Source of the DNA: Anaerolineae bacterium
Lineage (GTDB): Bacteria > Chloroflexota > Anaerolineae > DRVO01
Direction of reading: 5' to 3'
NCBI GenBank assembly: GCA_040768685.1
Contig: JAXGMM010000001.1
Location: 553,279-617,278 of the forward strand
Length of the DNA: 64,000 nucleotides
Shown: positions 1-64,000 of the stretch, in pieces
Position numbering within the stretch: the stretch's first letter is position 1
Layout: every line of letters begins with the position of its first letter
Made by a program: the position numbers and the translations under genes
The notes under the pieces: generated by a model
Told to the model about the DNA's origin: nothing
Seen by the model: only the letters and a program-made list of their open reading frames with translations
Database searches by the model: none

Positions 1-824
1 GTGGCTCATTCATGAGGGATAACAGGCTGGATTGGCGCCAGGGGAAGGTGAACTGCAGCCCGGTGCGGTCGCTCACCGAGGTGGCGCGGCTGCAGGAAGC
101 GTTGGATGAGCGTATCGAGTTCATTGAGGACATGTCGCATGAACTGAGAGGCGGCCTCACCTTCGTCAGGGGATACGTGGACCTATTCCTCGCCGGCACC
201 CTCGGCCCGCTGGACGAGCGCCAAGAGCACGCCCTCCGCGTCATCGAGCGCCGAACCGAGGCCATAGTAGACCTTCTGGATCAGATGCTCTCGCTGGAGA
301 GGGCGCGGGCCGGTCATCTGGAGCTCTGCAGCGACGTCGACCTGTCCGAACTGGTGCACCACACTGTACAGGGGGCGGCAGTGGTTGCGCAGCAGGCGGG
401 CGTAGCGCTGAACGTATCGGCGCCGGACACCTGCTTTGTGGCCAAGGCCGACTCCCGGAGACTTGGGCAAGCCCTGGACAACCTCGTGAGCAACGCCATC
501 AAGTTCAGCGACAAGGGCAGCGAGGTGTCCATCCGTCTGCTGGACGGCGCTTCTACCGTGTCGCTATCGGTGGAGGACCACGGGATCGGCATTAGCCCTG
601 AGGACCTGAAGCACGTGTTCGAGCGCTTCTACCGCACCAACGAGGCTACCGGTAAGTCGTCCGGAAGCGGCCTCGGCCTGGTGATCAGCCGCGCCATTGT
701 TGAGGCTCACGGCGGCAGCATCTGGGCCGAGAGTACGCTGGGAGCGGGGACGACCTTCCACATCAGCCTGCCCAAGGCGGGACCCGGGAGCGACGAGCAG
801 ATCAGTGCCGCCGTTGTCGCTTAG
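1..824 (+). CDS. sensor histidine kinase, C-terminal DHp + HATPase_c portion (5' end upstream of window)
   Basis: H-box SHELRGGLT, ATP-lid boxes (NAIKFSD, GSGLGLVISRAIVEAHGGSIW); frame open to window edge; stop TAG 822-824. Confidence 0.85.
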   Translation, partial: GSFMRDNRLDWRQGKVNCSPVRSLTEVARLQEALDERIEFIEDMSHELRGGLTFVRGYVDLFLAGTLGPLDERQEHALRVIERRTEAIVDLLDQMLSLERARAGHLELCSDVDLSELVHHTVQGAAVVAQQAGVALNVSAPDTCFVAKADSRRLGQALDNLVSNAIKFSDKGSEVSIRLLDGASTVSLSVEDHGIGISPEDLKHVFERFYRTNEATGKSSGSGLGLVISRAIVEAHGGSIWAESTLGAGTTFHISLPKAGPGSDEQISAAVVA

Positions 825-1659
825 GGTAGGTTCCGTCCGTGCCTGGCTGTTGGATTGCGGCGTCTTCCGCTACGACGGCGGGCTGATCTTCGGTGCGGTG
901 CCCCGGGCCACCTGGGAGCGCCACTACGCCCCTAACCATCAACACCTGGTACCGATCGGGCTTCGACCGCTCCTTATACGCGATGGCTCGGACGTGATTC
1001 TAGTGGACACCGGCCTGCCGGCCGATGATCCGGGCATCCCCTTCGACCCCCCGGGGCATACTCCAGTGGCGCGGGCGCTCGATGACCTGGGCGTTGCTCC
1101 CGAGGAAGTCACAGCGGTGGTTCTAACGCATCTGCATCCGGACCACATCGGCGGCAACCTGACCGGCAAGGGCGAGGATGCCGGCCTGGCCTACCCGAAC
1201 GCACGCTATTACGTGCAGCGGGACGAAGCGGCGGCCTGCGCCTACCCCAACGAGCGAACCCGCGCCGACTACTCGCCCGAGCACCTGGCGACCCTGGCGG
1301 CCTCCGGCCGTCTGAGGGTGATCGCCGGCGCCTTTCGCTTGACGGAGCACGTCAGCTTGGCGCCGGCCAGGGGACACACCGCGGGGCACCAGGTTGTCCG
1401 CATCGACGACGAGGGAAGTTCGGCGCTCTATCTCAGCGACCTGGCCATCCTGCCCGTGCAGGCCGAGCGCCTGGCCTGGATCTCGGCGCTGGACGTGGAA
1501 CCGATGCAGACGCTGGAGAGCAAGCGGGAGATCCTCGGCCGGGCGATGGAGGAGGGCACGCTGCTGCTGTTCACGCATGAGCCCGACCAGGCCCGTTGTG
1601 CCGGATACCTGGAGCGACAGGGCAAGCGCCTGCGCTTCCGTCCCCAGCCCCTGACTTAG
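805..1659 (+). CDS. MBL-fold metallo-hydrolase (lactonase-like)
   Basis: VVLTHLHPDHIGG zinc motif; ORF track 697-1659 but first ~35 codons overlap the kinase and are low complexity; GTG 805 (GGAG 15 nt upstream) or TTG 850 more plausible starts. Confidence 0.8.
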   Translation: MPPLSLRVGSVRAWLLDCGVFRYDGGLIFGAVPRATWERHYAPNHQHLVPIGLRPLLIRDGSDVILVDTGLPADDPGIPFDPPGHTPVARALDDLGVAPEEVTAVVLTHLHPDHIGGNLTGKGEDAGLAYPNARYYVQRDEAAACAYPNERTRADYSPEHLATLAASGRLRVIAGAFRLTEHVSLAPARGHTAGHQVVRIDDEGSSALYLSDLAILPVQAERLAWISALDVEPMQTLESKREILGRAMEEGTLLLFTHEPDQARCAGYLERQGKRLRFRPQPLT

Positions 1660-1685
1660 CCGCCCCGTTCTGCCCGAGTCGCGGC

Positions 1686-2450
1686 TCAGCCGAGCAGCCA
1701 GAGGCTGAGCGCCATCAGAAACATCCCGGCCATTACCCCGAGGATGGGCAGGTGGCTATCGCACAGTGAGCAGGCCACCGGCACCAGTTCGTCCAGCGAG
1801 ATGAACACCATCACTCCCGCCACCCCGGCCAACACCACCCCGAGCAAAGCCGGGCTGAGGAACGGCATCAGGATCAGCGCCGTGAGAAGGGCGCCGAGCG
1901 GCTCGGACATGCCGGACACGAGTGACCATAGGAAGGCCTTGCGGCGGCTTCCGGTTGCGGCGTAGATCGGCCCGGAAACCGCCAGGCCCTCCGGTATGTT
2001 GTGGATGGCGACCGCGGTGGCGATCGCGAGGCCCAGCCTGGGGCTCTCCATGGCGCCGGCAAAGGTGGCCATCCCCTCGGGGAAGTTGTGGATCGCCACG
2101 CCCAGGGCGATGAACACGCCCGTGCGCAGGTAGGCGCCGTCGAGCCGCTCGCGTACCGCCGGCCTCTCTCCACCCAAGTACTGGTGCGGGATCAGCAGGT
2201 CTACCAGGAACATCAGCGCCATTCCGGCGAAGAAGGCGAAGTGGGCAGGCAGGAAGCCTATGGTGGCCACGCCGTGGGGCAGAAGCTCGGAGAAGGCGAC
2301 CAGGAGCATCACTCCGGCCGAGAAACCTAGAGTCAGGACCATGAACCGAGGACCGGGGTTCTTGACCGTGACGGCCAACAAGCTTCCGAGCACGGTGGAA
2401 AGACCGGCGATCGTAGCAAGCCCGAGCGCAACCAGCATCGGCTCAGTCAT
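1686..2450 (-). CDS. zupT: ZIP family zinc/metal transporter ZupT
   Basis: HNFPEGMA and HNIPEGLAV ZIP signature motifs, 8 TM helices; likely start MTEPMLVAL at 2450 forming ATGA overlap with upstream sulfatase stop. Confidence 0.85.
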   Translation of the reverse strand: MTEPMLVALGLATIAGLSTVLGSLLAVTVKNPGPRFMVLTLGFSAGVMLLVAFSELLPHGVATIGFLPAHFAFFAGMALMFLVDLLIPHQYLGGERPAVRERLDGAYLRTGVFIALGVAIHNFPEGMATFAGAMESPRLGLAIATAVAIHNIPEGLAVSGPIYAATGSRRKAFLWSLVSGMSEPLGALLTALILMPFLSPALLGVVLAGVAGVMVFISLDELVPVACSLCDSHLPILGVMAGMFLMALSLWLLG

Positions 2451-3829
2451 GGGCGGGTCAGTCCCTCCAGCAGTTGCCGGCGCGTCCACTCGTTGAGGAG
2501 TGGGTCGGCGGTCTCTTCCATCCATGCCGCCAGTCGGGTTCGGAGCGTGGCCGCCGTGTCGTCGAAGGCGGGTGCGGCAGCGAGGTTGTGTAGCTCGGGC
2601 GGGTCGTGGACGAGGTCGTAGAGTTCATCCTCGGCCGTGGCGTTCCAGATGTACTTCCAGCGCTCCGTCCTCACCATGCGCGAACTGTAAAGGCCGAACT
2701 GACTGCCGTGGTAGGTGGCGAAGGCCTCCGCCGACCGTGGCTGATGCTCGCCGCGGATGAGGGGAAGCAGGCTTCGGCCTTGGAAGGTCTCGGGCGACTC
2801 GACGCCGGCCGCCTCGCAGAAGGTAGCGGCCAGATCGAGCGCGTGCGAGACGAACGTATCGCAGGTCAGGCCGGCCTTCGCTCCCTCGGGCCAGCGCACG
2901 ATGAGGGGAACGTGCACCACGTCGTCGTACATGACGTGGTGCTTGTCCATCATGCCGTGTCCGCCGCAGAGGTCTCCGTGGTCGCAGGTGTAGATGACCA
3001 TCGTGTTGTGGGCGAGACCAAGGTCGTCCAGTTCCGCCAGGACGCGGGCGATCTGGGCGTCCATGAGCGTTATCTGCGCCAGGTAGCAGGCCACTACCGG
3101 AGCCCAGTCGCTCCACTGCCAGTGGTCCACGCCCCAGGTGCGTCGCATCTGCGCCTGGACGAACGGCTTGCCATGCAGGGGATCGGGGAAGCTGGGCCAG
3201 GGTTCGATCTGATCCGGCGGGTACAGGGAGAAGTACGGTTCGGGAACGACATTAGGCAGGTGCGGGCCGCTGGGGTCCCAGCGGATGAGGAACGGTGTTT
3301 TCTGCGCTGCGGCGGCGCGCAGCCGGTCGATAACGTGGCCTGCCTCCCAGCCGACCTGCGACTGCTCCGGGCCAACGTGGTGATCACGTCCGCCCAGCCA
3401 GCCGCCCTCGGTGGGAACCGGAGGAAGCCCCTGCGCCTCTCGCCACGCGCGGTAGCTCAACCCCGGCGTGTAGTCGTGGAAGCCGGCCTGCAATGGGTCG
3501 CCGGCGATGCCCCACTTGCCCACGTAGGAGAGGTGATAGCCCGCGCCGGCCAGCGCCTGGCTGAAGGTGGGCAGGCCATCCACGGCCGGCCGTCCCGCCT
3601 CGGTACCACGGTTGGCGATGGCGAGGTGGCGCGTAGGCCATACGCCGTACAGCAGGCTGTTGCGGGCGGGCGTGCAGACGGGGCTGGGAGTGAAGGCGTG
3701 GCGGAAGTTGACGCCCTCGGCGGCCAGGTGATCTAGGGTGGGCGTTTGCACGAGCGGGTGGCCGTTGGCACCGACGCAGTCGTACCGGTGCTGATCGGAG
3801 TGCACGAGAAGGATGTTGGGCCGGTCCAA
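2447..3829 (-). CDS. sulfatase (formylglycine-dependent; CTPAR motif present)
   Basis: NILLVHSDQHRYD metal site, PVCTPARNSLLYG CxPxR motif, YTCDHGDLCGGHG C-terminal sulfatase motif; ORF track start 4111 gives 94 junk residues, TTG 3829 with GGGGAGA SD more likely. Confidence 0.85.
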   Translation of the reverse strand: MDRPNILLVHSDQHRYDCVGANGHPLVQTPTLDHLAAEGVNFRHAFTPSPVCTPARNSLLYGVWPTRHLAIANRGTEAGRPAVDGLPTFSQALAGAGYHLSYVGKWGIAGDPLQAGFHDYTPGLSYRAWREAQGLPPVPTEGGWLGGRDHHVGPEQSQVGWEAGHVIDRLRAAAAQKTPFLIRWDPSGPHLPNVVPEPYFSLYPPDQIEPWPSFPDPLHGKPFVQAQMRRTWGVDHWQWSDWAPVVACYLAQITLMDAQIARVLAELDDLGLAHNTMVIYTCDHGDLCGGHGMMDKHHVMYDDVVHVPLIVRWPEGAKAGLTCDTFVSHALDLAATFCEAAGVESPETFQGRSLLPLIRGEHQPRSAEAFATYHGSQFGLYSSRMVRTERWKYIWNATAEDELYDLVHDPPELHNLAAAPAFDDTAATLRTRLAAWMEETADPLLNEWTRRQLLEGLTRP

Positions 3830-4152
3830 CCGGTCTGGTCTCCCCAGTTCGAAGTGACGGGCAGAGGAAGAATACGCAGAACCCGGCGGATGTCTAGGGC
3901 AACTAGCGTCACCGACGGCTGGCCCGCCGAGATTAGGCGATCCGTCGGTGCTTCTCTGCCGGGTCAGAGCGCCTGCCCGGCGTGGGCCGCGTGCGATTCG
4001 GCCGACACCGTTCTGGCCGCCTCCGCCGGAAGCGGATGCAGCCCTTGTCCAGCTGGATTCCCCGGACTGGTAGCGCCTCTCCGTGCCGGGCCGGCGCGCC
4101 GGCGTCAACACAGCGGCTCATGTAGTTCTTCTGGGAGGCGAAACCGGGACGG

Positions 4153-4950
4153 CTAGCGTGCACCCACGGCCTGGAGGCAGGCCTGCATGTGCCCGCGCGA
4201 CTCGGCGGCGATGATGCAGCACTGCTCCACCGGGTACTCTTTGGCCCCAATTATCTCGAGATCCAGGGGGCCGGTGTAGCCGTGCTTGTGGAGAACGCGG
4301 ATGTAGCCGACGAGGTCGATGTCGCCGCGGCCGTTGGCCTGCATCTCGGGCTTGCCCGGGTTCTGCTGGCGGCCCTTACAGTCGCGAATGTGGACGTGCT
4401 TGACGCGCGAGATCACGGCAGCGATGGCCTCCACCGGGTTCTCGCCGGCGCGGTGGATGTGCGAGGGGTCCATGTCGATGCCGAAGGCGGGCGAGTCGAT
4501 GTGCTCCATGAGGCGCAGAGTGCTAGGGGTGTTGTCGATGGCCGCCCCCACGTGGGCTTTCACACAGAGGGTGACACCGTACCTCTCAGCCATCCGCGAG
4601 AGCGAGGCCAGCGAATCGGCGCGCTCCTTGAAGCTCTCTTCGTCGCCCGTCTTGCCGCCGGGCCCGCAGTTGATGATGGGGATGCCGATCGCCACCGCTG
4701 CCTGGAACGCCGTTTCCATACGGACCGGGTCCTGAGAGGGCTGTTCCATGGCCAACAGCTCGAGCCCGTAGTCGCGCGAGAGGCGCTTGATCTCGGGAGC
4801 CAGTTCCTGCCAGCGGTCGAGCACCAGGTGCTCGCTCATTCCGTCGATGGCGGAGAGCTCGATGCCGTCATAGCCGGACATGGCGATGTACTTGAAGGCG
4901 GTCTCCATGTCGTGGCCGCCGAAGAGAACCGAATTGGCTCCTAGCTTCAT
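4153..4950 (-). CDS. sugar phosphate isomerase/epimerase (xylose isomerase-like TIM barrel)
   Basis: MKLGANSVLFGG...GYDGIELS N-terminus typical of AP_endonuc_2/xylose-isomerase-like TIM barrels; conserved His/Glu metal ligands. Confidence 0.8.
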   Translation of the reverse strand: MKLGANSVLFGGHDMETAFKYIAMSGYDGIELSAIDGMSEHLVLDRWQELAPEIKRLSRDYGLELLAMEQPSQDPVRMETAFQAAVAIGIPIINCGPGGKTGDEESFKERADSLASLSRMAERYGVTLCVKAHVGAAIDNTPSTLRLMEHIDSPAFGIDMDPSHIHRAGENPVEAIAAVISRVKHVHIRDCKGRQQNPGKPEMQANGRGDIDLVGYIRVLHKHGYTGPLDLEIIGAKEYPVEQCCIIAAESRGHMQACLQAVGAR

Positions 4951-4996
4951 GTTTTGCTCCTCATATGGTCGGTGTGGACCGTCCGGTCAATGACGG

Positions 4997-5404
4997 TCAC
5001 TCCGGCCTCAGCACCCGGACGGCGCCGGAGGCGCGGGCGAGCAGTTCGTCGTCCCAGGTGACGAGAGGCACATCGAGCTCCTTCGCTACGGCGACGTAGC
5101 AGGCATCCGCGCCACGGAGGCGCAAGTCGCCTGCCAACCTGGCGGCGAGGAGGCCCAACCGCTCATCAAGCCTGATCAGCTCGAGTTCGGGCAGTTCCAG
5201 CATCTCGGAAACGAGCATCTGCGCCAGCCATTGAGCGCATGAACGGCGTGAGACCGCGCCGGCTACCTCAGCGAGCAGAAGGCTGGGCCCATGGAGCGTC
5301 TGGTCGTGATCGGCGAACTGAGATCGCAGCCATCGCCGGCTGACCTCGTGATGCGCGTCGTCGGTCACGAAGTAGCCGACCCAGACGCTGGCGTCAACGA
5401 CCAT
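4997..5404 (-). CDS. vapC: PIN-domain toxin VapC
   Basis: MVVDASVWVGYF...D...E...D acidic PIN residues, 135 aa, 1-nt overlap with upstream antitoxin. Confidence 0.8.
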   Translation of the reverse strand: MVVDASVWVGYFVTDDAHHEVSRRWLRSQFADHDQTLHGPSLLLAEVAGAVSRRSCAQWLAQMLVSEMLELPELELIRLDERLGLLAARLAGDLRLRGADACYVAVAKELDVPLVTWDDELLARASGAVRVLRPE

Positions 5405-5667
5405 CAGAGCTCGCGCCGCTGCTCGCGGACGGCTTCAACAGCAGAAACTCCCTTAGGCCACACTGCGGAGACCTGCTTCGCCAGTTCGTCGAGTCGATCC
5501 CAAGCCTTCTGCGAGCGATCCCTCATTGCCTCCGGGGATTCCGGCGCCACGATCCGCGCTACTACCTCGCCTCTGTAGGTGATGTCGATCCCTTGGCCGT
5601 CCTCACGCACGCGGCGGATGATCTCGCTGGTGCGCTGCTTTAGTTCGCGTATCCCTACCGATTCCAT
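5404..5667 (-). CDS. Phd/YefM-type antitoxin (VapB partner)
   Basis: MESVGIRELKQRTSEIIRRV...ITYRGEVVARIV typical Phd/YefM N-terminus; start at internal ATG 5667 with GGAGG SD. Confidence 0.7.
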   Translation of the reverse strand: MESVGIRELKQRTSEIIRRVREDGQGIDITYRGEVVARIVAPESPEAMRDRSQKAWDRLDELAKQVSAVWPKGVSAVEAVREQRREL

Positions 5668-5744
5668 CGGTACGCCTCCGGGCCATTGTATCCACATATG
5701 TAGACACATTGTACCACGGGCCGGACTCGACCTGCTAGGCCGGT

Positions 5745-6737
<993 letters not shown>

Positions 6738-6850
6738 AGCGGACTCCTGATAGGTGACAAGGGATCAGTGGTTAGTGGTTAGTGGACAGTGGGGAGTGGC
6801 TAACAGCTTACTCTGCCGCCCACTGGCCACTGGTCACTATCCACTAGCCA

Positions 6851-7564
6851 CTACTCATAGCCGTAGTCGCGCATGGCCGGTTCGAGGAAGTCGAAGGTGT
6901 GCACGCCGGTGTCGGTGCGCCAGCGGCCTACCGCCTCGGGCCGCACCTTGATCTTGGCCAGGCGCATGCCCAGGTAGTCGCTCAAACGCTCGAGGGTCTC
7001 GTCCTGGCGGAGGACGAAGTCCTCGAAGCGGACGGTGATCCAGTTCTGCGGCTTGGGGGTCGTCCGTACCAGTAGGTCCTGGTAGAGCCAGGAGATCGCG
7101 CGCCGCCGGCGGATGTCATCGGTGAGCGGGTACTGGATGCCGAAGTCGCGCAGGTCGTCGGTCTTGTGCCCGGCCAGGATGCTGTCCCGCGGGTCGCGCA
7201 CCCAGAAGATGAACCTGGTCTCCGGCATGAGGCGGGCGATCCAAGGGAAGACGAGGGTAGTCTCGGGCAGCTTCCAGCCGCGGTTCTTGGCATCGCTGGC
7301 GAGGACGGAACGCAGGAAGACGCGCACCAGGTCGGTGAACTCCTTGGGGATGGCGCCGTCCAGGGCGCTCCAGTCCCAGGTGAGATCGCCGTTCCACTTT
7401 ACCTGGCGGGCGAGGACGTGGCAGGCATCGTACATGGCGAAGGGGGGCAGCAAGTCGCCGGAGCGATTCTGGGGTGCACCCATGTAGACGCCGCTGGCGG
7501 CGAGGGTATGCGACATGGCCCGGGTTCCCCCGTGCCCGCGCCCGATGACGGTGATCAGGCTCAT
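6851..7564 (-). CDS. PAPS-dependent sulfotransferase family protein (cytoplasmic)
   Basis: 5'-PSB loop VIGRGHGGTR near N-terminus and 3'-PB motif WVRDPRDSILAGH; no signal peptide. Confidence 0.7.
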   Translation of the reverse strand: MSLITVIGRGHGGTRAMSHTLAASGVYMGAPQNRSGDLLPPFAMYDACHVLARQVKWNGDLTWDWSALDGAIPKEFTDLVRVFLRSVLASDAKNRGWKLPETTLVFPWIARLMPETRFIFWVRDPRDSILAGHKTDDLRDFGIQYPLTDDIRRRRAISWLYQDLLVRTTPKPQNWITVRFEDFVLRQDETLERLSDYLGMRLAKIKVRPEAVGRWRTDTGVHTFDFLEPAMRDYGYE

Positions 7565-7685
7565 AGAGCAGTATCCTCAGACGGTGATGAGTGGATAGTG
7601 GACGGCGGCCAGCGGAGAGCCGAGCTCGCACGGGGGTGCGAACCCCTTGCGGAGAAACTCACCACTGGCCGCCGTCCACTGGTCA

Positions 7686-8696
7686 CTACAGCGTGACTAC
7701 CTCGCCGGTCTCCCAAGACTTGATGATGCCCTCAATGATGGTTTGGACGTGAAGGGCGTCCGCGCCGGAGGCATCGATCTGGTCGGGGGCGACGCCCTCG
7801 ACGTTCTGCTCGATCCAGCGGCCGATGCGGCTGCCGAACGTCTCGCCGAAGCTCATCATTCCGCCCACATAGTCGTAGGTGACAGTCTCACGGGAGAAGC
7901 GCGGGTAGAAGGTGAGGTGCTCGCAGGCGTCCACGAGGACAAAGCGCGCCTCGGAGCCCACCACCTCCAGTTCCTCGAGGCCATAGGAACCGCCGGCGTC
8001 GTAGGAGCCGGTGAGGTGGCCGAGGATGCCGTTCTTAAACAGCAGGTTCACCTGCACGTTGGACCAGCAGACGCGTCGGCCGCCGGGGCCGTCCTTGCGG
8101 GGGCCGCGCTTGAAGAAGGCCTGCACCTTCTCCACATCGCCGGCGTAGTAGCGCATCACGTCCAGCGAGTGGGGGTGGAGGGCGCGGATGTGGAACCAGG
8201 GCGAAGTCTCGTTGGGGTTGTTGATCCACATGCGCATGTTGACGATGTTGAGTTCGCCCAGCTTGCCTTTCTTGACCCACTGCTTGGCCATGAGGGCGGC
8301 GGGCGTGAAGCGGTGGTTGAGGTTGATGCCGTAGCGCAGCCCCTTGGCCTTCGCCAAGGCGACCATCTCGCGCGCCTCGTCCAGGTTGTTGGAGATGGGC
8401 TTCTCGCCCAGTACGGGGATGCCGGCGCCCAGCAACTGCATGGTGGGCTGGTAGTGGTCGCCGCCGTTCTCCTTACCCGCAGTGGTGACGCTGGCGGCGT
8501 CGATCTTCAGGCCGCCGGCGAGCATGTCGTCGACCGAGTAGAAGGCGCGGGCGCCGTACTTCTCGGCGGCGCGGTCGGCCTTCTCCTTGATGAGGTCGCA
8601 CACGGCGACGATCTCGGCGTCGGGGTGCTTCTGGTAGACGCCCGCGTGCGTATTGCCGATGTTGCCCATCCCTACGATGGCTACCTTCAGTGCCAT
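7686..8696 (-). CDS. Gfo/Idh/MocA family NAD(P)-dependent oxidoreductase
   Basis: MALKVAIVGMGNIGNTHAGVY Rossmann N-terminus; shares GEKPISN, LNHRFTPAA, SPWFxIxALHPH, LTGSYD blocks with 5745-6737; AGGAGAGG SD before ATG 8696. Confidence 0.85.
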   Translation of the reverse strand: MALKVAIVGMGNIGNTHAGVYQKHPDAEIVAVCDLIKEKADRAAEKYGARAFYSVDDMLAGGLKIDAASVTTAGKENGGDHYQPTMQLLGAGIPVLGEKPISNNLDEAREMVALAKAKGLRYGINLNHRFTPAALMAKQWVKKGKLGELNIVNMRMWINNPNETSPWFHIRALHPHSLDVMRYYAGDVEKVQAFFKRGPRKDGPGGRRVCWSNVQVNLLFKNGILGHLTGSYDAGGSYGLEELEVVGSEARFVLVDACEHLTFYPRFSRETVTYDYVGGMMSFGETFGSRIGRWIEQNVEGVAPDQIDASGADALHVQTIIEGIIKSWETGEVVTL

Positions 8697-8736
8697 TTCA
8701 TCCTCTCCTGATGACCTCTGAGAACCTCACCCCCTC

Positions 8737-8835
8737 GATACTCCGCTGTGCGGAGTATCTGTACCCCTCTCCGACACGGAGAGGGGTTCCGGAGCCCCCT
8801 TCCCGGCGCGGGAAGGGGGTTGGGGGTTAGGTCAC
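8737..8835. repeat. GC-rich triple-hairpin repeat element (copy A)
   Basis: three consecutive perfect hairpins GATACTCCGC-tgtg-CGGAGTATC, CCCCTCTCC-gacac-GGAGAGGGG, CCCCCTTCCC-ggcgc-GGGAAGGGGG followed by TTGGGGGTTAGGTCA; same core recurs at 33115, 36538, 41471. Confidence 0.6.
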
Positions 8836-10235
8836 TTTCTCGCCTCGGCCTGCAACTTGATGGCGGTCTGGATGCCGCCGATGTACAGCGTGTCGTAGGC
8901 CTGCTGCGACGTCTTGAAAGGGCCGACGCCTTCCTTCCCGTGCCAGTCGCCCTGGTGGTACATGGGGTTGGGCAGGCCCGTCTCGGCCTCGCGCTTGGCA
9001 ATGTAGGCGTGCATGCGCGCGCTCAGCGTCGCCACCATCTCCGGCTCGCTCTCGGCCAGGTTATGGTTCTCGCCCGGGTCCTGGATCAGGTTGTAGAGCT
9101 CCACCGGCGGCTTGAAGTGGAAGTCGGGCTCCAGCGCTTCTATCAGCTTCCATTCCGGGGTGCGCCAACCATGCTTGCGCATCCAGGTGCACTCGGTTAG
9201 GTAGATCTCGCTCTCGAAGGAGGGCGCCTCGCCGCGCACCAACTGCATGAGGCTCGGCCCATCCATCTGGTAGTCGCCCGGGTCGATCTCGGCCAGCTCG
9301 AGGATGGTGGGCAGCAGGTTCTTGTGCTGGTTGTAGCCGGGAACGCGCAGCCCCGCCGGCACCTTGCTCGGGTAGCGGATGATCAGCGGCACGTGCAGGG
9401 TGTTGTCGTAGATGCCGTGGTGATCAAAGTAGCAGTCGTGGTCGTAGAGCGTCTCGCCGTGATCGGAGTTGATGACCACGATGGTGTCGTCCAGGACGCC
9501 CAGGTCCTCCAGTTGGTGGAAGATGGTCTGGATACAGGCGTCCATGTAGGCCACCGAGCCGTCGTACTGGGCGATGATGTAGTCCTTGTCGGTGATTCCG
9601 GGCGGCATCCAGGAGGCGAAGAAGTCGCGGAAGGGCTTGAAGGCCATCACCGGGTCCATGGAACGGTTGTCCGGGTTGGTCTCGTTGCCGTGGTAGAAGG
9701 CCCGCTCGTAGGGGGGCGGCGGCAGGTAGGGAGAGTGCGGGTCCATGTGGCGCAGGAAGAGGAAGAAGGGCTTGCGCGACTTGGCCAGCCGGTCCAGCTC
9801 CGGCACGGCGACGTCGTTGAGGTTCTGCGCCTTGGGGCTGCGACCGTCGGCCCAGGAGCCCCAGCCGGGGAAGTCGATGTACTTGGCGAAGTCGCGCGCC
9901 GCCGCGTTGCCCTTGAAGCCGACGGAGGTGGTGTTGTAGCCGGCCTCGTTGCAGAACTGGGCCAGCGTCTTGGCCTCGGAGCGCATGGGGCCCTTGTGCC
10001 GCAGCGCCACCACCTGGGTGCCGAAGGCGTCGCGCCCGGTGAACATGCCGGCGTAGCCGCTGGTGGTGGGGATGTGAGGGCTGTAGGTGCGCTCAAACAG
10101 GGTTCCCCCCTGGGCGAAGCGGTCGATGTGGGGAGTGGTGAGGCGAGGGTAACCGTAGCACGACATGTGATCGGCCCGCAGGGAGTCGATCCCGAAAAGG
10201 AGAATGTTCGGTCTCCGACGGCGTCTCGGTGGCAT
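8832..10235 (-). CDS. sulfatase-like (alkaline phosphatase superfamily) hydrolase/transferase lacking the CxPxR motif
   Basis: NILLFGIDSLRADH and TPHIDRFAQGG align to sulfatase N-terminus but FGly position reads IPTTSGY (Thr-Thr instead of Cys-x-Pro); no signal peptide; SD GGAGG before ATG 10235. Confidence 0.8.
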   Translation of the reverse strand: MPPRRRRRPNILLFGIDSLRADHMSCYGYPRLTTPHIDRFAQGGTLFERTYSPHIPTTSGYAGMFTGRDAFGTQVVALRHKGPMRSEAKTLAQFCNEAGYNTTSVGFKGNAAARDFAKYIDFPGWGSWADGRSPKAQNLNDVAVPELDRLAKSRKPFFLFLRHMDPHSPYLPPPPYERAFYHGNETNPDNRSMDPVMAFKPFRDFFASWMPPGITDKDYIIAQYDGSVAYMDACIQTIFHQLEDLGVLDDTIVVINSDHGETLYDHDCYFDHHGIYDNTLHVPLIIRYPSKVPAGLRVPGYNQHKNLLPTILELAEIDPGDYQMDGPSLMQLVRGEAPSFESEIYLTECTWMRKHGWRTPEWKLIEALEPDFHFKPPVELYNLIQDPGENHNLAESEPEMVATLSARMHAYIAKREAETGLPNPMYHQGDWHGKEGVGPFKTSQQAYDTLYIGGIQTAIKLQAEARK

Positions 10236-10269
10236 GTGACCTCCAGGGTACGGTCGAGCTGGTGGGGCG

Positions 10270-10298
10270 ATTGTACTACCGCGGCGCGAGGGTGACTA
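10270..10298 (-). promoter_or_regulatory. candidate sigma70-type promoter of the sulfatase-like/Gfo operon
   Basis: minus strand reads TAGTCA-17nt-TACAAT about 30 nt upstream of ATG 10235. Confidence 0.35.
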
Positions 10299-10584
10299 GC
10301 GCGGCGTCTCCTATGGCGAGCAGTTGGTGTATGACATCGAGCGCCTGAAGCGCCACTTCCCGGCGGTACCGATCAAGGTCATCCTTGTCGACGCGGACTG
10401 AAGCAGGAACTAGCGATTCCTGACGTCCTACTTGACTCACGCAACAACGCCGGGACGCCAAGCAACACTCCCTTGGCGTCTCTGCGTCTTGGCGTGAGCC
10501 GTCCCCTCTCCTCCCCTTGATGCGCCGCCCCTTCACCGCTATCCTTCCTCCCGACCAAACCTGCCTGCTCGGGAGGCTTTCCCC

Positions 10585-11379
10585 ATGAGACCGAACCGGC
10601 TGCGTGAACTGCTGGACCAGGACCGGCCCAGCATCGGCACCCACGTCCAGTGCACCTGGCCCGCCATCGTCGAGCTCATCGGCCAGACGGGCATGTACGA
10701 CTACGTGGAACTGGTGGGCGAGTACGCACCTTACGATCTCTACTCCCTGGACAACTTCGGCCGCGCCGTGGACCTCTTCCCCAACTTCAGCGCTATGTTC
10801 AAGGTGGACCAGGAGCCCCGCGGCTACCTGGCGCAGAGGGCCATGGGCGCCGGAATCCAGAACCTCCTCTTCGCCGACATCCGCACGGTCGAGGACGCGC
10901 GCCGGTGCGTAAGCATCGTCCGGGCGGAGTCGCCGCAGACGGGCGGCATCCACGGGGTGCATATGCGCCGGTCGGTGGGGTACGTCCGGGACGTGGGCAA
11001 CGCCGCCTTCGTGCAGTCCCTGGAGGACGCCGTCGTCGCCCTCATGATTGAGAAGAAGGCGGCGGTGGAGAACCTGGAGGAGATACTCGAGGTGAAGGGC
11101 GTGGACATGGTGCAGTTCGGCCCCGCCGACTACTCCATGAGTCTGGGGATCCCCGGCCAGTGGAGCGATCCGCGGGTGTGGGAGGCGCAGAAGTTGACCA
11201 TCGAGACGGCGCTGAAGATGGGCGTGGCGCCGCGCGCGGAGATCGGCTCCGTGGACCAGGCCAAGCGCTTCTTGGACCTGGGCGTGAAGCACTTCTGCAT
11301 CGGCACCGATGTGGTGATCCTGTCGCAGTGGTGGAAGCAGACCGGCGATGACCTGCGCAAGCTGGTCGAGACCGCCTAA
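10585..11379 (+). CDS. HpcH/HpaI family 2-keto-3-deoxy-sugar acid aldolase
   Basis: N-terminus MRPNRLRELLDQDRPSIGTHV and size 264 aa typical of HpcH/HpaI class II aldolases (KDR/KDGlucarate aldolase-like). Confidence 0.8.
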   Translation: MRPNRLRELLDQDRPSIGTHVQCTWPAIVELIGQTGMYDYVELVGEYAPYDLYSLDNFGRAVDLFPNFSAMFKVDQEPRGYLAQRAMGAGIQNLLFADIRTVEDARRCVSIVRAESPQTGGIHGVHMRRSVGYVRDVGNAAFVQSLEDAVVALMIEKKAAVENLEEILEVKGVDMVQFGPADYSMSLGIPGQWSDPRVWEAQKLTIETALKMGVAPRAEIGSVDQAKRFLDLGVKHFCIGTDVVILSQWWKQTGDDLRKLVETA

Positions 11380-11394
11380 GAAGAGGGAGACTAT

Positions 11395-12186
11395 ATGGAC
11401 ATCAACCGCGTATCCTGCTGCTCGTACCCCATGCGCGCCCTGCCGCCGGAGCACTCCTTCCGCGCCCTCAGCGAGGCGGGGTACAAGAAGATCGACCTCT
11501 GGGGCGGCATGCCGCACTTCGACGTGAACAACCCCGAGTATGACTTCGACGCCGTGCTCGCTCTGTCGGAGAAGTACGGCGTGCGGATCGGCAACATCGG
11601 CTCCTACTGCGGCGCGGGCTTCACCAGTGAGGACGAGGCCGAGCGCGAAGCCGAAGTGGTGAAGACGACGAAGGTGCTGGACGCGGCTGCCCGCGCCGGC
11701 GCCCGTTCCGTGCGCAGCGTCCTGGGCCGGCCGGAGTCGCCGGAGCATCTGGCGCGCGTTCTACCCTACTACCAGCGCGTTGCCGAGTACGCTGAGAAGG
11801 TGGGCGTGTACATGGGGGTGGAGAACCACGGCGGCCCGTGCAGCGGCAATCCGCAATTGCTTGCCTGGTTCTTCGACAAGGTGGGCAGTAAGTACACCGG
11901 CGTCCTCTACGAGCCCTGCAACCTGATGTCGGCCGGGGTGGACTACAAGCAGGCCTTCGAGACGATGAAGGACTACATCACCCACATGCACATCAAAGAC
12001 TGCTACCCCATCAACGGCAAGATGCAGACGGTGTGGCTGGGAACCGGCATCATCGACTATCGCTGGGTGGTGGCGGCGCTGGAGGGTGCCGGCTACACCG
12101 GCGACTACCCGATCGAGTACGAGGTAGACGACGAGCCGCCGGAGCAGGGCATCGGCAAGTGGCTCGACATGTGGATGAAGATCTGA
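11395..12186 (+). CDS. sugar phosphate isomerase/epimerase (xylose isomerase-like TIM barrel)
   Basis: AGYKKIDLWGG...VENHGG...HMHIKD motifs of AP_endonuc_2 family; 16 nt after aldolase stop. Confidence 0.8.
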   Translation: MDINRVSCCSYPMRALPPEHSFRALSEAGYKKIDLWGGMPHFDVNNPEYDFDAVLALSEKYGVRIGNIGSYCGAGFTSEDEAEREAEVVKTTKVLDAAARAGARSVRSVLGRPESPEHLARVLPYYQRVAEYAEKVGVYMGVENHGGPCSGNPQLLAWFFDKVGSKYTGVLYEPCNLMSAGVDYKQAFETMKDYITHMHIKDCYPINGKMQTVWLGTGIIDYRWVVAALEGAGYTGDYPIEYEVDDEPPEQGIGKWLDMWMKI

Positions 12187-12261
12187 CCTGACCCGGCTGG
12201 CTCGTCACGCCAAGGGGCCGGCCCGGGTGGCCCCGACGAACCATCCGCATCGCCTCGGTAG

Positions 12262-12292
12262 GGGAGGGCCTCCGCGCCCTCCCTTGTTTTGT
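12262..12292 (+). terminator. rho-independent terminator
   Basis: GGGAGGGC-ctccgc-GCCCTCCC stem followed by TTGTTTTGT. Confidence 0.6.
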
Positions 12293-12355
12293 CGCAAACA
12301 TGCCTGTCTCAGCATGGTCAAAAGTGCGTGCTTGCCGTTTGCCTCAGGTATGCCA

Positions 12356-12385
12356 TTGACGGGTGTATACCGGCGCGCTTATGCT
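12356..12385 (+). promoter_or_regulatory. candidate sigma70 promoter for ABC transporter operon
   Basis: TTGACG-17nt-TTATGC(T) in a locally AT-richer stretch about 255 nt upstream of ATG 12641. Confidence 0.35.
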
Positions 12386-12640
12386 AGCACTATGCAGAGG
12401 CCTTGGCCGAGCGGCAATGCTGTTTGGCCCTCTTGGCTTGGACATTTCGGCTCGGCTACGCATGGTGCACTCTGCGTCCCGCCGCCAGGTGGGCTCTACG
12501 GCCGAGCCGGTCCCCTGCCCGTCTCACAGAGGAGGTGAATAAGCCCGGCGCGAGGGGAAGAGGAGTTGGGGGGGTCAAGAGGCGATCCGTAGCAGAGCGA
12601 TCAGCGCTGTAGCTTCGTTCATGCAAGGGGGCAGCAAGAG

Positions 12641-14629
12641 ATGAGTAGACCATTCACCCGACGTGACTTCCTGAACCTGGTAGCCTTGGGTAGCGCAGGA
12701 GCATTGGCGTCGTGTGCTCCGGCTACGCCTGGGGCAGTTGCAGGCGTGCCGGAGACGGCCGCGCCTGAAGCCGTCACCACCTTGGGGTTCCCCCGTGCCG
12801 AGACCGTCTTCGCCCAACAGTTGACGGGACGCAATGCCACTCCCAGCAACTTTAATTCTTGGGCCGGCTGGCGGCAGCGGGACCGCGGCATGCAGCAGGT
12901 CATGCACGAGCAACTATGGATCGACGACTTCGAGCGAGGCGAACTCATCGACGCGCTGGCCGTTGCCCCGCCGGAGTACAGCGACGACTTCAAGACGATG
13001 ACCTTCCAGATCCGCGAGGGCGTGTACTGGAGCGACGGCGTCGAGCTCACCGCTGAGGACGTTGCGTTCACCATCGACTTCACCCGGTTGGCTTCCGGCG
13101 CGTCGTTCAACGCCAGCGTGGCGGCGCAGGTCGAGAGTGTCGAGGCGACAGACGGCCAAACGGTGGTGGTTCAGCTCAAGGAGCCGAACCCGCGTTTTCA
13201 CTTTGAGAACCTTTGCGACCTGTGGGGCAGCCTGTGGGTGATGCCGAAGCATGTGTTCGGGCAGTTCCTGAAGGATGGCGAGGTTGACACGGAGGGCTTC
13301 TTTGCCTTCGAGTACAATCCTCCCCTCAGCAGCGGGCCCTACAAGCTGCACAGCTTCGATCCGGCCGGCAATTGGACGGCGTGGGAGAAGCGCGAGGATT
13401 GGCAACGCACACCTACCGGGATGCTCTTCGGCGAGCCCAAGCCGAAGTACGTGGTGTTCGTGGACTATGGCGACTTCACGGCCCGCGTCATCGCCATGAC
13501 TCGGCACGAGGTCGATCAGGTCGACCTTGACTTGCCTGCCATCAGAGCCGCCACCAAGGCGGAACCGACCGCCCGCGGCTACTATGCCGATCAGGGGTTC
13601 CCCTGGCTGCAGTCCAACCGCCACCCGGGCGTCGGTGGGACGGTGTTCAATACCCTCAAGCCTCCGTTCGATAACCCGGACGTCCGCTGGGCACTTGCCC
13701 TGGCCATTGAGCCGGTCTCCTACAGCACGACGGCGTACGACGGGTGTGCCGCCATGAACCCGCTGCCCATCGTCGTCAACGCCCCGCAGATGCAGGAGCC
13801 CTTCATCAAGCCACTTATGGCGTGGCTGGAGGACTTGACCATCGATGTAGGCGGCGGGGAGATGGTCAACGTGTGGGACCCCACGGCGCCGATGCGATTG
13901 GTGGAGGATGCGCGGGAGCGAGGCTTCGAGTTCCCGGATGACCCGGACCTGATTAGGTCGGCGTTCGGCTATGGCTCGTGGCAGTACAACCCCGATGCGG
14001 CCACCAAGCTGCTCAAGAAGGCGGGCCTACAGCAGGACGCCGACGGCAAGTGGCTCCTAGCGGACGGCACGCCCTGGCAGTTCAGCGTCTACACGGACAC
14101 CATCCCCGGTCGCTGGTCCTACCAGAACGCGCAGGCAGCGTACGTGGAGTGGCAGCGGTTTGGGCTGGATGTGAGGTTCGAGGTAGGCGACGCCGGTCAG
14201 CTGCGGATCGAGCACGGCAACTTCGACGTCTGCGGCGCCCAGACGCACGGCAGCAACTACCTGGAGAACCCCGATCTCTTCAGAACGTTCACTGCCTTCC
14301 ACTCGTCGTATCTGCAGCCGGTTCTCGGCGAACGCCAGTGGGGCCATCCCTCACGCTGGACGGACAGCACGGTGGATGCGCTGCTCGACGAGATCCGGGT
14401 AACAAACCCGATCGACCTCGAAACGCTGCAGCCACTGGGTCTGGAACTGCTCAAGACCTGGATAATGGCCATGCCTGCCATCTCGGGCACTACTTCGCTG
14501 GACCCGTATGCGGTCTCGAGCTACTACTGGACCGGCTGGCCGAGTGCTGAGGATCACTTCATAGTGCCTTACCATCACTATCCGAACTTCAAGTACCTCC
14601 TCACCTTCCTGAAGCCGGCAGCCGGCTAA
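12641..14629 (+). CDS. ABC transporter substrate-binding protein, family 5 (peptide/oligosaccharide), Tat signal lipoprotein
   Basis: MSRPFTRRDFLNLVALGSAGALASC twin-arginine motif plus lipobox Cys; length 662 aa typical SBP_bac_5. Confidence 0.85.
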   Translation: MSRPFTRRDFLNLVALGSAGALASCAPATPGAVAGVPETAAPEAVTTLGFPRAETVFAQQLTGRNATPSNFNSWAGWRQRDRGMQQVMHEQLWIDDFERGELIDALAVAPPEYSDDFKTMTFQIREGVYWSDGVELTAEDVAFTIDFTRLASGASFNASVAAQVESVEATDGQTVVVQLKEPNPRFHFENLCDLWGSLWVMPKHVFGQFLKDGEVDTEGFFAFEYNPPLSSGPYKLHSFDPAGNWTAWEKREDWQRTPTGMLFGEPKPKYVVFVDYGDFTARVIAMTRHEVDQVDLDLPAIRAATKAEPTARGYYADQGFPWLQSNRHPGVGGTVFNTLKPPFDNPDVRWALALAIEPVSYSTTAYDGCAAMNPLPIVVNAPQMQEPFIKPLMAWLEDLTIDVGGGEMVNVWDPTAPMRLVEDARERGFEFPDDPDLIRSAFGYGSWQYNPDAATKLLKKAGLQQDADGKWLLADGTPWQFSVYTDTIPGRWSYQNAQAAYVEWQRFGLDVRFEVGDAGQLRIEHGNFDVCGAQTHGSNYLENPDLFRTFTAFHSSYLQPVLGERQWGHPSRWTDSTVDALLDEIRVTNPIDLETLQPLGLELLKTWIMAMPAISGTTSLDPYAVSSYYWTGWPSAEDHFIVPYHHYPNFKYLLTFLKPAAG

Positions 14630-14647
14630 CATAGCCGCACAAGAGCG

Positions 14648-14684
14648 CCCGCGAGCAAGCCGTAGTGCCTGCTCGCGGGTTGCC
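14648..14684 (+). promoter_or_regulatory. intercistronic stem-loop between SBP and permease genes
   Basis: CCCGCGAGCA-12nt loop-TGCTCGCGGG perfect 10-bp stem then TTGCC; typical partial terminator/mRNA stabiliser placement. Confidence 0.4.
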
Positions 14685-14709
14685 ATGGACAACGCAGTCT
14701 GGGGGAAGA

Positions 14710-15717
14710 ATGAGATTCGTGAGGCGCTACCTGATCCCGCGGTTGATCCAATACGTGGGGGTGACTGTCCTCGGGATCACCATGATCTTCATGCTGCCTA
14801 GGCTTATGCCCGTAGGCCCGGTGGAGAAAGCGGTCGCGCAGGTGATGGCTCGAGGCACCTACTCCGACCCCAAGGCGGCCGAAGAGACGGTACGGGCGCT
14901 CCGCGAGATGTACGGATTGGACCAAGGGCTGCTGCAGCAGTACCTGGGGTTCTGGCGCCGGTTGTTCACAGCTGATTTCGGGCCGTCGCTGGTGGCGTTT
15001 CCCGCTCCGGTGAATGACCTCATAGCTGCCTCTCTTCCGTGGACGATGGGTCTGCTGTTCACGACGACGGTGCTGGTGTTCATCATCGGCAACCTCACCG
15101 GCGGATTGGCGGGGTTCTTCAGTCGGAGTCGGACCATGCAGGTTGTGGACGCGATGGCCATGGTCCTGGCTCCGATGCCGTACTACATTGTCGCCCTCAT
15201 GTTGATCATCTTGTTCGCGCATATCCTGCCCGTCTTTCCTGTGGGTGGCGCCTACACCATCGGCGCCAGGATCGAGCTCTCTCGGGGTTTCGTGATCGAC
15301 GTTCTGCGGCATGCGTTCCTTCCGGCCGTGTCTCTCGTGGTCCTCGGCGTGGCCACTACCCATCAGGTGATGCGGCTTATTGTGCAGGGCGTCCGAGAGG
15401 AGGACTACGTTCGCTATGCTCAGATCGCCGGCGTGAACCGCTGGACGATCTTCACACGCTACGTGATGCGGAACGCCATGCTGCCTCAGATCACGCGTTT
15501 TGCCCTGGGCTTCGCATCTTTGTTTAGCGGTGCACTGATCACCGAGATCGTCTTCGCTTATCCTGGAGTGGGCCTGCTCACCTACAAAGCCATCCTCTCA
15601 TCGGACTACAACGTGCTCATGGGCGTCACAACCTTGTCGATCGTGGCCCTGACGACCAGCACCCTGATCATGGACCTTCTGAACCCGCTCTTCGATCCGC
15701 GGATCAGGTTGACGTGA
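14710..15717 (+). CDS. ABC transporter permease (DppB/OppB type)
   Basis: BPD_transp_1 EAA-like loop, 6 TM; start at internal ATG 14710 (MRFVRRYLIPRL) preceded by GGGGGAAG. Confidence 0.85.
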   Translation: MRFVRRYLIPRLIQYVGVTVLGITMIFMLPRLMPVGPVEKAVAQVMARGTYSDPKAAEETVRALREMYGLDQGLLQQYLGFWRRLFTADFGPSLVAFPAPVNDLIAASLPWTMGLLFTTTVLVFIIGNLTGGLAGFFSRSRTMQVVDAMAMVLAPMPYYIVALMLIILFAHILPVFPVGGAYTIGARIELSRGFVIDVLRHAFLPAVSLVVLGVATTHQVMRLIVQGVREEDYVRYAQIAGVNRWTIFTRYVMRNAMLPQITRFALGFASLFSGALITEIVFAYPGVGLLTYKAILSSDYNVLMGVTTLSIVALTTSTLIMDLLNPLFDPRIRLT

Positions 15718-15733
15718 GAGGAGAGCGTCTCAG

Positions 15734-16588
15734 ATGAAGACACTAAGGGCCTTCTTCAGGGACCGGCGTTTCAGCATCGGCGCGGCACTGATGGCGGGGC
15801 TGCTCTTCCTGGCCTGTCTCTCGTTTCTGTCACCCTACAACCCGACCGTCTGGCGAGTTGTGCCTCGTGACCTCGCGCCTTCATCGGCGCACTTGCTGGG
15901 GACTACTTCCCTGGGCCAGGACGTGTTCTGGCAGCTCACCGCCGCCATACGCAACTCGCTGCTCCTGGCTGTCTTCTCGGCGATGATATCGAGGTTAATC
16001 GCCCTCTTCGTAGGGCTGGTGGCCGGCTACGTCGGTGGGATGGTGGACCGGGCGCTGATGTTTATCAGCGACGGTTTCATAGTGCTGCCTCTGCTGTTGG
16101 TGCTCGTGATGCTGGCGATCCTCATTCAGGAGCAACTGAGCCTACTAACCATGGGGTTGCTCTTCGCGCTGTTTGGGTGGGCGCTAGACGCTCGGTTCAT
16201 ACGCTCGCAGATACTCAGCCTCAGGGAGAGGGAGTTCACGTACACCGCTATCCTCTCAGGCACCCCCCCACTCAGGCTGATCTTCAACGAGTATCTCCTC
16301 TTCGTGGTGCCACTGACGACAGCGACGCTCATCGGGAACATGATCTGGGTGACCGGTATGGAAGTCACTCTGGCCTACCTGGGCCTGACGGACATTGCCG
16401 TCCCTACACTAGGCACCATGCTGCACTTCGCCCTCAACTACCAGGCGGTGCTGCTGGGGCTGTGGTGGTGGATCTTCACCCCTATCGGAGCGGCTGTGGT
16501 GCTTTTCGTCGCGCTGTACCTTCTGTCGATCAGCATCAGCGAGTACCTTGATCCACGGGCCCGCATCCAGCGAGTGGGCGGGAGATAG
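15734..16588 (+). CDS. ABC transporter permease (DppC/OppC type)
   Basis: N-terminal OppC-like region, BPD transporter signature, 284 aa. Confidence 0.85.
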   Translation: MKTLRAFFRDRRFSIGAALMAGLLFLACLSFLSPYNPTVWRVVPRDLAPSSAHLLGTTSLGQDVFWQLTAAIRNSLLLAVFSAMISRLIALFVGLVAGYVGGMVDRALMFISDGFIVLPLLLVLVMLAILIQEQLSLLTMGLLFALFGWALDARFIRSQILSLREREFTYTAILSGTPPLRLIFNEYLLFVVPLTTATLIGNMIWVTGMEVTLAYLGLTDIAVPTLGTMLHFALNYQAVLLGLWWWIFTPIGAAVVLFVALYLLSISISEYLDPRARIQRVGGR

Positions 16589-16597
16589 GGGCGGGCC

Positions 16598-17599
16598 ATG
16601 TGGGTGATCAAGGCAGAGAGGTTAGAGGCATCGTACTTCCTGGACATGCTGGGAACCAGGAGGGTCGTAACAGCGGTCAACGGTGTCGATCTGGAGGTCC
16701 GGGCAAACGAGATCTATGGGATAGCGGGGGAGAGTGGCTGCGGCAAGACGACTCTGGTCAAGACACTGCTCGGGGATGTCCAGCCGCCGCTGCGAGTGGT
16801 CGGCGGCAAGGTGCACTACCGCGTCGATGGAGAGGATCTCGATCTGTATTCGCTGAAGCCGGAGCTGCGACAGCGGCTTCGTTGGTCGTTCATCTCCTAC
16901 GTGCCCCAGAGTTCAATGAGCAATCTCAACCCGGTGGCCAAGCTGAAGGGCTCCTTCAGGGACTTCCTGAGAAGCCACGTGGGGCGTCGCGATGGTGGAG
17001 AGCTGCTGGAAAAGGCACGACAGCACCTGATGCACCTTGGGCTGCCCCCGAACGTGCTGGAGGCCTATCCGCACCAGTTATCAGGGGGCATGCGCCAGCG
17101 GGTGGTGATCGCTCTGGCTACTGTGCTCTCGCCTCGCGCTGTGGTCACCGACGAGCCGGTTACGGCTCTGGACGTGGTCGTTCAGCGGGGTGTGCTTCAG
17201 CTTCTACGGGAGGTGCAGCAGGAGCAGCAGAACGCCTTGGTGATGGTCACTCATGACATGGGGGTGCTGGCCAACATCGCCGATCGCGTCGGGATCATGT
17301 ACGCTGGGAGGATCATAGAGGAAGCGCTCGTCGAGGCCATCTTCAGGCAGCCACGACACCCGTATACCCAGTACCTGATCAACTCCTTACCCAAGTTCGG
17401 GGACAAGACGATGCGGGAAAGCGCCCCCGGGGCGCCTCCGTCTCTGGCCGATCTTCCCAAGGGATGCCCCTTCCATCCTCGCTGTCGGTACGCCATGGAC
17501 ATGTGCAGGGAGGCTGTGCCGCCCTCCGTGACCATCGCCGATCAGCATAGGGTGTCCTGTTGGCTGACCCAGGAGGGAGACGATAGACGCCATTCTTGA
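16598..17599 (+). CDS. ABC transporter ATP-binding protein (DppD/OppD type)
   Basis: Walker [20 protein letters not shown] signature, C-terminal oligopeptide ABC extension with Cys-rich [14 protein letters not shown]. Confidence 0.85.
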
Positions 17600-17627
17600 G
17601 GTCCAGAACGTAAGCAGAATCTTCCAC

Positions 17628-18566
17628 ATGGGCAGCGTCTTCTCGCGGCTCCGCATCACAGCCGTGGAGAAGGTGTCCCTGAGTGTGCACCGGGGCGAGA
17701 TCTTCGGGTTGGCGGGTGAGAGCGGTTGCGGCAAGAGCACCCTGGCGAAGATGATTCTCGGGTTCGAGGAGCCCAGCGAGGGTGAGATCATCCACCGGGG
17801 CCGGAGCGGAGAGAGCATCACCGGCAAGAACGCCTGGAGACGGGCAGGCGTGCAGCTGGTCTCCCAGAACCCGTTTGAGGCCTTCAATCCCCTGCGTCAG
17901 GTCGAGGCCTACTTCTTTGAGGGAGTGCGCAACTTCCGGCTGGCGGGCAACCGAAAGGACGCGTTAGCAGCCATCGATGGGGTGCTTCGGCTGGTCGGCA
18001 TGAGCTACGATGAGATCGCCGGCCGCTACCCGGCGGAGTTCTCGGGCGGACAACTGCAGCGAGTCTCGATTGCCAGGTCGCTTCTCAGCGGGCCTCTGTT
18101 GTTGATTGCCGACGAGCCGGTGTCGATGGTAGACGCCTCGCTACGAATGTCCATCATGAACCTCTTTCGGGAGTTGAAGGACAGACTCGGCCTAGGCATC
18201 GTGTATATCACGCATGACTTGGCGTCCGCGTACTACGTTTGCGACCGCATAGCCATCATGTTTCGAGGCAATGTCGTCACCATGGGTGATGTGGATAAGG
18301 TGCTGCTGGAGCCCAGGCACCCCTACGTGAAGCTGTTGCGCGAGTGCATCCCCGAGCCGGAGCCGGACAAGCGCTGGACCAGCAAGATACGCCTGGCCGA
18401 GAGCGAGGCACAGGAGTACTTGCGGACGGGCTGCAAGTTCGCCGGTCGGTGCGCACAGGCCATGGAGATATGCATGCGCGAGGCCCCAGAGTGCACCGAG
18501 GTCGATGGCACTCTTATCCGGTGCCATCTGTACGCCGGCGAGATTGCCAAGGAGAGCGTCTGCTAG
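17628..18566 (+). CDS. ABC transporter ATP-binding protein (DppF/OppF type)
   Basis: Walker [14 protein letters not shown], signature FSGGQLQRVSIAR, Walker B LLIADEP. Confidence 0.85.
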   Translation: MGSVFSRLRITAVEKVSLSVHRGEIFGLAGESGCGKSTLAKMILGFEEPSEGEIIHRGRSGESITGKNAWRRAGVQLVSQNPFEAFNPLRQVEAYFFEGVRNFRLAGNRKDALAAIDGVLRLVGMSYDEIAGRYPAEFSGGQLQRVSIARSLLSGPLLLIADEPVSMVDASLRMSIMNLFRELKDRLGLGIVYITHDLASAYYVCDRIAIMFRGNVVTMGDVDKVLLEPRHPYVKLLRECIPEPEPDKRWTSKIRLAESEAQEYLRTGCKFAGRCAQAMEICMREAPECTEVDGTLIRCHLYAGEIAKESVC

Positions 18567-18749
18567 GTCAGAAGGGCGGGCATTAGCACAGCGGGACGAA
18601 TGCACCGCCCGCTCCACAGCAGGCGTCTCTGCGACAGGCGCAGGGCGGCCGCTCTGGCGGCGGTCGGGCGCAGATCGCGATGCGCGGTCCCGTCTGTGTT
18701 TGTAGCCAGAGACACTAGGGCACGGGGAGCCAATTCCGGGAGGGATTGC

Positions 18750-19820
18750 ATGTCAGAGCGCATGACGACTAGAGAGCGGATCCAGCGGATGTTCGATCAC
18801 AAAGAGGCCGACCGAGTGCCTATCGTGGATACGCCCTGGGAGTCTACCATCGCCCGATGGCACCGGGAGGGTATGCCGGCCGGCGTCAACTGGTCCGAGT
18901 ACCTCGGCGCGGACTGCGTCCGCTTCATCACGACTGACAACAGTCCGCGCTATCCACGGCGGATGGTCGAGGAGACCGATGAGTACCGGATATACACCAC
19001 TGAATGGGGCGCGACGCGCAAGGACTACCACGACCAGAGCGGCGCGTTAGGCTATCTCGAGTACACGGTGAAGGACCGCGCCTCGTGGGCCGAGGCCAAG
19101 GAGCGGATGCAGCCGAGCCGCGACCGCATCGATTGGGACCAACTGCGGCGCGACTATCGGCGCTGGCGCGAGCGGGGCGACTGGGTGATGGGAGTCCTCT
19201 GGTTCAACTTCGAGGTGACCTACTCCCACATGGTGGGCCCGCAGTTGTTCCTGGCCATGGCCGAGGACCCGGAGTGGGTCATGGACATCGTTCACACAAT
19301 GCTTGACAGCAGCATCGTCTTACTCGAGATGGTGTGGGACGCCGGGTACCACTTCGATGGTGTCCAATGGTACAACGACATGGGTTTTAAGGGAAAGCAG
19401 TTCATGTCCGTACCCATGTATCGTGAGCTCTTCAAGCCGGCCGACAAGCGCGCGGCCGAGTGGGCCCACGCCAAGGGGCTTCCCGTCTACTACCACTCCT
19501 GCGGGAACCTAGGCCCCTTGGTTCCGGAACTGATTGATGCCGGCGTGGACATGCTCAACCCGCTGGAGGTGAAGGCGGGGATGGACCCGCTTGCCTTGAA
19601 GGCGGAATACGGTAATCGGCTGGCGTTCCACGGAGGGCTGAACGCGATGCTCTACGAGCAACCGGAGAGCATGTGGGCGGAGATGGAGCGCGTCATCCCG
19701 ACGATGATGAAGGACGGGGGCTACATCATCGGCACCGACCACTCGGTGCCGGACAGTGTCGGCCTGGAGCAGTACCGCGAGTTCATCAGGCGGGCTAAGG
19801 AACTGGGCAGGTACTCCTAG
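18750..19820 (+). CDS. uroporphyrinogen decarboxylase (URO-D) family protein, MtaA/CmuA-like
   Basis: MSERMTTRERIQRMFDHKEADRVPIVDTPW N-terminus and C-terminal GGYIIGTDHSVP block typical of URO-D/MtaA fold; GGGAGGG SD before ATG 18750; last gene of the ABC operon. Confidence 0.7.
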   Translation: MSERMTTRERIQRMFDHKEADRVPIVDTPWESTIARWHREGMPAGVNWSEYLGADCVRFITTDNSPRYPRRMVEETDEYRIYTTEWGATRKDYHDQSGALGYLEYTVKDRASWAEAKERMQPSRDRIDWDQLRRDYRRWRERGDWVMGVLWFNFEVTYSHMVGPQLFLAMAEDPEWVMDIVHTMLDSSIVLLEMVWDAGYHFDGVQWYNDMGFKGKQFMSVPMYRELFKPADKRAAEWAHAKGLPVYYHSCGNLGPLVPELIDAGVDMLNPLEVKAGMDPLALKAEYGNRLAFHGGLNAMLYEQPESMWAEMERVIPTMMKDGGYIIGTDHSVPDSVGLEQYREFIRRAKELGRYS

Positions 19821-19873
19821 GCTGCCCTGGCGGCAGCAGACAGGGAATGCCTCCCTGAGCGTGTAGCATCATC

Positions 19874-19902
19874 GGGCCCAGGCCGGAACGAGGCCTGGGC
19901 CC
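19874..19902. terminator. bidirectional terminator hairpin between convergent genes
   Basis: GGGCCCAGGCC-ggaacga-GGCCTGGGCCC perfect 11-bp stem then TGTGTCGTC. Confidence 0.6.
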
Positions 19903-19964
19903 TGTGTCGTCACGATGGCGCCTGCGGCTGTAGGCTTCGGGGCGGCGTGCCGGCGACGGCAGGC

Positions 19965-21110
19965 TCACTTGTCCCGCGGTGCGACGTCGACCGCTTCCAG
20001 TGGAACGCCGGCGCGCACAGTCAGAGCGGCCACGAGCCGTCGGTGCAGCACTTCAGGGACGCCCTCACAGTCCTCCAGGGGGAATTCCCCATCCTCCTCG
20101 CGCAGCACGGCGACATCGGCGCAGGCGCCCTCCCGTAGGGTGCCGATCTCGTCCTGCATGCCCAGCATGGCGGCCGGGGCGGCGGTGGACAGCCGCACCA
20201 CCTCGGCGAGGTCCATGCCCAGGTGGAGGAACTTGCTCATCACCGACGTCATACCGAAGGCGGGCCCGTTGATGCTGCCGGTGTGGACGTCGGTGGAGAT
20301 GGAGTCGGGCGGGAAGCCTTGCTCCAATGCGTACCGCGCCACCTGCCAGGAGAAGCTGCCGGCGCCGTGGCCGACGTCGAATAGGACGCCGCGTTCCCGC
20401 GCTTCCCAGGCCTCCGGCCGGACTCTTCCCCCGTGGATGACCAGGCAGCCGGTGCGGCCCTTGTAGGCGTGGGTGATGATGTCGCCCGGGCGCATGATCG
20501 GGAGGATGGCCCAGAGGCCCGGAGGTGGAACGCCGATGTGGCACATGACCGGCAGGTTGACGGCCTCGCCAACCTCGCGCGCGATGCGAACCGGCGTTAG
20601 GTCGTTGGCGCCCACCTGCAGGCCGCTGGCCAGCACCTTGATGCCCTTGATGAGGTCGCGGTTGGCCTGCACCGTGTCGTAAGCGGCGTCGGCGTTGTAG
20701 TGGTGCACGTTCTCGTGCGCGCCGCTATAGGCGGTGAGCCCCGGTGTCGAGATGTTCAGGTAGGGCGCGATGCGAACGGTGGACGGCTCGATGAGGAACC
20801 GCCGGAAGCCGGCGAAGTTGCTCGCCCCGGCAGAGCCGGCGTCCACCCAGGTGGTGGCGCCGCTGCCGGGAGCGTGCTTGTCGGCCTCGAGATTAAGGTA
20901 CCCGGCGCCCCAGTACACGTGGGTATGCATGTCAATGAGGCCGGGCGTCACCAGGCAGCCGGATGCGTCGAAGGTGCGTTCCGCCTCGGCGACGATGGCG
21001 GTGGCCACCCGAGCGATGCGGCCGTCGAAGATGGCGACGTCGGCTCGTTCATTCCGCCCGGTCGACGGGTCAAGGACGCGGCCATTGCGGATAACGAGTT
21101 GATAGCGCAT
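19965..21110 (-). CDS. amidohydrolase family metallo-hydrolase (deacylase/dihydroorotase-like)
   Basis: GLIDMHTHVYWG metal-binding HxH, DVGHGAGSF, 381 aa; paralog of adjacent gene. Confidence 0.75.
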   Translation of the reverse strand: MRYQLVIRNGRVLDPSTGRNERADVAIFDGRIARVATAIVAEAERTFDASGCLVTPGLIDMHTHVYWGAGYLNLEADKHAPGSGATTWVDAGSAGASNFAGFRRFLIEPSTVRIAPYLNISTPGLTAYSGAHENVHHYNADAAYDTVQANRDLIKGIKVLASGLQVGANDLTPVRIAREVGEAVNLPVMCHIGVPPPGLWAILPIMRPGDIITHAYKGRTGCLVIHGGRVRPEAWEARERGVLFDVGHGAGSFSWQVARYALEQGFPPDSISTDVHTGSINGPAFGMTSVMSKFLHLGMDLAEVVRLSTAAPAAMLGMQDEIGTLREGACADVAVLREEDGEFPLEDCEGVPEVLHRRLVAALTVRAGVPLEAVDVAPRDK

Positions 21111-21196
21111 TCGGTCTCTCCCGCCGGGCGGATGGTCGCAGTGTATGCCGGCGGGGGTTCCGTGCCAACGGAAGCGGTCTTGGGCGACGAGGCCGC

Positions 21197-22315
21197 CTAG
21201 AGTCGCTCTCCGCTCCGGATGGTGTGCACCGGCACAAGCCTCTCGGTCACGATCTCCGTGACGCCCTCAGTGTCGGTGAGGGGGAAGCGACCGTCTTCTA
21301 AGCGCAGGATGCTCACATCGGCCTCGGCGCCCAAGCGCAGGTGACCCAGGGAGTCTGACATGCCAAGGGCGTGTGCGGGCGCGGTGGTCGCCAGACGCAC
21401 CACTTTGGGCAGCGAGAGGCCCAGGTGGAGGAACTTCGTCATCACCGACGGCAGGCTGATGGCCCCGCGCGCCACGCTGGCGACGTGGAGATCGGTGGAG
21501 ATCACGTCCGGCGGGAAGCCCTGGGCCAGCGCCGCCCGCGCCACGCTCCAGGAGAAGCTGCCCGCCCCATGCGCCACGTCGAAGAGCACCCCGCGCTGCC
21601 GGGCGGCCCACGCTTCGTCGCGCACCCGATCGCCCTCCACCAGCAGACACCCCTTCCGGCCCTTGTAGCAGTGGGTGATGATGTCGCCGCCGCGCATCAG
21701 GGGAAGCATGTCGCCCAGACCGGGCGGGGGCGCGCCGATGTGGCACATCACCGGCAGGCCGGTGGCCTTGCCCGCCTCTAGGGCGGTCCGCAACGGAATG
21801 AGGCCGCTGGGGCCGACGCGCATCGCGCAACTGAGCACTTTGATGCCGCGGATCAGGTCGCGGTTGTCCTCCACGGTGCGCCAGACGGAGTCCACATTCA
21901 GGTGCTCGATGACGCCGTGGACTACCTCCAAGCAGGTGAGGCCGGGCTCGGATATGTTGAGGAAAGGCACGATCCGAGCCCGAGCCGGCTCGATCACGTA
22001 GTGCCGGAAGGCGCGGAAGTTGGCCGATCCGGCACTGCCCGCGTCCACCCAGGTGGTGACGCCGGCCGCGGCCGCGTGGGCGTCGGCGTCGAGGCTCAGG
22101 TCGTCAAGACGGTGCGCTACGTGCGTGTGCAAGTCGACCAGGCCGGGAACGACCAGGCAGCCGGAGGCGTTCAGGCGATTGCTGGCCTCGGCCGCAGAGA
22201 GGTCCGGCGCGATGTCCGCCACCCGACCGTCGACTACAGCCACGTCGGCCACTTCATCGCGCCCTTGAGCCGGGTCGAGGACGCGCCCGCCGGTGATCAG
22301 GAGGTCGTAGCGCAT
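21197..22315 (-). CDS. amidohydrolase family metallo-hydrolase (paralog)
   Basis: MRYDLLITGGRVLDP, GLVDLHTHV, DVAHGAGSFSW; colinear similarity to 19965-21110. Confidence 0.75.
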   Translation of the reverse strand: MRYDLLITGGRVLDPAQGRDEVADVAVVDGRVADIAPDLSAAEASNRLNASGCLVVPGLVDLHTHVAHRLDDLSLDADAHAAAAGVTTWVDAGSAGSANFRAFRHYVIEPARARIVPFLNISEPGLTCLEVVHGVIEHLNVDSVWRTVEDNRDLIRGIKVLSCAMRVGPSGLIPLRTALEAGKATGLPVMCHIGAPPPGLGDMLPLMRGGDIITHCYKGRKGCLLVEGDRVRDEAWAARQRGVLFDVAHGAGSFSWSVARAALAQGFPPDVISTDLHVASVARGAISLPSVMTKFLHLGLSLPKVVRLATTAPAHALGMSDSLGHLRLGAEADVSILRLEDGRFPLTDTEGVTEIVTERLVPVHTIRSGERL

Positions 22316-22342
22316 GCGGTCTCCCGAGGGCTGCCGTTCGCT

Positions 22343-24064
22343 CTAGTCGGCGCCCGCGTCGATGTAGGCGTACTGAAGGATGGGGACCACCATCGATGGG
22401 TGCGGCAGGTCCCTTACGTAAGGCTTGGTCAGCCGGTACTCCACGTCGTGGTAGAGGGGGATCACCGGGGACTCGGCAAGGACGGTCTTCTCCGCTTCCA
22501 GGTAGAGGAGGTGGCGCGTCTCCAGGTCCATCTCCAGCCCTGCCTCGCCGAGGAGCCGGTCCACCTCCGGGTTGGAGTAGCCGCTATGGTTGTCGTAGCT
22601 GGCGCTGTCGAAGAGGACCTTCAGGAAGTTCTCCGGGTCCGGATAGTCGGCGATCCATCCGAGGACGTACATCTGGTAGGGGTGGTGCGGATCGTCCAGG
22701 CCCTCGAGGAAGTCGCGCCAGTCGCTCTGTTCGACCTCCAAGGTGATGCCCAGGTTCTCCTCTAGCGTGACCGCGATCGCCTCGGCCACTGAGTCAGTCT
22801 GGGGGGCGGTGTTCGCCACGTGTAGGGTGATGGTGGGCAGCCGTTCCGCCCCGCCGTAGCTGGACTGCGCCAGCATCTCCAAGGCGGCGGCAGGGTCGTA
22901 CTCGGGGCCGACTATGCCCGCGTTGTCGTAGTGAGGCATGCCCGGAGGGATGATGGTGGAAGCCGCCGGCACGGTGCTCTGGTAGAGCATGTCCACGATC
23001 CGCTGCCGGTCCAGCGCCATGGCGAAGGCCTGCCGCACCTCGGGCTCGTCGAAGGGGGCGGTGTCGCAGCGCAGGCCGACGTAGAAAGTGGCCAACTGAT
23101 CGATGATCGACAACTCGTCGTTCAGGCCCTGCTCGGGATCGGTGATTCGAGGCAGGTTGCTGATGCCGACGCCGGTCACATCAAGCTCGCCGTTCTCGTA
23201 CATGGTGACGCCCTCGCCCCCGCCCAGCATGAACACCACCCGGTCGAGCGCCGGCTGGGGGTCGCGGTAGTAGTTGCGGTTGGCGAGCAGGGTGATCTGG
23301 GAGCCCGGCACCACCTCGCCCAGCCTGAAGGGTCCGGTGCCGTTGAAGCGCTCCAGGACGTCTTTCGAGTCCAGCGACCGGCGGTCGACGACGAAGGCGA
23401 CCGGGTGCGACAGCTTGGCCAGGAAGGAGGGACGCGGGGCGTCGATCTCTATCTCGAGAGTGTAGTCGTCCAAAACTCGGACGCCCTCAAGGTGATCGGC
23501 GTCGCCCGCGAGCATGGCCTGGGCGCCGACGATGTCGCCCAAGTAGGTGGAAGCGATGGGCGAACCGGTGGCAGGGTCGCACGAGCGCTCAAGGGAGAAC
23601 CGGAAGTCCTCGGCGGTTACGGGCGTGCCGTCATGGAAGACGACATTGGTGCGCAGGTGGAAGGTGTAGACGGTACCGTCCTCGCTGACCTGATAGGACT
23701 CGGCGATGTCAGGCGTCAGCGCCAGGTCGGCGCCGGCGGTGACGAGACCGCTGTAGATCTCGACGATGTACTGGGCTGAGGTGCTGTCCTGGCTCATGGC
23801 CGGGTCGAGCGTGGGGGGCATGGAGCCCGGGAGGCGGAGTTCGCCGCCGATGGGACGGCCGTCCGTGGTGAAGGCGCCGGGCGTCGGGCCGGGGACGGCT
23901 CGCGTCGCGATGACGCCGGTGGCACGCATCTCGAGGCCATCGTAGGACAACTCACCCGGGCGGATCGACATGAGGGTAAGGCCGGCGCAGCCGCCGCAAA
24001 GAACCAGGCAGCCGCACGCGAGGGCAATCACGAGCAGAATCACGATCGGCGAACGTTTTCCCAT
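22343..24064 (-). CDS. ABC transporter substrate-binding protein, family 5, lipoprotein
   Basis: signal peptide with LACGC lipobox; SBP_bac_5 length; start ATG 24064 has AAGGGAG SD (alternative 24088). Confidence 0.8.
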   Translation of the reverse strand: MGKRSPIVILLVIALACGCLVLCGGCAGLTLMSIRPGELSYDGLEMRATGVIATRAVPGPTPGAFTTDGRPIGGELRLPGSMPPTLDPAMSQDSTSAQYIVEIYSGLVTAGADLALTPDIAESYQVSEDGTVYTFHLRTNVVFHDGTPVTAEDFRFSLERSCDPATGSPIASTYLGDIVGAQAMLAGDADHLEGVRVLDDYTLEIEIDAPRPSFLAKLSHPVAFVVDRRSLDSKDVLERFNGTGPFRLGEVVPGSQITLLANRNYYRDPQPALDRVVFMLGGGEGVTMYENGELDVTGVGISNLPRITDPEQGLNDELSIIDQLATFYVGLRCDTAPFDEPEVRQAFAMALDRQRIVDMLYQSTVPAASTIIPPGMPHYDNAGIVGPEYDPAAALEMLAQSSYGGAERLPTITLHVANTAPQTDSVAEAIAVTLEENLGITLEVEQSDWRDFLEGLDDPHHPYQMYVLGWIADYPDPENFLKVLFDSASYDNHSGYSNPEVDRLLGEAGLEMDLETRHLLYLEAEKTVLAESPVIPLYHDVEYRLTKPYVRDLPHPSMVVPILQYAYIDAGAD

Positions 24065-24233
24065 CAAGAACGCGGCTCCCTTAACCATCGGGTCTGTACG
24101 GATTCATGAGGCAACGGGCGTCATTCTATGGGCCGTTCCCGGCAACGGCAAAGCCCGGCCCCTCTTGATTCGGCGTGACGGTCCGGCTACACTCGACTCC
24201 AACGATGATGAATGATCAACTGAGGGCCGAGCC

Positions 24234-25067
24234 GTGAAGATCACCTGTTTGGTAGAGAACTCGGTGTCCCGGGGCAAGGTCTGGGCGGAGCACGGACTGT
24301 CCCTGTTGGTGGAGGGCCGAGGAGGCCGCGTTCTCTTCGACGTAGGGGATAGCGGCACGGTGTTGAAGCACAACGCCGCCGTCCTGAAGGCGGACCTGGC
24401 CGCGGTGGATGCCGTGGTGTTCAGCCACGGCCACACGGATCACACGGGGGGTATGGAAGCGTTGGCGGGGCTGCTTTCGGGCAAGCCGCTGGTGGCCCAT
24501 CCAGACGTATTCGTGGAGCGGTTCAGCGGGCGCGACCGGCAGTCCATCGGGCTCAATCCGGAGCGTGGCCGCACGATCGGCCAGGCCCTGCGCCCTCAAC
24601 TGGATGCCGCGCCGCGCGAGGTCGTGCCGGGGGTGCGCACTACCGGCGAGATCACCGCGAGGCCATTCCCCGAGGGACGGGGCAAAGACCACGTCGTGCG
24701 CTCGGGTGAGGATTATGTCCCCGACCCCTATCGGGATGACCTCTCGCTGGTGCTGACGGTGCGAGACGGGTTGGTGCTGGTGCTCGGCTGCGCCCACTCC
24801 GGCCTGCTCAACATCCTTGCGACCGTCCGCGGGCAGTACGACTCGCCTCTCCTAGCGGTGATCGGCGGAACTCATCTGGGCGGGGCAGACCGGGACACGC
24901 TGCGGCTGGTGGCGCGGGAGATCGAGGCCGCCGGCTCGCCCAAGCTCTACCTCAACCACTGTACCGGGGCGGACTCACTTTTCCATCTCCGCTATCTCCT
25001 GCCCGATCTGGTTCGGCCGTTCGGCGTGGGGGCGCAGTTGGAGTTCGCCGACGAAGCCCTGGCCTAG
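24234..25067 (+). CDS. MBL-fold metallo-hydrolase
   Basis: VVFSHGHTDHTGG HxHxDH motif, GTVLKHN, 277 aa. Confidence 0.75.
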   Translation: MKITCLVENSVSRGKVWAEHGLSLLVEGRGGRVLFDVGDSGTVLKHNAAVLKADLAAVDAVVFSHGHTDHTGGMEALAGLLSGKPLVAHPDVFVERFSGRDRQSIGLNPERGRTIGQALRPQLDAAPREVVPGVRTTGEITARPFPEGRGKDHVVRSGEDYVPDPYRDDLSLVLTVRDGLVLVLGCAHSGLLNILATVRGQYDSPLLAVIGGTHLGGADRDTLRLVAREIEAAGSPKLYLNHCTGADSLFHLRYLLPDLVRPFGVGAQLEFADEALA

Positions 25068-25083
25068 CGACGGCCGGTCGCCG

Positions 25084-25827
25084 CTAACCGGGCCGGGTGC
25101 GGTGGAAGTCCACCTGATACCAGCAGGCCTTGGCGCCCTCCGGGTGCCGCACCTCCACCACGGGCGAGATCTGGTTGCCCAAGGAGTCCACCACCACGAC
25201 GTAGTAAGTGGCGGCGCCGGTACCGAGGATCACGTCGTAGTAGCCGGCGTCCGGCGGTTGCTTGGTGATGGTGGGGAAGTTGTGATTCCACGGGTCGTAG
25301 ACCCTCAGTTGCACCCCCGGCAACGGCTGGCCCCCTTCGTCGCGCACGTATCCGAACACCGCGCCCACGAAGCATCCCCGCTCCTCCACGCCGACGGGCG
25401 CCGCCGCTACGTACAAGTAGGCCGACCGGGTAGGCGTCGGCGAAGGCGAGGCAGTTGCGGTCGGGCCGGTCGGTGTGACGGAGGGCGTAGCCGGGTTGCT
25501 GGGCGCTCCGCCAGGGGGCGGGGTAGCCGCCGATGGCGGTGGGTACGTCGGTGCTTCGGCGGTGGGCGCGGGCGCCTGCGTCGGCACGGGAAGGGTGGGC
25601 CAGGGTGTCTGTACTGCCACTGCCCCGCCGGGCAGAGTGGGCGAGGGTGTGATCAGCCGGGCCTGCACGCTCGCGTAGGTCGGCGTCGGCGAGACAAGGC
25701 GCTCCAGCACCGCCAAGGGCTCGATAGGCCCTATGCGGACGCTGCTCGCGACCACGTAACCGACCGCGACGGCGGCCCCAATGACGACCAGGAAGAGCAG
25801 TCCGTACAGCGGGTTGCTTCGCCTCAA
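25084..25827 (-). CDS. membrane-anchored protein with Pro/Thr-rich linker and C-terminal carboxypeptidase-regulatory-like beta-sandwich
   Basis: N-terminal TM LYGLLFLVVIGAAVAVGYVV; PTPT/APAPTAEAPTYPPP linker; C-terminal GGQPLPGVQLRVYDP...YYVVVVDSLGN. Confidence 0.55.
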   Translation of the reverse strand: MRRSNPLYGLLFLVVIGAAVAVGYVVASSVRIGPIEPLAVLERLVSPTPTYASVQARLITPSPTLPGGAVAVQTPWPTLPVPTQAPAPTAEAPTYPPPSAATPPPGGAPSNPATPSVTPTGPTATASPSPTPTRSAYLYVAAAPVGVEERGCFVGAVFGYVRDEGGQPLPGVQLRVYDPWNHNFPTITKQPPDAGYYDVILGTGAATYYVVVVDSLGNQISPVVEVRHPEGAKACWYQVDFHRTRPG

Positions 25828-25862
25828 CGGGGACCCCTTCCGCCGGGCCTGCCGGCTGCTTG

Positions 25863-25892
25863 TTGCCGCTGGGTTGCGCGGCTACCTATAAT
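25863..25892 (+). promoter_or_regulatory. sigma70-type promoter, leaderless configuration
   Basis: TTGCCG-18nt-TATAAT ending 6 nt before ATG 25899. Confidence 0.5.
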
Positions 25893-25898
25893 CGCCGC

Positions 25899-28250
25899 AT
25901 GTCGGCCCACAGCACCATAATAAAGACGGCCTCCAGCCCTCGCCAGTTCCACATTCGTGGGCCGGTGCAGGCTGTGGCCCTGGCGGCAGTGGCGGTGGCC
26001 GCCGTGGCGCTGCGGTTCGGCGGCCTCAGCCGGCAAAGCCTGTGGGCCGACGAGGGTAACTCCTGGGGCATGGCCATTCGGTCGCTGGGCGAGATCGGCC
26101 CGGCGGCGGCGGGCGACATCCACCCCCCGTTGTACTACTACCTACTGAATCTCTGGTGCCGGCTCTTCGGGACCTCCGAGGCCGGCATGCGGTCGCTCTC
26201 GGCCCTGTTCGGCTGCCTCACGGTACTGGTCATCTACCTGTGGGCGCGGCGGATAGCGGGAGACTGGGCCGGAGTGGGGGCCGGGGTGCTGGCCGCTATC
26301 TCGCCGTTCGCCGTCTACTACTCGCAGGAAGCGCGCGCCTATGCGCTAGTCGCCCTCCTCACCGCCGTCGGATGCTGGACGCTCACGGAGTGCTTTCTTG
26401 CTCACGGCGAGGGGCGCCGGTGCCGCCGCTGGATGGTCGGCCACGTGCTGGCGACCGCCGGTCTCCTCTGGTCGCACTACCTGGGACTCGTGGTTCTGGT
26501 TCTGTACAACCTGGTGGCGGCTGCGTGGCTCTGGGGTCGGCTGGACCGGAGCGTGCGGCTGAAGGAATGGGCAGCGATGCAACTGGCGGCCGTCATCGTC
26601 TTCGTGCCTTGGCTGCCGCAGATGCTCGGGAGCGCCGGTTCCTGGCCGGCCATCAGCGCCCACGAGCCCCTGAGCTTCTATCTCTCGGAGCTGGCCCGCC
26701 TGTACACCTTGGGGCCGGGCGCGGAGGGCATGACGCGATGGGCTTGGCTGGCCCTAGCGCCGGCGGCCGTGGGCGTCGTAGCGGGGATGATGCGGGGACG
26801 TCACCGCCTTCTGTGGTCGCTGGTGATCCTGGCGGCGCTATGGCCTGCCCTGGCTCTGTGGTTGCTTTCGTTTCTCCGTCCTGCCTACCGCGCAAAGTTC
26901 CTGCTGCTCGGCCTTCCCGCCTATCATGTGTTGGCGGGTGCGGGGATGGCCGGGCCGGCGCTGTGGTCCGGGCGGCGCCGGGGCTGGGCTCTAGGTCTCC
27001 TGGTAGGTGCGGCGCTGGGAGCCCTGGCGTTTCCCGCCTCATGTAGCGGGCTCACCGGCTACCTTAGCGGTCGCCAGTCGGTGAAGGACGACTACCGAGG
27101 CCTGGCAGCGTACATCACCGCCGCGGCCGGATCGGACGGGGCGGTGGTGGTCAACGCGCCCGGCCAGATGGAGGTCTTCTCTTACTACTACCGCGGCGAG
27201 GCTCCCCTCTACGCCCTGCCGAGCAGTCGGCCGCCCGACGCCGCCACGCTGGAAGGGGAACTGGCCGCGATCGCCGCGGGCCATCCGCGCATCTTCTCGG
27301 TCATCTGGGCCACCGCGGAGAGTGATCCCGAAGGCGTCATGGAGCGGTGGCTTGACGCCCACGCCTACAAGGCATCGGACGTCTGGTTCGGCAACGTGCG
27401 CCTCACGCTCCATGAGACGCCCTCGTCCATGCCGCGGGAGCGTGAGACCCACGCCATCTTCGGCGACATCATCGCTCTCGAGTCGTATGCTCTGTCTGAG
27501 GCCGGCGTTCGTCCGGGGACGGCGGCGCCGGTGAGCCTGGTGTGGCGCCGCAGCGGCGTGGTAGCCGACGAGTACGCGCTGTTTGTTCAGGTCCTGGACG
27601 AGCGCAGCAACATCGTGGGCCAACGAGACGCGGCTCTCTCGGAGCGGCGGTCTGTGGCCGAGTGGCTTCCCGACGAAGAGATCGACGACAAGCAGGCGGT
27701 GCCCATCATGCTGGGGACGCCGCCGGGCGCCTACGCAGTGGTGGCGGGGTTATACAGCTTGACGACGGGCGCACGCTTGACGTTGCCCGACGGCAGCGAC
27801 CGGATGCAGTTGGGCACGGTGGAGGTGCTGCCCACGCAGGTGCTATCAGCCGGCGCGTTGCGAGCCACGCAGACTCAGGAGGTCGGGCTGGGCCCGCTGA
27901 GGCTGATGGCCTGGGATGTCTCGCCGCTGGGAGGCGCGCCGGGCGTGCAGGTGGAGACGGCGGCCGGTGCGCCGTTGTCGCTGGTGTTCTACTGGCGTGT
28001 CCTGGAGCCGGCAGAGGCACAGATGGAGTTCCTGCTCGACGCGGGCGGCCAGAGCCGACCCATCGGGCAGGTTCCGGCGCTCTCTCAGGCTCTGGCCCTG
28101 GGGCGGTGGGAAGTGGGGCAGACCTACCGCGATCCCCACATCGTGTTCCTTCCCGGCGACCTACAACCCGGCGAGTACCGGCTGTCGGTGGTGGCCAACG
28201 CGGGCGGCGGTCAGGGCCAGGTGGACCTGGGCCGCGTCCTGATCCGCTGA
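25899..28250 (+). CDS. GT-C fold glycosyltransferase, family 39/ArnT/PMT-like, with C-terminal duplicated beta-rich domain
   Basis: LWADEGNSW, HPPLYYYLL motifs of GT39/GT83 N-terminal loop; about 12 TM then about 330-aa soluble region containing two related domains (VSLVWRR...; LSLVFYWRV...). Confidence 0.75.
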   Translation: MSAHSTIIKTASSPRQFHIRGPVQAVALAAVAVAAVALRFGGLSRQSLWADEGNSWGMAIRSLGEIGPAAAGDIHPPLYYYLLNLWCRLFGTSEAGMRSLSALFGCLTVLVIYLWARRIAGDWAGVGAGVLAAISPFAVYYSQEARAYALVALLTAVGCWTLTECFLAHGEGRRCRRWMVGHVLATAGLLWSHYLGLVVLVLYNLVAAAWLWGRLDRSVRLKEWAAMQLAAVIVFVPWLPQMLGSAGSWPAISAHEPLSFYLSELARLYTLGPGAEGMTRWAWLALAPAAVGVVAGMMRGRHRLLWSLVILAALWPALALWLLSFLRPAYRAKFLLLGLPAYHVLAGAGMAGPALWSGRRRGWALGLLVGAALGALAFPASCSGLTGYLSGRQSVKDDYRGLAAYITAAAGSDGAVVVNAPGQMEVFSYYYRGEAPLYALPSSRPPDAATLEGELAAIAAGHPRIFSVIWATAESDPEGVMERWLDAHAYKASDVWFGNVRLTLHETPSSMPRERETHAIFGDIIALESYALSEAGVRPGTAAPVSLVWRRSGVVADEYALFVQVLDERSNIVGQRDAALSERRSVAEWLPDEEIDDKQAVPIMLGTPPGAYAVVAGLYSLTTGARLTLPDGSDRMQLGTVEVLPTQVLSAGALRATQTQEVGLGPLRLMAWDVSPLGGAPGVQVETAAGAPLSLVFYWRVLEPAEAQMEFLLDAGGQSRPIGQVPALSQALALGRWEVGQTYRDPHIVFLPGDLQPGEYRLSVVANAGGGQGQVDLGRVLIR

Positions 28251-28254
28251 TGGG

Positions 28255-28614
28255 TCAGGCGTTACGGCGGAAGAGGGTCTCGCTCGGGCCCACGGAGGGC
28301 TCGCTCTGGCCGGGCGGCAGTCGCATGGCGATGATCACTGCTCCGCGGTGGGCGGCCTGGAGGCGGTCGAGTTCCTGCTGGGTAGGCGCGGTGAAGGTGG
28401 CCACCCAGACCCGGAGGGCAGTCGGGTCGCCGCTAGTGTCCACGCTGACATAGCGGACCTCCGGACGGGTCAGGCACGCGGCTAGAACTTCGGTCGTCAC
28501 GGAGACGGCACTTTCGGACCGGCGCAGATCGGCTGGTGAGGTCGTCTCCCAACCGGAAGGGAACCGGTCCGCCAGAGAAGCAGGCTCGGCAGCGGATGGA
28601 TGATCGCCGGACAT
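28255..28614 (-). CDS. hypothetical protein (weak call)
   Basis: 120-codon ORF from ATG 28614; C-terminal half non-repetitive (VSVDTSGDPTALRVWVATFTAPTQQELDRLQAAHRGAVIIAM); no recognisable domain. Confidence 0.25.
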   Translation of the reverse strand: MSGDHPSAAEPASLADRFPSGWETTSPADLRRSESAVSVTTEVLAACLTRPEVRYVSVDTSGDPTALRVWVATFTAPTQQELDRLQAAHRGAVIIAMRLPPGQSEPSVGPSETLFRRNA

Positions 28615-28811
28615 AGCGGATGCTCCGAGTTGAGCGTGATGCCTTGCCGATCGAACGGTGCTATCGTAAGGCTTAGGCGCTTCGGGGAACAGCGCGGCCG
28701 GTGTATGCGTCTGCACAGAGGGAGTGGACGGCCGGATCGGATCGCCGGTGAGCGAGTCCGGCCTTGGCGTGAGGATGCTCTCACAAGGGCGGCAAGGACG
28801 CAGGTGGAACG

Positions 28812-29819
28812 GTGAACTCGCGGATAGAAGAAGAGAACGGCAACACCTGGATTCTGGTACTGGCGTTGGTGGCGGCCCTGGCATTGGTGGTCGCGTTTGT
28901 CATCCTACCTGCTCTCCGCAGGCAACCACCGCCGGCTCCGGCTACAGCTGTGGCCACTCTGGCGGCGGCGCCGGCACAAACCGGCCCGTCCCTGCGGGTG
29001 CAGGAGCACAGCGCCGGCGGCTTCGCCATCCTGGGCGAGGGCTGGCCGCGCGACGCCGCCGTCACGCTGCTGATCACCTCCAATCGGGGCGCGTCCGACT
29101 ATTGGCTCGGCCGGCTCCTGGCCGACTCGAATGGAGCCTTCCGGCGAGACGTTGCCTGGCGCAATGACTATCCAACCGGCGCGGGCGTCGAACTGGTGGC
29201 TCGCACGAGCGAGTTCGAGGTCAGGGCGCCGTTCGAGCTGCGCTCGGGCAGCCTCGATCCAGCTGTTCCTACCGCGACCGGCACCGCCGCACCCGGTGAC
29301 GCGACCGCGACTGCCACGCCGACCGTCACACCGACTGCGCTGCCGTCTCCGACGGCGTCGCCCACCGCCACGGTGACGCCAACTGCGACTCCCAGCCCGA
29401 GCCCGACGCCGCCGGCGACCCCGGCTGTGTTCTTCGGCTGGAAGGGGGAGTACTTCAACAACACCGATGTGAGCGGTGCTCCGGCGGTGGTCCGCGACGA
29501 CGAGATGATCGCCTTCGACTGGGGACAGGCCTACCCACTGCCCGGCGTGGGCGTGGACAACTTCAGCGTCCGCTGGACCAGGGAACTGGAGCTGCCGGCG
29601 GGCACCTACCGCTTCACATTGCGCGCCGATGACGGGGTGCGGCTGTGGGTGAATGAGGCGCTGCTGATCGACCGGTGGACGGCGGGGTATGCGACCACAG
29701 AGAGCGTGGTGCAACTGCCGGCCGGGGTGCACACGGTGCGAGTGGAGTACTTCGAGGCGACGGGCGAAGCACGGGTCTTTCTGGAGTGGGGCAGCGTGCT
29801 GTCGCTGCCGGCCCAGTAG
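28812..29819 (+). CDS. membrane-anchored protein with Pro/Thr/Ala linker and C-terminal PA14 domain
   Basis: N-terminal TM WILVLALVAALALVVAFVILPAL; linker TATGTAAPGDATATATPTVTPTALPSPTASPT; PA14 signature FFGWKGEYFNNTDVSGAP...DNFSVRWTRELELPAGTYRF...DGVRLWVNEALLIDRW. Confidence 0.7.
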   Translation: MNSRIEEENGNTWILVLALVAALALVVAFVILPALRRQPPPAPATAVATLAAAPAQTGPSLRVQEHSAGGFAILGEGWPRDAAVTLLITSNRGASDYWLGRLLADSNGAFRRDVAWRNDYPTGAGVELVARTSEFEVRAPFELRSGSLDPAVPTATGTAAPGDATATATPTVTPTALPSPTASPTATVTPTATPSPSPTPPATPAVFFGWKGEYFNNTDVSGAPAVVRDDEMIAFDWGQAYPLPGVGVDNFSVRWTRELELPAGTYRFTLRADDGVRLWVNEALLIDRWTAGYATTESVVQLPAGVHTVRVEYFEATGEARVFLEWGSVLSLPAQ

Positions 29820-29824
29820 CGGAG

Positions 29825-30160
29825 TCAGGGCGTTGGGGCCTCTGCCAGGCGGTAGAGCCACCAGCGCGATTTGCCGCGCCGCTGCTGCCTGTCGCAGTAG
29901 ATGACCATCCGTTGGCCGGCGGTGGTGCGCAGGTCAAGATAGTGCCGCCGCACATACGTCTCACCGTCGGCGCGCCCACCCTCGCGGGCGGTGCCTTTCC
30001 AGCGATCCAGTACCGCCGCTACTTCGTAGGCCTCCCCACGCCAGAGGAAACGCATGGGCACGCCCGGCTCGCCCAGCGGCATCCCCGCCAGATCGATCCG
30101 GTCGCGATCCGGGAAGATGGGCTCACTTACGAGACGCCACTTGGGTTCCTGCCCGCTCAT
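29825..30160 (-). CDS. small conserved hypothetical protein, translationally coupled to SDR
   Basis: 111 aa, ATGA overlap with upstream SDR stop; non-repetitive sequence FLWRGEAYEVAAVLDRW...YVRRHYLDLRTTAGQRMVIYCDRQ. Confidence 0.5.
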   Translation of the reverse strand: MSGQEPKWRLVSEPIFPDRDRIDLAGMPLGEPGVPMRFLWRGEAYEVAAVLDRWKGTAREGGRADGETYVRRHYLDLRTTAGQRMVIYCDRQQRRGKSRWWLYRLAEAPTP

Positions 30161-31395
30161 GTCTGTAGCCTCTCCAGGAGCTCGGACAGGGAGTCGATGA
30201 CGGCGACTCGCTCCGCGCTTTGCTCAGAGACGTAGCGGAGGCCTTCCTCGTCGCGCGAGAGACGAGAACACTCCTCGGGCGCCTCGGCGTAGTACCGGCG
30301 GAGGGTCTGCAAGCCCTCCAGCACGCCGGCGTGCTCGCGCTTGCCGCGGTCCTGCCCGGAGATGAGCATGCGATCGGCCCGGCGCAGGCGTCCTTGGAGG
30401 TCAGTGAGCAGGCGCGCCCAGTACTCCGGGTCCTGGCCCGTCCTGCGGCGGAAGCCGCGCTTGGCCAGGGGCCGCGCCAGCACGGGCGCGCGGTCTAGCT
30501 CGGTCACGGTGTGGTCGAGGATGGCCTGTAGGCGGGCGGTGAGGCGTTGCGCTTCCCCGATGAGTTCGGAGCGGGTGCGGAAGTCGCTGACCGGATGGGC
30601 CGGGGCGGGGATCTCCGAGCCGGGTTCGGGGGGCGCCTCCTCGGCCGCAACCCGGTCCAGAACGGTCTGGCCGGTCACAACCTGTCCGTGGTACTCGATG
30701 CTGTAGCGACCGATGAGATGCACGGCGGCTGCGGCGGCCCGATCGGCGGGGACGGCCGGCTCCATGAACTGCGTGAGCGTAAGGCCCAGGCGGGGCGCGA
30801 GGACGCGACCCGTCTCCCGCAGGCCGGGTGTGTCGACAATCCCCGGGTCAAAGGCGACCACGCAGATCCCCTGCTCGCCTACCTCGGCGGCCAGGGACTG
30901 AGTTAGCCCCAGCAGCCCTTGCTTGGAGGCGATGTAGGCGGACGCAAAGGGCATAGCAGCGCCGCTGACTAGGTTCACGATGATGCCGGAGCCACGCTCC
31001 AGCATGCCGGGCAGGAAGGCGCGGCACATCAGGTAGGGGCCGCGCAGGTTCATCGCCAGGGCGCGGTCCCACTCGCCGGGGTCCATCTCCACCACGGACG
31101 CTACCGGCCAGACTCCGGCTCCGTTCACCAGAACGTGAGGAGCGCCGACGTATGCCGTCACCTCGCGAGCCAGGCGCTCTACGCTGTAGGGATTGGCCAC
31201 ATCTGCGCGCACCTGCCTGGGTCGCGCGGGGACGTCCGCTTGGTCCGGCTCGTCGCCCTCGGGGAAGGCGCTGTCCACGGCCACCACCGTGGCCCCCCGG
31301 AGCGCCAGCGCTCCGGCCAAGGCGCGTCCGATGCCTTCCCCGGCGCCGGTGACCAGGACGCTCCGGCCCTCAAGGTCCATCTCCACTTCCGACAT
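30157..31395 (-). CDS. SDR family oxidoreductase with about 160-aa C-terminal helical extension
   Basis: VLVTGAGEGIGRALA Rossmann motif, YxxxK region; extension rich in Arg/Glu/Leu with no recognisable domain. Confidence 0.75.
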   Translation of the reverse strand: MSEVEMDLEGRSVLVTGAGEGIGRALAGALALRGATVVAVDSAFPEGDEPDQADVPARPRQVRADVANPYSVERLAREVTAYVGAPHVLVNGAGVWPVASVVEMDPGEWDRALAMNLRGPYLMCRAFLPGMLERGSGIIVNLVSGAAMPFASAYIASKQGLLGLTQSLAAEVGEQGICVVAFDPGIVDTPGLRETGRVLAPRLGLTLTQFMEPAVPADRAAAAAVHLIGRYSIEYHGQVVTGQTVLDRVAAEEAPPEPGSEIPAPAHPVSDFRTRSELIGEAQRLTARLQAILDHTVTELDRAPVLARPLAKRGFRRRTGQDPEYWARLLTDLQGRLRRADRMLISGQDRGKREHAGVLEGLQTLRRYYAEAPEECSRLSRDEEGLRYVSEQSAERVAVIDSLSELLERLQT

Positions 31396-31477
31396 TGATC
31401 TTCCTCGTTCTGTGGCTCAGTCGGCTACAGGCCGGACATGCCGTGGCGCGGCGAACGCTGTCCAGTGCAGCAGCGGT

Positions 31478-32974
31478 CTACTTGAACGCGGCAGCGAACT
31501 CGCGGGTAAGCTGAAGATAGAGATCGCCATACTGGGCGCTCGGCTCGACATAAGTCCCCTCCACCCACTCATTCCAGCTTTGCACCAGCAGCCAGTCTGG
31601 GCCGCTGGCCGCAGCGGCGTCGTAGGTGGCGCGATAGAACGAGCCGGAGTCGCGCTCTCGCCGCTGGGCGGCCGAAGGAACGCGGGCGTCGGACCGGCAG
31701 CCGGCGCGGGTGTCGTCGTAGCCGGGCGAGATGGTGCCGACCCAGAGCTTAGGGCTGCCATACGTCGCCTCGGCGGCCCGCACCGACTCCGCCCAACGGC
31801 CGGCCTTGGCATAGCAGGCGGGATCGGTGGCGTGGGTGATCTTGTAGACGTAGAGGCCATCGAAGACCGAGAGGTAGGACGGATCAAGGCCCTCGACGAT
31901 CCACCAGGTCTGCCGCTGGGGGTCCACGCGATCGCGGATGGCCCGCCAGGCCTCGACAGGGCTGCCGCCGGGCACGCGCTGCATGTCCGCGAAGAAGATG
32001 ACCGGCTTACCATCCAGACGCAGGAAGTTGGGGTGTCCGCCGTACGTGCCGATGAGGTAGGAGAGCGCCTCAACCAGGCTGTCCTGCGATGGGCCGGGCG
32101 AGCCGTGCCACAGGTGGCGCAGGAAGACAACCGAGGACTGGAAGCCGGTGCCGCCCGATTGGGCCAGCAACTGGGCCATGTTGGCGTCGGTGCGTTCTCC
32201 GGGCGCGAACCAGTGGAGCAGGAAGCCGTCGATGCCGGCGCCAAGGGCCTGCTGGACATGGCGGCCGATGGCGGCCGGGTCGTCGGAGCCGTAGGGCTCG
32301 GCCGGCCGGTCGCCGCCGCTGATGTTGCAGTCGTCCCAGCCGTCCGCGTCGTACCAGGCCAGATAGGAGGCCAGCACCAGGCGGGGAACCTGCGGGTGGG
32401 CGGCGGCCGCCGGCTCTACGGGCGGCGCGGCCTCTGGCGCAGGCGCTTCGGCTTCAGGCGCGGGCGCCACGGTAGGCTCGGGAGTGGCGTCGGCTTGGGC
32501 CACGGTCTCGGGCGCGGAAGTGCGCAAGGCGGCCGCGGCTTCGGCGGTGGCGGAAGCCGCGGCCGCCGCGGCCGTCGCCTCAGCGAGGCTCTGCGCGGTG
32601 GCTTCCTGCCTCAGACGGGCCTCGGCGGTGTAACGGGCTACGGTAGTAGCGGCTTGGGTGACCCGAGCGGCGGTGGTGGCGCCGGCCTGGGCTACCTGGG
32701 TCGCGCGGAAGCCGGCGGCGGCTGCTGTTTCCGTGGCCGGTAGGTCGGCGGTCGGCGACGGAGTGGCGGTGGGCTCCGGCGGAACCGTTGCCGGGGCGAT
32801 GACGGTCGCGCCCGCCGTCGCAGCGGCGGTGGCGAGCGAAGCCGAGGGCGGCGTCACTACCGGCGCGGACGACAGCAATGAAAGCAGCACGAGGCTCATC
32901 CCGAACACGCTAGCGGTGAGCAGCCCCGAGGCGGGCGAGTGAGTTCGGTCTGTCGGCGTCTGCGGGCCGGACAT
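31478..32974 (-). CDS. secreted/membrane-anchored glycoside hydrolase, GH99-like, with Ala/Pro/Glu/Thr low-complexity linker
   Basis: N-terminal signal anchor; linker PEPTVAPAPEAEAPAPEAAPP; catalytic-domain blocks ASYLAWYDADGWD and LLVQSWNEWVEGTYVEP (E-x-x-E pair as in GH99 endo-alpha-mannosidases). Confidence 0.55.
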   Translation of the reverse strand: MSGPQTPTDRTHSPASGLLTASVFGMSLVLLSLLSSAPVVTPPSASLATAAATAGATVIAPATVPPEPTATPSPTADLPATETAAAAGFRATQVAQAGATTAARVTQAATTVARYTAEARLRQEATAQSLAEATAAAAAASATAEAAAALRTSAPETVAQADATPEPTVAPAPEAEAPAPEAAPPVEPAAAAHPQVPRLVLASYLAWYDADGWDDCNISGGDRPAEPYGSDDPAAIGRHVQQALGAGIDGFLLHWFAPGERTDANMAQLLAQSGGTGFQSSVVFLRHLWHGSPGPSQDSLVEALSYLIGTYGGHPNFLRLDGKPVIFFADMQRVPGGSPVEAWRAIRDRVDPQRQTWWIVEGLDPSYLSVFDGLYVYKITHATDPACYAKAGRWAESVRAAEATYGSPKLWVGTISPGYDDTRAGCRSDARVPSAAQRRERDSGSFYRATYDAAAASGPDWLLVQSWNEWVEGTYVEPSAQYGDLYLQLTREFAAAFK

Positions 32975-33114
32975 GGCTGGTCCTGTGGGCGAATGTGAGG
33001 CCGGAGTATACCAGCCGCACCGTCCATTGGGGTAGGCGGGGCTGTGTGGGTTGGCATCTGCTCCGACCGGTACGGCCTGGTGGGCCCTGGCGGCCGGACC
33101 CGACCCCCGCTGGT

Positions 33115-33224
33115 GGTCTCCAAGAGCGAGACCACTGCTCCCTTTCCCCAGGAAGGAAGGGGCCGGAGAGACCGATTCCGTTTCCCCCTTCCCGCGTAGG
33201 GAAGGGGGCTAGGGGGTTGGGTTC
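33115..33224. repeat. GC-rich hairpin repeat element (copy B)
   Basis: GGTCTC-caagagc-GAGACC, then CCCCCTTCCC-gcgta-GGGAAGGGGG CTAGGGGGTTGGGTTC; near-identical to 36538-36726. Confidence 0.6.
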
Positions 33225-33354
33225 TTTCCCCGCAGGCACCCTCCGTCGGCTCCGACCACGACTAGGTTGGAGCACATGAGTCGGCTTATTGGCTATCGGC
33301 CCCGTGTTTACCGCCGCCATGCGCAATGCCGGTGCGCGCCAGGCCTATCTGCGG

Positions 33355-33383
33355 TTGATTCTCGGCCCTTGGGCGCCTATAAT
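33355..33383 (+). promoter_or_regulatory. sigma70 promoter
   Basis: TTGATT-17nt-TATAAT, 45 nt upstream of ATG 33428 which has GGTAGGAGG SD. Confidence 0.55.
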
Positions 33384-33427
33384 CGGGTCTGTACCGTATG
33401 CGGCTCATACTGGGTAGGAGGCATCAC

Positions 33428-34132
33428 ATGGATCTCGGCAAGTCATTCACCTTCATGTTCGAAGACAAAGACTGGGTGGGCAAGATCCTCATAGGGGCGC
33501 TCTTCGCGCTGCTCAGCTTCGCGCTCGTGGGCGTTCCGTTCATCGTGGGGTATGTCCTGGAGTTGGTGCGCCGGGTGGCGGCCGGGCGAGACGACGTCCT
33601 CCCCGCCTGGGACGACCTAGGCGACAAGTTCGTCCAGGGGCTGGTCCTGCTGGTGATACTGTTCGTGTTCATGCTGCCGGCGACGCTTCTCAGCGGTTGT
33701 GTAGGCGCCTTCCTGGGCACGATGGCCGACACCGTGCGGAGCGACGCGGGGGCAACGATGTTCGGGCTGGGCTCAGGGCTCGTCGGGCTGCTGGCGGCGG
33801 CTTACGGGTTTGTTATCTGTCTGCTCACGCCTGCCATCGCTATCCGCTATGCGATGACGCGCGATTTCGGCGCCTCGTTCAACCTGGGCCAGATCTGGCG
33901 CATCGCGAGCGCCAACCTCGGCAACTACATCGTCGTGCTTCTCGTGACCTGGGTGGCCGGGCTGATCTCCGGCTTCGGAGTGATCGCCTGCCTCATCGGC
34001 GTGTTCGTGACCTACTTCTGGGCCATGCTGGTCCAGGGGCACCTCTACGGTCAGTACTGGCGCGAGCACCTCGCGGACGCGGCTCCGGCGCCCGCCGAGA
34101 CCACTCTCCCCAGCGAGCCGCTGAGCTTCTAG
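33428..34132 (+). CDS. DUF4013-like polytopic membrane protein
   Basis: MDLGKSFTFMFEDKDWVGKILIGALFALLSF...GYVLELVRRVAAG pattern and 4-6 TM helices; start at internal ATG with strong SD. Confidence 0.6.
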   Translation: MDLGKSFTFMFEDKDWVGKILIGALFALLSFALVGVPFIVGYVLELVRRVAAGRDDVLPAWDDLGDKFVQGLVLLVILFVFMLPATLLSGCVGAFLGTMADTVRSDAGATMFGLGSGLVGLLAAAYGFVICLLTPAIAIRYAMTRDFGASFNLGQIWRIASANLGNYIVVLLVTWVAGLISGFGVIACLIGVFVTYFWAMLVQGHLYGQYWREHLADAAPAPAETTLPSEPLSF

Positions 34133-34157
34133 CGATCGTATCGCATTACCACCCACA

Positions 34158-34192
34158 GGGGGCGAGCCTCTCCGGTTCGCCCCCTCTCTGTT
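34158..34192 (+). terminator. rho-independent terminator
   Basis: GGGGGCGA-11nt loop-TCGCCCCC then TCTCTGTTG. Confidence 0.55.
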
Positions 34193-34426
34193 GCCCATGT
34201 CCCAATGCCGGCCGATCACGGAAAGCGCATCCGCCAGGCGGCGCCGGCCGGCGGCATTCGCTCTCGCCGTGACGGACGGGAGTGTCCGTCGATGACGAGC
34301 GCGGAACGGCGCATCTCGGCAGCAGCGCCTGGGCTCAGGCCTCCTCGAAGGGGATTGTGGCGCTCCGGCGCCAGACCGTCGCTGACCGCCAAGGGTTCGC
34401 ATCGGCTTCGCCGGGGCGGGGTTCTA

Positions 34427-34455
34427 TTGTGTGAGTCGCCGCCATTGTCTACTAT
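34427..34455 (+). promoter_or_regulatory. candidate promoter, leaderless configuration
   Basis: TTGTGT-17nt-TACTAT ending 6 nt before ATG 34462. Confidence 0.4.
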
Positions 34456-34461
34456 GGGGCC

Positions 34462-35046
34462 ATGGACGACGCTAGCGACAGTGCCGACCGCGACGAAATG
34501 CAGGCGATGGAGGCGGCGAAGACCGACCCGCAAGCCTTCGGAGCCCTGTACGAACGTTTCGTGGGGCGCATCTACAACTACGTGTACTACCGGGTGGGCA
34601 ACCGGTACGACGCCGAGGACCTGACGGCCCGGACGTTCCAGCGGGCGCTGGCCAACGTGGCCGGCTTTGAGGCGCGGGGCGTGCCGATATCGGCCTGGTT
34701 CTACCGGATCGCTCACAACCTGGTGGCCAACTTCTACCGCGATCGGTCGCGCCGGCAGACCATACCGCTGGAGAGCCTGGTAAGCCAGCGAGCCGACCTG
34801 GAGTCTGCCGCAACGGCGGCGGAGCGCAACGAGCGGTCGGAGGCCCTGCTGCAAGCGATCCGGCGGCTGCCGGACGATAGACAGCAGTTGTTGCTGCTCA
34901 AGTTCAACGAGCACCTGTCGAATGCCGAGATAGGACAGGCGATGGGGAAGACCGAGAGTGCGGTCAAGTCCCTTTACCATCGCACTTTGATCGCCTTGCG
35001 GCGCGAACTGGAAGACAGCGGTTTCGCGCCCAATGATGGGGACTAG
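34462..35046 (+). CDS. RNA polymerase sigma-70 factor, ECF subfamily
   Basis: region 2 RIYNYVYYRVGNRYDAEDLTARTF and region 4 HTH LSNAEIGQAMGKTESAVKSLYHRTL. Confidence 0.85.
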   Translation: MDDASDSADRDEMQAMEAAKTDPQAFGALYERFVGRIYNYVYYRVGNRYDAEDLTARTFQRALANVAGFEARGVPISAWFYRIAHNLVANFYRDRSRRQTIPLESLVSQRADLESAATAAERNERSEALLQAIRRLPDDRQQLLLLKFNEHLSNAEIGQAMGKTESAVKSLYHRTLIALRRELEDSGFAPNDGD

Positions 35047-35067
35047 GGGGGTCCTGGAGGCGTCCTT

Positions 35068-35475
35068 ATGAGGGTATGGAGCGCAGTCGACGACAGGGAA
35101 AGGTTCGCGGAGAGGAGAGAGTCGAACCTGCTGGACGAGCACTCTCAGCTTCTGATCGCGGGCCGCACGAGCGAGGCAAGGTCCATGCAGCATGCTCAGG
35201 CCGATGACTTGGCCGCCCTAATGGCCTTGGCGGAGCAAGTGTCGCTGGCAGTGGCGCCGGTGGCGGCCGGTGAGGAGTCTCTGGCGCGCATTCGACGGTT
35301 GGTAGACCGCGCCTGGAGCGAGGTCGGCCTGGAACGGGTGGCGGCCTCGGTGCGCATGCCGGGTAGAAACACCGTGCTGCGGGCGGCCATCGTGGGGACG
35401 GCGGCGGTCTCGTTGGGGCGGTTCGCCCTGAACTACCACCGCAAGCGGCAAGAGCAGGTCACAACTACGAACTGA
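35068..35475 (+). CDS. putative anti-sigma factor (single TM near C-terminus)
   Basis: immediately downstream of ECF sigma, 135 aa, hydrophobic segment VLRAAIVGTAAVSLGRFAL. Confidence 0.4.
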   Translation: MRVWSAVDDRERFAERRESNLLDEHSQLLIAGRTSEARSMQHAQADDLAALMALAEQVSLAVAPVAAGEESLARIRRLVDRAWSEVGLERVAASVRMPGRNTVLRAAIVGTAAVSLGRFALNYHRKRQEQVTTTN

Positions 35476-35557
35476 GTGGCCGGGGAGGACCAGCGCCCCG
35501 CGACACGCGGAGTCCCCAGCGCCGACTGCCCTCGCCGGAGCCGGCGCTTTTCATTCC

Positions 35558-36496
35558 CTACGGCATGGCGGCTAGGTGTAGCGCCTCGTCGAACGTGGGG
35601 GCGCCTTCCATGGGACCCAGGCGAGTGACCGACAGAGCGCCCACGGCGTTGGCAAACCGAGCCACGCGGGGCAGGTCCCAGCCCCTCAGTAAGCCCACTA
35701 GGAAGGCGGCGCCGTAGCAGTCGCCGGCCCCCGTTGGATCCACCTCGGTGACGGCGAAAGAGGAAACGGCGAACTCTTGGTCGCCGCAGTAGACCGCGCT
35801 GCCGGCCGCGCCTCGCTTCAGGGCCACGATGCGTCCCTGGCCGGCCAGAGCGCGGGCGGCCGCTTCATCGCTCTCCGCCCCGGTGAGCATGCGCGCCTCC
35901 GCTCCCGAAGGCAGTACGACGTCGGCCGCCTCCAGCACCGGTGCACACACTTCCCGCACCCGCTCCAGCCCAAGCAGTTCGGGGCGCAAGTTGGGGTCCA
36001 GGCTGACGCGGGCGCCGGCGGCTTTGGCCAGACGCACGGCCCGATAGCAGGCCTCCCGCGACGTGTCGCTGAGGGCGAGCGCGGAGCCCATGACGTGCAG
36101 GAAGCGACTGCCCTGGAAGTACGGCTCCGGTACGTCCGCGGGGGCCAGTGTGCCCGCGGCGGCGTGGCGGAGGTGGAAGAGGAAGCGGCGACTGCCGTCC
36201 TGGAAGTAGGCCACGAAGGCACAGGCGGTGGTGTGGGTCGTGGAGACGCGGAGACAGCTGAGATCCAGGCCGTCCTCGGCCAGGCGGCGGTGCACGCAGA
36301 GTCCGAAGTCGTCGTCGCCGACCACGCCGATGAAGCCGGTGCGCGCGCCCAGACGGGCGGCAGCGTCGGCGAAGATGGCGGGCGCGCCACTGGGGAAGGG
36401 ACCGACGAAGGGCCCGGGCCGGTCGAGCGCCAGCTCGCGTTCCGGCCGCATGATCTCCACCAAGGCTTCACCGATGGCGATGATGTCGAGGGGCAT
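35558..36496 (-). CDS. PfkB family carbohydrate kinase
   Basis: DIIAIGEALVE N-terminal GG-like region and DPTGAGDCYGAAF anion-hole motif; start at internal ATG 36496. Confidence 0.8.
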   Translation of the reverse strand: MPLDIIAIGEALVEIMRPERELALDRPGPFVGPFPSGAPAIFADAAARLGARTGFIGVVGDDDFGLCVHRRLAEDGLDLSCLRVSTTHTTACAFVAYFQDGSRRFLFHLRHAAAGTLAPADVPEPYFQGSRFLHVMGSALALSDTSREACYRAVRLAKAAGARVSLDPNLRPELLGLERVREVCAPVLEAADVVLPSGAEARMLTGAESDEAAARALAGQGRIVALKRGAAGSAVYCGDQEFAVSSFAVTEVDPTGAGDCYGAAFLVGLLRGWDLPRVARFANAVGALSVTRLGPMEGAPTFDEALHLAAMP

Positions 36497-36537
36497 GCCG
36501 TCTCCTGTTAGGGCGCGGAACCTGACCTCGCTCGTGG

Positions 36538-36726
36538 TCTCAAAGAGCGAAACTACCGCTCCCCTTCCCCAACAAGGGAGGGGGTCCGGAAGCCGCGCCG
36601 GTGCCGCAGAGGCCAATTCCGGTTCCCCCTTCCCGCGCAGGGAAGAGTCGGGCTGGGCCTTCGTGCCACTGTACAGTCCCCGGTTCCCCCTTCCGCGTCG
36701 GGAAGGGGGCTAGGGGGTTAGGTCAG
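36538..36726. repeat. GC-rich hairpin repeat element (copy C, internally duplicated)
   Basis: GGTCTCAAAGAGCGAAACTACCGCTCCCCTTCCCC...; two units CCGGTTCCCCCTTCCCGCGCAGGGAAG and CCGGTTCCCCCTTCCGCGTCGGGAAGGGGGCTAGGGGGTTAGGTCA. Confidence 0.6.
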
Positions 36727-36772
36727 TCCCCCAGGCCGAATTGGCCGGAGCAGATGGACGCGATGGCTATCC

Positions 36773-37716
<944 letters not shown>

Positions 37717-37720
<4 letters not shown>

Positions 37721-38253
37721 TGTCCTTCCTCTCCGGTCAAGCGGAATTGCGATTGCAGGATGCCCATGACGACGATGTCGTCATATCTGCCGTCTTTGTA
37801 GACGGCCTCGCGCAGAACGCCCTCGCGAACGAAGCCGCACTTCTCATAGGAGCGCTGGGCACGATGGTTGCCGGCGTAGACATGGAGGCACACGCGATGC
37901 AGGTTCAGTTGGTCGAAGCCGAAGGCCAGCAACAGACGCATGGCGTCGGTGCCGTAACCCTTCCCCCAAAAGTCGCGCTCGCCAATGAAGATGCCCGCCT
38001 CGGCGGAACGGTACCGGGGATGGATGCGGTGCAGCCCGGTATTGCCGATGTGGCGCCCCTCGAGAGTCTCGATGGCAAAGACTTCCTGGTCGCCGGCCTT
38101 ACCGAGGCCTTCCAGCCAGTGCTCCTCGTCCGCCAGCGAGACGGGACGGTAGAAGCCGAGGAAGCGGCGCACCTCCGGGTCGGCGATCCAGGCCACGATG
38201 CCCGGGAGGTCCTCTCGCGTGACGGGCCGTAGACGCACCAGCGAGCCTTCCAT
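37717..38253 (-). CDS. GNAT family N-acetyltransferase (RimJ/RimL-like)
   Basis: acetyl-CoA motif GNHRAQRSYEKCGFVREG, 178 aa. Confidence 0.75.
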
Positions 38254-38405
38254 GTCCGGGCACCCCTTCCACCAGGATCTGGGCAGCGGACGCTACCACG
38301 AACGGACATTATAGACCGGGGCGCCCCAGGTGAGAAATGGCAAAGGCGGCAGTAGAGCGCCGGCTCCGGCGCGCCGGGACCGGGAAGCAGGGCGGGGAAT
38401 GAAGG

Positions 38406-38427
38406 CGGCCGGACCCGAAGGTCCGGC
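38406..38427 (-). terminator. stem-loop downstream of permease gene (weak terminator)
   Basis: GGCCGGACC-cgaa-GGTCCGGCC perfect 9-bp stem; no strong U-tract. Confidence 0.3.
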
Positions 38428-38453
38428 CGCGATCGCGCGAGGGATCGGAGAGG

Positions 38454-39812
38454 CTAGATCAGCTTCTCGATGGCGGGCATGGCCAAGTAGACGAGGAAGG
38501 CCAGCGAGGTCACGTAGAGCAGAGCGCTCACCTGGCGACCCTTGCCCATGACCAGCTTCAGGAAGACGTAGGAGACGAAGCCCCAGGCTATGCCGTTGGT
38601 GATGGACCAGGCGAAGGGCATGAGCATGATGGTGAACAGGGCGGGGACGCCGTCTTCGACCGTGCCGAAGGGGATGTCCTTGATCTGCTGAACCATCAAG
38701 AAGCCGACCAGAATCAGCGCGGGGGCGGTGGCCTCTTGCGGCACCACGCCGGCGAGCGGCGACAGGAAAACGCAGAGCAAGAAGAGGATGCCGACTACAA
38801 CTGAGGTGAGGCCGGTGCGTCCGCCTTCCTCGACGCCTGCGGCGCTCTCGATGTAGGTGGTGGCGCTGCTGGCGCCGGCGAGACCGCCGACCATGGCGGC
38901 TACGGAATCGACAATCAGGACTTCGCGCAGGCGGGGCATGGTGCCCGTCTTCTCGTCCACCCAGCCGCCCTGGGAGCCGATGCCCACGACGGTGCCCATA
39001 GTGTCGAAGAAGTCGGAAAGCATGAAGGAGAAGACGGTCAGCGCGGCGGAGATAACGCCCAACTTGCCGAAGGCGCCGAAGTTGAGGCCGGCGCCGAAGG
39101 TCTCAAAGGAGGGCATGGACACGATGCTGGAAGGGAGGACGGCAGCGCTCTCCACCACGGACACCGGGTTGCCGGTGATAGCCCGCAGGACCATGGCGAA
39201 GACGGTGGTGCCCAGGATGCCCCAGAGGAGGGCGCCCTTTACCTTCCTGGCCATGAGCAGGACGGTGAAGAGCAGGCCAATGGTGGCCACCAGGATGGGG
39301 ACGCTGTCGTAAGTGCCCAAGGTGGTGAGGGTGCCGATGCCGGCCTTGATGAAGCCGGCGTTGTTGAGGCCGATGAAGAGGATGAACATGCCGATGCCGA
39401 CGGAGATGGCCCGCTTCAGGCCCATGGGGATGGCGTTCATGATGGCTTCCCGCAGGCCGGTGAGCACCAGGATGGTGATCAGCACACCCTCGAGGAAGAT
39501 CACCCCCATGCCTTCCTGCCAGGTTAGGCCGAGCTCGGGCCGGGATACTACCAGCGCCACGAGCGCGGAGTTGATGCCCATGCCCGGGGCAAGCGCGTAG
39601 GGGTAGTTGGTGAACAGGCCCATGGCCAAACTCATCAGGCCGGCGACGACGCAGGTGGCAACCAGGGCCGGGCCGAAAGGCACTCCGGCGGACGACAGGA
39701 TCGAGGGGTTAACGAAGATGATGTAGGCCATGACCATGAACGTGGTCAGGCCGGCTCCGATCTCCGTCCCCACAGTAGTACGGTGCTCTTTCAACCTGAA
39801 GAACGCCTCCAT
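38454..39812 (-). CDS. NCS2 family purine permease (AzgA/PbuG-like adenine/guanine/hypoxanthine)
   Basis: FFRLKEHRTTVGTEIGAGLTTFMVMAYIIFVNPSIL N-terminus diagnostic of AzgA family; ATG 39812 with GGAGGAGAGGAG SD. Confidence 0.8.
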   Translation of the reverse strand: MEAFFRLKEHRTTVGTEIGAGLTTFMVMAYIIFVNPSILSSAGVPFGPALVATCVVAGLMSLAMGLFTNYPYALAPGMGINSALVALVVSRPELGLTWQEGMGVIFLEGVLITILVLTGLREAIMNAIPMGLKRAISVGIGMFILFIGLNNAGFIKAGIGTLTTLGTYDSVPILVATIGLLFTVLLMARKVKGALLWGILGTTVFAMVLRAITGNPVSVVESAAVLPSSIVSMPSFETFGAGLNFGAFGKLGVISAALTVFSFMLSDFFDTMGTVVGIGSQGGWVDEKTGTMPRLREVLIVDSVAAMVGGLAGASSATTYIESAAGVEEGGRTGLTSVVVGILFLLCVFLSPLAGVVPQEATAPALILVGFLMVQQIKDIPFGTVEDGVPALFTIMLMPFAWSITNGIAWGFVSYVFLKLVMGKGRQVSALLYVTSLAFLVYLAMPAIEKLI

Positions 39813-39840
39813 CTCCTCTCCTCCGGCGGGCACGGCTCCA

Positions 39841-39861
39841 GGTCACAACAACGTTGTGACC
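39841..39861. promoter_or_regulatory. perfect 9-3-9 inverted repeat immediately upstream of purine permease
   Basis: GGTCACAAC-aac-GTTGTGACC, 29-49 nt upstream of start codon. Confidence 0.4.
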
Positions 39862-39995
39862 ATGCCGCGTCCAATGTGGGTTTGTGGCGCGAGCATTCTA
39901 TGCACATGGGCGGCGCGCGTCCAAGCCAAATGGGCTCTGAATTGCACGTGCCGAGGCACAGAAACGGATCCCGTCGAGCCGGATCATGGGGTGAT

Positions 39996-42290
39996 CTACT
40001 GAGCGGTGAGGGGGAGCTCGACCCGGGCAGCGCCGTCGGCGAGCGGCAGGGCCTGGCCGCCCTCCAGAGCGTACATGCCGATCCTGAGCGCGACCACCGG
40101 GGCGCCGGCGGGCAGCAGCAGTGCGTGCCGGTCCTCAACCTCCTCGCCGGGCGCCCAGGTATCGGTGGGGCGCGTCCAGCCGGCGGGCACGGCGTCGCTC
40201 TGGGCGATGACGGCGCCGCTCGAGTCCAGCGCATGCACGAAGACCTTGTAGGAACGCGAGGGCGTCGCCTTGGCGCGCCAGTGCAAGCGCACGAGAACGG
40301 TGTCGCCTTCGACGGCGAAGGCCGTCTCCCTGAGGGTGATGCCGTCCGCGAACTCGGCATGAACACCGGACGCGGTCATGGCCTCGGGCGCTAAGGCGTA
40401 GAGGGTCAGGCGACGCTCGCCGGCGCTCTCCTGAAGGGCGCGGTAGCCGATTCCTGCCAGCCAGTCCCCAGTGGCTGAAGAGAATCCCTGGTCGAGGACC
40501 CAGAAGCGGCTGTACTCGGCTGCCAGCCGGTCCGCTACATCGTGCGGATAATCCGGCAGGGAGCAGGTAGCCAATCGGCCCCGGTAGCGATCAGAGACCA
40601 GCGTGGCGTCGCCGGGCGTGGTGGTGATGATCACATCGCCGGCCCTCTCCCGCTGCGCAATGGTCGCCAAGAGGCCGTCGAGAGGGAGCGAGCCGGCCGC
40701 GTGGGAGCGGGCGAGCGTGAAGGCGAGAGAACCTACCACCGCGAGGGCGGCGACGGCGGTGAGGATGGTTCCGTGGCCGGCCAGGGTGGAGCGAACCGCC
40801 ATGACCGACAGGACGAGGCCGGCAAGCAGCGCCCCCAAGCTCAGAGCGTCGACGGTACCGGCGGACGCCCAGGCGAAGTCCAGTGTGCCGAGGCCTAGGT
40901 GCGACCACTGGCCGACCAGGGGAGAGAAGCGCGGCGCCCAGAAGGTGCGCGGGTCGAACAGGGGCAGGCCGGTGCTGAGCAAGCTGTCCTGGAAGGGAGC
41001 AAAGTGGACGAGCGAGCCGGGTAGGTTCAGGACGAAGCCGACGGCCGCCAGTGCCGGCAGGCCGCTTCGCCAATGGCCGCCGCGCTCCCAGATGGAAGCT
41101 AGGCCGAGGGCGAGGAACGGCATGGCGGGGGCGAGGAAGCGGGGCCCCCAGCAGTACCCCCCGTGCCACATGAACCACTTGCCGTAGATGAGAACGTGGG
41201 CGGCGGCGATGGCCAGTGCCCCCCAGGCGACGTCCCGGTGTCGCCGCGTCAGGTCGCGGAAGCCGAAGAGGGCGAGGGCGAGCACGGGAGCGTACAGGAA
41301 GAGGCCGCGGCCGGGGCTGATGAGCAGACCGCTCACACCCTCCACGAGGTTGGCGCTGAACGACTCCTGGGCCAGGTAGCCGCTGGTGAGGGGGTTGCCG
41401 AAGCGAAGGTAGTTGAACCAGCCGGAGAGGGCCACGAACACGCCGAGGCCAACGGAGAAGGCGAGGATGTGGGGCAGACCTCTCCCCCGATCTCTCTCCC
41501 ACGGGGAGAGGGGAGCCTCTCCACCCCCTTCCTTCCCAGGGAAGGGGGCCAGGGGGTGGGGCAGACCTCTCCCCCGACCCCTCTCCCACGGTGAAAGGGG
41601 GGCCTCTCCACCCCCTTCCTTCTCAGGGAAGGGGGCCAGGGGGTTAGGTCTACCTACCCAGATCGCCAGGGCAAAGACGGGCGTCAGCGCGAGAGAGGTG
41701 GTGCGGGTGAGAGCGGCGAAGCCCAGACCGGCGCCCACACCGAGGGCCGCCGCCAGCGATGGCCGCCGGCGGAAGGCCAGCCAGGCAGCGAACGCGGCCA
41801 GCAGGGCCAGGCCGGTCAGGGGATCGCTGAAGTCGTGCTTGCCGTAGGGCAGCAGGGGCGTGGCGAGGGAAAGCGCCAAGGCGGCGGCCAACGAGGCTCC
41901 GGTCGAGTAGCCGAGAAGCGCCAAGCAGCGGTAGAGCAGCCAGCCGGTGGCGGCGGCCACCAAGGGGCTTGCCAGCAGTGCCGCCTGCAGGAGGCCGATC
42001 GCCCCTGCCCGCAGGCCGAGCCAGGCCAGGGGCAGGGCGGCGACGGTCTGGCCGAGGCCCTTGCGCGAGTAGAGGTCGCCGTCGGGGCCGAAGGTGCCTT
42101 GCTGCAGGCCCATCCAGCGATAGGCGTTCATGTCCAGGTCGCCGCGGCGGGCGAGGCTCTCGGTGGTGGCCAGCATGGCTAGGCCATCGCTGGAGTGGGG
42201 TACGCCGCTGAAGTTCAGGAATTGGACGGCGAGCAGGAAGACGAACAGCGCCAGCCCCACCCGGCGCCGGGTGCAGCGGTCGGCGCTCAT
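39996..42290 (-). CDS. GT-C fold membrane glycosyltransferase (ArnT/PMT-like) with C-terminal beta-rich domain; carries in-frame repeat insertion
   Basis: N-terminal FLNFSGVPHSSDGLAMLATTESLARRGDLDMNAYRW loop like GT39/GT83; about 13 TM; C-terminal domain similar to those of 25899-28250 and 42287-44389; start ATG 42290 overlapping upstream stop (ATGA). Confidence 0.7.
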   Translation of the reverse strand: MSADRCTRRRVGLALFVFLLAVQFLNFSGVPHSSDGLAMLATTESLARRGDLDMNAYRWMGLQQGTFGPDGDLYSRKGLGQTVAALPLAWLGLRAGAIGLLQAALLASPLVAAATGWLLYRCLALLGYSTGASLAAALALSLATPLLPYGKHDFSDPLTGLALLAAFAAWLAFRRRPSLAAALGVGAGLGFAALTRTTSLALTPVFALAIWVGRPNPLAPFPEKEGGGEAPLSPWERGRGRGLPHPLAPFPGKEGGGEAPLSPWERDRGRGLPHILAFSVGLGVFVALSGWFNYLRFGNPLTSGYLAQESFSANLVEGVSGLLISPGRGLFLYAPVLALALFGFRDLTRRHRDVAWGALAIAAAHVLIYGKWFMWHGGYCWGPRFLAPAMPFLALGLASIWERGGHWRSGLPALAAVGFVLNLPGSLVHFAPFQDSLLSTGLPLFDPRTFWAPRFSPLVGQWSHLGLGTLDFAWASAGTVDALSLGALLAGLVLSVMAVRSTLAGHGTILTAVAALAVVGSLAFTLARSHAAGSLPLDGLLATIAQRERAGDVIITTTPGDATLVSDRYRGRLATCSLPDYPHDVADRLAAEYSRFWVLDQGFSSATGDWLAGIGYRALQESAGERRLTLYALAPEAMTASGVHAEFADGITLRETAFAVEGDTVLVRLHWRAKATPSRSYKVFVHALDSSGAVIAQSDAVPAGWTRPTDTWAPGEEVEDRHALLLPAGAPVVALRIGMYALEGGQALPLADGAARVELPLTAQ
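41471..41643. repeat. tandem duplicated hairpin repeat (2 x about 87 nt) inserted in-frame within CDS
   Basis: two units GGGGCAGACCTCTCCCCCGA..CTCTCCCACGG.GA.AGGGG..CCTCTCCACCCCCTTCCTT.CAGGGAAGGGGGCCAGGGGGT; encodes PLAPFPEKEGGGEAPLSPWERGRGRGLPH twice. Confidence 0.65.
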
Positions 42291-44389
42291 CGCGGCACGA
42301 CTTGGGGGGCAGGGCCGACGGTCACGTCGGCGAGGACGCACGAGTCGCTGCCGGCGGCCGTAAGCAGACGATCGCCGGTCTCCGGATCGTACACGCCCAG
42401 GAGCAACCGGTACGTCTCGGGCGAGGACCCACCGAGGTCGATAGCGTGCCGATCCAGGACGTACCCGTTGCTCCACGCCGGGACGCTGTCGCTCTGCGCC
42501 AGGGGGCGGAGGTCCGGGCCTGCCAGATGGACGAAGACGGAGAGACCGTTGGCTACCGCGCTGCCCTGCCAGACGAGGGTCAGATTGAGGCGGTCGTCCC
42601 GGATCGTGGACTCCCAGCCCACCAACGTGGTCGCATCCGCGAACCGTACCTGCGCCGCCCTAAGGGCCGAGCGCGGGATCCAGTGGCTGAGGCTGTACGC
42701 GGCGAACTCGGTCTCGCCCACGAGATAGGCCAGGCGGCCAAGCGAGTCGAGGACGGCTGTCGACAGGCCGGAGTCGTCGCCGGATGCGAGCACGAGCCAG
42801 ATGCCTTTCGGCTGCAGGTCGACGACTTGCCGGTCGAGATGGGACGCGAGGTCGCCATCGGGGGCGCGGTCGTCCACGGTGCGGAGCGCCAGGCGGCGGT
42901 GCAAGTGGGGGTAGAAGCGCCCCAGGTCCGGCTGGCGGAGGAAAAGCAGCGTCTCCCCCGGTTCACTCACTTGGCCGAGGTACTCGATAGCGGGACGTGC
43001 CGGCTCGACCTGGTAGCGGGAGCGTGCGTAGGCGTCCAACAGCCGCCAGGAGAGCAGAGCCAGGGCGATGCCGGCCGCCGCGCCGGCCCACGGCGCCAGT
43101 CGGCGCAGATGGGCGGTGGGCCAGGGCTTGTCGAGATAGTCCAGGAGCAGGCCGCCGGCCAGGAGGGCGAGGAGACCGGTGCGCGCGGTGGTGGTGAGCA
43201 CGAGGAGCCAGGTCTCGCCGGGCAGCAGGATGAAGAATCCATGCGATTCCAGGTAGTTGAAGAAGGTGAGGCTGAGGGCCAACACCACTCCCCGCCAGTC
43301 GGGCCAGAGCACGGCGACGAAGGGCAGAAGGTAGAGCAGGTACTGCGGGCTCCAGCCTTTGCTGAGCAGGAAGAGCAGGGTGAAGCTCAGGCCGGTGAAG
43401 GCAACGGCGGTGCGGGGGCGGTCCCAGCGGGCGCGGGCCAGGTACAGCCGCACGTAGACCGCGACCAGGACCAAGCTCAACAGGCCGTAGGGCACGCGGC
43501 CGTCCCAGGCGGGGCCGCTCAGGGCGGCCAGGTCGCGGACGTCGGCGGGGGCGACGCCGAAGCCGTAGTAGCCGTCCAGCAGCGCCCAGATCGTCTGCCA
43601 GGGCGGCCGGATGCGCTGGATGTCCAGCGGGGCCAGTAGCAGACGCGGGTTGTGCGCCAGGAAGGGCGCGGCGACGGCGATGACGGCGGCCCCACCCGCG
43701 ACTAGGTAGCGCAGGCCGCGGCCCCAGTGAAACCCGCGCCATCGCCGGGGCAACTCCGGCGCCAGTCGCCTGAGGCCCACGGGGAACACCAGGGCGGGGA
43801 GCAGCTTCGTCATTACGCCCAGGCCGCCGGCCACCCCGGCTAACAGCCAGCGCTGCTCCAGGACCAGCCAGAGCGCGAGCATGACCAGGAAGGTGGGCAG
43901 GCTGTCGAAGTGGGCCTGGGCGGTGTAGGCGGGCAGGAAGAGGAGGGCGTAGAACACAGCCGAGCGGAGGGCGACCGCTCGCCCCCGCATCCGGTCAGCG
44001 AGAGCGTACACCAGGGCGAGCGTGCCCGCCTCGGCGGCGATGAGCACCGAGCCGAGCAGGAGGTCGAAGATCAGTTGCGGCTGCTCCCAGGGGGGCAGGA
44101 GGAGGGAGAGCCGATAGAGCCCGACCAGCAGCCAGGGGAAGATGGGTGGGTAAGGGCTCCAGATATTGACATAAGGGTACAGGCCGCGGTCGGAGAGGGC
44201 GGCGAACTCACGGTAGTAGTAGTAGTCGGAGAAGTCGGCGAGGAAGCCGCCCGGCCGCAGCAGCCACAGCGAACCGAGACGGAAGGCGACCAAGAGAGTC
44301 AGAAGCAGAAGGAAGTCGCGGCGGTGATTGTCGGCGGCGGTCCTGGGGTTCACGGCGCCACTGTACAAGCGTGAGCGGGCCGCTGGCAA
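42287..44389 (-). CDS. GT-C fold membrane glycosyltransferase (DUF2029/GT87-like) with C-terminal beta-rich domain
   Basis: multiple TM, Tyr-rich N-terminus YYYYREFAALSDRGLYPYVNIWSPYPP, MTKLLPALVFP; C-terminal LTLVWQGSAVANGLSVFVHLAG...LLLGVYDPETGDRLL related to other two GT-C genes; start codon uncertain (TTG 44389). Confidence 0.65.
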   Translation of the reverse strand: MPAARSRLYSGAVNPRTAADNHRRDFLLLLTLLVAFRLGSLWLLRPGGFLADFSDYYYYREFAALSDRGLYPYVNIWSPYPPIFPWLLVGLYRLSLLLPPWEQPQLIFDLLLGSVLIAAEAGTLALVYALADRMRGRAVALRSAVFYALLFLPAYTAQAHFDSLPTFLVMLALWLVLEQRWLLAGVAGGLGVMTKLLPALVFPVGLRRLAPELPRRWRGFHWGRGLRYLVAGGAAVIAVAAPFLAHNPRLLLAPLDIQRIRPPWQTIWALLDGYYGFGVAPADVRDLAALSGPAWDGRVPYGLLSLVLVAVYVRLYLARARWDRPRTAVAFTGLSFTLLFLLSKGWSPQYLLYLLPFVAVLWPDWRGVVLALSLTFFNYLESHGFFILLPGETWLLVLTTTARTGLLALLAGGLLLDYLDKPWPTAHLRRLAPWAGAAAGIALALLSWRLLDAYARSRYQVEPARPAIEYLGQVSEPGETLLFLRQPDLGRFYPHLHRRLALRTVDDRAPDGDLASHLDRQVVDLQPKGIWLVLASGDDSGLSTAVLDSLGRLAYLVGETEFAAYSLSHWIPRSALRAAQVRFADATTLVGWESTIRDDRLNLTLVWQGSAVANGLSVFVHLAGPDLRPLAQSDSVPAWSNGYVLDRHAIDLGGSSPETYRLLLGVYDPETGDRLLTAAGSDSCVLADVTVGPAPQVVPR

Positions 44390-44538
44390 GGGGAGATGGG
44401 AGATGGGGATTGGCCACGGAGGTCACGGAGGACACGGAGAAGCAGGAGACGTGCAGGGAGCAGAGAAGGAATCGCGCGACGCATGGGCCCGGTGCCGCCG
44501 GTCACACTGGTCGCTGTGTGGGCCGAGCGCAGCCACGA

Positions 44539-44982
44539 ATGACGACAATCACCTTCTGGCAGGAGGCGGCGCTGTGGACGGGCAACGACGTGGCGGCGCA
44601 GCTCTCCATGATCGTGAGCACCGCTGCCTGGCGCCGGCTGGTGCGGCCTCACCTGGAGCCGCTCTTCGCTGCCGGGAAAGCGCGTGGCCTGTGGGTGGCC
44701 TTTCACTGCTGCGGGCCGGTCATCGGCGACCTGGCGGGGATGGGCCTGGACGTGCTCAATCCCATCCAGCGCAACTGCCCGGGAATGGACCCCTTCGAGC
44801 TGAAGGCGGAGTTTGGGGAGCGCCTGGCCTTCATGGGCGGGGGACTGATCCTGGCCGCGTCGCACACCGTGCCGCCGGAGGTACTGGGCGGCCGACGTCC
44901 GGCGGAGGTTGGGGTAGGGCGGGGGTGGAGATCCTTCACTTCGTTCAGGATGGCGTGTTTGGGCGTTTGGGGCGACGCATGA
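44539..44982 (+). pseudogene. remnant of URO-D family (MtaA-like) gene, C-terminal ~40% only
   Basis: SMIVSTAAWRRL...GLWVAFHCCGPVIGDLAGMGLDVLNPIQ...MDPFELKAEFGERLAFMGGGL aligns with C-terminal part of 18750-19820 (YYHSCGNLGPLVPELIDAGVDMLNPLE...MDPLALKAEYGNRLAFHGGL); N-terminal region absent. Confidence 0.4.
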
Positions 44983-45066
44983 GGGGTGCAGGGTGACACC
45001 GGGAGACACGGGGGAGGCCGGGGATGTTCGGCCCCCACCCATCACCTGCCCGGTGCTGCAGCGTTC

Positions 45067-46416
45067 CTACAGCACGGCTTGGAGCGCCTCGGCTGCCGCC
45101 TTCACCAGCGTGCCGAACCCCTCCGCACTAACGTTGGCGACCTCGGCCTCGTAGCCGCCCTGGGCGTAGGACTCGGGCGTGGGCACGTAGCCGAGGGTGT
45201 AGTCCACCGGCGCGACCGGCATCAGCCGCAGGTCGGGGAAGCGATCCCAGAGGGCGCGCGCGATCTCGAGGAAGCACTCGCCGGGGAGGAAGGCAGCTGC
45301 GAAGCTGCCCCAGCGCAGGGCGGCCACCTCGGTGGGCAGGAAGTCGCCCTCAGTAAGGGCGCGAAGCTGGAGCTTGTGCGCGAGACGGCGTATGTCGCCT
45401 CCTCCGGGCAGGCGGCGGCCCTCGGCCTTGGCGGAGCGATAGACCCCCACCGCCTCTGCGAGGCTCGACTCCAGTTCGTCTCGCGAGGGGAGTTCCGCCC
45501 GGATGGGCATTCGGACCGCGCGAGAAGCGAACTGAAGACCGTCGCCTTCGATGGGCTCCAGGTCGCGGAGGGCAGCGCGAATCCCTTCCGCCAGGCGACT
45601 GCCGAGCAGACGGACGTCGCGCACGCGGTCGGCGGGTTCCTGCCCGTCGCCCACGTACTTGCCCGGGTTCACGTTGCCGCACGGCCCGGTGAAGTAGGTG
45701 CAGGCGCGGCCGGGGCGCTCCGCCTCCAGGAGGTGCATGGCCTCGCCGGGGAAGTCGGCGGTGACGTACCACTCTTCGTCGCCGCCGGCGGCGGTGGGAT
45801 GGCAGCAGTAGTGGAGCAGCAGCACCTCGCGTTGGCCATCGACCTCGCCCAGCCGCAGCACCCGCACCCAGGGATCGAAGTCGCCCTCGGGATAGGCGCG
45901 CATGGCGGCGTCGGGCCGGCTACCGCGCAGGCGCGCCTTGCCTTGCTCGTTGAGAATGCGACGGTTGCTGGCCACGCCGCTGACTCGCCCGCGTCCACAG
46001 CTCGCCTCCGCGTCGAACATGCCGGCAACTGCCTGGCGAGCGGCCTCGGCGGCTCGATCAAGGAACAGCCGGTAGTATTTGGGGTCGGCGAACTGGAGGT
46101 CATAGGGTTCCAGGGGCACGTTGTTGGCTACCTGCACCGTGGGCGACTCGTGGCTGTGGGTGGCGTGGGCGACGATGCGCTCCCGCGGCACGCCGGTGGC
46201 GGCGCTGAGGGCGCTCTTCACGTCCCGCTGGTTCCGCTGCTGCAGTCCGATGAGGTCGGTGGAGAGAAGCAGCACCGGCTCGCCGCCGTCCTGCAGGGCG
46301 AGGACGCGCACGAAGGGCGGGTCGAAGACCTCCTGGGCCTCGTCGTCCAGGCCCAGGCTGCAAGGCGTACCCAGGGCGGGGGTGATGTCTTGGCGGGCGA
46401 ATCCGACTCGTAGCAT
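45067..46416 (-). CDS. neutral/alkaline ceramidase-like family hypothetical hydrolase
   Basis: N-terminal ARQDITPALGTP and IVAHATHSHESP resemble ceramidase_alk N-domain (DITP...ATHTHSGP). Confidence 0.5.
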   Translation of the reverse strand: MLRVGFARQDITPALGTPCSLGLDDEAQEVFDPPFVRVLALQDGGEPVLLLSTDLIGLQQRNQRDVKSALSAATGVPRERIVAHATHSHESPTVQVANNVPLEPYDLQFADPKYYRLFLDRAAEAARQAVAGMFDAEASCGRGRVSGVASNRRILNEQGKARLRGSRPDAAMRAYPEGDFDPWVRVLRLGEVDGQREVLLLHYCCHPTAAGGDEEWYVTADFPGEAMHLLEAERPGRACTYFTGPCGNVNPGKYVGDGQEPADRVRDVRLLGSRLAEGIRAALRDLEPIEGDGLQFASRAVRMPIRAELPSRDELESSLAEAVGVYRSAKAEGRRLPGGGDIRRLAHKLQLRALTEGDFLPTEVAALRWGSFAAAFLPGECFLEIARALWDRFPDLRLMPVAPVDYTLGYVPTPESYAQGGYEAEVANVSAEGFGTLVKAAAEALQAVL

Positions 46417-46470
46417 AGCGGCGCTCCCAGGCGTGTCGGCGGAACCCCGATTGTCGCAACGACGGACCGG

Positions 46471-47418
46471 CTACTGCAGCGATTCCAGCAGTGTCTGAAT
46501 GACGCGGCCGACGCGCTCCAGGGCCAGCGGCGACACTTTGTCGATGGTGTCGGCGGTAGTATGCCAGTAGGGGTAATCGAAGTCGATGAGGTCCACGGCC
46601 GCGATGCCGCGCTCCAAAAACGGAGTGTGGTCATCGAGCATGGAGTACTTGTACTCGTCGATGAAGAAGTCCGCGTAGCCGAGGTCGGCCGCCAGGGCCC
46701 AGATGCGGTCCTGGAGAGCGACGGTGGAGTTTCGCTCGCGGTAGATCCGCTGGTCGGCGTCGCCGATCATGTCGGCGATGACGACGAACTCCGGCGTCTC
46801 GGTCAGGTTGGCGGCGAAGTAGCGCGAGCCGGCGATGAACTCCCAGCCGTCCAAGCGACCGTTGTCCTCGGCGTCGAAGAAGACGAGCCACACCTGGTGG
46901 GACAGGGTTTCCGGCTCCAGCACACGGGCCAACTCGAGCAGCACGGCGACGCCGCTGGCGCCGTCGTTGGCGCCGGGAACAGGCCGCGCGCGCAGGGCTG
47001 GGTCGGGATCGTTGTCGGCTTGGCGGCGGGTGTCGTAGTGGGCGCCGATCAGGGCAATGGGGCCGCTCCCGCGCTTGGCGATGATGTTGCGCGCCGGAGT
47101 GTCGAGATAGGTGTAATCCTGGAACTCGACCGTCCAGCCGAGGGAGCGCAGGTGTTCGGCGATGTAATCGGCGGTGCGGCGGGAGCCCTCCGAGCCGGTG
47201 GGACGGTCGCCGATGTCCATCTGCGCCTGCACGTGGGCGAAGGCAGCCTCGCCGTCGAAGACCAGGGGCTCCGGCGTGGGGCTGGGCATCGCCGTGGGGG
47301 TGGCGGTGGCCGCGATGAAGGCGTCGGTGGCGGCAGGCGCCGGGGCGGCGGTGCAGGCGACCGTCAGCAGCGCGGCGGTGAGTAGGGCTAGGGCGGCGAG
47401 GTTGCGGTGGCGGTTCAT
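46471..47418 (-). CDS. M28 family aminopeptidase, lipoprotein
   Basis: signal LLTAALLTVAC; IALIGAHYDTR, PGANDGASGVAVLLE, VWLVFFDAED zinc-ligand blocks; ATGA overlap with def. Confidence 0.8.
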   Translation of the reverse strand: MNRHRNLAALALLTAALLTVACTAAPAPAATDAFIAATATPTAMPSPTPEPLVFDGEAAFAHVQAQMDIGDRPTGSEGSRRTADYIAEHLRSLGWTVEFQDYTYLDTPARNIIAKRGSGPIALIGAHYDTRRQADNDPDPALRARPVPGANDGASGVAVLLELARVLEPETLSHQVWLVFFDAEDNGRLDGWEFIAGSRYFAANLTETPEFVVIADMIGDADQRIYRERNSTVALQDRIWALAADLGYADFFIDEYKYSMLDDHTPFLERGIAAVDLIDFDYPYWHTTADTIDKVSPLALERVGRVIQTLLESLQ

Positions 47419-47948
47419 TTGGCCTCCAGGAGCGCTCGCTGGCTGCGCAGGGCGAAGGAACGCCCGTCGACGGCCCGCGACACGGCCAGCACGCCGTCCA
47501 GATGGTCGCATTCGTGCTGCAGCAGCTCAGATAGGTCGCCCTCCAGGTCCCAGGCCCGTGGCTGCCAGTCCGGGTCGAGGTACTCCAGCCGACACGCGCG
47601 GTGACGCTGCACCCGCACCAGCAACTCGGGGAAGCACATGCAGTCGTCCCAGACGGTCATCATCTGGTCGCTGTGGCGAGTAAGGGTGGGGTTGGAGAGG
47701 GCGATGGGGCTGCCGGCCAGGCGAGCGGAGGGGGTGCCGTCCACGTGAACGTAGACCAGCCGCTTCATCACCCCGATCTGAGGCGCGGCTGTGGCGCGGC
47801 CCGCCCCCCAACGGCGGCGGAAGGCGAGCAGAGTGTCGCGAGGGTCCGCCGCCACAGGCAGCAGGTCACTGACTTTGTCGCGGGTCACCGGTTCGCAGAC
47901 CTCGTAGAGCCTCGGGTTACCCAGCAGCAGGATCTCGCGTTCGGCCAT
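47415..47948 (-). CDS. def: peptide deformylase
   Basis: motif 1 GAGRATAAPQIG, motif 2 DDCMCFP, motif 3 QHECDHLDG. Confidence 0.8.
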   Translation of the reverse strand: MAEREILLLGNPRLYEVCEPVTRDKVSDLLPVAADPRDTLLAFRRRWGAGRATAAPQIGVMKRLVYVHVDGTPSARLAGSPIALSNPTLTRHSDQMMTVWDDCMCFPELLVRVQRHRACRLEYLDPDWQPRAWDLEGDLSELLQHECDHLDGVLAVSRAVDGRSFALRSQRALLEAK

Positions 47949-47968
47949 GGCCTAGCTGAGCCTCACTG

Positions 47969-49693
<1,725 letters not shown>

Positions 49694-49743
49694 GGGTCCT
49701 CCGGAAGTGGTCTTGTCGTCTCAGTAGCTGTCAGCCAGTCGCC

Positions 49744-50151
49744 TCATGACCTTGCCGCTTCGGGCAGCGACTGGCAGACAAGATCGAACACAAAGCGGGC
49801 CGCCTCGAACGCTGCCACGAACTCCTCGGTTCCGGGATCCTCAACGTCGCCAGGGTACCGGAACATGACCGCGTACGGCGTAAGCAGTTCTGCCGCATCA
49901 AAGCAGGCGGCGAATGAACTGCCTAGCGCCACTGCTTGCTGGACCAATACGCTCAGATCGTGCGTCTTGCCAAACCTGATGTCATGGTGGGTCAGGTACG
50001 CTTTGAGGGACTTCTCCGCTGCCTGCTGACAGTGAAAGACCGCGACATCCAGGTACGGGTCGCGAGGAGATGCCAGCCTTTCGGCGGCGCCCAGATCACG
50101 CTGAGCCTTCAGCAACCATGCGCGTACTTGCTCCAGCTTGGCGTCGTCCAT
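49744..50151 (-). CDS. HEPN domain protein (HepT-like toxin)
   Basis: Rx4H motif IRFGKTHDL, AEKSLKAYL; start at internal ATG 50151; overlaps MNT gene by about 56 nt. Confidence 0.65.
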   Translation of the reverse strand: MDDAKLEQVRAWLLKAQRDLGAAERLASPRDPYLDVAVFHCQQAAEKSLKAYLTHHDIRFGKTHDLSVLVQQAVALGSSFAACFDAAELLTPYAVMFRYPGDVEDPGTEEFVAAFEAARFVFDLVCQSLPEAARS

Positions 50152-50440
50152 AGAGAGACCGACCCTCCTCACTGATCCTGGCCTCCAGAGAGGCATGGAC
50201 TCGTCTTGACAGCTCGTACTCCCTGCGGGTCCGAACGAGTACGTCCACGGCGGTGTCTAGGCCCCGCAGCGATCGATAGGCGCGGGTAGCCCGACGAGCC
50301 GGCTTTTCATCACTCTCCGAGACAATCACCATCACGTCGATGTCGCTGTCTTCACCGGGGACGCCCCAGGCCTGCGACCCAAACAGGAGGATCTCCTCGG
50401 GCTGGAACTCAGCCACCAGGCGACGGACAATCTCGCTCAT
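50096..50440 (-). CDS. nucleotidyltransferase (MntA-like antitoxin)
   Basis: LFGSQAWGVPGEDSDIDVMVIV GS-x9-DxD motif. Confidence 0.65.
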   Translation of the reverse strand: MSEIVRRLVAEFQPEEILLFGSQAWGVPGEDSDIDVMVIVSESDEKPARRATRAYRSLRGLDTAVDVLVRTRREYELSRRVHASLEARISEEGRSLYGRRQAGASTRMVAEGSA

Positions 50441-50615
50441 GACTTGATCGCCTACCTCGTACATGGCTCAATCTCCGACGTGACCATCTACGGCGGCCGG
50501 CCTCAGGACCAGCCTTTGGGGTGAGTGCGCCCCTCACCGCTTCCACAGCATTATACACTGCTCTTGGGCCGGACACGCTCTCGTCGCCGTGTCCTGTGCC
50601 CGGGCGCGGGGCCAT

Positions 50616-50645
50616 TGTGGCACGAAAGACGCCGGTGCTATAATC
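50616..50645 (+). promoter_or_regulatory. sigma70 promoter of tig-clpP-clpX
   Basis: TTGTGG-18nt-TATAAT; AGGAG SD 10 nt before TTG 50676. Confidence 0.55.
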
Positions 50646-50675
50646 TGGGCCGAATCCTGCCAGGAGCGACACCAG

Positions 50676-52061
50676 TTGAAGGTTACTACCCAGCAGACGG
50701 AAGATTGCGTCACTAGCCTCACCATCGAAGTCGACGACGAGACGATGGCCGCCGCCAAGCGGAAGGCGGCTCAGGAAGCCTCGGGTCGTTTCCAGATACC
50801 CGGGTTCCGCAAGGGCAAGGCCCCGTATGACGTGATCGTCCGTCTGATGGGTGACGATTACCTCACCCACGAGGCGCTCGAGAACGTGGCTCCCGAGTTG
50901 GTGGCGAATGCCATCGAGGAGCAGGAGATCAAGCCTTACAGCCGACCGGAGCTAACCGAACTGGAGGCGCATCCCCCGCGCATCGTCGTCGCCATCCCGA
51001 CCGAGCCGGTGGTTGAGCTGGGAGACTACCGCTCTTGCAAGGTGGAGCGTCAGCCGGTGGAAGTGACTGAGGAGGCGCTGGAGGAGTACCTGCAGGAGCT
51101 TCGCCGCCAGCGCGGCCACCTTGAGCCCATCGAGCGCCCGTTGCAGGTGGGCGACATCATCAGCGGCCGGATGCTGATCCAAGTCGAAGATGGCCCCACC
51201 GATGACGATGAGAAGGCACGATTCCCGGTGCCCACGGCTGAAGAGGAGGGCGTTCCCGGACTCTCCGAGCACTTGGTGGGGGCCACCGTAGGCGATGTTG
51301 TCGAGTTCGACACCGTCTTCCCGGTGGATCACCCGAACGGCGAGGTCGCGGGCAAGAACGCCCACGTAACCGTGGAGCTCAACGAGACGCATACCCTGGT
51401 GCTGCCGGATCTGAACGACGAGTTCGCGATCATGATGGGCGACTACGACGACCTCGCCGCCCTGCGGCAGGAGATGCGCCAGCGGCTTGAGGTTCAGGCC
51501 AAGGAGAGCGCGGACGAGAAGGTGCGCCGGGACGCCGTCGAGGCGCTGGTGGCTGGGGCGAGCATCAAGTATCCCAAGGCGGCGGTCGAAGACGAACTGG
51601 ACCGGCTGATGGCTAACCTGGAGCAGAGGCTGCGCCAGCAGCGCATCAGCCTGGAGGCTTACTTCCAGGCTCTGAAGACGACACGAGAAGAAGTGCGTGA
51701 ACGGCAGCGCTCCGTGGCCGAGCAGAACGTGCGTGAGGGCCAGGCCCTGCGGAAGCTGATTGAGGCGGAGAAGATCGAAGCCACCGACGAGGAACTGACG
51801 GCGCGCATCAACCGCATGGCGCAGGACATCGGCGCCGCTGCCGGTGGGGCGGCAGATTACCTGCATAGCGCGGAGTTCCGCGCCCGGGTAGCCGCCAGCC
51901 TGATGATGGAACGCGGCATGCGTCGTCTGGTCAGCATCGTCACCGGTGAGCCCGAGCCTCCGGAGGAGGAATTGCCTCTCGAGGACATGCCGGCGCCTGC
52001 TGTCGAGGTGATCGAGGCCGCCGAAGGGGAGGACGGGACTTCAACTCCGAAGGAAGAGTAA
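50676..52061 (+). CDS. tig: trigger factor
   Basis: [21 protein letters not shown]-terminus, FRKGKAP ribosome-binding motif; ORF track start 50589 is upstream of the promoter so TTG 50676 preferred. Confidence 0.85.
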
Positions 52062-52063
52062 GC

Positions 52064-52711
52064 ATGAATAGCCTCATTCCCATGGTTATTGAGAGCACCG
52101 GTCGGGGCGAGCGCGCCTACGACATCTACTCGCTGTTACTGCGCGAACGTATCATCTTCCTGGGCACACCGATCAACGACCAGGTCTCGAACCTGGTTGT
52201 GGCGCAACTGCTTTACCTGGACCGGGAAGACCCGGAAAGGGAGATCTCGATCTACATCAACTCGCCTGGTGGAGAGATCTACCCCGGCTTGGCGATGTAC
52301 GACACCATGCAGATCATCGAGGCCCCGGTGAGCACCATCGCCGTGGGCTGGACGGCGAGCCTGGGCACGCTCATTCTCGCCGCGGGCACAAAAGGCCGCC
52401 GGTATGCTCTCCCCAACGCCACGGTGCACATGCACCCGGCGGGAGGCGGCGCGCGGGGCTACGCTCCGGACGTGGAGATCGCGGCCAAAGAACTGCTGCG
52501 GATGCAGGGCCGCCTTCACCAGATTCTGGCGAGGCACACCAAACAGACGGTGGAGCAGATCGCGCTGGACTTCCAGCGGGATCGGTTCATGTCGGCGGAC
52601 GAGGCCGTAGAGTACGGCCTTGTCGACCAGGTCCTGAGCGTCAACGACAAGAAGCTCGAGTTGCTCAACGCCGCGGGCGGCACGCCCTCGGAGGGTAAGG
52701 CGGATGGATAG
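52064..52711 (+). CDS. clpP: ATP-dependent Clp protease proteolytic subunit
   Basis: [10 protein letters not shown], catalytic Ser/His/Asp context ([13 protein letters not shown]). Confidence 0.9.
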
Positions 52712-53981
52712 CCCTCGGAGCATGCAGTTCTGCTCATTCTGCAGCCGGCGCCAGGACCAGGTGGGTCGGCTGATAGCCGGGCCGGACGGCGTCTTCATCT
52801 GCGACGAGTGCGTGGATCTGTGCCGGGATATCCTGGAGGAGGAGCGCGGCGCCAAGGTGCAGCCGGCGCCCACGAGCATGCAGTTGCCCTCGCCCAAGGA
52901 GCTGTACCGGCGAATCAACGAGTATGTCGTGGGTCAGGACCAGGCCAAGAAGGTCCTGTCCGTAGCGGTGTACAATCACTACAAGCGCATCAGCGACGAC
53001 CGCCCAGACGACGGTGTGGAGTTGCAGAAGAGCAACGTCCTCCTCATCGGCCCCACCGGCTGCGGCAAGACGCTCTTGGCGCAGACGCTGGCGCGAATCC
53101 TGAACGTGCCGTTTTGTATCGCCGACGCCACATCGCTGACCGAGGCCGGCTATGTGGGTGAGGACGTGGAGAACATCCTCCTGCGTCTCATCCAAGTGGC
53201 GGACTTCGACATAGCACGGGCGGAGAAGGGCATCGTCTACATCGACGAGATCGACAAGATCGCGCGGAAGGCGGGCGACAACCCTTCGATTACGCGCGAC
53301 GTTTCCGGCGAGGGTGTGCAGCAGGGCCTCCTCAAGATCATTGAGGGGACCCTGGCCAACGTCCCGCCCCAGGGCGGCCGCAAGCACCCGCATCAGGAAT
53401 TCCTGCAGATCAACACCGGCAAGATACTTTTCATAGTCGGGGGCGCCTTTGATACCCTCGACGAGATCGTGGCGCGGCGCGTAGGCGCCAAGGGACGCGT
53501 AGGCTTCCCCAAGGGCGAAGCAATGCGTCATAACCGCACCGCCGAGTTGGGCGAGCTCCTGCGCCAGGTGGCGCCCGATGACCTGCTCGAGTTCGGGCTG
53601 ATCCCCGAGTTCGTCGGGCGTCTGCCCGTCGTGGTGAGCGTCGATCCGCTCGACCGTGACACCCTCATCGAGATCCTCACCCAGCCGAAGGACGCGGTGC
53701 TGAAGCAGTACCAACGCCTTTTCGCCATGGACAACGTGGAGTTGGTGTTCACCGAGGATGCCCTCAGCGCCATCGCCGACAAGGCGCTGGGACGGAAGAC
53801 AGGCGCCCGCGGCCTACGCACCATCGTGGAAGAGATACTGCTGGATGTGATGTACGAGATCCCCTCCCGCAAGGACGTCCGCAAGTGCATCGTCAGCGGC
53901 GATACGGTACAGCTGGGCAATCCACCGCTCCTACTGACCCAGTCGGAGCGTCCGGTGGATTGGCTGGAGGAGATAGCTTAG
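52704..53981 (+). CDS. clpX: ATP-dependent Clp protease ATP-binding subunit ClpX
   Basis: zinc finger CSFCSRRQ...CDECVDLC, Walker [17 protein letters not shown]. Confidence 0.9.
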
Positions 53982-54089
53982 GCTGGTCTCCCATTTGAGG
54001 CATGTAGCAGGTTCGTTCCGGGGCGCGGGGTCTCTCCCGCGCCCTTTGACTTGTGCCCGCCCTCGAGGCGGAGAGCGTAGGAGGGTACC

Positions 54090-55145
54090 GTGAACGCGAG
54101 AGAGCGCTTCCTGGCGGTGTTGGACGGGGTGCAGCCGGACCGGGTCCCTACCTTTGAGATTCTCATCCATCCAACGGTGGTGAAGGGGCTGTGCCCCGGA
54201 GGAAGCTACGCCGACTTCGTGGAAGCGATGGACATTGAGGGCGCCATCACGGGGACGCCATCGTCGCTGTACGCCAAGACGGTGGTGGACGCGGATAGGC
54301 ACATCGTGCGGGACGAGTGGGGCGTCACCCGCGGAGTGGGGACGGAGGTGGTGCCCATGCCCATGGGCGGCCCCATCGAGACCATAGACGACCTGCACGG
54401 CTACCGCGCCCCCGATCCCTGGTCCCCGGGGCGGTTGCGCCAGCTGGAGGAGTTGGCGGCCCGCTTTCGCGGCCAGCGTGCCCTGGGCGTCCATCTGCAC
54501 GACTCCTTCAGCTACCCGACCTATCTGATGGGCATGGACAAGCTGCTGATGGCGTTCCACCTGGACCCTGACCTGGTCCGGGCATTGGTCGACCTGTCTA
54601 TCGAGCACACACTGGGGATGATCGAGCATGCGTCCAAGTTGGGCGCCGACTTCGTGCTCTTCGGCGACGACTACGCCGCTACCTCCGGCCCGCTGATGAG
54701 CCCCAACACCTTTGAGGAGTTTCTGCTTCCCGGGCTACGCACGGTGGTGCGGGCGGCCAAGGAGCGGGGATTGCGGGTGATCAAGCACACCTGCGGCCGC
54801 ATCACGCCGCTGCTGGATATGATCGTGGACACGGGGATCAACGCCCTCCATCCGTTGGACGCGGCGGCGGGGATGGATATGGCGGCGGTGAAGCGAGAGT
54901 ACGGTGGACGCATCGCCGTATGCGGGGGCATCAACTGCGGCGAGGTGCTTAGCGACTGGACGCCCGAGCAGGTCCGGACCGAGGTGCGACGTCGCCTGGA
55001 GGAACTGATGCCGGGCGGCGGCTACATCCTGTGCTCGAGCAACTCCATCCACTCGCGCGTGCGCCCGGAGAACTACGGCGCCATGATCGAGGCGCTACAC
55101 GAGCACGGCGTCTATCCAGACCGATTGGCCCGCCCTTCCCAATAG
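54090..55145 (+). CDS. URO-D family protein (MtaA/CmuA-like)
   Basis: MNARERFLAVLDGVQPDRVPTFE N-terminus, IKHTCGRITPLLDMIVDTGINALHPLD, GGYILCSSNSIH C-terminus. Confidence 0.7.
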   Translation: MNARERFLAVLDGVQPDRVPTFEILIHPTVVKGLCPGGSYADFVEAMDIEGAITGTPSSLYAKTVVDADRHIVRDEWGVTRGVGTEVVPMPMGGPIETIDDLHGYRAPDPWSPGRLRQLEELAARFRGQRALGVHLHDSFSYPTYLMGMDKLLMAFHLDPDLVRALVDLSIEHTLGMIEHASKLGADFVLFGDDYAATSGPLMSPNTFEEFLLPGLRTVVRAAKERGLRVIKHTCGRITPLLDMIVDTGINALHPLDAAAGMDMAAVKREYGGRIAVCGGINCGEVLSDWTPEQVRTEVRRRLEELMPGGGYILCSSNSIHSRVRPENYGAMIEALHEHGVYPDRLARPSQ

Positions 55146-55166
55146 GGGCAAGGGACGGCGTCGGGC

Positions 55167-55303
55167 CGAGGTCCGCCGCTGGAGGCGCTGCGCGCCGGGG
55201 CGCGTGGTGCGGTAGGCTCTCTTGGCCGCGGTCCCCAAGGCGATGGGCGTTCGGGTTGGGGAGGCGGCGGATCGAGGTCCGCCGCTGGAGGCGCTGCGCG
55301 CCG
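55167..55303 (+). repeat. two identical 31-bp direct repeats in operon leader
   Basis: CGAGGTCCGCCGCTGGAGGCGCTGCGCGCCG at 55167-55197 and 55273-55303; contains palindrome GGCGCTGCGCGCC. Confidence 0.55.
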
Positions 55304-55327
55304 AATGAGTATGCAGGCTTCCAGCGG

Positions 55328-55356
55328 TTGACATGTCCGGTGATCCGATGCATAAC
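55328..55356 (+). promoter_or_regulatory. candidate promoter downstream of the direct repeats
   Basis: TTGACA-17nt-CATAAC; weak -10. Confidence 0.3.
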
Positions 55357-55421
55357 CGCGACATCGCGCTCCTGGGGGTTGGGCAGCGCCTGCGACCCCG
55401 GCGAGCAGCAGTGGAGGCACC

Positions 55422-56414
55422 ATGGCTGACAAGGTTCGCATAGGGTTCATCGGTTCCGGCGGCATCGCCATCGGGCATGCCATGCGGCTGCACGAGAGCG
55501 CCCTGGCGGAAGTTGTGGCGCTCGCCGATCCCAGCGAGGCTAGCTTGAACCGGATGAAGGAGTGGCGGCCGGAACTGGCGGGCGTGGCCACCTTCGTCGA
55601 CTATCGGGAGATGCTGGACAAGGCCAATCTGGATGCCGTCCAGATTCACTCGCCCCACTGCTATCATGCCCAGCAGATGATCGACTCACTGGACGCCGGC
55701 AAGCACGTCCTCTGCGAAAAGCCGATGACCTCGACGGTAGAGGACGCTCGGAGAGTCATCGCCAAGCGCGATGAGACGGGGAAGATCCTGGTGATCTCGT
55801 ATCAGCGGCACTACGAGGGCACCTACCGCCTTATCCGGCAGATGGCACAGGGCGGCGAACTGGGCAAACTCCAGATGGTGGCGCTGATTCTCAGCCAGGA
55901 GTGGCTGAACGCCACCCGAGGCAAGTGGCGCCAGAGCATGAAGCTATCATGCGGCGGTCAGCTCAACGACTCCGGCAGCCACTTGGTCGACATGATGCTG
56001 TGGACCACCGGCCTGCAGCCGGAGCGCGTCTTCGCCGAGATCAACTACTTCGATGCCGAGGTGGACATCGACAGCGCCATCTCGGCACGGTTCGCCGGCG
56101 GCGCGCTGGGCAACGTGACTATCATGGGCGGCTCGCCTACGCCTTTCTGGGAGTTTTTCGGCGTTTGGGGCTCCACGGGAGCGGTCATCTACGACCGCAT
56201 CAACGGCCTGCAGGTCCTTCGCGAAGGGAAGGAGACGGTGAGGCCGGAACTGCCTCCCTCGGCGGGAGACCCGGACACCAACTTCGTTCGCGCCATACTG
56301 GGGCTGGAAGAGCCGGGCGTGCCTGCCGAGTGTGGGTTGCGAGTCAGCGAGTTTACTGAAGCGGCCTGGCGCTCGCAGAAGAGCGGGCTTCCCGTGCGCG
56401 TGCGGGACATGTGA
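55422..56414 (+). CDS. Gfo/Idh/MocA family oxidoreductase
   Basis: MADKVRIGFIGSGGIAIGHAMRL Rossmann N-terminus, CEKPMT. Confidence 0.85.
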   Translation: MADKVRIGFIGSGGIAIGHAMRLHESALAEVVALADPSEASLNRMKEWRPELAGVATFVDYREMLDKANLDAVQIHSPHCYHAQQMIDSLDAGKHVLCEKPMTSTVEDARRVIAKRDETGKILVISYQRHYEGTYRLIRQMAQGGELGKLQMVALILSQEWLNATRGKWRQSMKLSCGGQLNDSGSHLVDMMLWTTGLQPERVFAEINYFDAEVDIDSAISARFAGGALGNVTIMGGSPTPFWEFFGVWGSTGAVIYDRINGLQVLREGKETVRPELPPSAGDPDTNFVRAILGLEEPGVPAECGLRVSEFTEAAWRSQKSGLPVRVRDM

Positions 56415-57397
56415 TGACCCGGCTGGCCATCCTCACCAGCGGGGGGGACTCCCCGGGGACCAACGCCGCCATCGAGGCGGTGGTCCGGCACGCCCGGCGG
56501 CAGGGCGCCGAGGTGCTCGGCGTCCGCCGGGGCTTCGTGGGCCTCGCTGCCGGCGACCTCTTCCCGCTGACCGTTGAGGATGTGGACGGCATCGCAGCCC
56601 GCGGCGGCACGGTTCTGGGCACGTCGCGGGACCGCGCCGTCGGGGAGGCCGACGGTCAAGAGCGTATGCGGGCGGTGGTGCGGAGCGAGTCCATCGACGG
56701 CATCATCGTCGTCGGCGGCGACGGAAGCATTCGCTACGGCGCCACCGCCCTGAGCGACATGGGGACGGCTTGCGTCGCCATCCCCTGCACCATCGATAAC
56801 GATGTACCGGAGACGGAGCGCACGCTTGGGTTCGACACGGCCTGCAACCGGGCCATTGGGCTGGCGGACGGTATCCGGGACACGGCCCAGGCTCTGCACG
56901 GCCGCATGTTCGTCCTGGAGACGCTGGGTGGGAGCACCGGGCACATCGCCGTGGCCGTGGCGGAGGCGGTGCATGCCGACTTAGTGCTCGTGCCCGAGGT
57001 CACCCTGGACCTGGACTACGGCGCGGCCCGCATGGCGGCGGCGGTCGCGCGCCAGGGGTATGCCCTGGCGGTGGCCTCCGAGGGCGCCGGCGACGTTCAT
57101 GCTATGGCTGCCTACCTAGGGGAGGCCGCCGGTCATCGGGTGCGTTTGACCACGCTCGGCCACGCGCAGCGAGGGGGGGCGCCAGGCTACCTGGATCGAT
57201 GGCTGGCGGAGCGATTCGCACTGTTGGCTGTGGAGCGTCTGTTGGCGGGTCGGGGAGGCTGCATGACGGCCTGCCACGGATTGCGAGTGGAGGCCGTACC
57301 GCTCGCCAAGGTCGCCGCCGGGCAACGGAAGCTGGATCTCATCACGTACCGGGACATCAACGGCCTGCCGCCGGAAGGTTCGACTGACGGGCACTAG
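56411..57397 (+). CDS. PFK-family (PfkA-like) sugar-phosphate kinase with non-canonical substrate motif
   Basis: GGDSPGTNAAI, GGDGS, PCTIDNDVPETERTLGFDTA, LGHAQRGGAPG conserved; canonical MGR replaced by LETLGGSTGH; GTGA/ATGA overlap with upstream gene. Confidence 0.8.
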   Translation: MMTRLAILTSGGDSPGTNAAIEAVVRHARRQGAEVLGVRRGFVGLAAGDLFPLTVEDVDGIAARGGTVLGTSRDRAVGEADGQERMRAVVRSESIDGIIVVGGDGSIRYGATALSDMGTACVAIPCTIDNDVPETERTLGFDTACNRAIGLADGIRDTAQALHGRMFVLETLGGSTGHIAVAVAEAVHADLVLVPEVTLDLDYGAARMAAAVARQGYALAVASEGAGDVHAMAAYLGEAAGHRVRLTTLGHAQRGGAPGYLDRWLAERFALLAVERLLAGRGGCMTACHGLRVEAVPLAKVAAGQRKLDLITYRDINGLPPEGSTDGH

Positions 57398-57509
57398 TTG
57401 CCCGCTTCACGATTTGACAAGCCGGTTCGGCCGGTATCATAGTGAAACCTGTCCTCGGGGGGTGGCGTTTCGCGTCGCCCGCATCGACAGAAAGCGAGAG
57501 GGGAGCTTG

Positions 57510-58832
57510 ATGAACGAGCAGGGGAAGAGAGTACTGATCCTCGGTGGAAGCTATGGAGGGCTGTACTGCGCTGAGTTCCTGCACGACTTGGCGAAGAAGA
57601 GCAGTGCTCCGAAGCCCAGAATCACCGTCATCGATCGCAAGAACTACGTCCTGTACCACGCGTTTCTGGCCGAACTGGTGAGCAACCAGGTGAACCCGCT
57701 CAGCATCGCACCTTCGATCCGGCGAGTGTTGGCCAAGAGAGACGTGGAGTTCATTCAGGCCGAGATCCTCGAGATCGACCTCGAGAACAAGCGGGCCGTC
57801 ACCGATAACGGCACCTACGAGGGCGACGTGCTGGTTCTGGCTTTGGGCGGCGTCACCGGCTACTTCGGCAACGCCGACTTCGAGAAGTACGGTTACCCCT
57901 GCAAGGAGATGGAGGACGGCCTTCGTCTGCGCAATCACATCATCGAGTGCCTCGAACTGGCCGATCGTTCCCGTGACCAAGAGGAACGGCGCCGGCTCTT
58001 GACCTTCGTGCAAGCGGGCGCCGGCGCCACCGGGCTGGAGGTGCTCACCGAGGCCGCCGACTACATGCGCAAGGTGTGCGGCAAGTTCTACAAGTCGCTC
58101 AACTACCGGCGCGACGTCCGCCTCATCCTGGCGGAGGGTATGGAGCGAGTCCTCTGCACGCTGGACCCGGAGATGTCCGCGGAGGCAGACCAGAGGATTC
58201 GGAAGCTGGGGATCGAGGTGCACTGCGGCACCTTCGTCACCGGCGCGGGCGACGGGTATGTGGACCTGAAGAGCGGCGGCGAGGTGACCCGCGTCCCTAC
58301 GGACACCCTCATCTGGGTGACGGGTATTCTGGCGAGCCCACTGATCGCTAAGCTGCCGGTGGAACACGACAAGATGGGCCGGGTGAAGGTCGACAAGCTG
58401 TTCCAGGTCGCCGGTTACCCCGACGTGTATGCGGTGGGCGATAATGCCCACGTTCCCGACGAGAGCGGCACTGCCCCGCTGGGCACGACCGCCCAGGTCG
58501 CCGTTCAGGCCGGGCCGGCGCTGGCCCGCAACCTCCTGGCCAAGTGGGAAGGCCGCGAGATGACGCCCTTCAAGTACTGGAACCGCGGCGAGATGGTGAG
58601 CGTCGGCACGCTGGATGCAGTGTGCTCGCCTTTCGGCAAGAAGGTCTATGGCCCTCTCGCGTGGATGCTGTACAAGTACGTCCACTTCAGCAAGATGCCC
58701 ACCTGGCACGCCCGTCTTCGCACCATGTCGGACTGGCTGCTTAACTGGACCAGCGGCCCGAACATCTGCACCGTGGACTACCGCGGCTGGATGCAGGACA
58801 AGAGGGAACGTCAGGAGTACATGAAGCAGTAG
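57510..58832 (+). CDS. type II NADH dehydrogenase / FAD-dependent pyridine nucleotide-disulfide oxidoreductase
   Basis: two dinucleotide folds VLILGGSYGGLY and VQAGAGATGLEV; start at internal ATG 57510. Confidence 0.75.
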   Translation: MNEQGKRVLILGGSYGGLYCAEFLHDLAKKSSAPKPRITVIDRKNYVLYHAFLAELVSNQVNPLSIAPSIRRVLAKRDVEFIQAEILEIDLENKRAVTDNGTYEGDVLVLALGGVTGYFGNADFEKYGYPCKEMEDGLRLRNHIIECLELADRSRDQEERRRLLTFVQAGAGATGLEVLTEAADYMRKVCGKFYKSLNYRRDVRLILAEGMERVLCTLDPEMSAEADQRIRKLGIEVHCGTFVTGAGDGYVDLKSGGEVTRVPTDTLIWVTGILASPLIAKLPVEHDKMGRVKVDKLFQVAGYPDVYAVGDNAHVPDESGTAPLGTTAQVAVQAGPALARNLLAKWEGREMTPFKYWNRGEMVSVGTLDAVCSPFGKKVYGPLAWMLYKYVHFSKMPTWHARLRTMSDWLLNWTSGPNICTVDYRGWMQDKRERQEYMKQ

Positions 58833-58866
58833 CGCGTGGCCGGCCGCAGGCCACATCTGCCAGCGT

Positions 58867-58908
58867 GACGGGCGCCGGTGGGAGACCACCGGCGCCCGTC
58901 TTTCGTCG
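58867..58908 (+). terminator. rho-independent terminator
   Basis: GACGGGCGCCGGTGG-gaga-CCACCGGCGCCCGTC perfect 15-bp stem then TTTCGTCGCT. Confidence 0.65.
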
Positions 58909-59109
58909 CTCTGGTGAGATCGATGGGGCCGAGATTTCGAACAGGCATTGCATCTGCGCCAGGTGTCGACTAGACTCGAGGCACCTGAGCCGGACGAGGG
59001 GGACCGGTACGGACAGCGGAGGCATCGCCGACCGCCCACTCCCGCGCGAGGTCCGGGCCTGTGGGCCGTATGCTCCTCGCCGTGAGCAAGCATAGTCTCG
59101 AGGAGGGCA

Positions 59110-61086
59110 GTGATGTTGGATCGAGTGAACCGACGAGGGTTCCTGCGGGTGACGGCGATGGCAACGGCCATGGGGGCGGTTGCTGCCTGCGGCGGAGGCC
59201 CCGCCCCGACCCAAGCACCAGCCGAGCCGGCGGCTACTACGGCGCCGGCAGCCACAGCCGCGCCCGTTGAGACCGCGGCCAAGTACGCAGAGTCGCCCAC
59301 ACTGGCAGATCAGGTCGCCGCCGGCACGCTCCCGCCGGTGGCGGAGCGGCTGCCGCTGGAGCCGCTGGTTGTCCAGGCGGTGGATCGCCCCGGCGAGTAT
59401 TGCGGGGACCTGCATCGGGTGCTGACGGGCCCGACCGACATGGGCGGCTACACGTGTATGATGCGCGAGAGTTTCGCCGGATGGGACTTCCGCAGCGGCA
59501 GCATTGAAGTGATCCCCAACATGGCCACGGGTTGGGACGTCAGCGAAGACACCAAGGTGTATACCTTCCACATGCGCAAGGGCATGCGATGGTCGGATGG
59601 CGAGCCGTTCACTGCGGACGACTTGGTCTTCTGGTACCAGGATATTGCCCTGAACAGCGAGCTGACCCCATCGTTCCCGGCCTGGCTGAAGGTGGGCGGG
59701 GAGCCGGTGGTGGTGGAGAAGGTCGACGACTACACGGTGAAGTTCACCTTCGCGGCTGCCTACGGCATCCTCTTGGAGTACTTGGCTTTCCGCGGTGAGG
59801 CCCTGATGGCCCCCAAGCACTACCTGAGCCAGTTCCACCCCACCTACGCCGACGCGGACGAGTTGGCGGCCAAGATCAAGGACGCCGGCTTCGAGCACTG
59901 GTACGAGCTGTTCGCCAACCGCAACTCCTATACCACCAATCCTGATCTGCCGGTGCTGTGGAGCTGGAAGGTGGAGACGCCCTTCCCAGGGCAGCGGATG
60001 GTGTCGGTGCGGAACCCCTACTACTGGAAGGTAGACAGCAACGGCAAGCAGCTCCCGTATTTCGACCGACTGGTCAACGACCTGGCCGAGAACAACGAAG
60101 TCATCATGATGAAGACCATCGCCGGTGAAGTCGACTACCAGTACCGGCACATGGGCTTTGCCAACTACTCCCTGATGATGGAGAACGAGGAAGGCGGCGA
60201 CTACAAGGTCCTTGAATGGATCGGCGGGCCGTTCCCCTGTGTGTACGTGAATCAGAGCTACGGCGACCTGCCCGTCCGCGAGTTGCTACAGACCACCGAG
60301 TTCCGCCACGCGCTTTCCTACGGCATCAACCGCGATGAAATGAACGACCTCTTCTGGTACGGCCTGGCTGTTCCGGGGAATCCGGTGGCCGGCTCGCGCG
60401 ACCCGTACTGGGAAGAGGGCTTCGGCACGACGGCGATCGAGTTCAACCCGGAGAAGGCCAACGAGCTGTTGGACAGCATAGGGCTGGACAAGAAGGATGT
60501 GGACGGTTTCCGGTTACGTCCCGACGGCGAGCGGCTCACCCTGTTACTGGAGTGCTACCCCAGCGAGGGGGGCGTGCCCGCAATTGACGTCTTCAGCCAG
60601 GTCGCCATGTACTGGCAGGAGCTCGGAATCGATGCGCAGGCCAAGGAGATCGAGCGGTCTCTCTGGACGCAGCGGGCACTGGCCAATGAGCTAATGATGC
60701 CTTCGTACGATATCGCCAAGGTCCTCTGGGTGATAGACCCGGTGTGGTTCGTGCCGTACGGCACCTGCTACTGGGCAATGGCATATGCTCAGTGGGCGAC
60801 CAGCGACGGCACAGCGGGCGAGGAGCCTCCGGAGGACATCAAGCAGATCATCCAGTGGTATGAGGCCATGCGCTCCGAAGGCGATGCCGCCAAGCGGTTG
60901 GAGCTCGGCCGGAACATCCTCCGGCGGCACCACGAGGAGGTGTACGTCATCGGCACGTGCACTATCGATCTGCAGCCGTTCATCAAGAAGAACGATCTGG
61001 TGAATGTTATCGAACACGCCGTGGCCGAGAACCGGACCAATCACGAGCAGATCAGCTGGCCGTGGCAGGTTTGGCGCCCGGCTTAG
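59110..61086 (+). CDS. ABC transporter substrate-binding protein, family 5, Tat signal lipoprotein
   Basis: MLDRVNRRGFLRVTAMATAMGAVAAC twin-arginine + lipobox; 658 aa. Confidence 0.85.
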   Translation: MMLDRVNRRGFLRVTAMATAMGAVAACGGGPAPTQAPAEPAATTAPAATAAPVETAAKYAESPTLADQVAAGTLPPVAERLPLEPLVVQAVDRPGEYCGDLHRVLTGPTDMGGYTCMMRESFAGWDFRSGSIEVIPNMATGWDVSEDTKVYTFHMRKGMRWSDGEPFTADDLVFWYQDIALNSELTPSFPAWLKVGGEPVVVEKVDDYTVKFTFAAAYGILLEYLAFRGEALMAPKHYLSQFHPTYADADELAAKIKDAGFEHWYELFANRNSYTTNPDLPVLWSWKVETPFPGQRMVSVRNPYYWKVDSNGKQLPYFDRLVNDLAENNEVIMMKTIAGEVDYQYRHMGFANYSLMMENEEGGDYKVLEWIGGPFPCVYVNQSYGDLPVRELLQTTEFRHALSYGINRDEMNDLFWYGLAVPGNPVAGSRDPYWEEGFGTTAIEFNPEKANELLDSIGLDKKDVDGFRLRPDGERLTLLLECYPSEGGVPAIDVFSQVAMYWQELGIDAQAKEIERSLWTQRALANELMMPSYDIAKVLWVIDPVWFVPYGTCYWAMAYAQWATSDGTAGEEPPEDIKQIIQWYEAMRSEGDAAKRLELGRNILRRHHEEVYVIGTCTIDLQPFIKKNDLVNVIEHAVAENRTNHEQISWPWQVWRPA

Positions 61087-61100
61087 TGCGCGGGCGACTC

Positions 61101-61136
61101 GAGAGGGGCGGCACAGTCCGCCCCTCTTCCGTTTCC
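61101..61136 (+). terminator. rho-independent terminator
   Basis: GAGAGGGGCGG-cacagt-CCGCCCCTCTTC then CGTTTCC. Confidence 0.55.
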
Positions 61137-61205
61137 GATGTCCGTGCCGGTCTCTTTAGTAGTTCCGAGCACACTGACCGCGCGGCGCGAAGTGAGGTGC
61201 AGGGA

Positions 61206-61898
61206 ATGGCATCCAGGACTATGGGCAGTGGGAAGCAAACGAAGCAGTGGCTCGAGGCCGAGGCCAGGATACCGGTCCGGCTGGGCTACTTGCTGCACCT
61301 GCCGGGCGACTATCGGAAGGATCCGGACAAGCGGTGGCCGCTCATCCTCTTCCTGCACGGGATGGGGGAGCGGGGAGACGACCTGGAGAAGGTCAAGATC
61401 CACGGCATCCCCAAGTTGGCCGACAAAAACCCGGACTTCCCCTTCGTGACCGTCTCGCCTCAATGCCCGGCCGACTCGGTGTGGACGGCGCAGCTCCCGG
61501 CGCTGGAGGCACTGCTGGACTTGGTGCTCGATCATTATGCCGTGGACCCGGCGCGCGTGTACCTGACCGGCCTGAGCATGGGCGGCTACGGGTCGTGGGC
61601 GTTGGGGTCGCAGTCGCCGCAACGTTTCGCGGCGGTGGTGCCCATTTGCGGCGGCGGCCGGACGGAGGCAGGCTTCCCGGCCAAGGTCGCGGCCCTCAAA
61701 GGAGTGCCCGTGTGGGCCTTCCATGGCGCTGATGACGCCGTCGTACCGTTGGCGGAGTCGGAGAAGCTGGTGGACCATCTGCGATCGGTCGGCGGAGACG
61801 TCCGGTTGACGGTGTACCCGGACTGTGGGCACAACTCCTGGGAACGGACCTACGACAACCCGTATCTCTATCGCTGGCTGCTCAAGCACCATCGCTGA
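61206..61898 (+). CDS. alpha/beta hydrolase, phospholipase/carboxylesterase (PHB-depolymerase-like esterase) family
   Basis: LILFLHGMGERGDD, nucleophile elbow GLSMGGYGSW; ORF track start 60957 overlaps SBP and terminator so ATG 61206 with GAGGTG SD preferred. Confidence 0.7.
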   Translation: MASRTMGSGKQTKQWLEAEARIPVRLGYLLHLPGDYRKDPDKRWPLILFLHGMGERGDDLEKVKIHGIPKLADKNPDFPFVTVSPQCPADSVWTAQLPALEALLDLVLDHYAVDPARVYLTGLSMGGYGSWALGSQSPQRFAAVVPICGGGRTEAGFPAKVAALKGVPVWAFHGADDAVVPLAESEKLVDHLRSVGGDVRLTVYPDCGHNSWERTYDNPYLYRWLLKHHR

Positions 61899-61937
61899 GA
61901 GGGGCGCGGCTGAGGGCGCCTGCGGCTACCTAAGAGG

Positions 61938-62306
61938 TCAGTAGGCGCCTAGTTCGTGCAGGCGGTCGTCGTCGATGCCGAAGTGGTGGGCGATCTCGTG
62001 CCGCACCACCCGTCGCACCAGTTGCCGCATCTCGTGGCGGTTACGCGCCTGGCGCTCGATCGGGCCCTGGTAGATGGTGATGGTGTCGGGCGCAACCAGG
62101 CCGTAGCCGTGGCCCCGGTTGGCGAGCGGCACGCCGTGGTAGAAGCCGAGCAGGTGGTAGGGCGAGCGCGCTCGGGCGAGGCTCAGGGTGTGCCGGTCGG
62201 CCCAGTCCTCGACCAGCACGGCGACGTTCTCCAAGCGCTCCTGGAACTCCGGCTCCAGCGATTCTAGGGCTTCCTCGACCAGCGCGACGAAGTCGTCTCG
62301 TTCCAT
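61938..62306 (-). CDS. zincin-like metallopeptidase family protein (HExxH)
   Basis: VVRHEIAHHFGIDDDRLHELG; N-terminus MERDDFVALVEEALESLEPEF; TACAAT -10 element 7 nt upstream of ATG 62306 (leaderless). Confidence 0.6.
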   Translation of the reverse strand: MERDDFVALVEEALESLEPEFQERLENVAVLVEDWADRHTLSLARARSPYHLLGFYHGVPLANRGHGYGLVAPDTITIYQGPIERQARNRHEMRQLVRRVVRHEIAHHFGIDDDRLHELGAY

Positions 62307-62344
62307 GGGCGGCATTGTAGCACGAGCGTCGGGTGTGGTGCGCC

Positions 62345-63199
62345 TCAGCGACCCTGAGCAGGCTCCTCGAAGCAGAGCATCACCGAGTCGGCAATGGCGC
62401 GGTAGCCGATCTCCTGGTAAATGTGATTCGACGTAGGGTTGGCGAGGTCGGTGTAGAGGAAGCAGAACCGTCGTCCTTGGTCCAGCAGCATCCGGCTGAG
62501 GGCCGCCACGCAGGCGCTGGCATAACCCCGCCGGCGCCACTCGGGCGGAGTGTACACCGCGCCGACGCGGTCACCGTGGGGGGTGGCGGCGATGTGGCCG
62601 GCCATGGAGACGGGCTCGCCGTCCTCCCACAGGTACAGCCCCCGCGACTGCGTCGTCAGGAACCGATCCACCGACTTCTCCGGATCGCCGCCGGGGTCGG
62701 CATCGTGGAAGAAGCCGGTGAACCACTCCCTCAGAAGTGGCCGGTCTGCTTCCGTGGCCCGCCGCAAGTGGCCGGGCACATCGACCGGCCAACGCACCTT
62801 CTCCAGCTCGTAGATGCGCTGACCCATGGCGAGCCGCGCCTTGTGGCCGGTCTTCTCCTGCCAGAGGCCGGCAAATGCTTCTGACACCACTGGCGAACCG
62901 GTGACGCCCGGGACACCGTAACCTGACCGCAACAGGTCCTCGACAAGCAAGGGCAGCGCCTCGAGCGACTCGGTGTGGGAGAGGAGCAGGTTGTGGGGCG
63001 GCGTCATGATGGCGGCGAGGACGGGGTCGCTGCCCGCGAGCGCTAGAGCCAGGTACGGGGGCGGGTCCACCCATTCGCGCCCGGAGGCGATGCCCGCCAG
63101 GATCCCCAGGATGAGGTTGTGCTCCGCTTCGCGGCCCAGTAGGAGGGGTTCGGTGCGAGCCCGAAACTCGGCGGCGTTGGCGTAGCGCACCAGGTCCAT
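62345..63199 (-). CDS. GNAT family N-acetyltransferase (two-lobed)
   Basis: RRRGYASACVAALSRMLLDQGRRFCFLYTDLANPTSNHIYQEIGY acetyl-CoA binding region. Confidence 0.7.
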   Translation of the reverse strand: MDLVRYANAAEFRARTEPLLLGREAEHNLILGILAGIASGREWVDPPPYLALALAGSDPVLAAIMTPPHNLLLSHTESLEALPLLVEDLLRSGYGVPGVTGSPVVSEAFAGLWQEKTGHKARLAMGQRIYELEKVRWPVDVPGHLRRATEADRPLLREWFTGFFHDADPGGDPEKSVDRFLTTQSRGLYLWEDGEPVSMAGHIAATPHGDRVGAVYTPPEWRRRGYASACVAALSRMLLDQGRRFCFLYTDLANPTSNHIYQEIGYRAIADSVMLCFEEPAQGR

Positions 63200-63223
63200 G
63201 TCGGGTCGCCTCCGTTCTCCTTC

Positions 63224-63967
63224 CTACCAGTCCTTGCGCGCCCAGATGAAGAGCCAGGCGGGGCCGGAGCGGATGTTGCGGATTTGGAAGGGCGAGGCCT
63301 CCAGCATGTCCGACACCTCCTGGGGGGTGTAGCTGGCCAGAATGGAACCGGACGGCTCGTTGATCTCCCTCATGGCGCCGGGGACCAGGAACTGGCGGGC
63401 AAAGACGGTGGCCCAGTAGAACGCCCGCCGAGTGTCGCGCCGGCCGTCGAAGAGAAGCATCTGCCCGCCGGGCTTGAGCACGCGGTGGATGTCTTTCAGG
63501 GCCTTTCCCGGTTCGGACCAGTGATGCAGGGAGAGCGAGCTAACCACGAAGTCGACGCTGTTGTCGCCGAAGGGCAGGTTCTGAGCTTCGCCTTGGCGGA
63601 ACTGCAGCTGCCGGAGGCCGGCTTTGTTAGCGTTCCGGCGGCCTGCCTCGACCATATCTGCGGAGGCATCGATGCCGACCAGACGCAGGAAGGGATGCGC
63701 CAGGGCGATCTGGATGAGCAGGTGACCGGGGCCGCTGCCGACGTCGATCAGAGTACCCTCGGGACTATACTGGTCAAGCTCGTTGACGACCATCCGATGG
63801 ATGGCCTGGAACTGGGGCATGCGAATGACCTGGTCGTAGGCCTGAACCAGTTCCCGGCCCTCGAAACCCTCGCGGCCAACCTTGCGGGCGGCTCGGAGGC
63901 GAGGAGTCCCCAGGTAGCCAAGAACGGCTCCCACGATCACCGGTAACGACAGCAACTTACGGTGCAA
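63224..63967 (-). CDS. class I SAM-dependent methyltransferase
   Basis: motif I LIDVGSGPGHL, motif post-I VGIDAS, LKPGGQMLLFD. Confidence 0.8.
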   Translation of the reverse strand: MHRKLLSLPVIVGAVLGYLGTPRLRAARKVGREGFEGRELVQAYDQVIRMPQFQAIHRMVVNELDQYSPEGTLIDVGSGPGHLLIQIALAHPFLRLVGIDASADMVEAGRRNANKAGLRQLQFRQGEAQNLPFGDNSVDFVVSSLSLHHWSEPGKALKDIHRVLKPGGQMLLFDGRRDTRRAFYWATVFARQFLVPGAMREINEPSGSILASYTPQEVSDMLEASPFQIRNIRSGPAWLFIWARKDW

Positions 63968-64000
63968 AGGTTACCTCCAACGACAGATCTATGATAAGAA

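Follow-up and report, generated by a model that had tools for sequence, protein, structure and literature searches.

The window analysed here, a 64-kb stretch of DNA from an Anaerolineae bacterium (Chloroflexota), encodes a GT-C fold glycosyltransferase (GT) next to a divergently oriented gene for a small membrane-anchored protein with a long Pro/Thr-rich (PT) linker (gene A), and this A-GT pairing persists across distant relatives. As the best explanation we tentatively propose, while holding it to be somewhat short of probable, that the GT glycosylates Ser/Thr residues in Pro/Thr-rich linkers of membrane-tethered envelope proteins, with the gene A product as its dedicated target. The cell envelope of Chloroflexota is poorly understood, and the locus offers a concrete candidate for an enzyme and its substrate in the GT (25899-28250) and gene A (25084-25827). 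The locus comprises the following features (positions within the window).

25084..25827, minus strand: gene A, 247 aa, with transmembrane (TM) anchor, linker and beta-sandwich; candidate for a dedicated GT partner or substrate
25828..25898, no strand: divergent A-GT intergenic region, 71 bp, with a sigma-70-like site inside
25899..28250, plus strand: GT-C fold glycosyltransferase, 783 aa, with an N-terminal multi-TM PMT_2 module
28255..28611, minus strand: small conserved ORF, ~118 aa, convergent with the GT and separating it from gene C
28812..29819, plus strand: gene C, 335 aa, with TM anchor, ~90-aa domain, PT linker and PA14 domain
29825-30160, minus strand: DUF6504 gene (Pfam), syntenic in L001-L005 and L092 only
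30157-31395, minus strand: short-chain dehydrogenase (SDR) gene, 412 aa (Pfam), syntenic in L001-L005 and L092 only
31478..32974, minus strand: membrane-anchored GH99-like protein (Pfam Glyco_hydro_99, PF16317; E 1.2e-20, 74.3 bits against a cut-off of 33)

Gene A starts with TTG, and its orthologues keep TTG or GTG. The protein contains a single hydrophobic segment (residues 4-33; AlphaFold helix 6-29), a linker of 92 aa (residues 44-135) with 26 P, 17 T, 9 S, 14 A and three charged residues, for which AlphaFold predicts disorder, and a C-terminal domain of ~110 aa (~136-247) predicted by AlphaFold to fold into a 7-strand beta-sandwich. Hydrophobicity, AlphaFold and composition are thus in agreement with a preliminary description of this DNA, which had placed a TM anchor, a P/T linker and a beta-sandwich at 25084-25827; both coordinates and architecture were correct. 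Its assignment of the domain as carboxypeptidase-regulatory-like was not borne out, as CarboxypepD_reg (PF13620) remained below the Pfam cut-off (15.7 versus 32.3 bits, E 0.019). No Pfam family scored above threshold in the protein, and a Foldseek comparison of the single-sequence model with the PDB yielded generic Ig-like matches (filamin, YEATS) and none at E ≤ 1e-3, which leaves the label unconfirmed. Based on the model, a putative Ig-like beta-sandwich is the most that can be said.

A word-indexed homologue search with the C-terminal domain returned two proteins only; we therefore used an exhaustive HMMER search, which yielded 195 cluster representatives at E ≤ 1e-3. All 30 fetched family members share the layout of TM segment, linker and C-terminal domain, and in 29 of them two Cys residues ~84 residues apart bracket this domain. 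Among the A orthologues, identity amounts to 62-90% in the C-terminal domain and 33-52% in the linker, compared to 46-66% for the partner GT. The linker sequence hence drifts between orthologues while its composition is retained. Tandem Repeats Finder detected no DNA tandem repeats beneath the A and C linkers, which indicates that they are not expansion artefacts.

The GT reading frame could be extended upstream to a TTG at 25860, but the deposited protein P0001 has 783 aa and therefore corresponds to the start at 25899. The enzyme matches Pfam PMT_2 (PF13231) above the gathering score (E 7e-15) and shows a multi-TM GT-C fold. Besides PMT_2, Pfam returned only a sub-threshold STT3 match for the window protein and no match to the PMT family PF02366, for which weak precomputed matches exist in a few GT homologues only. 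The NCBIfam equivalog models for bacterial Pmt (NF058602; 30.8 bits versus a cut-off of 800, residues 81-156 only) and ArnT (15 bits versus 567) both remained far below threshold. The N-terminal module contains a DIHPPLYYY motif, and the pair D51-E52 (SLWADEGNS), located in the first outer loop, shows no variation across 30 sequences whose identity to the window protein goes as low as 34%; since the Asp-Glu pair also occurs in ArnT-type enzymes, it does not discriminate GT39/PMT membership. The enzyme had previously been called a PMT-like GT39; it is a PMT_2 match and not a demonstrable GT39 Pmt.

The C-terminal extracytoplasmic part of the GT (~400-783, ~380 aa) comprises an alpha/beta region and, after it, tandem beta-sandwiches that resemble carbohydrate-binding domains in structure comparison; it has no Pfam match. 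Searching the PDB by sequence gave nothing significant, whether the query was the GT itself or a profile of 30 sequences. The GT-C(A) fold is superimposable on solved PMTs. In Foldseek, ArnT was the best match and AftA also ranked high, and the fold is about equally close to Pmt4, AglB, ALG12 and ArnT, with ArnT and ALG12 within 1.5 Z units of Pmt4. The modelled fold does not tell whether the acceptor is a protein, a lipid or a glycan. The GT belongs to an uncharacterised family of GT-C(A)-fold membrane glycosyltransferases that is widespread in Chloroflexota.

In the window, gene A is directly adjacent to the GT in divergent orientation, 32-71 bp from its start. The divergent adjacency recurs in all eight distinct lineages of the orthologous clade, the window included (GT identity 46-66%), and the pairing is strictly one-to-one. 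The other genes flanking the pair differ between loci, so that A and GT outlast the remaining synteny. This retention in distant relatives makes gene A a credible candidate for a glycosylation target. Within the intergenic region, a sigma-70-like site (TTGCCG-18-TATAAT, 25863-25892; a consensus match only, one found versus 0.3 expected) ends 6 nt before the ATG of the GT at 25899 and would thus give rise to a near-leaderless transcript.

The preliminary description had also suggested searching the genome for other PT-linker proteins near GT-C genes. Our neighbourhood test covered the best 80 genomic matches of the GT-C family, which extends to at least 575 genome stretches. In 87 non-redundant Chloroflexota loci, a PT linker is encoded by 39 of the 305 genes up to two positions away from the GT, compared to 12 of 468 at four or more positions (OR 5.6, p 5e-8), although the loci are phylogenetically related and p-values for this enrichment therefore overstate their independence. 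The enrichment was retained when only genes with an N-terminal hydrophobic segment were considered (37/114 versus 11/96; OR 3.7, p 3e-4) and when the close clade was removed (OR 4.9). Among the 39 fully covered loci, a PT-linker gene was present at ±1-2 in 24 and at ±4-5 in four. An A-like domain occurs in 27 of the 39 PT-linker neighbours. PT-linker proteins with a TM segment or lipoprotein signature are enriched beside the GT in the wider family as well (33-40% identity), and the majority of them have an A-like C-terminal domain. The association of PT-linker or A-like genes with the GT is confined to 27-35 of the 87 loci. The analysis defines two previously unannotated families, the A-like domain proteins and the GT-C family, as well as a recurring gene module consisting of a PT-linker protein, a GH5-like protein, the GT-C enzyme and a PT-linker/LysM protein.

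Gene C encodes a protein identical to the deposited protein P0272. It carries a TM segment (residues 8-38), a ~90-aa domain that matched nothing in Pfam, a linker of 61 aa (residues 146-206; 15 P, 17 T, 5 S) and a PA14 domain (PF07691, residues 209-328; E 4e-22, 79 bits against a cut-off of 24), which confirms the earlier account of a TM anchor, a PT linker and PA14 at 28812-29819. Both linker genes had been said to flank the GT directly. This applies to gene A, whereas gene C starts 561 bp downstream of the GT and the small ORF occupies the gap. Full-length gene C orthologues were found only at 56-84% identity, plus a form with two PA14 domains at 47%, which sits between glutaminyl-tRNA synthetase and URO-D genes with no GT nearby. 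Gene C lies beside the GT only in L001-L005 and L092, where GT identity is at least 58%; it is not adjacent to the GT in L103 and L104, and it is absent at the loci with 46-48% GT identity that retain gene A. In close relatives, the unrelated DUF6504 and SDR genes accompany it as a block. The expectation that both linker proteins are conserved neighbours of the enzyme thus holds for gene A and fails for gene C beyond close relatives, and the proposal of the two as O-glycosylation candidates is partly supported. Gene C is probably just a neighbour of the GT, and it is a possible substrate only if the GT acts as a general linker glycosylase.

The GH99-like protein further downstream has a TM segment (15-42) and an Ala/Thr/Pro-rich spacer (~40-195; 37% Ala, 32% P+T+S). 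Its sequence contains WNEWVEGT, which may correspond to the catalytic E-x-x-E motif of GH99, and it may be regarded as a candidate glycan-processing enzyme of the same block. The gene is present in L001/L002 and L004/L005 and is replaced in L003. Pfam scans of the 64-kb window, which covered its genes except for an ABC-transporter block (~12.6-19.8 kb) and a few small ORFs, detected no gene for a GT2 polyprenyl-phosphate-sugar synthase; such a gene may lie in another part of the genome.

The neighbourhood of the wider family also allows for a different function of the GT, which we consider possible but on the doubtful side, namely that, like ArnT, AftA/AftD and EmbC, it assembles an envelope glycan, either lipid-linked or a cell-wall polysaccharide, and glycosylates no protein. 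The PT-linker neighbours could then, with the same degree of doubt, be wall-associated proteins in which LysM/SH3b-type domains bind peptidoglycan, the A-like beta-sandwich binds or organises the product and the linkers serve as spacers across the wall. In 54 loci of the wider family, a gene for a membrane-anchored GH5-like protein (NEP and EVGW motifs) lies directly upstream of the GT, abutting or overlapping its start, and this protein is often better conserved than the GT itself (43-90% identity). This coupling suggests envelope-glycan synthesis, and together with the GT2 and Bac_transf genes beside the GT in L009 and L010 it forms a pattern more typical of polysaccharide assembly. The GH99-like gene of the window block, the carbohydrate-binding appearance of the C-terminal beta-sandwiches of the GT, the high Foldseek ranks of ArnT and AftA, and PT-linker neighbours with LysM (Pfam, L009) or LysM/SH3b-like sequence (by eye) are all in line with such a role. 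However, the window clade is devoid of the GH5-like partner and has gene A as its sole constant neighbour, the recurrent neighbours share a long PT linker and an A-like domain, as a substrate class would, and ArnT is no closer to the GT in structure than are the protein-acting enzymes Pmt4 and AglB. Glycan assembly and linker glycosylation are moreover compatible, as the linkers could carry the glycan. If the GT instead builds a wall glycan, the locus would mark an unknown envelope polymer pathway.

The strict one-to-one pairing in the clade, a folded A domain that is more constrained than the enzyme and the two conserved Cys residues around it would also fit a gene A product that serves the GT-C enzyme as accessory subunit or adaptor, with a beta-sandwich that docks on the periplasmic domain and tunes stability or acceptor choice and a linker that provides reach. 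We regard this as improbable: A-like genes at 38-66% identity sit away from any GT (in L099, for instance, between obg and nadD-type genes), A-like genes in the wider family vary in number and position (-2, +1; at times two or three per locus), and A-like domains are fused to LysM, SH3b and other domains, which is more in keeping with a class of proteins than with a fixed subunit. It is likewise unlikely, although perhaps less so, that the layout reflects chance and shared ancestry, that is, inherited synteny without a functional link in a group whose secreted proteins would commonly contain PT linkers. The restricted adjacency of gene C, which is shared with unrelated genes and lost at 47% identity, the very large number of PA14 proteins with PT linkers in Anaerolineae (323 matches) and the phylogenetic dependence of the analysed loci are consistent with this explanation. 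Against it stand the survival of the A-GT pair after the loss of other synteny, the persistence of the enrichment when only exported proteins are counted or the close clade is set aside, and the rarity of such linkers in the window, where a rough gene prediction gave ~55 genes and a P+T+S content of at least 60% over 30 aa was reached by gene A and gene C only, both within two genes of the GT.

The analysis establishes the architectures, the fold, the conserved pairing of A and GT and the excess of PT-linker/A-like genes beside this GT family, while for the favoured linker glycosylation we infer the donor, the sugar, the acceptor and the occurrence of the modification. The most likely acceptors would be Ser/Thr residues of long disordered linkers of envelope proteins, and gene A would encode a co-inherited and possibly co-regulated target. 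Glycosylation could stiffen its ~90-residue linker, shield it from proteases and thereby hold the disulfide-bracketed beta-sandwich off the membrane. Any modification of the gene C product or the GH99-like protein would follow from membership in a broader substrate pool and not from proximity. It may even be speculated, although we think it unlikely, that the PMT_2/GT-C family is the general protein O-glycosyltransferase of Chloroflexota and that A-type proteins are heavily glycosylated, mucin-like envelope spacers that co-evolve with the enzyme and, with the GH5-like partner, build a glycoprotein layer in the atypical envelope of this phylum.

The parallel to O-mannosylation of linkers by actinobacterial PMT enzymes is an analogy only. 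The framing of the locus in terms of Actinobacteria was rejected, as the organism belongs to the Anaerolineae and all relatives are Chloroflexota. Unlike actinobacterial Pmt (GT39; M. tuberculosis Rv1002c, S. coelicolor Pmt), the window GT does not match PF02366 and scores far below the NF058602 cut-off, its C terminus is extended by ~380 aa that include tandem beta-sandwiches, and a Ppm1-like GT2 gene was not found near it. ArnT (GT83) and the mycobacterial enzymes AftA, AftD and EmbC act on lipid A or cell-wall polysaccharide rather than on protein, and ArnT is similar in fold to the GT, yet the ArnT model scored 15 bits only. For none of these four are PT-linker protein neighbours known.

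The best precedent, by analogy, for an enzyme encoded beside a PT-linker substrate is the C. bescii GT39 Cbes_1864, a GT-C enzyme outside Actinobacteria whose deletion abolishes glycosylation of secreted proteins with alternating Thr/Pro linkers and whose gene is close to the substrate gene celA (PMC6151902). Compared by description rather than by sequence, Cbes_1864 (556 aa) differs from the GT in having no long C-terminal beta-sandwich region, and its substrates are secreted multidomain cellulases, whereas the gene A product is a small membrane-tethered protein. In the streptococcal GtrB/PgtC2 (YfhO family) and Pgf (PgfS/PgfM1/PgfM2) systems, a GT-C enzyme uses Und-P-sugar as donor to glycosylate Ser/Thr-rich disordered extracytoplasmic regions that adjoin folded domains of membrane-associated proteins (PMC11092751), which is the same logic as proposed for gene A. 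The GT-C family differs (YfhO versus PMT_2), the streptococcal regions are poly-Ser/Thr instead of Pro/Thr-rich, and the streptococcal systems require a known GT-A partner (GtrB or PgfS), while none was seen in the window. A GtrB/Ppm1/DPM1-like GT2, as expected for a three-component system of GT-A synthase, flippase and GT-C enzyme, was likewise not found among the Pfam-scanned window genes. If the GT does glycosylate linkers, the principle of Pmt, Cbes_1864 and PgtC2 would reach another phylum with a distinct enzyme architecture. In Chloroflexota, probable O-glycosylation of Thr has been described for an archaellin on the basis of Thr-linked densities (PMC12488501).

Among the remaining genes of the block, the DUF6504 and short-chain dehydrogenase genes have no evident link to glycosylation. 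The product of the small ORF at 28255-28611 lacks a TM segment and has no Pfam match. Its counterparts in L001, L003 and L004 occupy the same position, measure 106-133 aa and are 27-42% identical to the window protein, with W21, R67, W69, L81-D82 and Q85-A86 as invariant residues.

The interval 25084-29819 contains four genes, not three:

25084-25827 (-): gene A, 247 aa, with a TM helix, a linker and a beta-sandwich
25899-28250 (+): GT enzyme, 783 aa as deposited, starting 71 bp from gene A on the opposite strand
28255-28611 (-): small conserved ORF, ~118 aa, between the GT and gene C
28812-29819 (+): gene C, 335 aa, with a TM helix, an unassigned ~90-residue domain, a Pro/Thr-rich (PT) linker and PA14

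The A protein starts with a single hydrophobic helix (residues 4-33; 6-29 in the AlphaFold prediction). Next comes a linker predicted to be disordered; its 92 residues include 26 Pro, 17 Thr, 9 Ser and 14 Ala, and no more than 3 are charged. Its C-terminal domain of ~110 residues is predicted to be a seven-strand beta-sandwich, while the 'carboxypeptidase-regulatory-like' label given to it in the preliminary description corresponds to a sub-threshold match (E 0.019). In gene C, the TM helix and ~90-residue domain precede a 61-residue PT linker and the PA14 domain (E 4e-22). Among the ~55 genes crudely called across the entire window (GC ~67%), A and C were the only ones to reach 60% P+T+S in a 30-residue stretch, and a search for DNA tandem repeats beneath their linkers found none. 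The linkers are thus real features and no compositional commonplace, and both architectures are as first described. Direct flanking of the GT, which had been claimed for both genes, applies to A. It does not apply to C, as the small ORF intervenes. This ORF is convergent with the GT, has neither a TM segment nor a Pfam match and is present in four related loci (L001, L003, L004 and L092). A sigma-70-like consensus match (25863-25892, +; TTGCCG-18-TATAAT, 10/12) ends 6 nt before the GT ATG; if used, it would give the GT a leaderless or near-leaderless mRNA, and the divergent control region shared with gene A would be very compact.

Contigs with 66, 61, 58, 48, 48 and 47% GT identity all carry an A orthologue immediately upstream of the GT on the opposite strand, with varying outer genes (SBP/lactamase in some; NAD synthase, response regulator, deformylase or Usp/ArsB in others). 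A metagenome scan starting from A again revealed a divergent GT in all five contigs that were long enough and had an A-domain identity of 62% or more. After removal of near-duplicates, eight distinct A-GT lineages including the window were obtained. Within these, conservation of the folded domain of A (62-90% identity) exceeds that of the GT (46-66%), and the linker retains its composition at only 33-52% identity.

When the A C-terminal domain, which has no Pfam family, was run exhaustively with HMMER against 1.84 billion representatives, 195 matches (E<=1e-3) were obtained, mostly proteins of 220-280 aa with the domain at the extreme C-terminus. The 30 members fetched all combine a TM helix at the N-terminus with a linker rich in P/T/S/A (43-72%), and 29 of them contain two cysteines ~84 residues apart. 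Members with 38-66% identity lie away from any GT, for instance between obg-like and nadD-like genes on the related contig L099. This speaks against an obligatory subunit role for A and is in keeping with a class of dispersed substrates; an accessory role for A in the GT seems improbable.

Gene C adjoins the GT only at 58% GT identity or above, together with DUF6504 and dehydrogenase genes, and is absent from the loci with 46-48% GT identity. An orthologue with 47% identity (contig L103, 1678-3141) lies between glutaminyl-tRNA synthetase and URO-D genes with no GT-C nearby; it has the same TM, N-domain and PT-linker layout, but two PA14 domains parted by a second PT linker. Another relative adjoins an SBP gene, and PT-linker PA14 proteins are very abundant in Anaerolineae. 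Inherited synteny is the best explanation for the position of C. Of the two linker proteins, whose conservation beside the GT was the test set in the preliminary description, A is a conserved neighbour in eight lineages and C only in close relatives. Mere synteny is probably the right answer for C; as a reading of the arrangement including A, it appears unlikely.

The GT matches Pfam PMT_2 (PF13231), does not match the Pfam PMT family proper and scores far under the NCBIfam Pmt and ArnT equivalogs; 'GT39-like' holds as a description of the fold and not as a family membership. No sequence relatives were detected in the PDB, even using a 30-sequence profile. A confident AlphaFold model on a 30-sequence alignment (pLDDT 87.6, pTM 0.84) places an alpha/beta region and tandem beta-sandwiches (residues ~400-783) after a membrane core of multiple helices. 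In the first outer loop, the alignment has SLWADEGNS (D51-E52), which is invariant, and DIHPPLYYY; they represent the acidic catalytic signature common to ArnT- and PMT-type enzymes. Together with the fold model, this indicates a GT-C(A) enzyme, whose donor should be lipid-phosphate-linked and used outside the membrane; the acceptor can be read from neither sequence nor fold. Relatives of the window genes are Chloroflexota throughout, mainly Anaerolineae MAGs, and the earlier comparison with Actinobacteria was imprecise as to phylum.

Pattern scanning of GTDB species, each represented by one genome, revealed at least 575 GT relatives, of which 80 loci were kept, all from Chloroflexota (GT identity 33-47%). 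Their usual order is a lipoprotein or TM protein with massive PT linkers, a GH5-like membrane protein, the GT and a convergent TM and PT-linker protein. In 54 loci (e.g. L010, L011, L018, L020, L047 and L009:5313-7025), the GT is preceded by the GH5-like gene, whose end adjoins or overlaps the start of the GT-C; this gene is absent from the clade of the window. Its product of ~570-620 aa has TM helices at either end, a CE2_N-like beta-sandwich and the motifs NEP and EVGW (43-90% identity over the wider family). The PT-linker neighbours often contain LysM (Pfam match in L009) or LysM/SH3b-like sequence (read by eye) and usually terminate in a Cys-bracketed domain related to that of A. Of the 305 genes up to two positions from the GT, 39 are PT-linker genes, as are 12 of the 468 at four or more (OR 5.6, p 5e-8); among genes with an N-terminal hydrophobic segment, the corresponding fractions are 37/114 and 11/96 (OR 3.7, p 3e-4), although these p-values are optimistic as the loci share ancestry. 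Without the close clade, the OR is 4.9. In the 39 loci with complete coverage, a PT-linker gene occurs at ±1-2 in 24 and at ±4-5 in four. Of the 39 PT-linker neighbours, 27 have an A-like domain according to an iterative profile search; in 27 of 87 loci, a gene of this kind occurs no more than two positions from the GT, and there are none at +3 to +6. Overall, the association concerns a third to 40% of the loci.

We tentatively favour, at somewhat below even probability, that the GT would O-glycosylate Ser/Thr within the PT linkers of membrane-tethered envelope proteins. Gene A would be its dedicated, co-inherited target, and C and the GH99-like protein at most part of a wider substrate pool. 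Linker glycosylation is plausible given three precedents: the GT39 Cbes_1864 of C. bescii, on which Thr/Pro-linker glycosylation depends and whose gene lies close to celA (PMC6151902), streptococcal GT-C enzymes acting on disordered Ser/Thr-rich regions of membrane proteins (PMC11092751), and a Chloroflexota archaellin with probable Thr O-glycosylation (PMC12488501). The substrate role first proposed for both proteins is partly supported for A, by the eight-lineage pairing and the PT-linker enrichment, and unsupported for C, which is adjacent only in close relatives.

Somewhat less probable, but the main competitor, is that the GT builds an envelope glycan with the PT-linker proteins as wall-associated partners. 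This is in line with the tight coupling of the GH5-like gene, GT2 and Bac_transf genes that some loci carry close by, the presence of a GH99-like gene in the window, the CBM-like C-terminal domains of the GT and its resemblance to ArnT and AftA. The two readings are compatible if the linkers carry the glycan. No donor-synthase GT2 was found among the Pfam-scanned window genes (all but the ABC-transporter block at ~12.6-19.8 kb and a few small ORFs), which speaks neither for nor against any model. While GT-C glycosylation of Ser/Thr/Pro-rich linkers is already known as a principle, the following are new: the uncharacterised, Chloroflexota-wide enzyme family, which is distinct in its C-terminal architecture, the family of unannotated A-like proteins, and the recurrent GT/A-like linkage, joined by a GH5-like gene in most of the wider family. 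The A-GT pair, its functional role being inferred, is a good and cheap experimental target.

Two further GT-C-like multi-TM proteins are encoded in tandem (39996-42476, -; 42287-44389, -), so that the window encodes three GT-C-type enzymes. Of the tandem pair, the downstream protein matches the HMM of the GT family (E 3e-34), and the upstream protein (700 aa) lacks Pfam matches but has a similar C-terminal beta-sandwich-type sequence. The crude gene call mis-framed this region (39996-44389; GC 0.71, strong AT skew). At 41469-41648, two tandem copies (93% identical) of a GC-rich, hairpin-forming ~89-bp element sit in frame inside the second GT-C ORF and encode PNPLAPFPEKEGGGEAPLSPWERGRGRGLPH twice. 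The core of the element (CCCCTTCCC...GGGAAGGGG) is found again between genes, related cores lying at 33198-33218, 36700-36722 and 8793-8819; the element looks like a REP/MITE-like palindromic repeat tolerated inside coding sequence.

The cluster at 2447-12186 (two sulfatases, a sulfotransferase-family protein, two GFO/IDH/MocA oxidoreductases, two xylose-isomerase-like TIM-barrel proteins and an HpcH/HpaI aldolase) hints at the utilisation of sulfated glycans. Tandem paralogous amidohydrolase-type genes (19965-21110, -, 381 aa; 21197-22315, -, 372 aa) adjoin an SBP_bac_5 lipoprotein gene (22343-24088), and the orthologous loci L001 and L003 have a single copy. Just past the GH99-like gene, 33398-35475 encodes a DUF4013 membrane protein, an ECF-type sigma factor (34462-35046) and, downstream of it, a small ORF (35068-35475) with a C-terminal hydrophobic segment, possibly an anti-sigma factor.

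Follow-up and report, generated by a model that had tools for sequence, protein, structure and literature searches.

Three predicted GT-C glycosyltransferases of an Anaerolineae bacterium carry a shared C-terminal module, and two of them are encoded by a conserved gene pair

Three genes for membrane proteins with a similar C-terminal part are found within 20 kb in the genome of an Anaerolineae bacterium (Chloroflexota; GCA_040768685.1, contig JAXGMM010000001.1, positions 553,279-617,278; this whole stretch of 64,000 nt is called the window in the following), which raises the question whether they are paralogues that constitute one dedicated glycosylation system, as the original prediction had it. 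The three ORFs, P1 (25860/25899-28250, + strand), P2 (39996-42290, - strand), and P3 (42287-44389, - strand), exhibit a coding-type GC3 of 0.84-0.89, and, according to a hydrophobicity scan, a soluble C-terminal tail comes after numerous hydrophobic segments in each of the products, such that the layout of polytopic membrane domain and soluble C-terminus is borne out for all of them. The relatives are Anaerolineae MAGs (58-73% identity). Two further ORFs, at 44350-45045 (-) and 28255-28884 (-), are without family match and of implausible composition, and were rejected as genes.

The similarity among the C-terminal parts is true homology and not merely compositional. Composition-adjusted BLASTP aligned P1 with P2 at 4e-18 over 271 aa, P2 with P3 at 2e-08, and P1 with P3 at 2e-05, and an HMM of the beta-module, built without window sequences and searched against the complete six-frame set of 588 ORFs in the window, matched P2 (3.2e-40), P1 (i-E 2.4e-27 and 2.8e-08), and P3 (i-E 3e-19), the next match having an E of 0.13. 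Since both copies in P1 were found by this external HMM, the claim that the recurring blocks are present twice in the first protein is confirmed. The membrane domains alone, in contrast, yielded hhalign probabilities of only 0.4%, 1.0%, and 10.5%, and the 100% obtained with the full families stemmed from the C-termini. Thus, the idea of three paralogues holds for the C-terminal part, whereas whole-length paralogy is rejected; judged from these comparisons, P1, P2, and P3 represent three different GT-C lineages bearing one shuffled accessory module.

The assignment of P1, P2, and P3 as membrane glycosyltransferases of the GT-C type, or nearly so, agrees with the PMT_2 threshold being passed by P1 and with the PMT_2/PMT matches and the invariant Asp of the relatives of P2; the acidic residue looked for in the first loop after TM1 was found in each of the three. 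In P1 (783 aa from 25899; GC3 0.84), the polytopic, predicted catalytic membrane domain comprises aa 1-386 (25899-27056), up to the last of the hydrophobic segments. Its aa 75-239 match Pfam PMT_2 (PF13231; GT39/GT83-type) at 6.6e-15 with 56.1 bits, which is above the gathering threshold (cutoff 26.1), and the acidic motif WADEGN follows immediately after TM1. P1 is hence assigned by profile match to a PMT_2/GT39-83-like lineage.

P2 (764 aa), whose membrane domain is delimited by hydrophobic segments and invariant residues to aa 1-531 (40698-42290), matches no Pfam family at E <= 1, such that the gathering thresholds of PMT_2 and PMT are not reached, and its match to NCBIfam LA_3751/LA_3752 (63.7 bits, 1.4e-17, aa 13-403) stays under the curated cutoff of 200 bits. 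Family searches found at least 476 relatives, distributed Chloroflexota-wide; at E <= 0.01, PMT_2 is matched by 23 and PMT by 12 of 49 relatives (best 5e-07). Invariant in the family are D35, D53, K151, R196, and a WFMWHGGY.WGPRF block, with Asp35 (in HSSDG, after TM1) present in 48/48 and Asp53 in 48/49 sequences. P2 appears to be a distant PMT/PMT_2 relative belonging to a Chloroflexota-specific, weakly PMT-like family. One of its loops contains an in-frame tandem duplication of 2 x 87 bp (41469-41644, -; TRF: period 87, 2.0 copies, 93% matches), which encodes PLAPFPxKEGGGEAPLSPWERxRGRGLPH twice; the unit is found as a single copy in the P2 ortholog P0061 and is missing from the other 12 homologues listed. 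A structured mobile element was considered for this repeat and rejected, as its folding equals that of shuffles (z 0.07) and no further copy exists within the window.

P3 comprises 700 aa if started at TTG 44389 or 688 aa if started at GTG 44353. The GTG is the more likely start: the database protein P0016 is identical to the 688-aa version, and a -35/-10-like match spans 44389-44360, ahead of the GTG. The structural model of P3 possesses around 13 long helices before aa 448 and exhibits a GT-C fold, to which ALG3, GPI mannosyltransferase I (GPI-MT-I), and PimE are nearest; PIG-U and GAB1, both non-catalytic, are also among the top structural neighbours, which counts against the reading as an enzyme. 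The predicted catalytic membrane domain (43046-44353) carries a D40-x-x-D43-x-x-x-Y47 loop and an invariant lysine, with D40 conserved in 32, D43 in 35, Y47 in 37, and K183 in all of the 39 sequences of the family. A PDB search gave a weak sequence match of the N-terminus to GPI mannosyltransferase 1 (E 0.0016), and D43 is aligned to a GPI-MT-I position occupied by Asp, which a variant entry lists as Ala. Pfam GT87 (PF09594) is matched by 17 of 39 P3 relatives, P3 itself passing no Pfam or NCBIfam threshold. On the strength of the model, P3 is placed in the ALG3/GPI-MT-I/PimE-like GT-C lineage. The sequence search of the PDB yielded no match to the membrane domains of P1 and P2, and with the family profiles A2 and A3 none except a chance-level one to a chain-length determinant (E 0.12).

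The shared C-terminal unit begins with an alpha/beta subdomain of around 110 aa, after which P2 and P3 have a single Ig-like beta-sandwich and P1 has two. In P1, the alpha/beta subdomain lies approximately at 27081-27428 (BLASTP of P1 371-638 with P2 517-759; alignments A1/A4) and the first beta-sandwich at 27453-27830 (HMM positions 2-127), whereas of the divergent second copy the HMM matched a core at 27951-28193 (positions 17-100), the full copy extending from about 27876 to 28247 (in-register alignment in A5). In P2, the alpha/beta subdomain lies approximately at 40371-40688 (beta-alpha-beta elements in model residues 9-105) and the beta-sandwich at 40014-40358, the AF2 model of this C-terminus having a pLDDT of 92.5. 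The corresponding parts of P3 are situated approximately at 42656-43027 (strand-helix alternation at aa 453-541 of the AF2 model; hhalign to the P2 family) and at 42314-42649 (model strands at aa 542-687). Structure prediction thus supports the C-terminal region common to the three proteins as a genuine domain, and its beta-sandwich fold is compatible with the acceptor or carbohydrate binding suggested in the original prediction. No Pfam or NCBIfam match at E <= 1, and hence no membership in a curated CBM family, was obtained for the C-termini of P1, P2, and P3; Wzt_C, NPCBM_assoc, and DUF4832 gave marginal matches in 1-4 of 48 module relatives.

Searched against representative proteins, the module finds 32,192 of them at E <= 1e-3, of which 7,187 at E <= 1e-30, and is hence not peculiar to this locus. 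Among the N-termini of the 48 top matches, PMT_2 is the most frequent (21), followed by PTPS_related (7), PMT (5), TMEM260-like (3), and YfhO (2). Accordingly distributed over at least five GT-C Pfam families, the module is mobile, and it appears to be very common in Chloroflexota GT-C enzymes. In P0011 and P0013, where the module stands alone, a lipoprotein-type signal peptide forms the N-terminus, in favour of the extracytoplasmic location predicted for the unit.

Concerning the arrangement of the genes, the predicted ATGA overlap of P3 and P2 was read directly at 42287-42290 (-), where the stop codon of the former runs into the start codon of the latter (...CCG CGA TGA / ATG AGC), and their coupling is conserved in other genomes. 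Of 63 informative loci from a genome scan with the P2 family alignment, 31 have a P3-like gene immediately upstream of the P2-like gene and 11 more have one at a distance of up to around 4 kb, these loci belonging to Anaerolineae, Caldilineae, and Ardenticatenia; the two genes overlap or are separated by a gap of up to 30 nt in 27 of 48 loci, the overlap being again 4 nt long in locus L001. In locus L038, the pair is part of a same-strand run of methyltransferase, epimerase, radical SAM, P3-like, P2-like, PMT_2+ILEI, and TMEM260-like+module genes, which recurs in L047 without the methyltransferase; of 81 related loci, 19 also possess a flippase-like gene, LPG_synthase_TM, along with the pair. 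From this gene order, P3-P2 can be regarded as a predicted operon conserved across Chloroflexota classes.

The same does not apply to the window as a whole. The flanking and intervening genes include those for PRPP synthetase, PfkB, GNAT, permease, ECF sigma factor, SDR, peptide deformylase, and NAD synthase, and in the synteny comparison window neighbours are conserved beside the pair in no more than two close relatives. A Pfam scan of the roughly 59 window ORFs revealed neither a polyprenyl-phosphate sugar synthase (GT2 type) nor a flippase. The assumption that three such genes within 20 kb form a dedicated system therefore finds no backing in the window, and a glycosylation island in the window is rejected on the Pfam scans and the synteny test. 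Likewise rejected was PRPP synthetase/PfkB as a route to a phosphoribosyl donor (by analogy to arabinan/ribofuranose), its linkage existing in the closest relative only and no polyprenyl phosphoribose synthase being found. Between P1 and the P3-P2 pair, a membrane-anchored GH99-like protein with an Ala/Thr/Pro-rich linker is encoded (31478-32974), a putative endo-alpha-mannosidase.

There is close to an even chance that P1 has no functional connection to P3 and P2, all of them simply belonging to a family that has expanded enormously, with only P3 and P2 linked and the proximity of P1 coincidental. Housekeeping genes that are not syntenic in relatives separate P1 from P2, locus L001 likewise has four GT-C genes dispersed over 22 kb between genes of housekeeping function, and the module family numbers more than 32,000 representative proteins; the intervening GH99-like putative endo-alpha-mannosidase, however, would fit a common mannose-containing product.

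As to function, we consider it rather probable that P1, P2, and P3 are lipid-phosphate-sugar-dependent envelope GT-C glycosyltransferases with an acceptor-binding module. The membrane domain would use a polyprenyl-phosphate sugar as donor on the external side of the membrane and pass the sugar to an envelope acceptor via the conserved Asp of the first outer loop, while the C-terminal unit would bind or position this acceptor, a surface glycan or glycoprotein, in the way of the CBMs of EmbC, AftD, and the GT136 enzyme ORF12; the C-terminal domain probably holds the cell-surface molecule that is being decorated. P3 and P2 may form one transcription and translation unit performing consecutive steps on the same product, P3 probably being an alpha-mannosyltransferase with polyprenyl-phosphate-mannose as donor, and P1 may act independently as an enzyme of comparable type. 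Against this reading count the absence of donor synthase and flippase genes from the window and, for P2, the lack of a match to Pfam or above the NCBIfam cutoff.

Alternatively, the enzymes, at least P1, might be Pmt-like protein O-glycosyltransferases acting on exported Pro/Thr/Ser-rich linkers, the C-terminal unit recognising protein. P1 is of PMT_2 type and flanked by membrane-anchored proteins with long Pro/Thr-rich linkers (Pro/Thr/Ser-rich in the ORF at 25084-25827 and the PA14 protein at 28812-29819, Ala/Thr/Pro-rich in the GH99-like protein), the P2 family is weakly PMT-like, and the module is also found on TMEM260-like O-mannosyltransferase domains. However, PMT_2 includes modifiers of lipids and glycans too, e.g., ArnT-like enzymes, the nearest relatives of P3 (ALG3, GPI-MT-I, PimE) act on lipid-linked glycans and not on proteins, and the linker-rich neighbours are not conserved beside the homologues examined, which leaves this explanation doubtful.

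The binding role of the module in the preferred reading, acceptor-binding envelope glycosyltransferases, was weighed against a purely structural one. The module is present in 68 of 79 P2-like and in 17 of 47 P3-like proteins, and the many orthologues without it count against an explanation by binding. Its conserved signature comprises W, H, Q-x-D, P-T-x-x-W-x-P-G-E, D-R-H, and G-x-Y, and its sequence identity to the Ig-like domain of GH2 enzymes and to the O-antigen-binding domain of Wzt is 7-15% only. A structural role as spacer, ruler, or oligomerisation element, by which the reach of the enzyme into the envelope layers or its anchoring to them is determined and copy number tunes the length, would agree with the closest structural matches (Ig-like linker domains in GH2 enzymes, which do not bind), with the variable number of matched stretches (3-4 in each of the best module-bearing proteins, four being the maximum), and with the differing presence among orthologues, but polar and aromatic residues conserved this strongly look more like a ligand site than a spacer and the module resembles the glycan-binding domain of Wzt, such that we regard this explanation as the least likely of the three alternatives.

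In an equally improbable extension of the preferred reading, the module could mark a phylum-wide GT-C machinery with P3-P2 as its core, which would assemble a mannose-containing polymer or lipoglycan outside the membrane as Chloroflexota outer-layer material, comparable to mycobacterial LM/LAM and arabinan, the tandem modules serving as processivity clamp or ruler.

What the Chloroflexota envelope is composed of, and how it is made, is largely uncharted; its extra layers have merely been "suggested" to consist of polysaccharide or protein (PMC13319060). New is a very large accessory domain without a Pfam or NCBIfam model in the libraries searched, and the two-enzyme P3-P2 operon provides a concrete genetic handle and an entry to a pathway uncharacterised in the phylum. 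Should the module bind the envelope polymer during its synthesis, one could employ it as a probe for isolating and identifying this polymer. The practical gain lies in annotation: one domain family is newly defined, and two families of "hypothetical protein" obtain GT-C assignments.

Compared with known systems, P3 is most similar to PimE (GT87), GPI-MT-I (PIG-M/Gpi14, GT50; by sequence the weak match mentioned above), and ALG3 (GT58), but it differs from them: P3 adds a long helix (aa 413-448) and an alpha/beta plus beta-sandwich tail of around 250 aa, whereas the matched chains comprise 383-407 residues and are too short for a tail of this type. To our knowledge, no PIM, GPI, or N-glycan pathway exists in the Chloroflexota bacterium studied here. 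Residues D40, D43, Y47, and K183 of P3 are spaced like D55, D58, Y62, and K195 of PimE, of which D58, Y62, and K195 are essential (PMC12041525). Among the bacterial PMT_2/GT39-GT83 enzymes (Pmt, ArnT), P1 finds its place by score and by the Asp-Glu motif after TM1, the P2 family shares with them weak PMT_2 matches in around half of its members, and P2 itself lies under every curated cutoff. In contrast to a three-component glycosylation system, donor synthase and flippase are absent from the window.

With EmbC, AftD, and ORF12, the three proteins share the layout of a GT-C membrane domain followed by a predicted extracytoplasmic beta-rich module. In ORF12 of Citrobacter youngae, the Ig-like C-terminal CBM binds the acceptor polysaccharide, yet it is dispensable under the tested conditions (PMC11127046), which counts against a need for the module. 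A sequence relationship between the modules of EmbC, AftD, and ORF12 and the Chloroflexota unit was not found, and the latter differs from them by its additional alpha/beta subdomain, its tandem arrangement of up to four stretches, and its occurrence with at least five GT-C Pfam families.

What the three membrane glycosyltransferases of the window, P1 (25899-28250, plus strand), P2 (39996-42290, minus strand) and P3 (42287-44389, minus strand), have in common is a C-terminal accessory unit, composed of an alpha/beta subdomain and an Ig-like beta-sandwich that is present once in P2 and P3 and twice in P1. The C-terminal similarity is real and not compositional: composition-adjusted BLASTP yielded E = 4e-18 over 271 residues for P1/P2, 2e-08 for P2/P3, and 2e-05 for P1/P3. 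An HMM of the beta-rich block, built from 29 sequences of other organisms with all window sequences excluded and run with filters off on the complete set of 588 six-frame window ORFs, matched P2 (3.2e-40), P3 (3e-19), and P1 at two sites (2.4e-27 and 2.8e-08), with no further match below E = 0.13 among these ORFs. Since both P1 copies are matched by an HMM of outside sequences, the original prediction was correct in counting the block twice in this protein. Its designation of the three proteins as paralogues holds for the C-terminal unit, but not for the membrane domains, which, compared alone, reached hhalign probabilities of 0.4% (P1/P2), 1.0% (P1/P3), and 10.5% (P2/P3), such that paralogy over the whole length is ruled out and P1, P2, and P3 represent three different GT-C lineages. 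Full-length profiles of the P2 and P3 families match at 100% probability, a match that stems from the C-termini.

All three genes are present as ORFs (P1 from 25860 or 25899; P2 inside a longer ORF extending to 42476) and encode the polytopic N-terminus and soluble tail ascribed to them. With 0.84 (P1), 0.84 (P2), and 0.89 (P3), GC3 is in excess as in real genes (window GC content 65-70%), and a hydrophobicity scan places membrane segments up to around residue 386 in P1, 531 in P2, and 416 in P3, followed by the tail, which in P3 begins near residue 450 owing to an additional long helix in its model. The claimed ATGA overlap of P3 stop and P2 start is found at 42287-42290; the start of P3, previously set at TTG 44389, is more likely GTG 44353, where a database protein of 688 aa identical to P3 begins. 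A sigma-70-like -35/-10 match (TTGCCA, 18 nt, TACAGT; 44389-44360, minus strand) spans the former TTG. The gap of around 680 bp upstream of P3 contains a URO-D-family gene fragment (44371-44982, plus strand), which resembles part of an intact family member at 54090-55145 (residues 192-280; BLASTP 1e-08) and is probably a pseudogene remnant; a Macro-domain gene is situated there in the related locus L001.

Concerning the membrane domains, P1 matches Pfam PMT_2 (56.1 bits; gathering score 26.1) and, more weakly, the models STT3, TMEM260-like, Agl23, and Pmt, and possesses an Asp-Glu pair right behind its first membrane helix. P2 matched no Pfam family, and its match to the NCBIfam 'LA_3751/LA_3752 putative glycosyltransferase' (63.7 bits) lies under the 200-bit cutoff. 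Its family comprises at least 476 word-index matches, 'hypothetical proteins' nearly all from Anaerolineae or Chloroflexota; PMT_2 was detected at E <= 0.01 in 23 and PMT in 12 of the 49 members scanned, and the Asp of the 'HSSDG' motif behind TM1 is kept in 48/48 sequences. The fold predicted for P3 is unambiguously GT-C, the structural match list of the model including ALG3 (25.3), GPI mannosyltransferase I (24.3), PIG-U (22.3), ALG6 (21.1), PimE (19.2), ArnT (16.4), AglB (14.9), and Pmt1/2/4 (11.9-14.1). With phmmer, the P3 N-terminus matched GPI mannosyltransferase 1 (E = 0.0016), Asp43 falling on an Asp that is Ala in a second deposited sequence. The catalytic base of PimE is D58, on the tip of its first juxtamembrane helix, and Y62 and K195 are essential as well, whereas D55 is not (PMC12041525). 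P3 exhibits the same spacing (D40-x-x-D43-x-x-x-Y47) and an invariant K183, which, judging from this spacing, may be equivalent; within its family, D43 is conserved in 35/39, Y47 in 37/39, and K183 in 39/39 sequences. The acidic loop residue expected of GT-C enzymes is thus found in all three proteins.

P2 also contains an in-frame tandem duplication of a GC-rich 87-bp unit (41469-41644, minus strand; copies 93% identical), which lengthens a loop between membrane helices by 2 x 29 aa (PLAPFPxKEGGGEAPLSPWERxRGRGLPH). Ortholog P0061 (63% identical) has a single copy of the unit at this position, and the other 12 homologues printed are without it; elsewhere in the window the unit does not recur, and its folding is no better than that of shuffles. 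A similar 'PLSLAGRGAGGEGGAWERP' insert occurs in P0048, a protein of the P3 family.

The C-terminus of P2 (237 aa; 23-sequence alignment) was modelled, in agreement with the beta-rich domain originally described, as a beta-alpha-beta subdomain of around 100 residues and a beta-sandwich of around 120 residues (pLDDT 92.5). Foldseek found weak agreement (best E = 3.7e-05; TM-score around 0.5 to the Wzt CBD). The 60 best structural matches included no known GT-C structure, and the libraries searched contained no Pfam or NCBIfam model for the unit. When 1.84 billion representative proteins were searched exhaustively with an HMM of the sandwich, 32,192 matched at E <= 1e-3, 22,691 at <= 1e-10, and 7,187 at <= 1e-30, the best being proteins of around 1000 aa with three or four matched stretches each. 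Pfam families among the 48 top matches were PMT_2 (21), PTPS_related (7), PMT (5), TMEM260-like (3), YfhO (2), and, marginally, DUF4832 (4), Wzt_C (1), and NPCBM_assoc (1); the named top matches are Chloroflexota, from which the profile itself was made. The unit is thus very abundant and common to at least five GT-C Pfam families. The sandwich is an accessory gained and lost among orthologues, being present in 68/79 P2-like and only 17/47 P3-like proteins (81 loci). Stand-alone unit proteins (P0011, P0013) carry lipoprotein-type signal peptides at their N-terminus, which argues that the unit would work outside the cytoplasm.

The conserved unit at gene level is the P3-P2 pair, an operon conserved across Chloroflexota classes. 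A scan of species-representative genomes yielded 80 loci in Anaerolineae, Caldilineae, Ardenticatenia, and other Chloroflexota. Among the 63 with enough upstream DNA, a P3-like gene lies directly upstream of the P2-like gene on the same strand in 31 and within around 4 kb in 11 more, and is missing in 21; stop and candidate start overlap or are at most 30 nt apart in 27 of 48 loci. The 4-nt overlap and similar neighbouring genes recur in L001 (GCA_013178015.1), which is the closest among the genomes with long context; the other genes of the window were not seen in related loci apart from L001 and L002. A fusion of an MFS transporter and C-terminal HEAT repeats (around 758 aa) recurs in 10 loci (L079, 2852-5131, plus strand, and nine others); where the P3-like and P2-like genes are apart, it is situated between them in most cases. 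Further partners are an LPG_synthase_TM (flippase-like) protein (19 loci), a PMT_2-like GT-C with ILEI domain (15), a NAD-dependent sugar epimerase (14), a TMEM260-like GT-C carrying the module (11), a radical-SAM/SPASM protein (9), and a methyltransferase (9). In some Anaerolineales, seven genes follow each other on one strand with tiny gaps (L038, 1292-12710, plus strand): methyltransferase, NAD epimerase, radical-SAM/SPASM, P3-like, P2-like, PMT_2+ILEI GT-C (around 930 aa), and TMEM260-like GT-C with beta module; L047 (2334-12705, plus strand) lacks the methyltransferase, and in both the P3-like and P2-like proteins are without the sandwich. These tight runs indicate that relatives possess a dedicated multi-GT-C pathway, of which the window genome has only the two-gene core at this site.

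The genes around and between P1, P2, and P3 are mostly housekeeping (amidohydrolases, peptide-binding protein, SDR, ECF sigma factor, PfkB kinase, PRPP synthetase, GNAT, xanthine/uracil permease, ceramidase-like protein, M28 peptidase, peptide deformylase, NAD synthase), with neither a GT2-type polyprenyl-phosphate sugar synthase nor a flippase among them. Near P1, three proteins combine an N-terminal membrane anchor, a long low-complexity linker, and a globular domain: 25084-25827 (minus strand; beta-rich, of unknown type), 28812-29819 (plus strand; PA14), and 31478-32974 (minus strand; GH99-like, between P1 and P3-P2, Pfam Glyco_hydro_99 1.2e-20, WbsX-like C-terminus). Their linkers are Pro/Thr/Ser-rich in the former two and Ala/Thr/Pro-rich in the third. 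Such low-complexity Pro/Thr-rich linkers are typical O-glycosylation targets, and the three proteins are therefore candidate substrates of a PMT_2 enzyme; protein O-glycosylation of Pro/Thr-rich linkers, especially by P1, would be an alternative reading. GH99 is the family of endo-alpha-mannosidases/mannanases, and this neighbour would fit a mannose-containing surface glycan; its gene is not conserved beside the homologues examined. Both it and the linker proteins flanking P1 could be related to the enzymes. P1 might also be functionally independent of P3-P2. Farther away, at 2447-10235 (minus strand), a cluster resembling a locus for sulfated sugar or glycan processing encodes two SGSH_C sulfatases, two GFO/IDH/MocA oxidoreductases, a sulfotransferase-family protein, and a xylose-isomerase-like TIM-barrel protein.

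In the best-supported reading, P1, P2, and P3 would be glycosyltransferases of the envelope that accept a lipid-phosphate sugar on the membrane's outer face and transfer it via the conserved Asp in their first outer loop; donor, acceptor, binding role, and topology are each inferences. Given its closest relatives, P3 would most probably transfer mannose, from polyprenyl-phosphate-mannose, and P3 and P2 would most likely catalyse successive steps on a single product. For the outer envelope layers of Chloroflexota, a polysaccharide or protein nature is only 'suggested' (PMC13319060), and in this poorly understood envelope the three genes are reasonable candidates for its biosynthesis.

Concerning the C-terminal unit, acceptor binding or positioning appears most likely by analogy with GT-C precedent: the Ig-like C-terminal domain of the GT136 enzyme ORF12 binds the acceptor O-antigen, being dispensable under the conditions tested, and acceptor glycans are also bound by the CBMs of EmbC and AftD (PMC11127046). 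A module serving purely as spacer or ruler would be an alternative, in agreement with its gain and loss among orthologues. C-terminal beta-sandwich modules are already known from GT-C enzymes; new are this alpha/beta plus Ig-like unit, the GT-C assignment of P2 and P3, and the conserved P3-P2 operon.

What the first reader, a model, noticed from the sequence alone, without database searches (positions are those of the whole stretch)
36538..36726. Family of GC-rich multi-hairpin interspersed repeats (REP/MITE-like) in intergenic regions
Near-identical elements occur at 8737-8835, 33115-33224 and 36538-36726. Each combines perfect hairpins (GGTCTC-n7-GAGACC; CCCCTCTCC-n5-GGAGAGGGG; CCCCCTTCCC-n5-GGGAAGGGGG) and ends with CTAGGGGGTT(A/G)GGTC. 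All copies sit at 3' ends of genes, between same-strand or convergent genes, like REP/BIME elements. Copy C is internally duplicated. No transposase is nearby, so they are non-autonomous.
Basis: seen in the sequence. Interest (0 to 1): 0.6.

Follow-up and report, generated by a model that had tools for sequence, protein, structure and literature searches.

The report
BoxC-like triplex-hairpin interspersed repeats
The flagged sequences are real copies of a small GC-rich palindromic repeat of the known BoxC / "intrastrand triplex motif" kind (a hairpin followed by a mirror-image G-rich tail); the same repeat occurs in this Chloroflexi genome, in many other phyla and in their phages, sometimes in frame inside genes, and its function is still unknown.

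Summary
The repeat family is real and not due to chance. The window holds four loci, not three.

The conserved unit is a homopyrimidine/homopurine hairpin (CCCCCTTCCC-loop-GGGAAGGGGG), a 2-3 nt linker, and a G-rich tail (GGGGGTTAGGTC). The tail is the mirror image of the purine arm, with T or A opposite A. This is the architecture of E. coli BoxC / PIT / "TMECO" intrastrand-triplex repeats (Holder et al. 2015). Full elements are inverted doublets with the tails outward (GACCT...AGGTC).

- **Distribution:** the same unit occurs in Chloroflexota, filamentous Cyanobacteria, Planctomycetota, Latescibacterota, Desulfonema and tailed-phage contigs.
- **Mirror rule:** the tail follows the arm across at least 7 sequence flavours.
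- **Gain and loss:** a syntenic relative has 15 nt where the window has 275 nt (copy C). An orthologue carries one unit where the window has two, and other orthologues have none.
- **No partner enzyme:** no transposase is present in the window, and no gene recurs next to copies elsewhere.
- **Not a terminator or known RNA:** the hairpins lack a T-run, and no Rfam family matches.

Verdict: a new member of a known kind of non-autonomous palindromic repeat. How the element spreads and what it does remain inferred.

The parts
8722..8833 (+). Copy A. It consists of: left terminus GAACCTCACCCCC (8722-8734); extra hairpin GATACTCCGC-TGT-GCGGAGTATC (8737-8759); hairpin CCCCTCTCC-GACAC-GGAGAGGGG (8764-8786); triplex module CCCCCTTCCC-GGCGC-GGGAAGGGGG-TT-GGGGGTTAGGTC (8795-8833). 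It lies between the sulfatase gene (8832-10235, minus), whose TGA stop at 8832-8834 overlaps the tail, and the GFO/IDH oxidoreductase gene (7686-8696, minus).
   Evidence: Sequence. Pfam for the flanking genes. As ssDNA it folds into a closing stem plus three hairpins: -44.7 kcal/mol, z -7.8. As mRNA-sense RNA: -80 kcal/mol, z -7.7. Triads 9/10. nhmmer E 1e-8.
33097..33223 (+). Copy B. It consists of: left terminus GACCCGACCCCC (33097-33108); hairpin GTGGTCTC-N7-GAGACCAC (33113-33135); degenerate pyrimidine/purine hairpin (33139-33162); triplex module CCCCCTTCCC-GCGTA-GGGAAGGGGG-CTA-GGGGGTTGGGTT (33184-33223). It lies between the divergent starts of GH99 (31478-32974, minus) and DUF4013 (33398-34132, plus).
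   Evidence: Fold z -3.7. Triads 11/11 when the loop A is counted as part of the arm. nhmmer E 2.6e-9.
36518..36724 (+). Copy C (the flagged one). It consists of: degenerate left terminus GAACCTGACCTC (36518-36529); degenerate GTGGTCTC hairpin (36535-36557); imperfect hairpin (36560-36584); first core CCCCCTTCCC-GCGCA-GGGAAG with its tail lost (36625-36649); second, complete triplex module CCCCCTTCC-GCGTC-GGGAAGGGGG-CTA-GGGGGTTAGGTC (36686-36724). It lies between prs (36773-37720, minus) and pfkB (probable ATG at 36497, minus).
   Evidence: A syntenic relative (L218) has only 15 nt between prs and pfkB, against 275 nt here. The copy was assembled independently in L248. Triads 9/10.
41477..41563 (+). 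Copy D, unit 1. A canonical 87-nt inverted doublet: GACCTCTCCCCC-GA-TCTCTCTCC-CAC-GGGGAGAGGGG ... CCCCCTTCC-TTCCCA-GGGAAGGGGG-CCA-GGGGGTG. It lies in frame inside the minus-strand ORF 39996-42476.
   Evidence: TRF period 87 x 2.0, 93% matches. nhmmer hits on both strands.
41564..41650 (+). Copy D, unit 2. A tandem duplicate of unit 1, ending in the full tail GGGGGTTAGGTC (41639-41650). Together the two units encode RPNPLAPFPEKEGGGEAPLSPWERGRGRGLPH PLAPFPGKEGGGEAPLSPWERDRGRGLPH in a variable loop of the membrane protein.
   Evidence: In the protein alignment, orthologue P0002 has one unit at this site and nine other homologues have none. DNA comparison with L218, L219 and L220. It matches the doublet pattern.
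39996..42476 (-). Host gene of copy D. A polytopic membrane protein, 826-aa ORF; the public protein P0001 is 764 aa and 100% identical. Some homologues carry PMT_2 / glycosyltransferase annotations.
   Evidence: No Pfam family reaches threshold for this sequence itself.

Best explanation
These are copies of a BoxC/PIT-type "intrastrand triplex motif" repeat, a small, non-coding, non-autonomous palindromic element.

**Architecture.** The unit is a 9-11 bp homopyrimidine/homopurine hairpin with a variable 3-6 nt loop, a 2-3 nt linker, and a G-rich third segment. That segment is the mirror image of the purine arm: G opposite G, and T or A opposite A. On single-stranded DNA of the G-rich strand it could fold back antiparallel onto the hairpin as a purine-motif (R.R-Y) triple helix. 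Two units of different flavour usually sit as an inverted doublet with the tails outward. This gives MITE-like termini (GACCT...AGGTC) and a long alternative hairpin.

**Shown here.**
- The architecture itself.
- The mirror-rule covariation of tail and arm across flavours.
- Very wide distribution, including phages.
- Gain and loss between close relatives.
- Tandem duplication.
- Tolerated in-frame insertion into protein loops.

**Inferred.**
- The element behaves as selfish DNA. It would be copied to new sites in trans by an unidentified factor, or by a replication or repair process acting on the folded single strand.
- Its main effect on the host would be local structural instability and incidental stable hairpins in transcripts, rather than a dedicated regulatory role.
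For: 1. **Non-chance family.** 7 matches against 0.02 expected, and repeat families D4/D6/D8.
2. **Triad rule in the window.** The five plus-strand modules give 9/10 to 11/11 valid triads.
3. **Triad rule across genomes.** Of 236 polypurine hairpins from the other loci, 157 are followed by a mirror third strand with at most 1 mismatch.
   - Among 98 "bystander" hairpins of other flavours, which were not selected by their tail, 67 obey the mirror rule against 34 for a direct-repeat model.
   - For asymmetric arms in that bystander set, mirror beats direct 50 to 8.
   - Shuffled tails score 0.742 (maximum 0.766) against 0.839 observed.
   - The base opposite an arm A is T 300, A 108, other 5. 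Opposite an arm G it is G 1109, A 88, T 5.
4. **Same organisation as E. coli BoxC/TMECO.** This covers C stem, loop, G stem, TTA/CCG loop, G third strand, heterotypic inverted doublets, and loops less conserved than stems (Holder et al. 2015, PMC4666352). The lldD-trmL doublet of MG1655 shows it directly. The exact TMECO pattern also occurs alongside the other flavours in the related loci L081/L001 (one phage contig), L131 and L193.
5. **Doublets.** 35 distinct doublets were found, including copy D.
6. **Distribution.** In viral contigs, 41 of 111 matches carry the full hairpin.
7. **Gain and loss.** prs-pfkB is 15 nt in the relative against 275 nt here. One unit in orthologue P0002, two here, none in nine other homologues. 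L219 and L220, from relatives, carry no module in 28 kb.
8. **In-frame copies elsewhere.** Copies sit in frame in a phage TerL nuclease domain and after a portal domain, and at a second site in P0002.
9. **No partner gene.** No transposase in the window and no recurrent neighbouring gene in 1.8 Mb of loci.
Against: - Triplex formation in vivo has not been demonstrated, even for E. coli TMECO. It forms in vitro for ssDNA but was not seen in dsDNA or by in vivo DMS footprinting (Holder 2015).
- The window sequences do not match the strict TMECO consensus.
- TMECO was reported as always intergenic and not linked to phages, unlike this family.
- The main flavour has one systematic mismatched triad (A opposite G in TTAGG).
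- Common descent of copies inflates the copy counts. The covariation argument really rests on about 7 flavours, of which 3-5 are asymmetric and therefore informative.
- No mobilising enzyme, target-site signature or transposition intermediate was found, so mobility is inferred only from presence/absence.
- The copy number in the source genome itself could not be measured.
Confidence: 0.7

Rival explanations
1. REPIN-type element. The doublets would be REP doublets mobilised as single-stranded hairpins by a REP-associated tyrosine (Y1/HUH, RAYT) transposase encoded once per genome.
For: - Inverted doublets of hairpins that can refold into one long hairpin.
- Stems conserved while loops vary.
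- No target-site duplication.
- All triplex-competent modules of copies A-C lie on the strand with positive GC skew. That fits a single-strand or lagging-template process, but n = 3.
Against: - No GTAG/CGTC tag next to the hairpin (sequence; Di Nocera 2013).
- No Y1 transposase among the window's ORFs.
- No recurrent neighbouring gene in 1.8 Mb around 200+ copies.
- The Nostoc punctiforme RAYT-associated REP is a different sequence.
- Near-identical units across phyla and in phages are unlike REPINs. REPINs are described as lineage-specific and co-evolving with their RAYT.
- A RAYT model does not explain the mirror third strand.
Confidence: 0.1
2. Classical MITE. A deletion derivative of a DDE-type insertion sequence, recognised through its terminal inverted repeats GACCT(N2)CCCCC ... 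GGGGG(N2)AGGTC and moved by cut-and-paste in trans.
For: - Terminal inverted repeats with conserved outermost bases (R)ACCT...AGGT(Y).
- Presence/absence between relatives.
- Size of about 85 nt.
- Nesting inside a larger palindromic element in Nostoc.
Against: - No direct target-site duplication in 35 doublets. Instead the flanks tend to continue the inverted repeat.
- Single units (half elements) are very common and equally conserved.
- Loops and spacers differ in nearly every copy, unlike a recent burst from a master copy.
- No parent IS with these termini was seen in any locus.
Confidence: 0.1
3. A host-selected RNA or transcription element. It would act as an mRNA 3'-end stabiliser, an intercistronic insulator or an unconventional terminator, like some REP/BIME copies.
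For: - Copies A and C lie between same-strand genes, directly after a stop codon.
- Extremely stable RNA folds: A is -80 kcal/mol, z -7.7.
- Rough gene-context counts show about a 2:1 excess of the orientation that places the C-rich strand in the mRNA: 34 against 16 between co-directional genes.
Against: - No T/U run; none of the hairpins is called terminator-like.
- Copies sit in frame inside ORFs, including a phage terminase and portal, and between divergent promoters (B).
- No Rfam family matches.
- E. coli PIT elements showed no promoter or terminator activity (Hoyne & Maher 2002, as summarised).
- The T-for-A substitutions in the third strand suit a DNA purine-motif triplex. According to the literature quoted, RNA cannot form that triplex, and the substitutions spoil a pyrimidine-motif triplex on the C-rich strand.
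- The gene calls behind the orientation counts are crude.
Confidence: 0.07
4. G-quadruplex / i-motif element. The G-runs of arm plus tail would fold into a quadruplex rather than a triplex.
For: The junction of the two D units (GGGAAGGGGGCCAGGGGGTGGGG) has four G-runs of 3 or more, and all units are very G-rich.
Against: - Typical units have only three long G-runs.
- Flavours such as GGAGAGGGG-TT-GGGGGTGAGG lack regular G3 tracts.
- A quadruplex does not need, and does not explain, the position-specific mirror relation between A in the arm and T/A in the tail.
Confidence: 0.03

Closest known systems
E. coli BoxC repeats = PIT (potential intrastrand triplex) elements = TMECO motif (Hoyne & Maher 2000/2002; Holder et al. 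2015, PMC4666352)
   Same: - Order of parts: C-rich stem, 3-6 nt loop, G-rich stem, 2-3 nt second loop (TTA/CCG there; TT/CTA/CCA/CCG here), G-rich third strand obeying G.G-C, T.A-T and A.A-T triads with 0-1 mismatch.
- Inverted doublets with the tails outward that combine two different types.
- Loops less conserved than stems.
- No associated genes.
- Loci vary between close relatives.
- The exact TMECO pattern co-occurs with the window's flavours in some related loci.
   Different: - Different arm and tail sequence; the strict TMECO consensus has no match in the window.
- A conserved AGGT(C) terminus.
- Copies A-C carry extra non-purine hairpins.
- The family is found in tailed-phage contigs and in frame inside genes, whereas TMECO was reported as always intergenic and not on phages or plasmids.
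- Host range extends to Chloroflexota, Cyanobacteria, Planctomycetota and others.
[quoted passage not shown] 2015)
   Same: That paper reports hundreds of G/C-rich triplex motifs in Microcystis, Anabaena variabilis, Nostoc PCC 7120 and Thermus thermophilus. The Nostoc, Anabaena and Tolypothrix copies found here are very probably among them.
   Different: The paper gives no sequences or anatomy for those motifs in the text I could read. Identity with this family is therefore inferred, not checked. Chloroflexota, phage and intragenic copies are not mentioned.
REP / BIME and REPINs with RAYT transposases
   Same: Short GC-rich extragenic palindromes, often as inverted doublets, with conserved stems and free loops. 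They are non-autonomous and lie between genes of one operon.
   Different: No GTAG/CGTC tag, no RAYT found, a mirror third strand, cross-phylum sequence identity, and intragenic copies.
Rickettsia palindromic elements (RPE) and other MITEs that insert in frame into genes
   Same: A palindromic repeat tolerated in frame inside unrelated protein-coding genes, adding a peptide to surface loops. Here these are the membrane protein, the phage TerL and the phage portal (review PMC10969869).
   Different: RPEs are about 100-150 bp, confined to Rickettsia, and have no homopurine mirror structure. No sequence relationship is evident.
Small dispersed repeats (SDR) of Nostoc (Elhai et al. 2008)
   Same: From memory only: very small (21-27 nt) mobile repeats in filamentous cyanobacteria that nest inside one another and inside hairpins. 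The Nostoc copies here are likewise nested in a larger palindrome.
   Different: The paper was not available, so I could not compare sequences. This is a lead, not a test.

Membership tests
BoxC / PIT / intrastrand triplex motif (class II, purine motif) | Pyrimidine stem, 3-6 nt loop, complementary purine stem, short second loop, then a third purine/T segment antiparallel-matching the purine stem (G.G-C, A.A-T, T.A-T), stem at least 8, at most 1 mismatch | tested here: met
   Window modules at 8795-8833, 33184-33223, 36686-36724, 41524-41563 and 41611-41650 give 9/10 to 11/11 triads. The mirror rule holds across flavours in other genomes.
BoxC / PIT / intrastrand triplex motif (class II, purine motif) | Match to the E. 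coli TMECO consensus CCCTCNCCC-N3-6-GGGNGAGGG-N3-GGGNGAGGG | tested here: not met
   0 matches in the window. Matches occur in related loci L081/L001, L131 and L193, and in the E. coli control L245. The window copies therefore share the architecture but are not TMECO in the strict sense.
BoxC / PIT / intrastrand triplex motif (class II, purine motif) | Frequent inverted doublets combining two different motif types, tails outward | tested here: met
   Copy D and 34 other distinct doublets, all heterotypic. The E. coli lldD-trmL doublet has the same layout. The description is in Holder 2015.
BoxC / PIT / intrastrand triplex motif (class II, purine motif) | Stable intramolecular triplex of the single strand in vitro (CD/NMR/UV) | not testable with these tools
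   Nearest-neighbour folding models only Watson-Crick hairpins.
BoxC / PIT / intrastrand triplex motif (class II, purine motif) | Exclusively intergenic; not on phages, plasmids or transposons (as reported for TMECO) | tested here: not met
   Copy D is intragenic. Copies occur in phage TerL and portal genes, and 41 full units occur in viral contigs.
REP / REPIN | Conserved GTAG or CGTC tetranucleotide at the foot of the hairpin | tested here: not met
   The sequences of all copies show no such tag. The conserved flank is the G-rich tail ending in AGGT(C).
REP / REPIN | A RAYT (Y1 transposase) gene flanked by the repeats in the same genome | tested here: inconclusive
   None in the 64-kb window and none recurrent near copies in 1.8 Mb of other loci. 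Whole genomes could not be searched.
MITE (DDE-type) | Terminal inverted repeats | tested here: met
   (R)ACCT-N2-CCCCC ... GGGGG-N2-AGGT(Y) in 35 doublets. A closing stem forms in the folds of A and B.
MITE (DDE-type) | Direct target-site duplication and a parent IS with the same termini | tested here: not met
   No direct repeats flank the 35 doublets. Instead the flanks tend to be inverted-complementary. No transposase lies between outward-facing termini.
Intrinsic (Rho-independent) terminator | GC-rich hairpin followed by a T/U run | tested here: not met
   No terminator-like call at any copy. The tail is G-rich on one strand and C-rich on the other.
Any Rfam RNA family | Score at or above the family gathering threshold | tested here: not met
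   0 hits in the window. In the permissive scan, every match scored far below its family's gathering score (best E-value 0.009, miRNA precursor models), i.e. noise. Six related loci gave only a tRNA and a group II intron elsewhere in the locus.

The most novel reading that the evidence does not exclude
Across at least 7 sequence flavours and several phyla, the third strand changes together with the hairpin according to the purine-motif triad code. The A-to-T substitutions favour the G-rich DNA strand only. This would be evolutionary (covariation) evidence that an intramolecular DNA triple helix is the form actually selected or recognised in cells.

On this reading the element is a horizontally spreading, phage-borne mobile DNA. 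It would be copied by a still-unknown mechanism that recognises a folded triplex/hairpin single strand, with no transposase encoded nearby. It would also routinely donate peptide inserts to proteins.
Probability: 0.25. Interest if true: 0.7.

Novelty: new member of a known kind. Interest (0 to 1): 0.4.

Why it matters
- **Annotation.** The finding adds a Chloroflexota genome, probably from activated sludge, to the hosts of BoxC/PIT-like triplex repeats. These elements should be masked or labelled. They create spurious ORFs rich in P/L/G/E/R and add 29-58 residue inserts to real proteins.
- **Biology.** These repeats have lacked a function since the 1990s, and in vivo triplex formation has never been shown. 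Three observations make the question more tractable, if confirmed on complete genomes:
  1. The third strand follows the arm by the triad code across flavours.
  2. The same units occur in distant phyla and in tailed phages.
  3. They can sit in frame in essential phage genes.

  Together these point to horizontal spread and to selection on the folded single strand. They also suggest concrete tests, such as phylogenetic profiling for a partner enzyme and biophysics on defined oligos.
- **Otherwise** it is an ordinary member of a known class of small repeats.

Tried and rejected
1. **Rfam.** The gathering scan of the window, a permissive scan of copy D and a scan of six related loci gave nothing relevant.
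2. **Literature search by sequence words.** GGGAAGGGGG / CCCCCTTCCC and the termini returned only unrelated eukaryotic and viral papers. The useful hit came only from CCCCTCTCC / GGAGAGGGG plus "cyanobacteri".
3. **Papers checked.**
   - The Thiomargarita MITE paper, a DGR preprint and the Thermomicrobium genome paper were not relevant.
   - Elhai 2008 on SDRs is not held.
   - The N. punctiforme REP from the REPIN paper is a different sequence.
4. **Search for an autonomous parent.** Pairs of outward-facing termini 60-4000 nt apart contained only ordinary genes. All-against-all clustering of 4957 ORFs from the loci found only generic families (histidine kinase, ABC-F, methyltransferase) and phage head and tail genes (portal, terminase, tail tube), none close to the elements.
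5. **Metagenome scan with the B/C-specific hairpin** (GTGGTCTCNAAGAGCGARAC). All 24 hits were coding or chance matches, not elements. This used the single metagenome scan without gain.
6. **BLAST of a canonical doublet against cultured phages.** No match, probably because of low-complexity masking.
7. **Protein search with the 62-aa element-encoded peptide.** No hit at E <= 0.001.
8. **Exact-protein look-ups** for the sulfatase, P0001, DUF4013 and the oxidoreductase found nothing.
9. **Organism.** The source organism could not be named, and the copy number in its genome could not be measured.
10. **Rejected readings.**
    - Protein-coding minigene: loop lengths vary, so the frame is not kept.
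    - CRISPR: no regular spacing.
    - Telomere-like TTAGGG: a coincidence within the tail.
Full report
**1. Observation**

The shared core is CCCCCTTCCC-N5-GGGAAGGGGG followed by (N2-3)GGGGGTT(A/G)GGT(C/T).

- With up to 3 mismatches the hairpin pattern has 7 matches in the window, against 0.02 expected from dinucleotide shuffles.
- The repeat finder groups the cores into families D4, D6 and D8 at 64-87% identity. The copies are therefore related but not near-identical, and loops and spacers differ everywhere.
- A fourth locus was missed: two tandem 87-nt units at 41477-41650 (TRF score 310).
- A profile built from copies in other genomes finds full units only at these four loci in the 64 kb.
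- Copy C is present, with one SNP in 361 nt, in an independently assembled metagenome contig, so it is not an assembly artefact.

**2. Anatomy**

Each element ends on the right in a hairpin-plus-tail unit. It begins on the left with a C-rich terminus complementary to the tail:

| Copy | Left terminus | Coordinates |
|---|---|---|
| A | GAACCTCACCCCC | 8722-8734 |
| B | GACCCGACCCCC | 33097-33108 |
| C | degenerate GAACCTGACCTC | 36518-36529 |

As single strands, A and B fold into a closing stem formed by the two termini plus three internal hairpins.

| Copy | Molecule | Free energy | z-score |
|---|---|---|---|
| A | DNA | -44.7 kcal/mol | -7.8 |
| A | RNA, mRNA sense | -80 kcal/mol | -7.7 |
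| B | DNA | -36.6 kcal/mol | -3.7 |

Copy D is the canonical form seen in other genomes: GACCTCTCCCCC-NN-(pyrimidine arm)-loop-(purine arm)-spacer-CCCCCTTCC-loop-GGGAAGGGGG-CCA-GGGGGTTAGGTC. It is an inverted doublet of two hairpin-plus-tail units with the tails outward.

Copies A-C differ from this form. They carry an extra, unrelated hairpin exactly between the left terminus and the first pyrimidine arm:
- A: GATACTCCGC-TGT-GCGGAGTATC.
- B: GTGGTCTC-N7-GAGACCAC, which is degenerate in C.

That hairpin was found nowhere else.

**3. Gene context**

All flanking genes are ordinary chromosomal genes.

- **A** lies between a sulfatase and a GFO/IDH oxidoreductase, both on the minus strand. The sulfatase TGA stop overlaps the last bases of the tail.
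- **C** lies between prs and pfkB, both on the minus strand.
- **B** lies between the divergent starts of a GH99-like gene (minus) and a DUF4013 gene (plus).
- **D** lies inside the minus-strand ORF 39996-42476.

About 60 predicted and alternative ORFs were tested, covering almost all of the ~54 predicted genes, and none hits a transposase, integrase or phage family. None of the hairpins is followed by a T-run. No Rfam family matches.

**4. The intragenic copy**

The 826-aa ORF is a real polytopic membrane protein. A 100% identical public protein (P0001, on a 2.09-Mb NCBI contig) and more than 300 homologues exist, a few annotated as PMT_2-type glycosyltransferases.

In the alignment, the window protein carries RPNPLAPFPEKEGGGEAPLSPWERGRGRGLPH plus a second, near-identical 29-residue unit in a variable loop. 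The closest orthologue (P0002, 63% identity) has exactly one unit at the same place. The other nine homologues have unrelated short loops.

The DNA comparison shows that the single unit in L218 and the two units here are the canonical doublet read on its C-rich-first strand. The element was therefore gained in the common ancestor of these two lineages. It stayed in frame and was later duplicated in tandem here. P0002 carries a further single unit in frame at a second site (PPLPAQGRGQGGLG).

**5. Gain and loss**

L218 is syntenic with the window. Its prs stop and pfkB start are 15 nt apart, whereas the window has 275 nt that include copy C. Two other relatives (L219 and L220, 28 kb together) carry no unit at all.

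**6. Distribution**

- **Viral contigs.** A scan with GGGAAGGGGGNNNGGGGKT gave 98 stretches. 41 of 111 matches have the complete hairpin-plus-tail in both AT-rich and GC-rich contexts.
- **Genome collection.** The hosts were Chloroflexota (Anaerolineae, Chloroflexia, Dehalococcoidia, Thermomicrobiales, Ktedonobacterales), filamentous Cyanobacteria (Nostoc, Anabaena, Tolypothrix, Calothrix, Oscillatoria), Planctomycetota (Gemmataceae), Latescibacterota, Desulfonema limicola, Binataceae and others.
- **Phages.** The viral contigs are genuine tailed phages. Contig L081 encodes TerL, portal, prohead protease and capsid. It carries eight units, including in-frame copies within the C-terminal part of the TerL nuclease domain region and after the portal domain.
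- **A cultured cyanophage.** A published primer from cyanophage N-1 (GGGGAGAGGTTTGGAGAGGGGT) is the left arm of the Nostoc-type element.

The copy number in the source genome itself could not be measured.

**7. What defines the unit**

Units come in flavours.

| 3' arm | Tail |
|---|---|
| (A)GGGAAGGGGG | GGGGGTTAGGT |
| GGAGAGGGG | GGGGGTGAGGT or GGGGGAGAGGT |
| GGAGAGAGG | GGAGAGAGGT |
| GGGGAGGGG | GGGGAGGGGT |
| GGGAGGGG | GGGGGTGGGT |
| GGGGGAGGGG | GGGGGTGGGGT |
| GGGAGAGGG | GGGTGAGGG |

In every case the tail is the mirror image of the purine arm, with G opposite G and T or A opposite A.

- Of 236 distinct polypurine hairpins in the fetched loci, 157 are followed by such a strand with at most one mismatch.
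- Among 98 hairpins of flavours that were not selected by my search patterns, 67 obey the mirror rule against 34 for a direct-repeat model.
- For asymmetric arms in that unselected set, mirror beats direct 50 to 8.
- Shuffling tails among those unselected units lowers the mean match from 0.839 to 0.742 (maximum 0.766 in 500 shuffles).
- The base opposite an arm A is T 300, A 108, other 5. Opposite an arm G it is G 1109, A 88, T 5.

This is the triad code of an antiparallel purine-motif triple helix (G.G-C, T.A-T, A.A-T). T is used in place of A, so the complementary C-rich strand would place A opposite A and could not form a pyrimidine-motif triplex. This follows from the established triad rules. 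Any selection for triplex potential therefore concerns the G-rich DNA strand.

**8. Comparison with what is known**

This architecture has been described. E. coli BoxC repeats were re-described as potential intrastrand triplex (PIT) elements by Hoyne & Maher (2000, 2002), and as the TMECO motif by Holder et al. 2015 (PMC4666352). The TMECO consensus is CCCTCNCCC-N3-6-GGGNGAGGG-N3-GGGNGAGGG.

That paper reports for TMECO:
- 23 copies in MG1655, all intergenic, with no strand bias.
- Five inverted pairs that always combine a type A with a type B motif.
- Loops less conserved than stems.
- No link to phages, plasmids or transposons.
- No promoter or terminator activity.
- A stable triplex for the single strand in vitro, but no signal in duplex DNA or in vivo.
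- More rearrangement at such loci between strains.
- Very many G/C-rich triplex motifs in Microcystis, Anabaena, Nostoc and Thermus.

The MG1655 lldD-trmL spacer shows the same doublet layout as copy D. The strict TMECO pattern has no match in the window. It does occur next to the other flavours in the phage contig L081/L001 and in L131 and L193. I therefore file the window elements as members of the architectural class (BoxC/PIT-like intrastrand-triplex repeats), not of TMECO in the strict sense. The intragenic and phage-borne copies and the hosts outside Proteobacteria and Cyanobacteria go beyond what that paper describes.

**9. Mobility and mechanism**

*Shown:* presence/absence between relatives, tandem duplication, nesting, in-frame intragenic copies, and occurrence in phages.

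*Not found:*
- No mobilising gene in the window.
- No gene recurs near copies in 1.8 Mb of loci. Clustering 4957 ORFs gave only generic families and phage head and tail genes.
- No transposase lies between outward-facing termini.
- No target-site duplication was seen.

Instead, the flanks of the 35 doublets tend to continue the inverted repeat with locus-specific sequence. The mean perfect extension is 1.66 nt, against 0.53 in flank shuffles with a maximum of 1.2. This could mean insertion into pre-existing palindromes, or longer variable termini. In Nostoc the doublet sits at the centre of a larger palindromic element.

My committed reading is that the element is selfish, non-autonomous DNA. 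It would be copied in trans, or by a replication or repair process acting on the folded G-rich single strand. Its host effects would be incidental: local instability such as the 87-nt duplication, peptide inserts, and very stable transcript hairpins.

The rivals are less well supported, for the reasons given in their entries: RAYT-driven REPIN, DDE-type MITE, a host RNA element, and a G-quadruplex.

Rough gene-context counts show about a 2:1 orientation bias (34 against 16 between co-directional genes). The gene calls are crude and doublets are nearly symmetric, so I give this little weight.

**10. Source organism**

Homologues with names come from Anaerolineae and Chloroflexi MAGs. Proteins identical to the window's ClpX and Prs occur in a JGI metagenome whose contigs are labelled 'Soeholt' (sample 3300000506) and in the NCBI metagenome assembly GCA_002049745.1. 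'Soeholt' suggests, from memory, a Danish wastewater treatment plant. The organism is probably an activated-sludge member of the Chloroflexota, and I could not name it.

**11. Verdict**

- The element is a new member of a known kind, with some features that may be new: phage carriage, in-frame copies, and third-strand covariation.
- Function and mode of spread remain unknown.

Noticed in passing
window 6763-6853 and 7579-7690: A second, unrelated type of intergenic palindrome. Its left arm is built of heptamers NAGTGGN (CAGTGGT TAGTGGT TAGTGGA CAGTGGG GAGTGGC) and its right arm of their complement CCACTRG (TRF 6820-6853, period 7 x 4.9). It is reminiscent of cyanobacterial STRR heptamer repeats. 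It lies between minus-strand GFO/IDH, sulfotransferase and GFO/IDH genes.
   Followed up: partly
window 8737-8759, 33113-33135, 36535-36557: Copies A, B and C each carry an extra non-polypurine hairpin at the same internal position, between the left terminus and the first pyrimidine arm. A's hairpin differs in sequence from the one shared by B and C. This looks like nested insertion of other mini-palindromes. The B/C hairpin was absent from 220 other loci, and metagenome hits were only coding or chance matches.
   Followed up: partly
L218 2313-2361 (orthologue of the window's membrane protein): A single triplex unit inserted in frame at a second site of the orthologous gene (PPLPAQGRGQGGLG). 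Here the G-rich strand is the sense strand, and the window gene lacks this insertion.
   Followed up: partly
L081 (IMG/VR contig IMGVR_UViG_3300002120_000044; L001 is the same contig reversed): An HK97-type phage head module (TerL, portal, prohead protease, capsid) carries eight units, all on the strand opposite to the genes. They include in-frame copies within the C-terminal part of the TerL nuclease domain region and after the portal domain, and one unit that matches the strict E. coli TMECO consensus.
   Followed up: partly
L107, L112, L140, L148, L161, L186, L202 (Nostoc and relatives): In Nostocales the doublet is embedded at the centre of a larger palindromic element whose arms read ...cttttcacgtgatctggaaa[doublet]tttccacatgacgtgaaaag.... 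This is an element within an element.
   Followed up: no
L085 (viral contig), 1301-1779 and 6925-7264: Clusters of four and two units share a conserved ~55-nt sequence upstream of each unit (GGGGGTGGGTCGCCCCGCGCGC...GGGATCACTCCTCCCGGCGCCA). This suggests a longer composite repeat in that phage.
   Followed up: no
PMC4916379 (cyanophage N-1): The PCR primer CR3R (GGGGAGAGGTTTGGAGAGGGGT), used to amplify the phage's CRISPR region, equals the left arm of the Nostoc-type element. This cultured phage therefore appears to carry a copy next to its CRISPR array.
   Followed up: no
window 4997-5709 (minus) and 49744-50196 (minus): A PIN (VapC-like) / Phd-YefM toxin-antitoxin pair, and a stand-alone HEPN-domain protein.
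   Followed up: no
window 39996-44389 (minus) and 25860-28250 (plus): Two adjacent large polytopic membrane proteins (826 and 700 aa) have no Pfam family above threshold, although some homologues carry PMT_2. A third PMT_2 protein lies at 25860-28250, followed by a PA14-domain protein at 28812-29819.
   Followed up: no
window 5745-6737 / 7686-8696 and 19965-21110 / 21197-22315: Diverged paralogue pairs lying close together account for the longest direct repeats in the window, at 72-75% identity: two GFO/IDH oxidoreductases separated by a sulfotransferase gene, and two adjacent amidohydrolases (Pfam).
   Followed up: yes
window 33355-33383 (plus): The only sigma-70-like promoter match near a copy (TTGATT-17-TATAAT, 10/12) lies upstream of the DUF4013 gene and outside copy B.
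   Followed up: no
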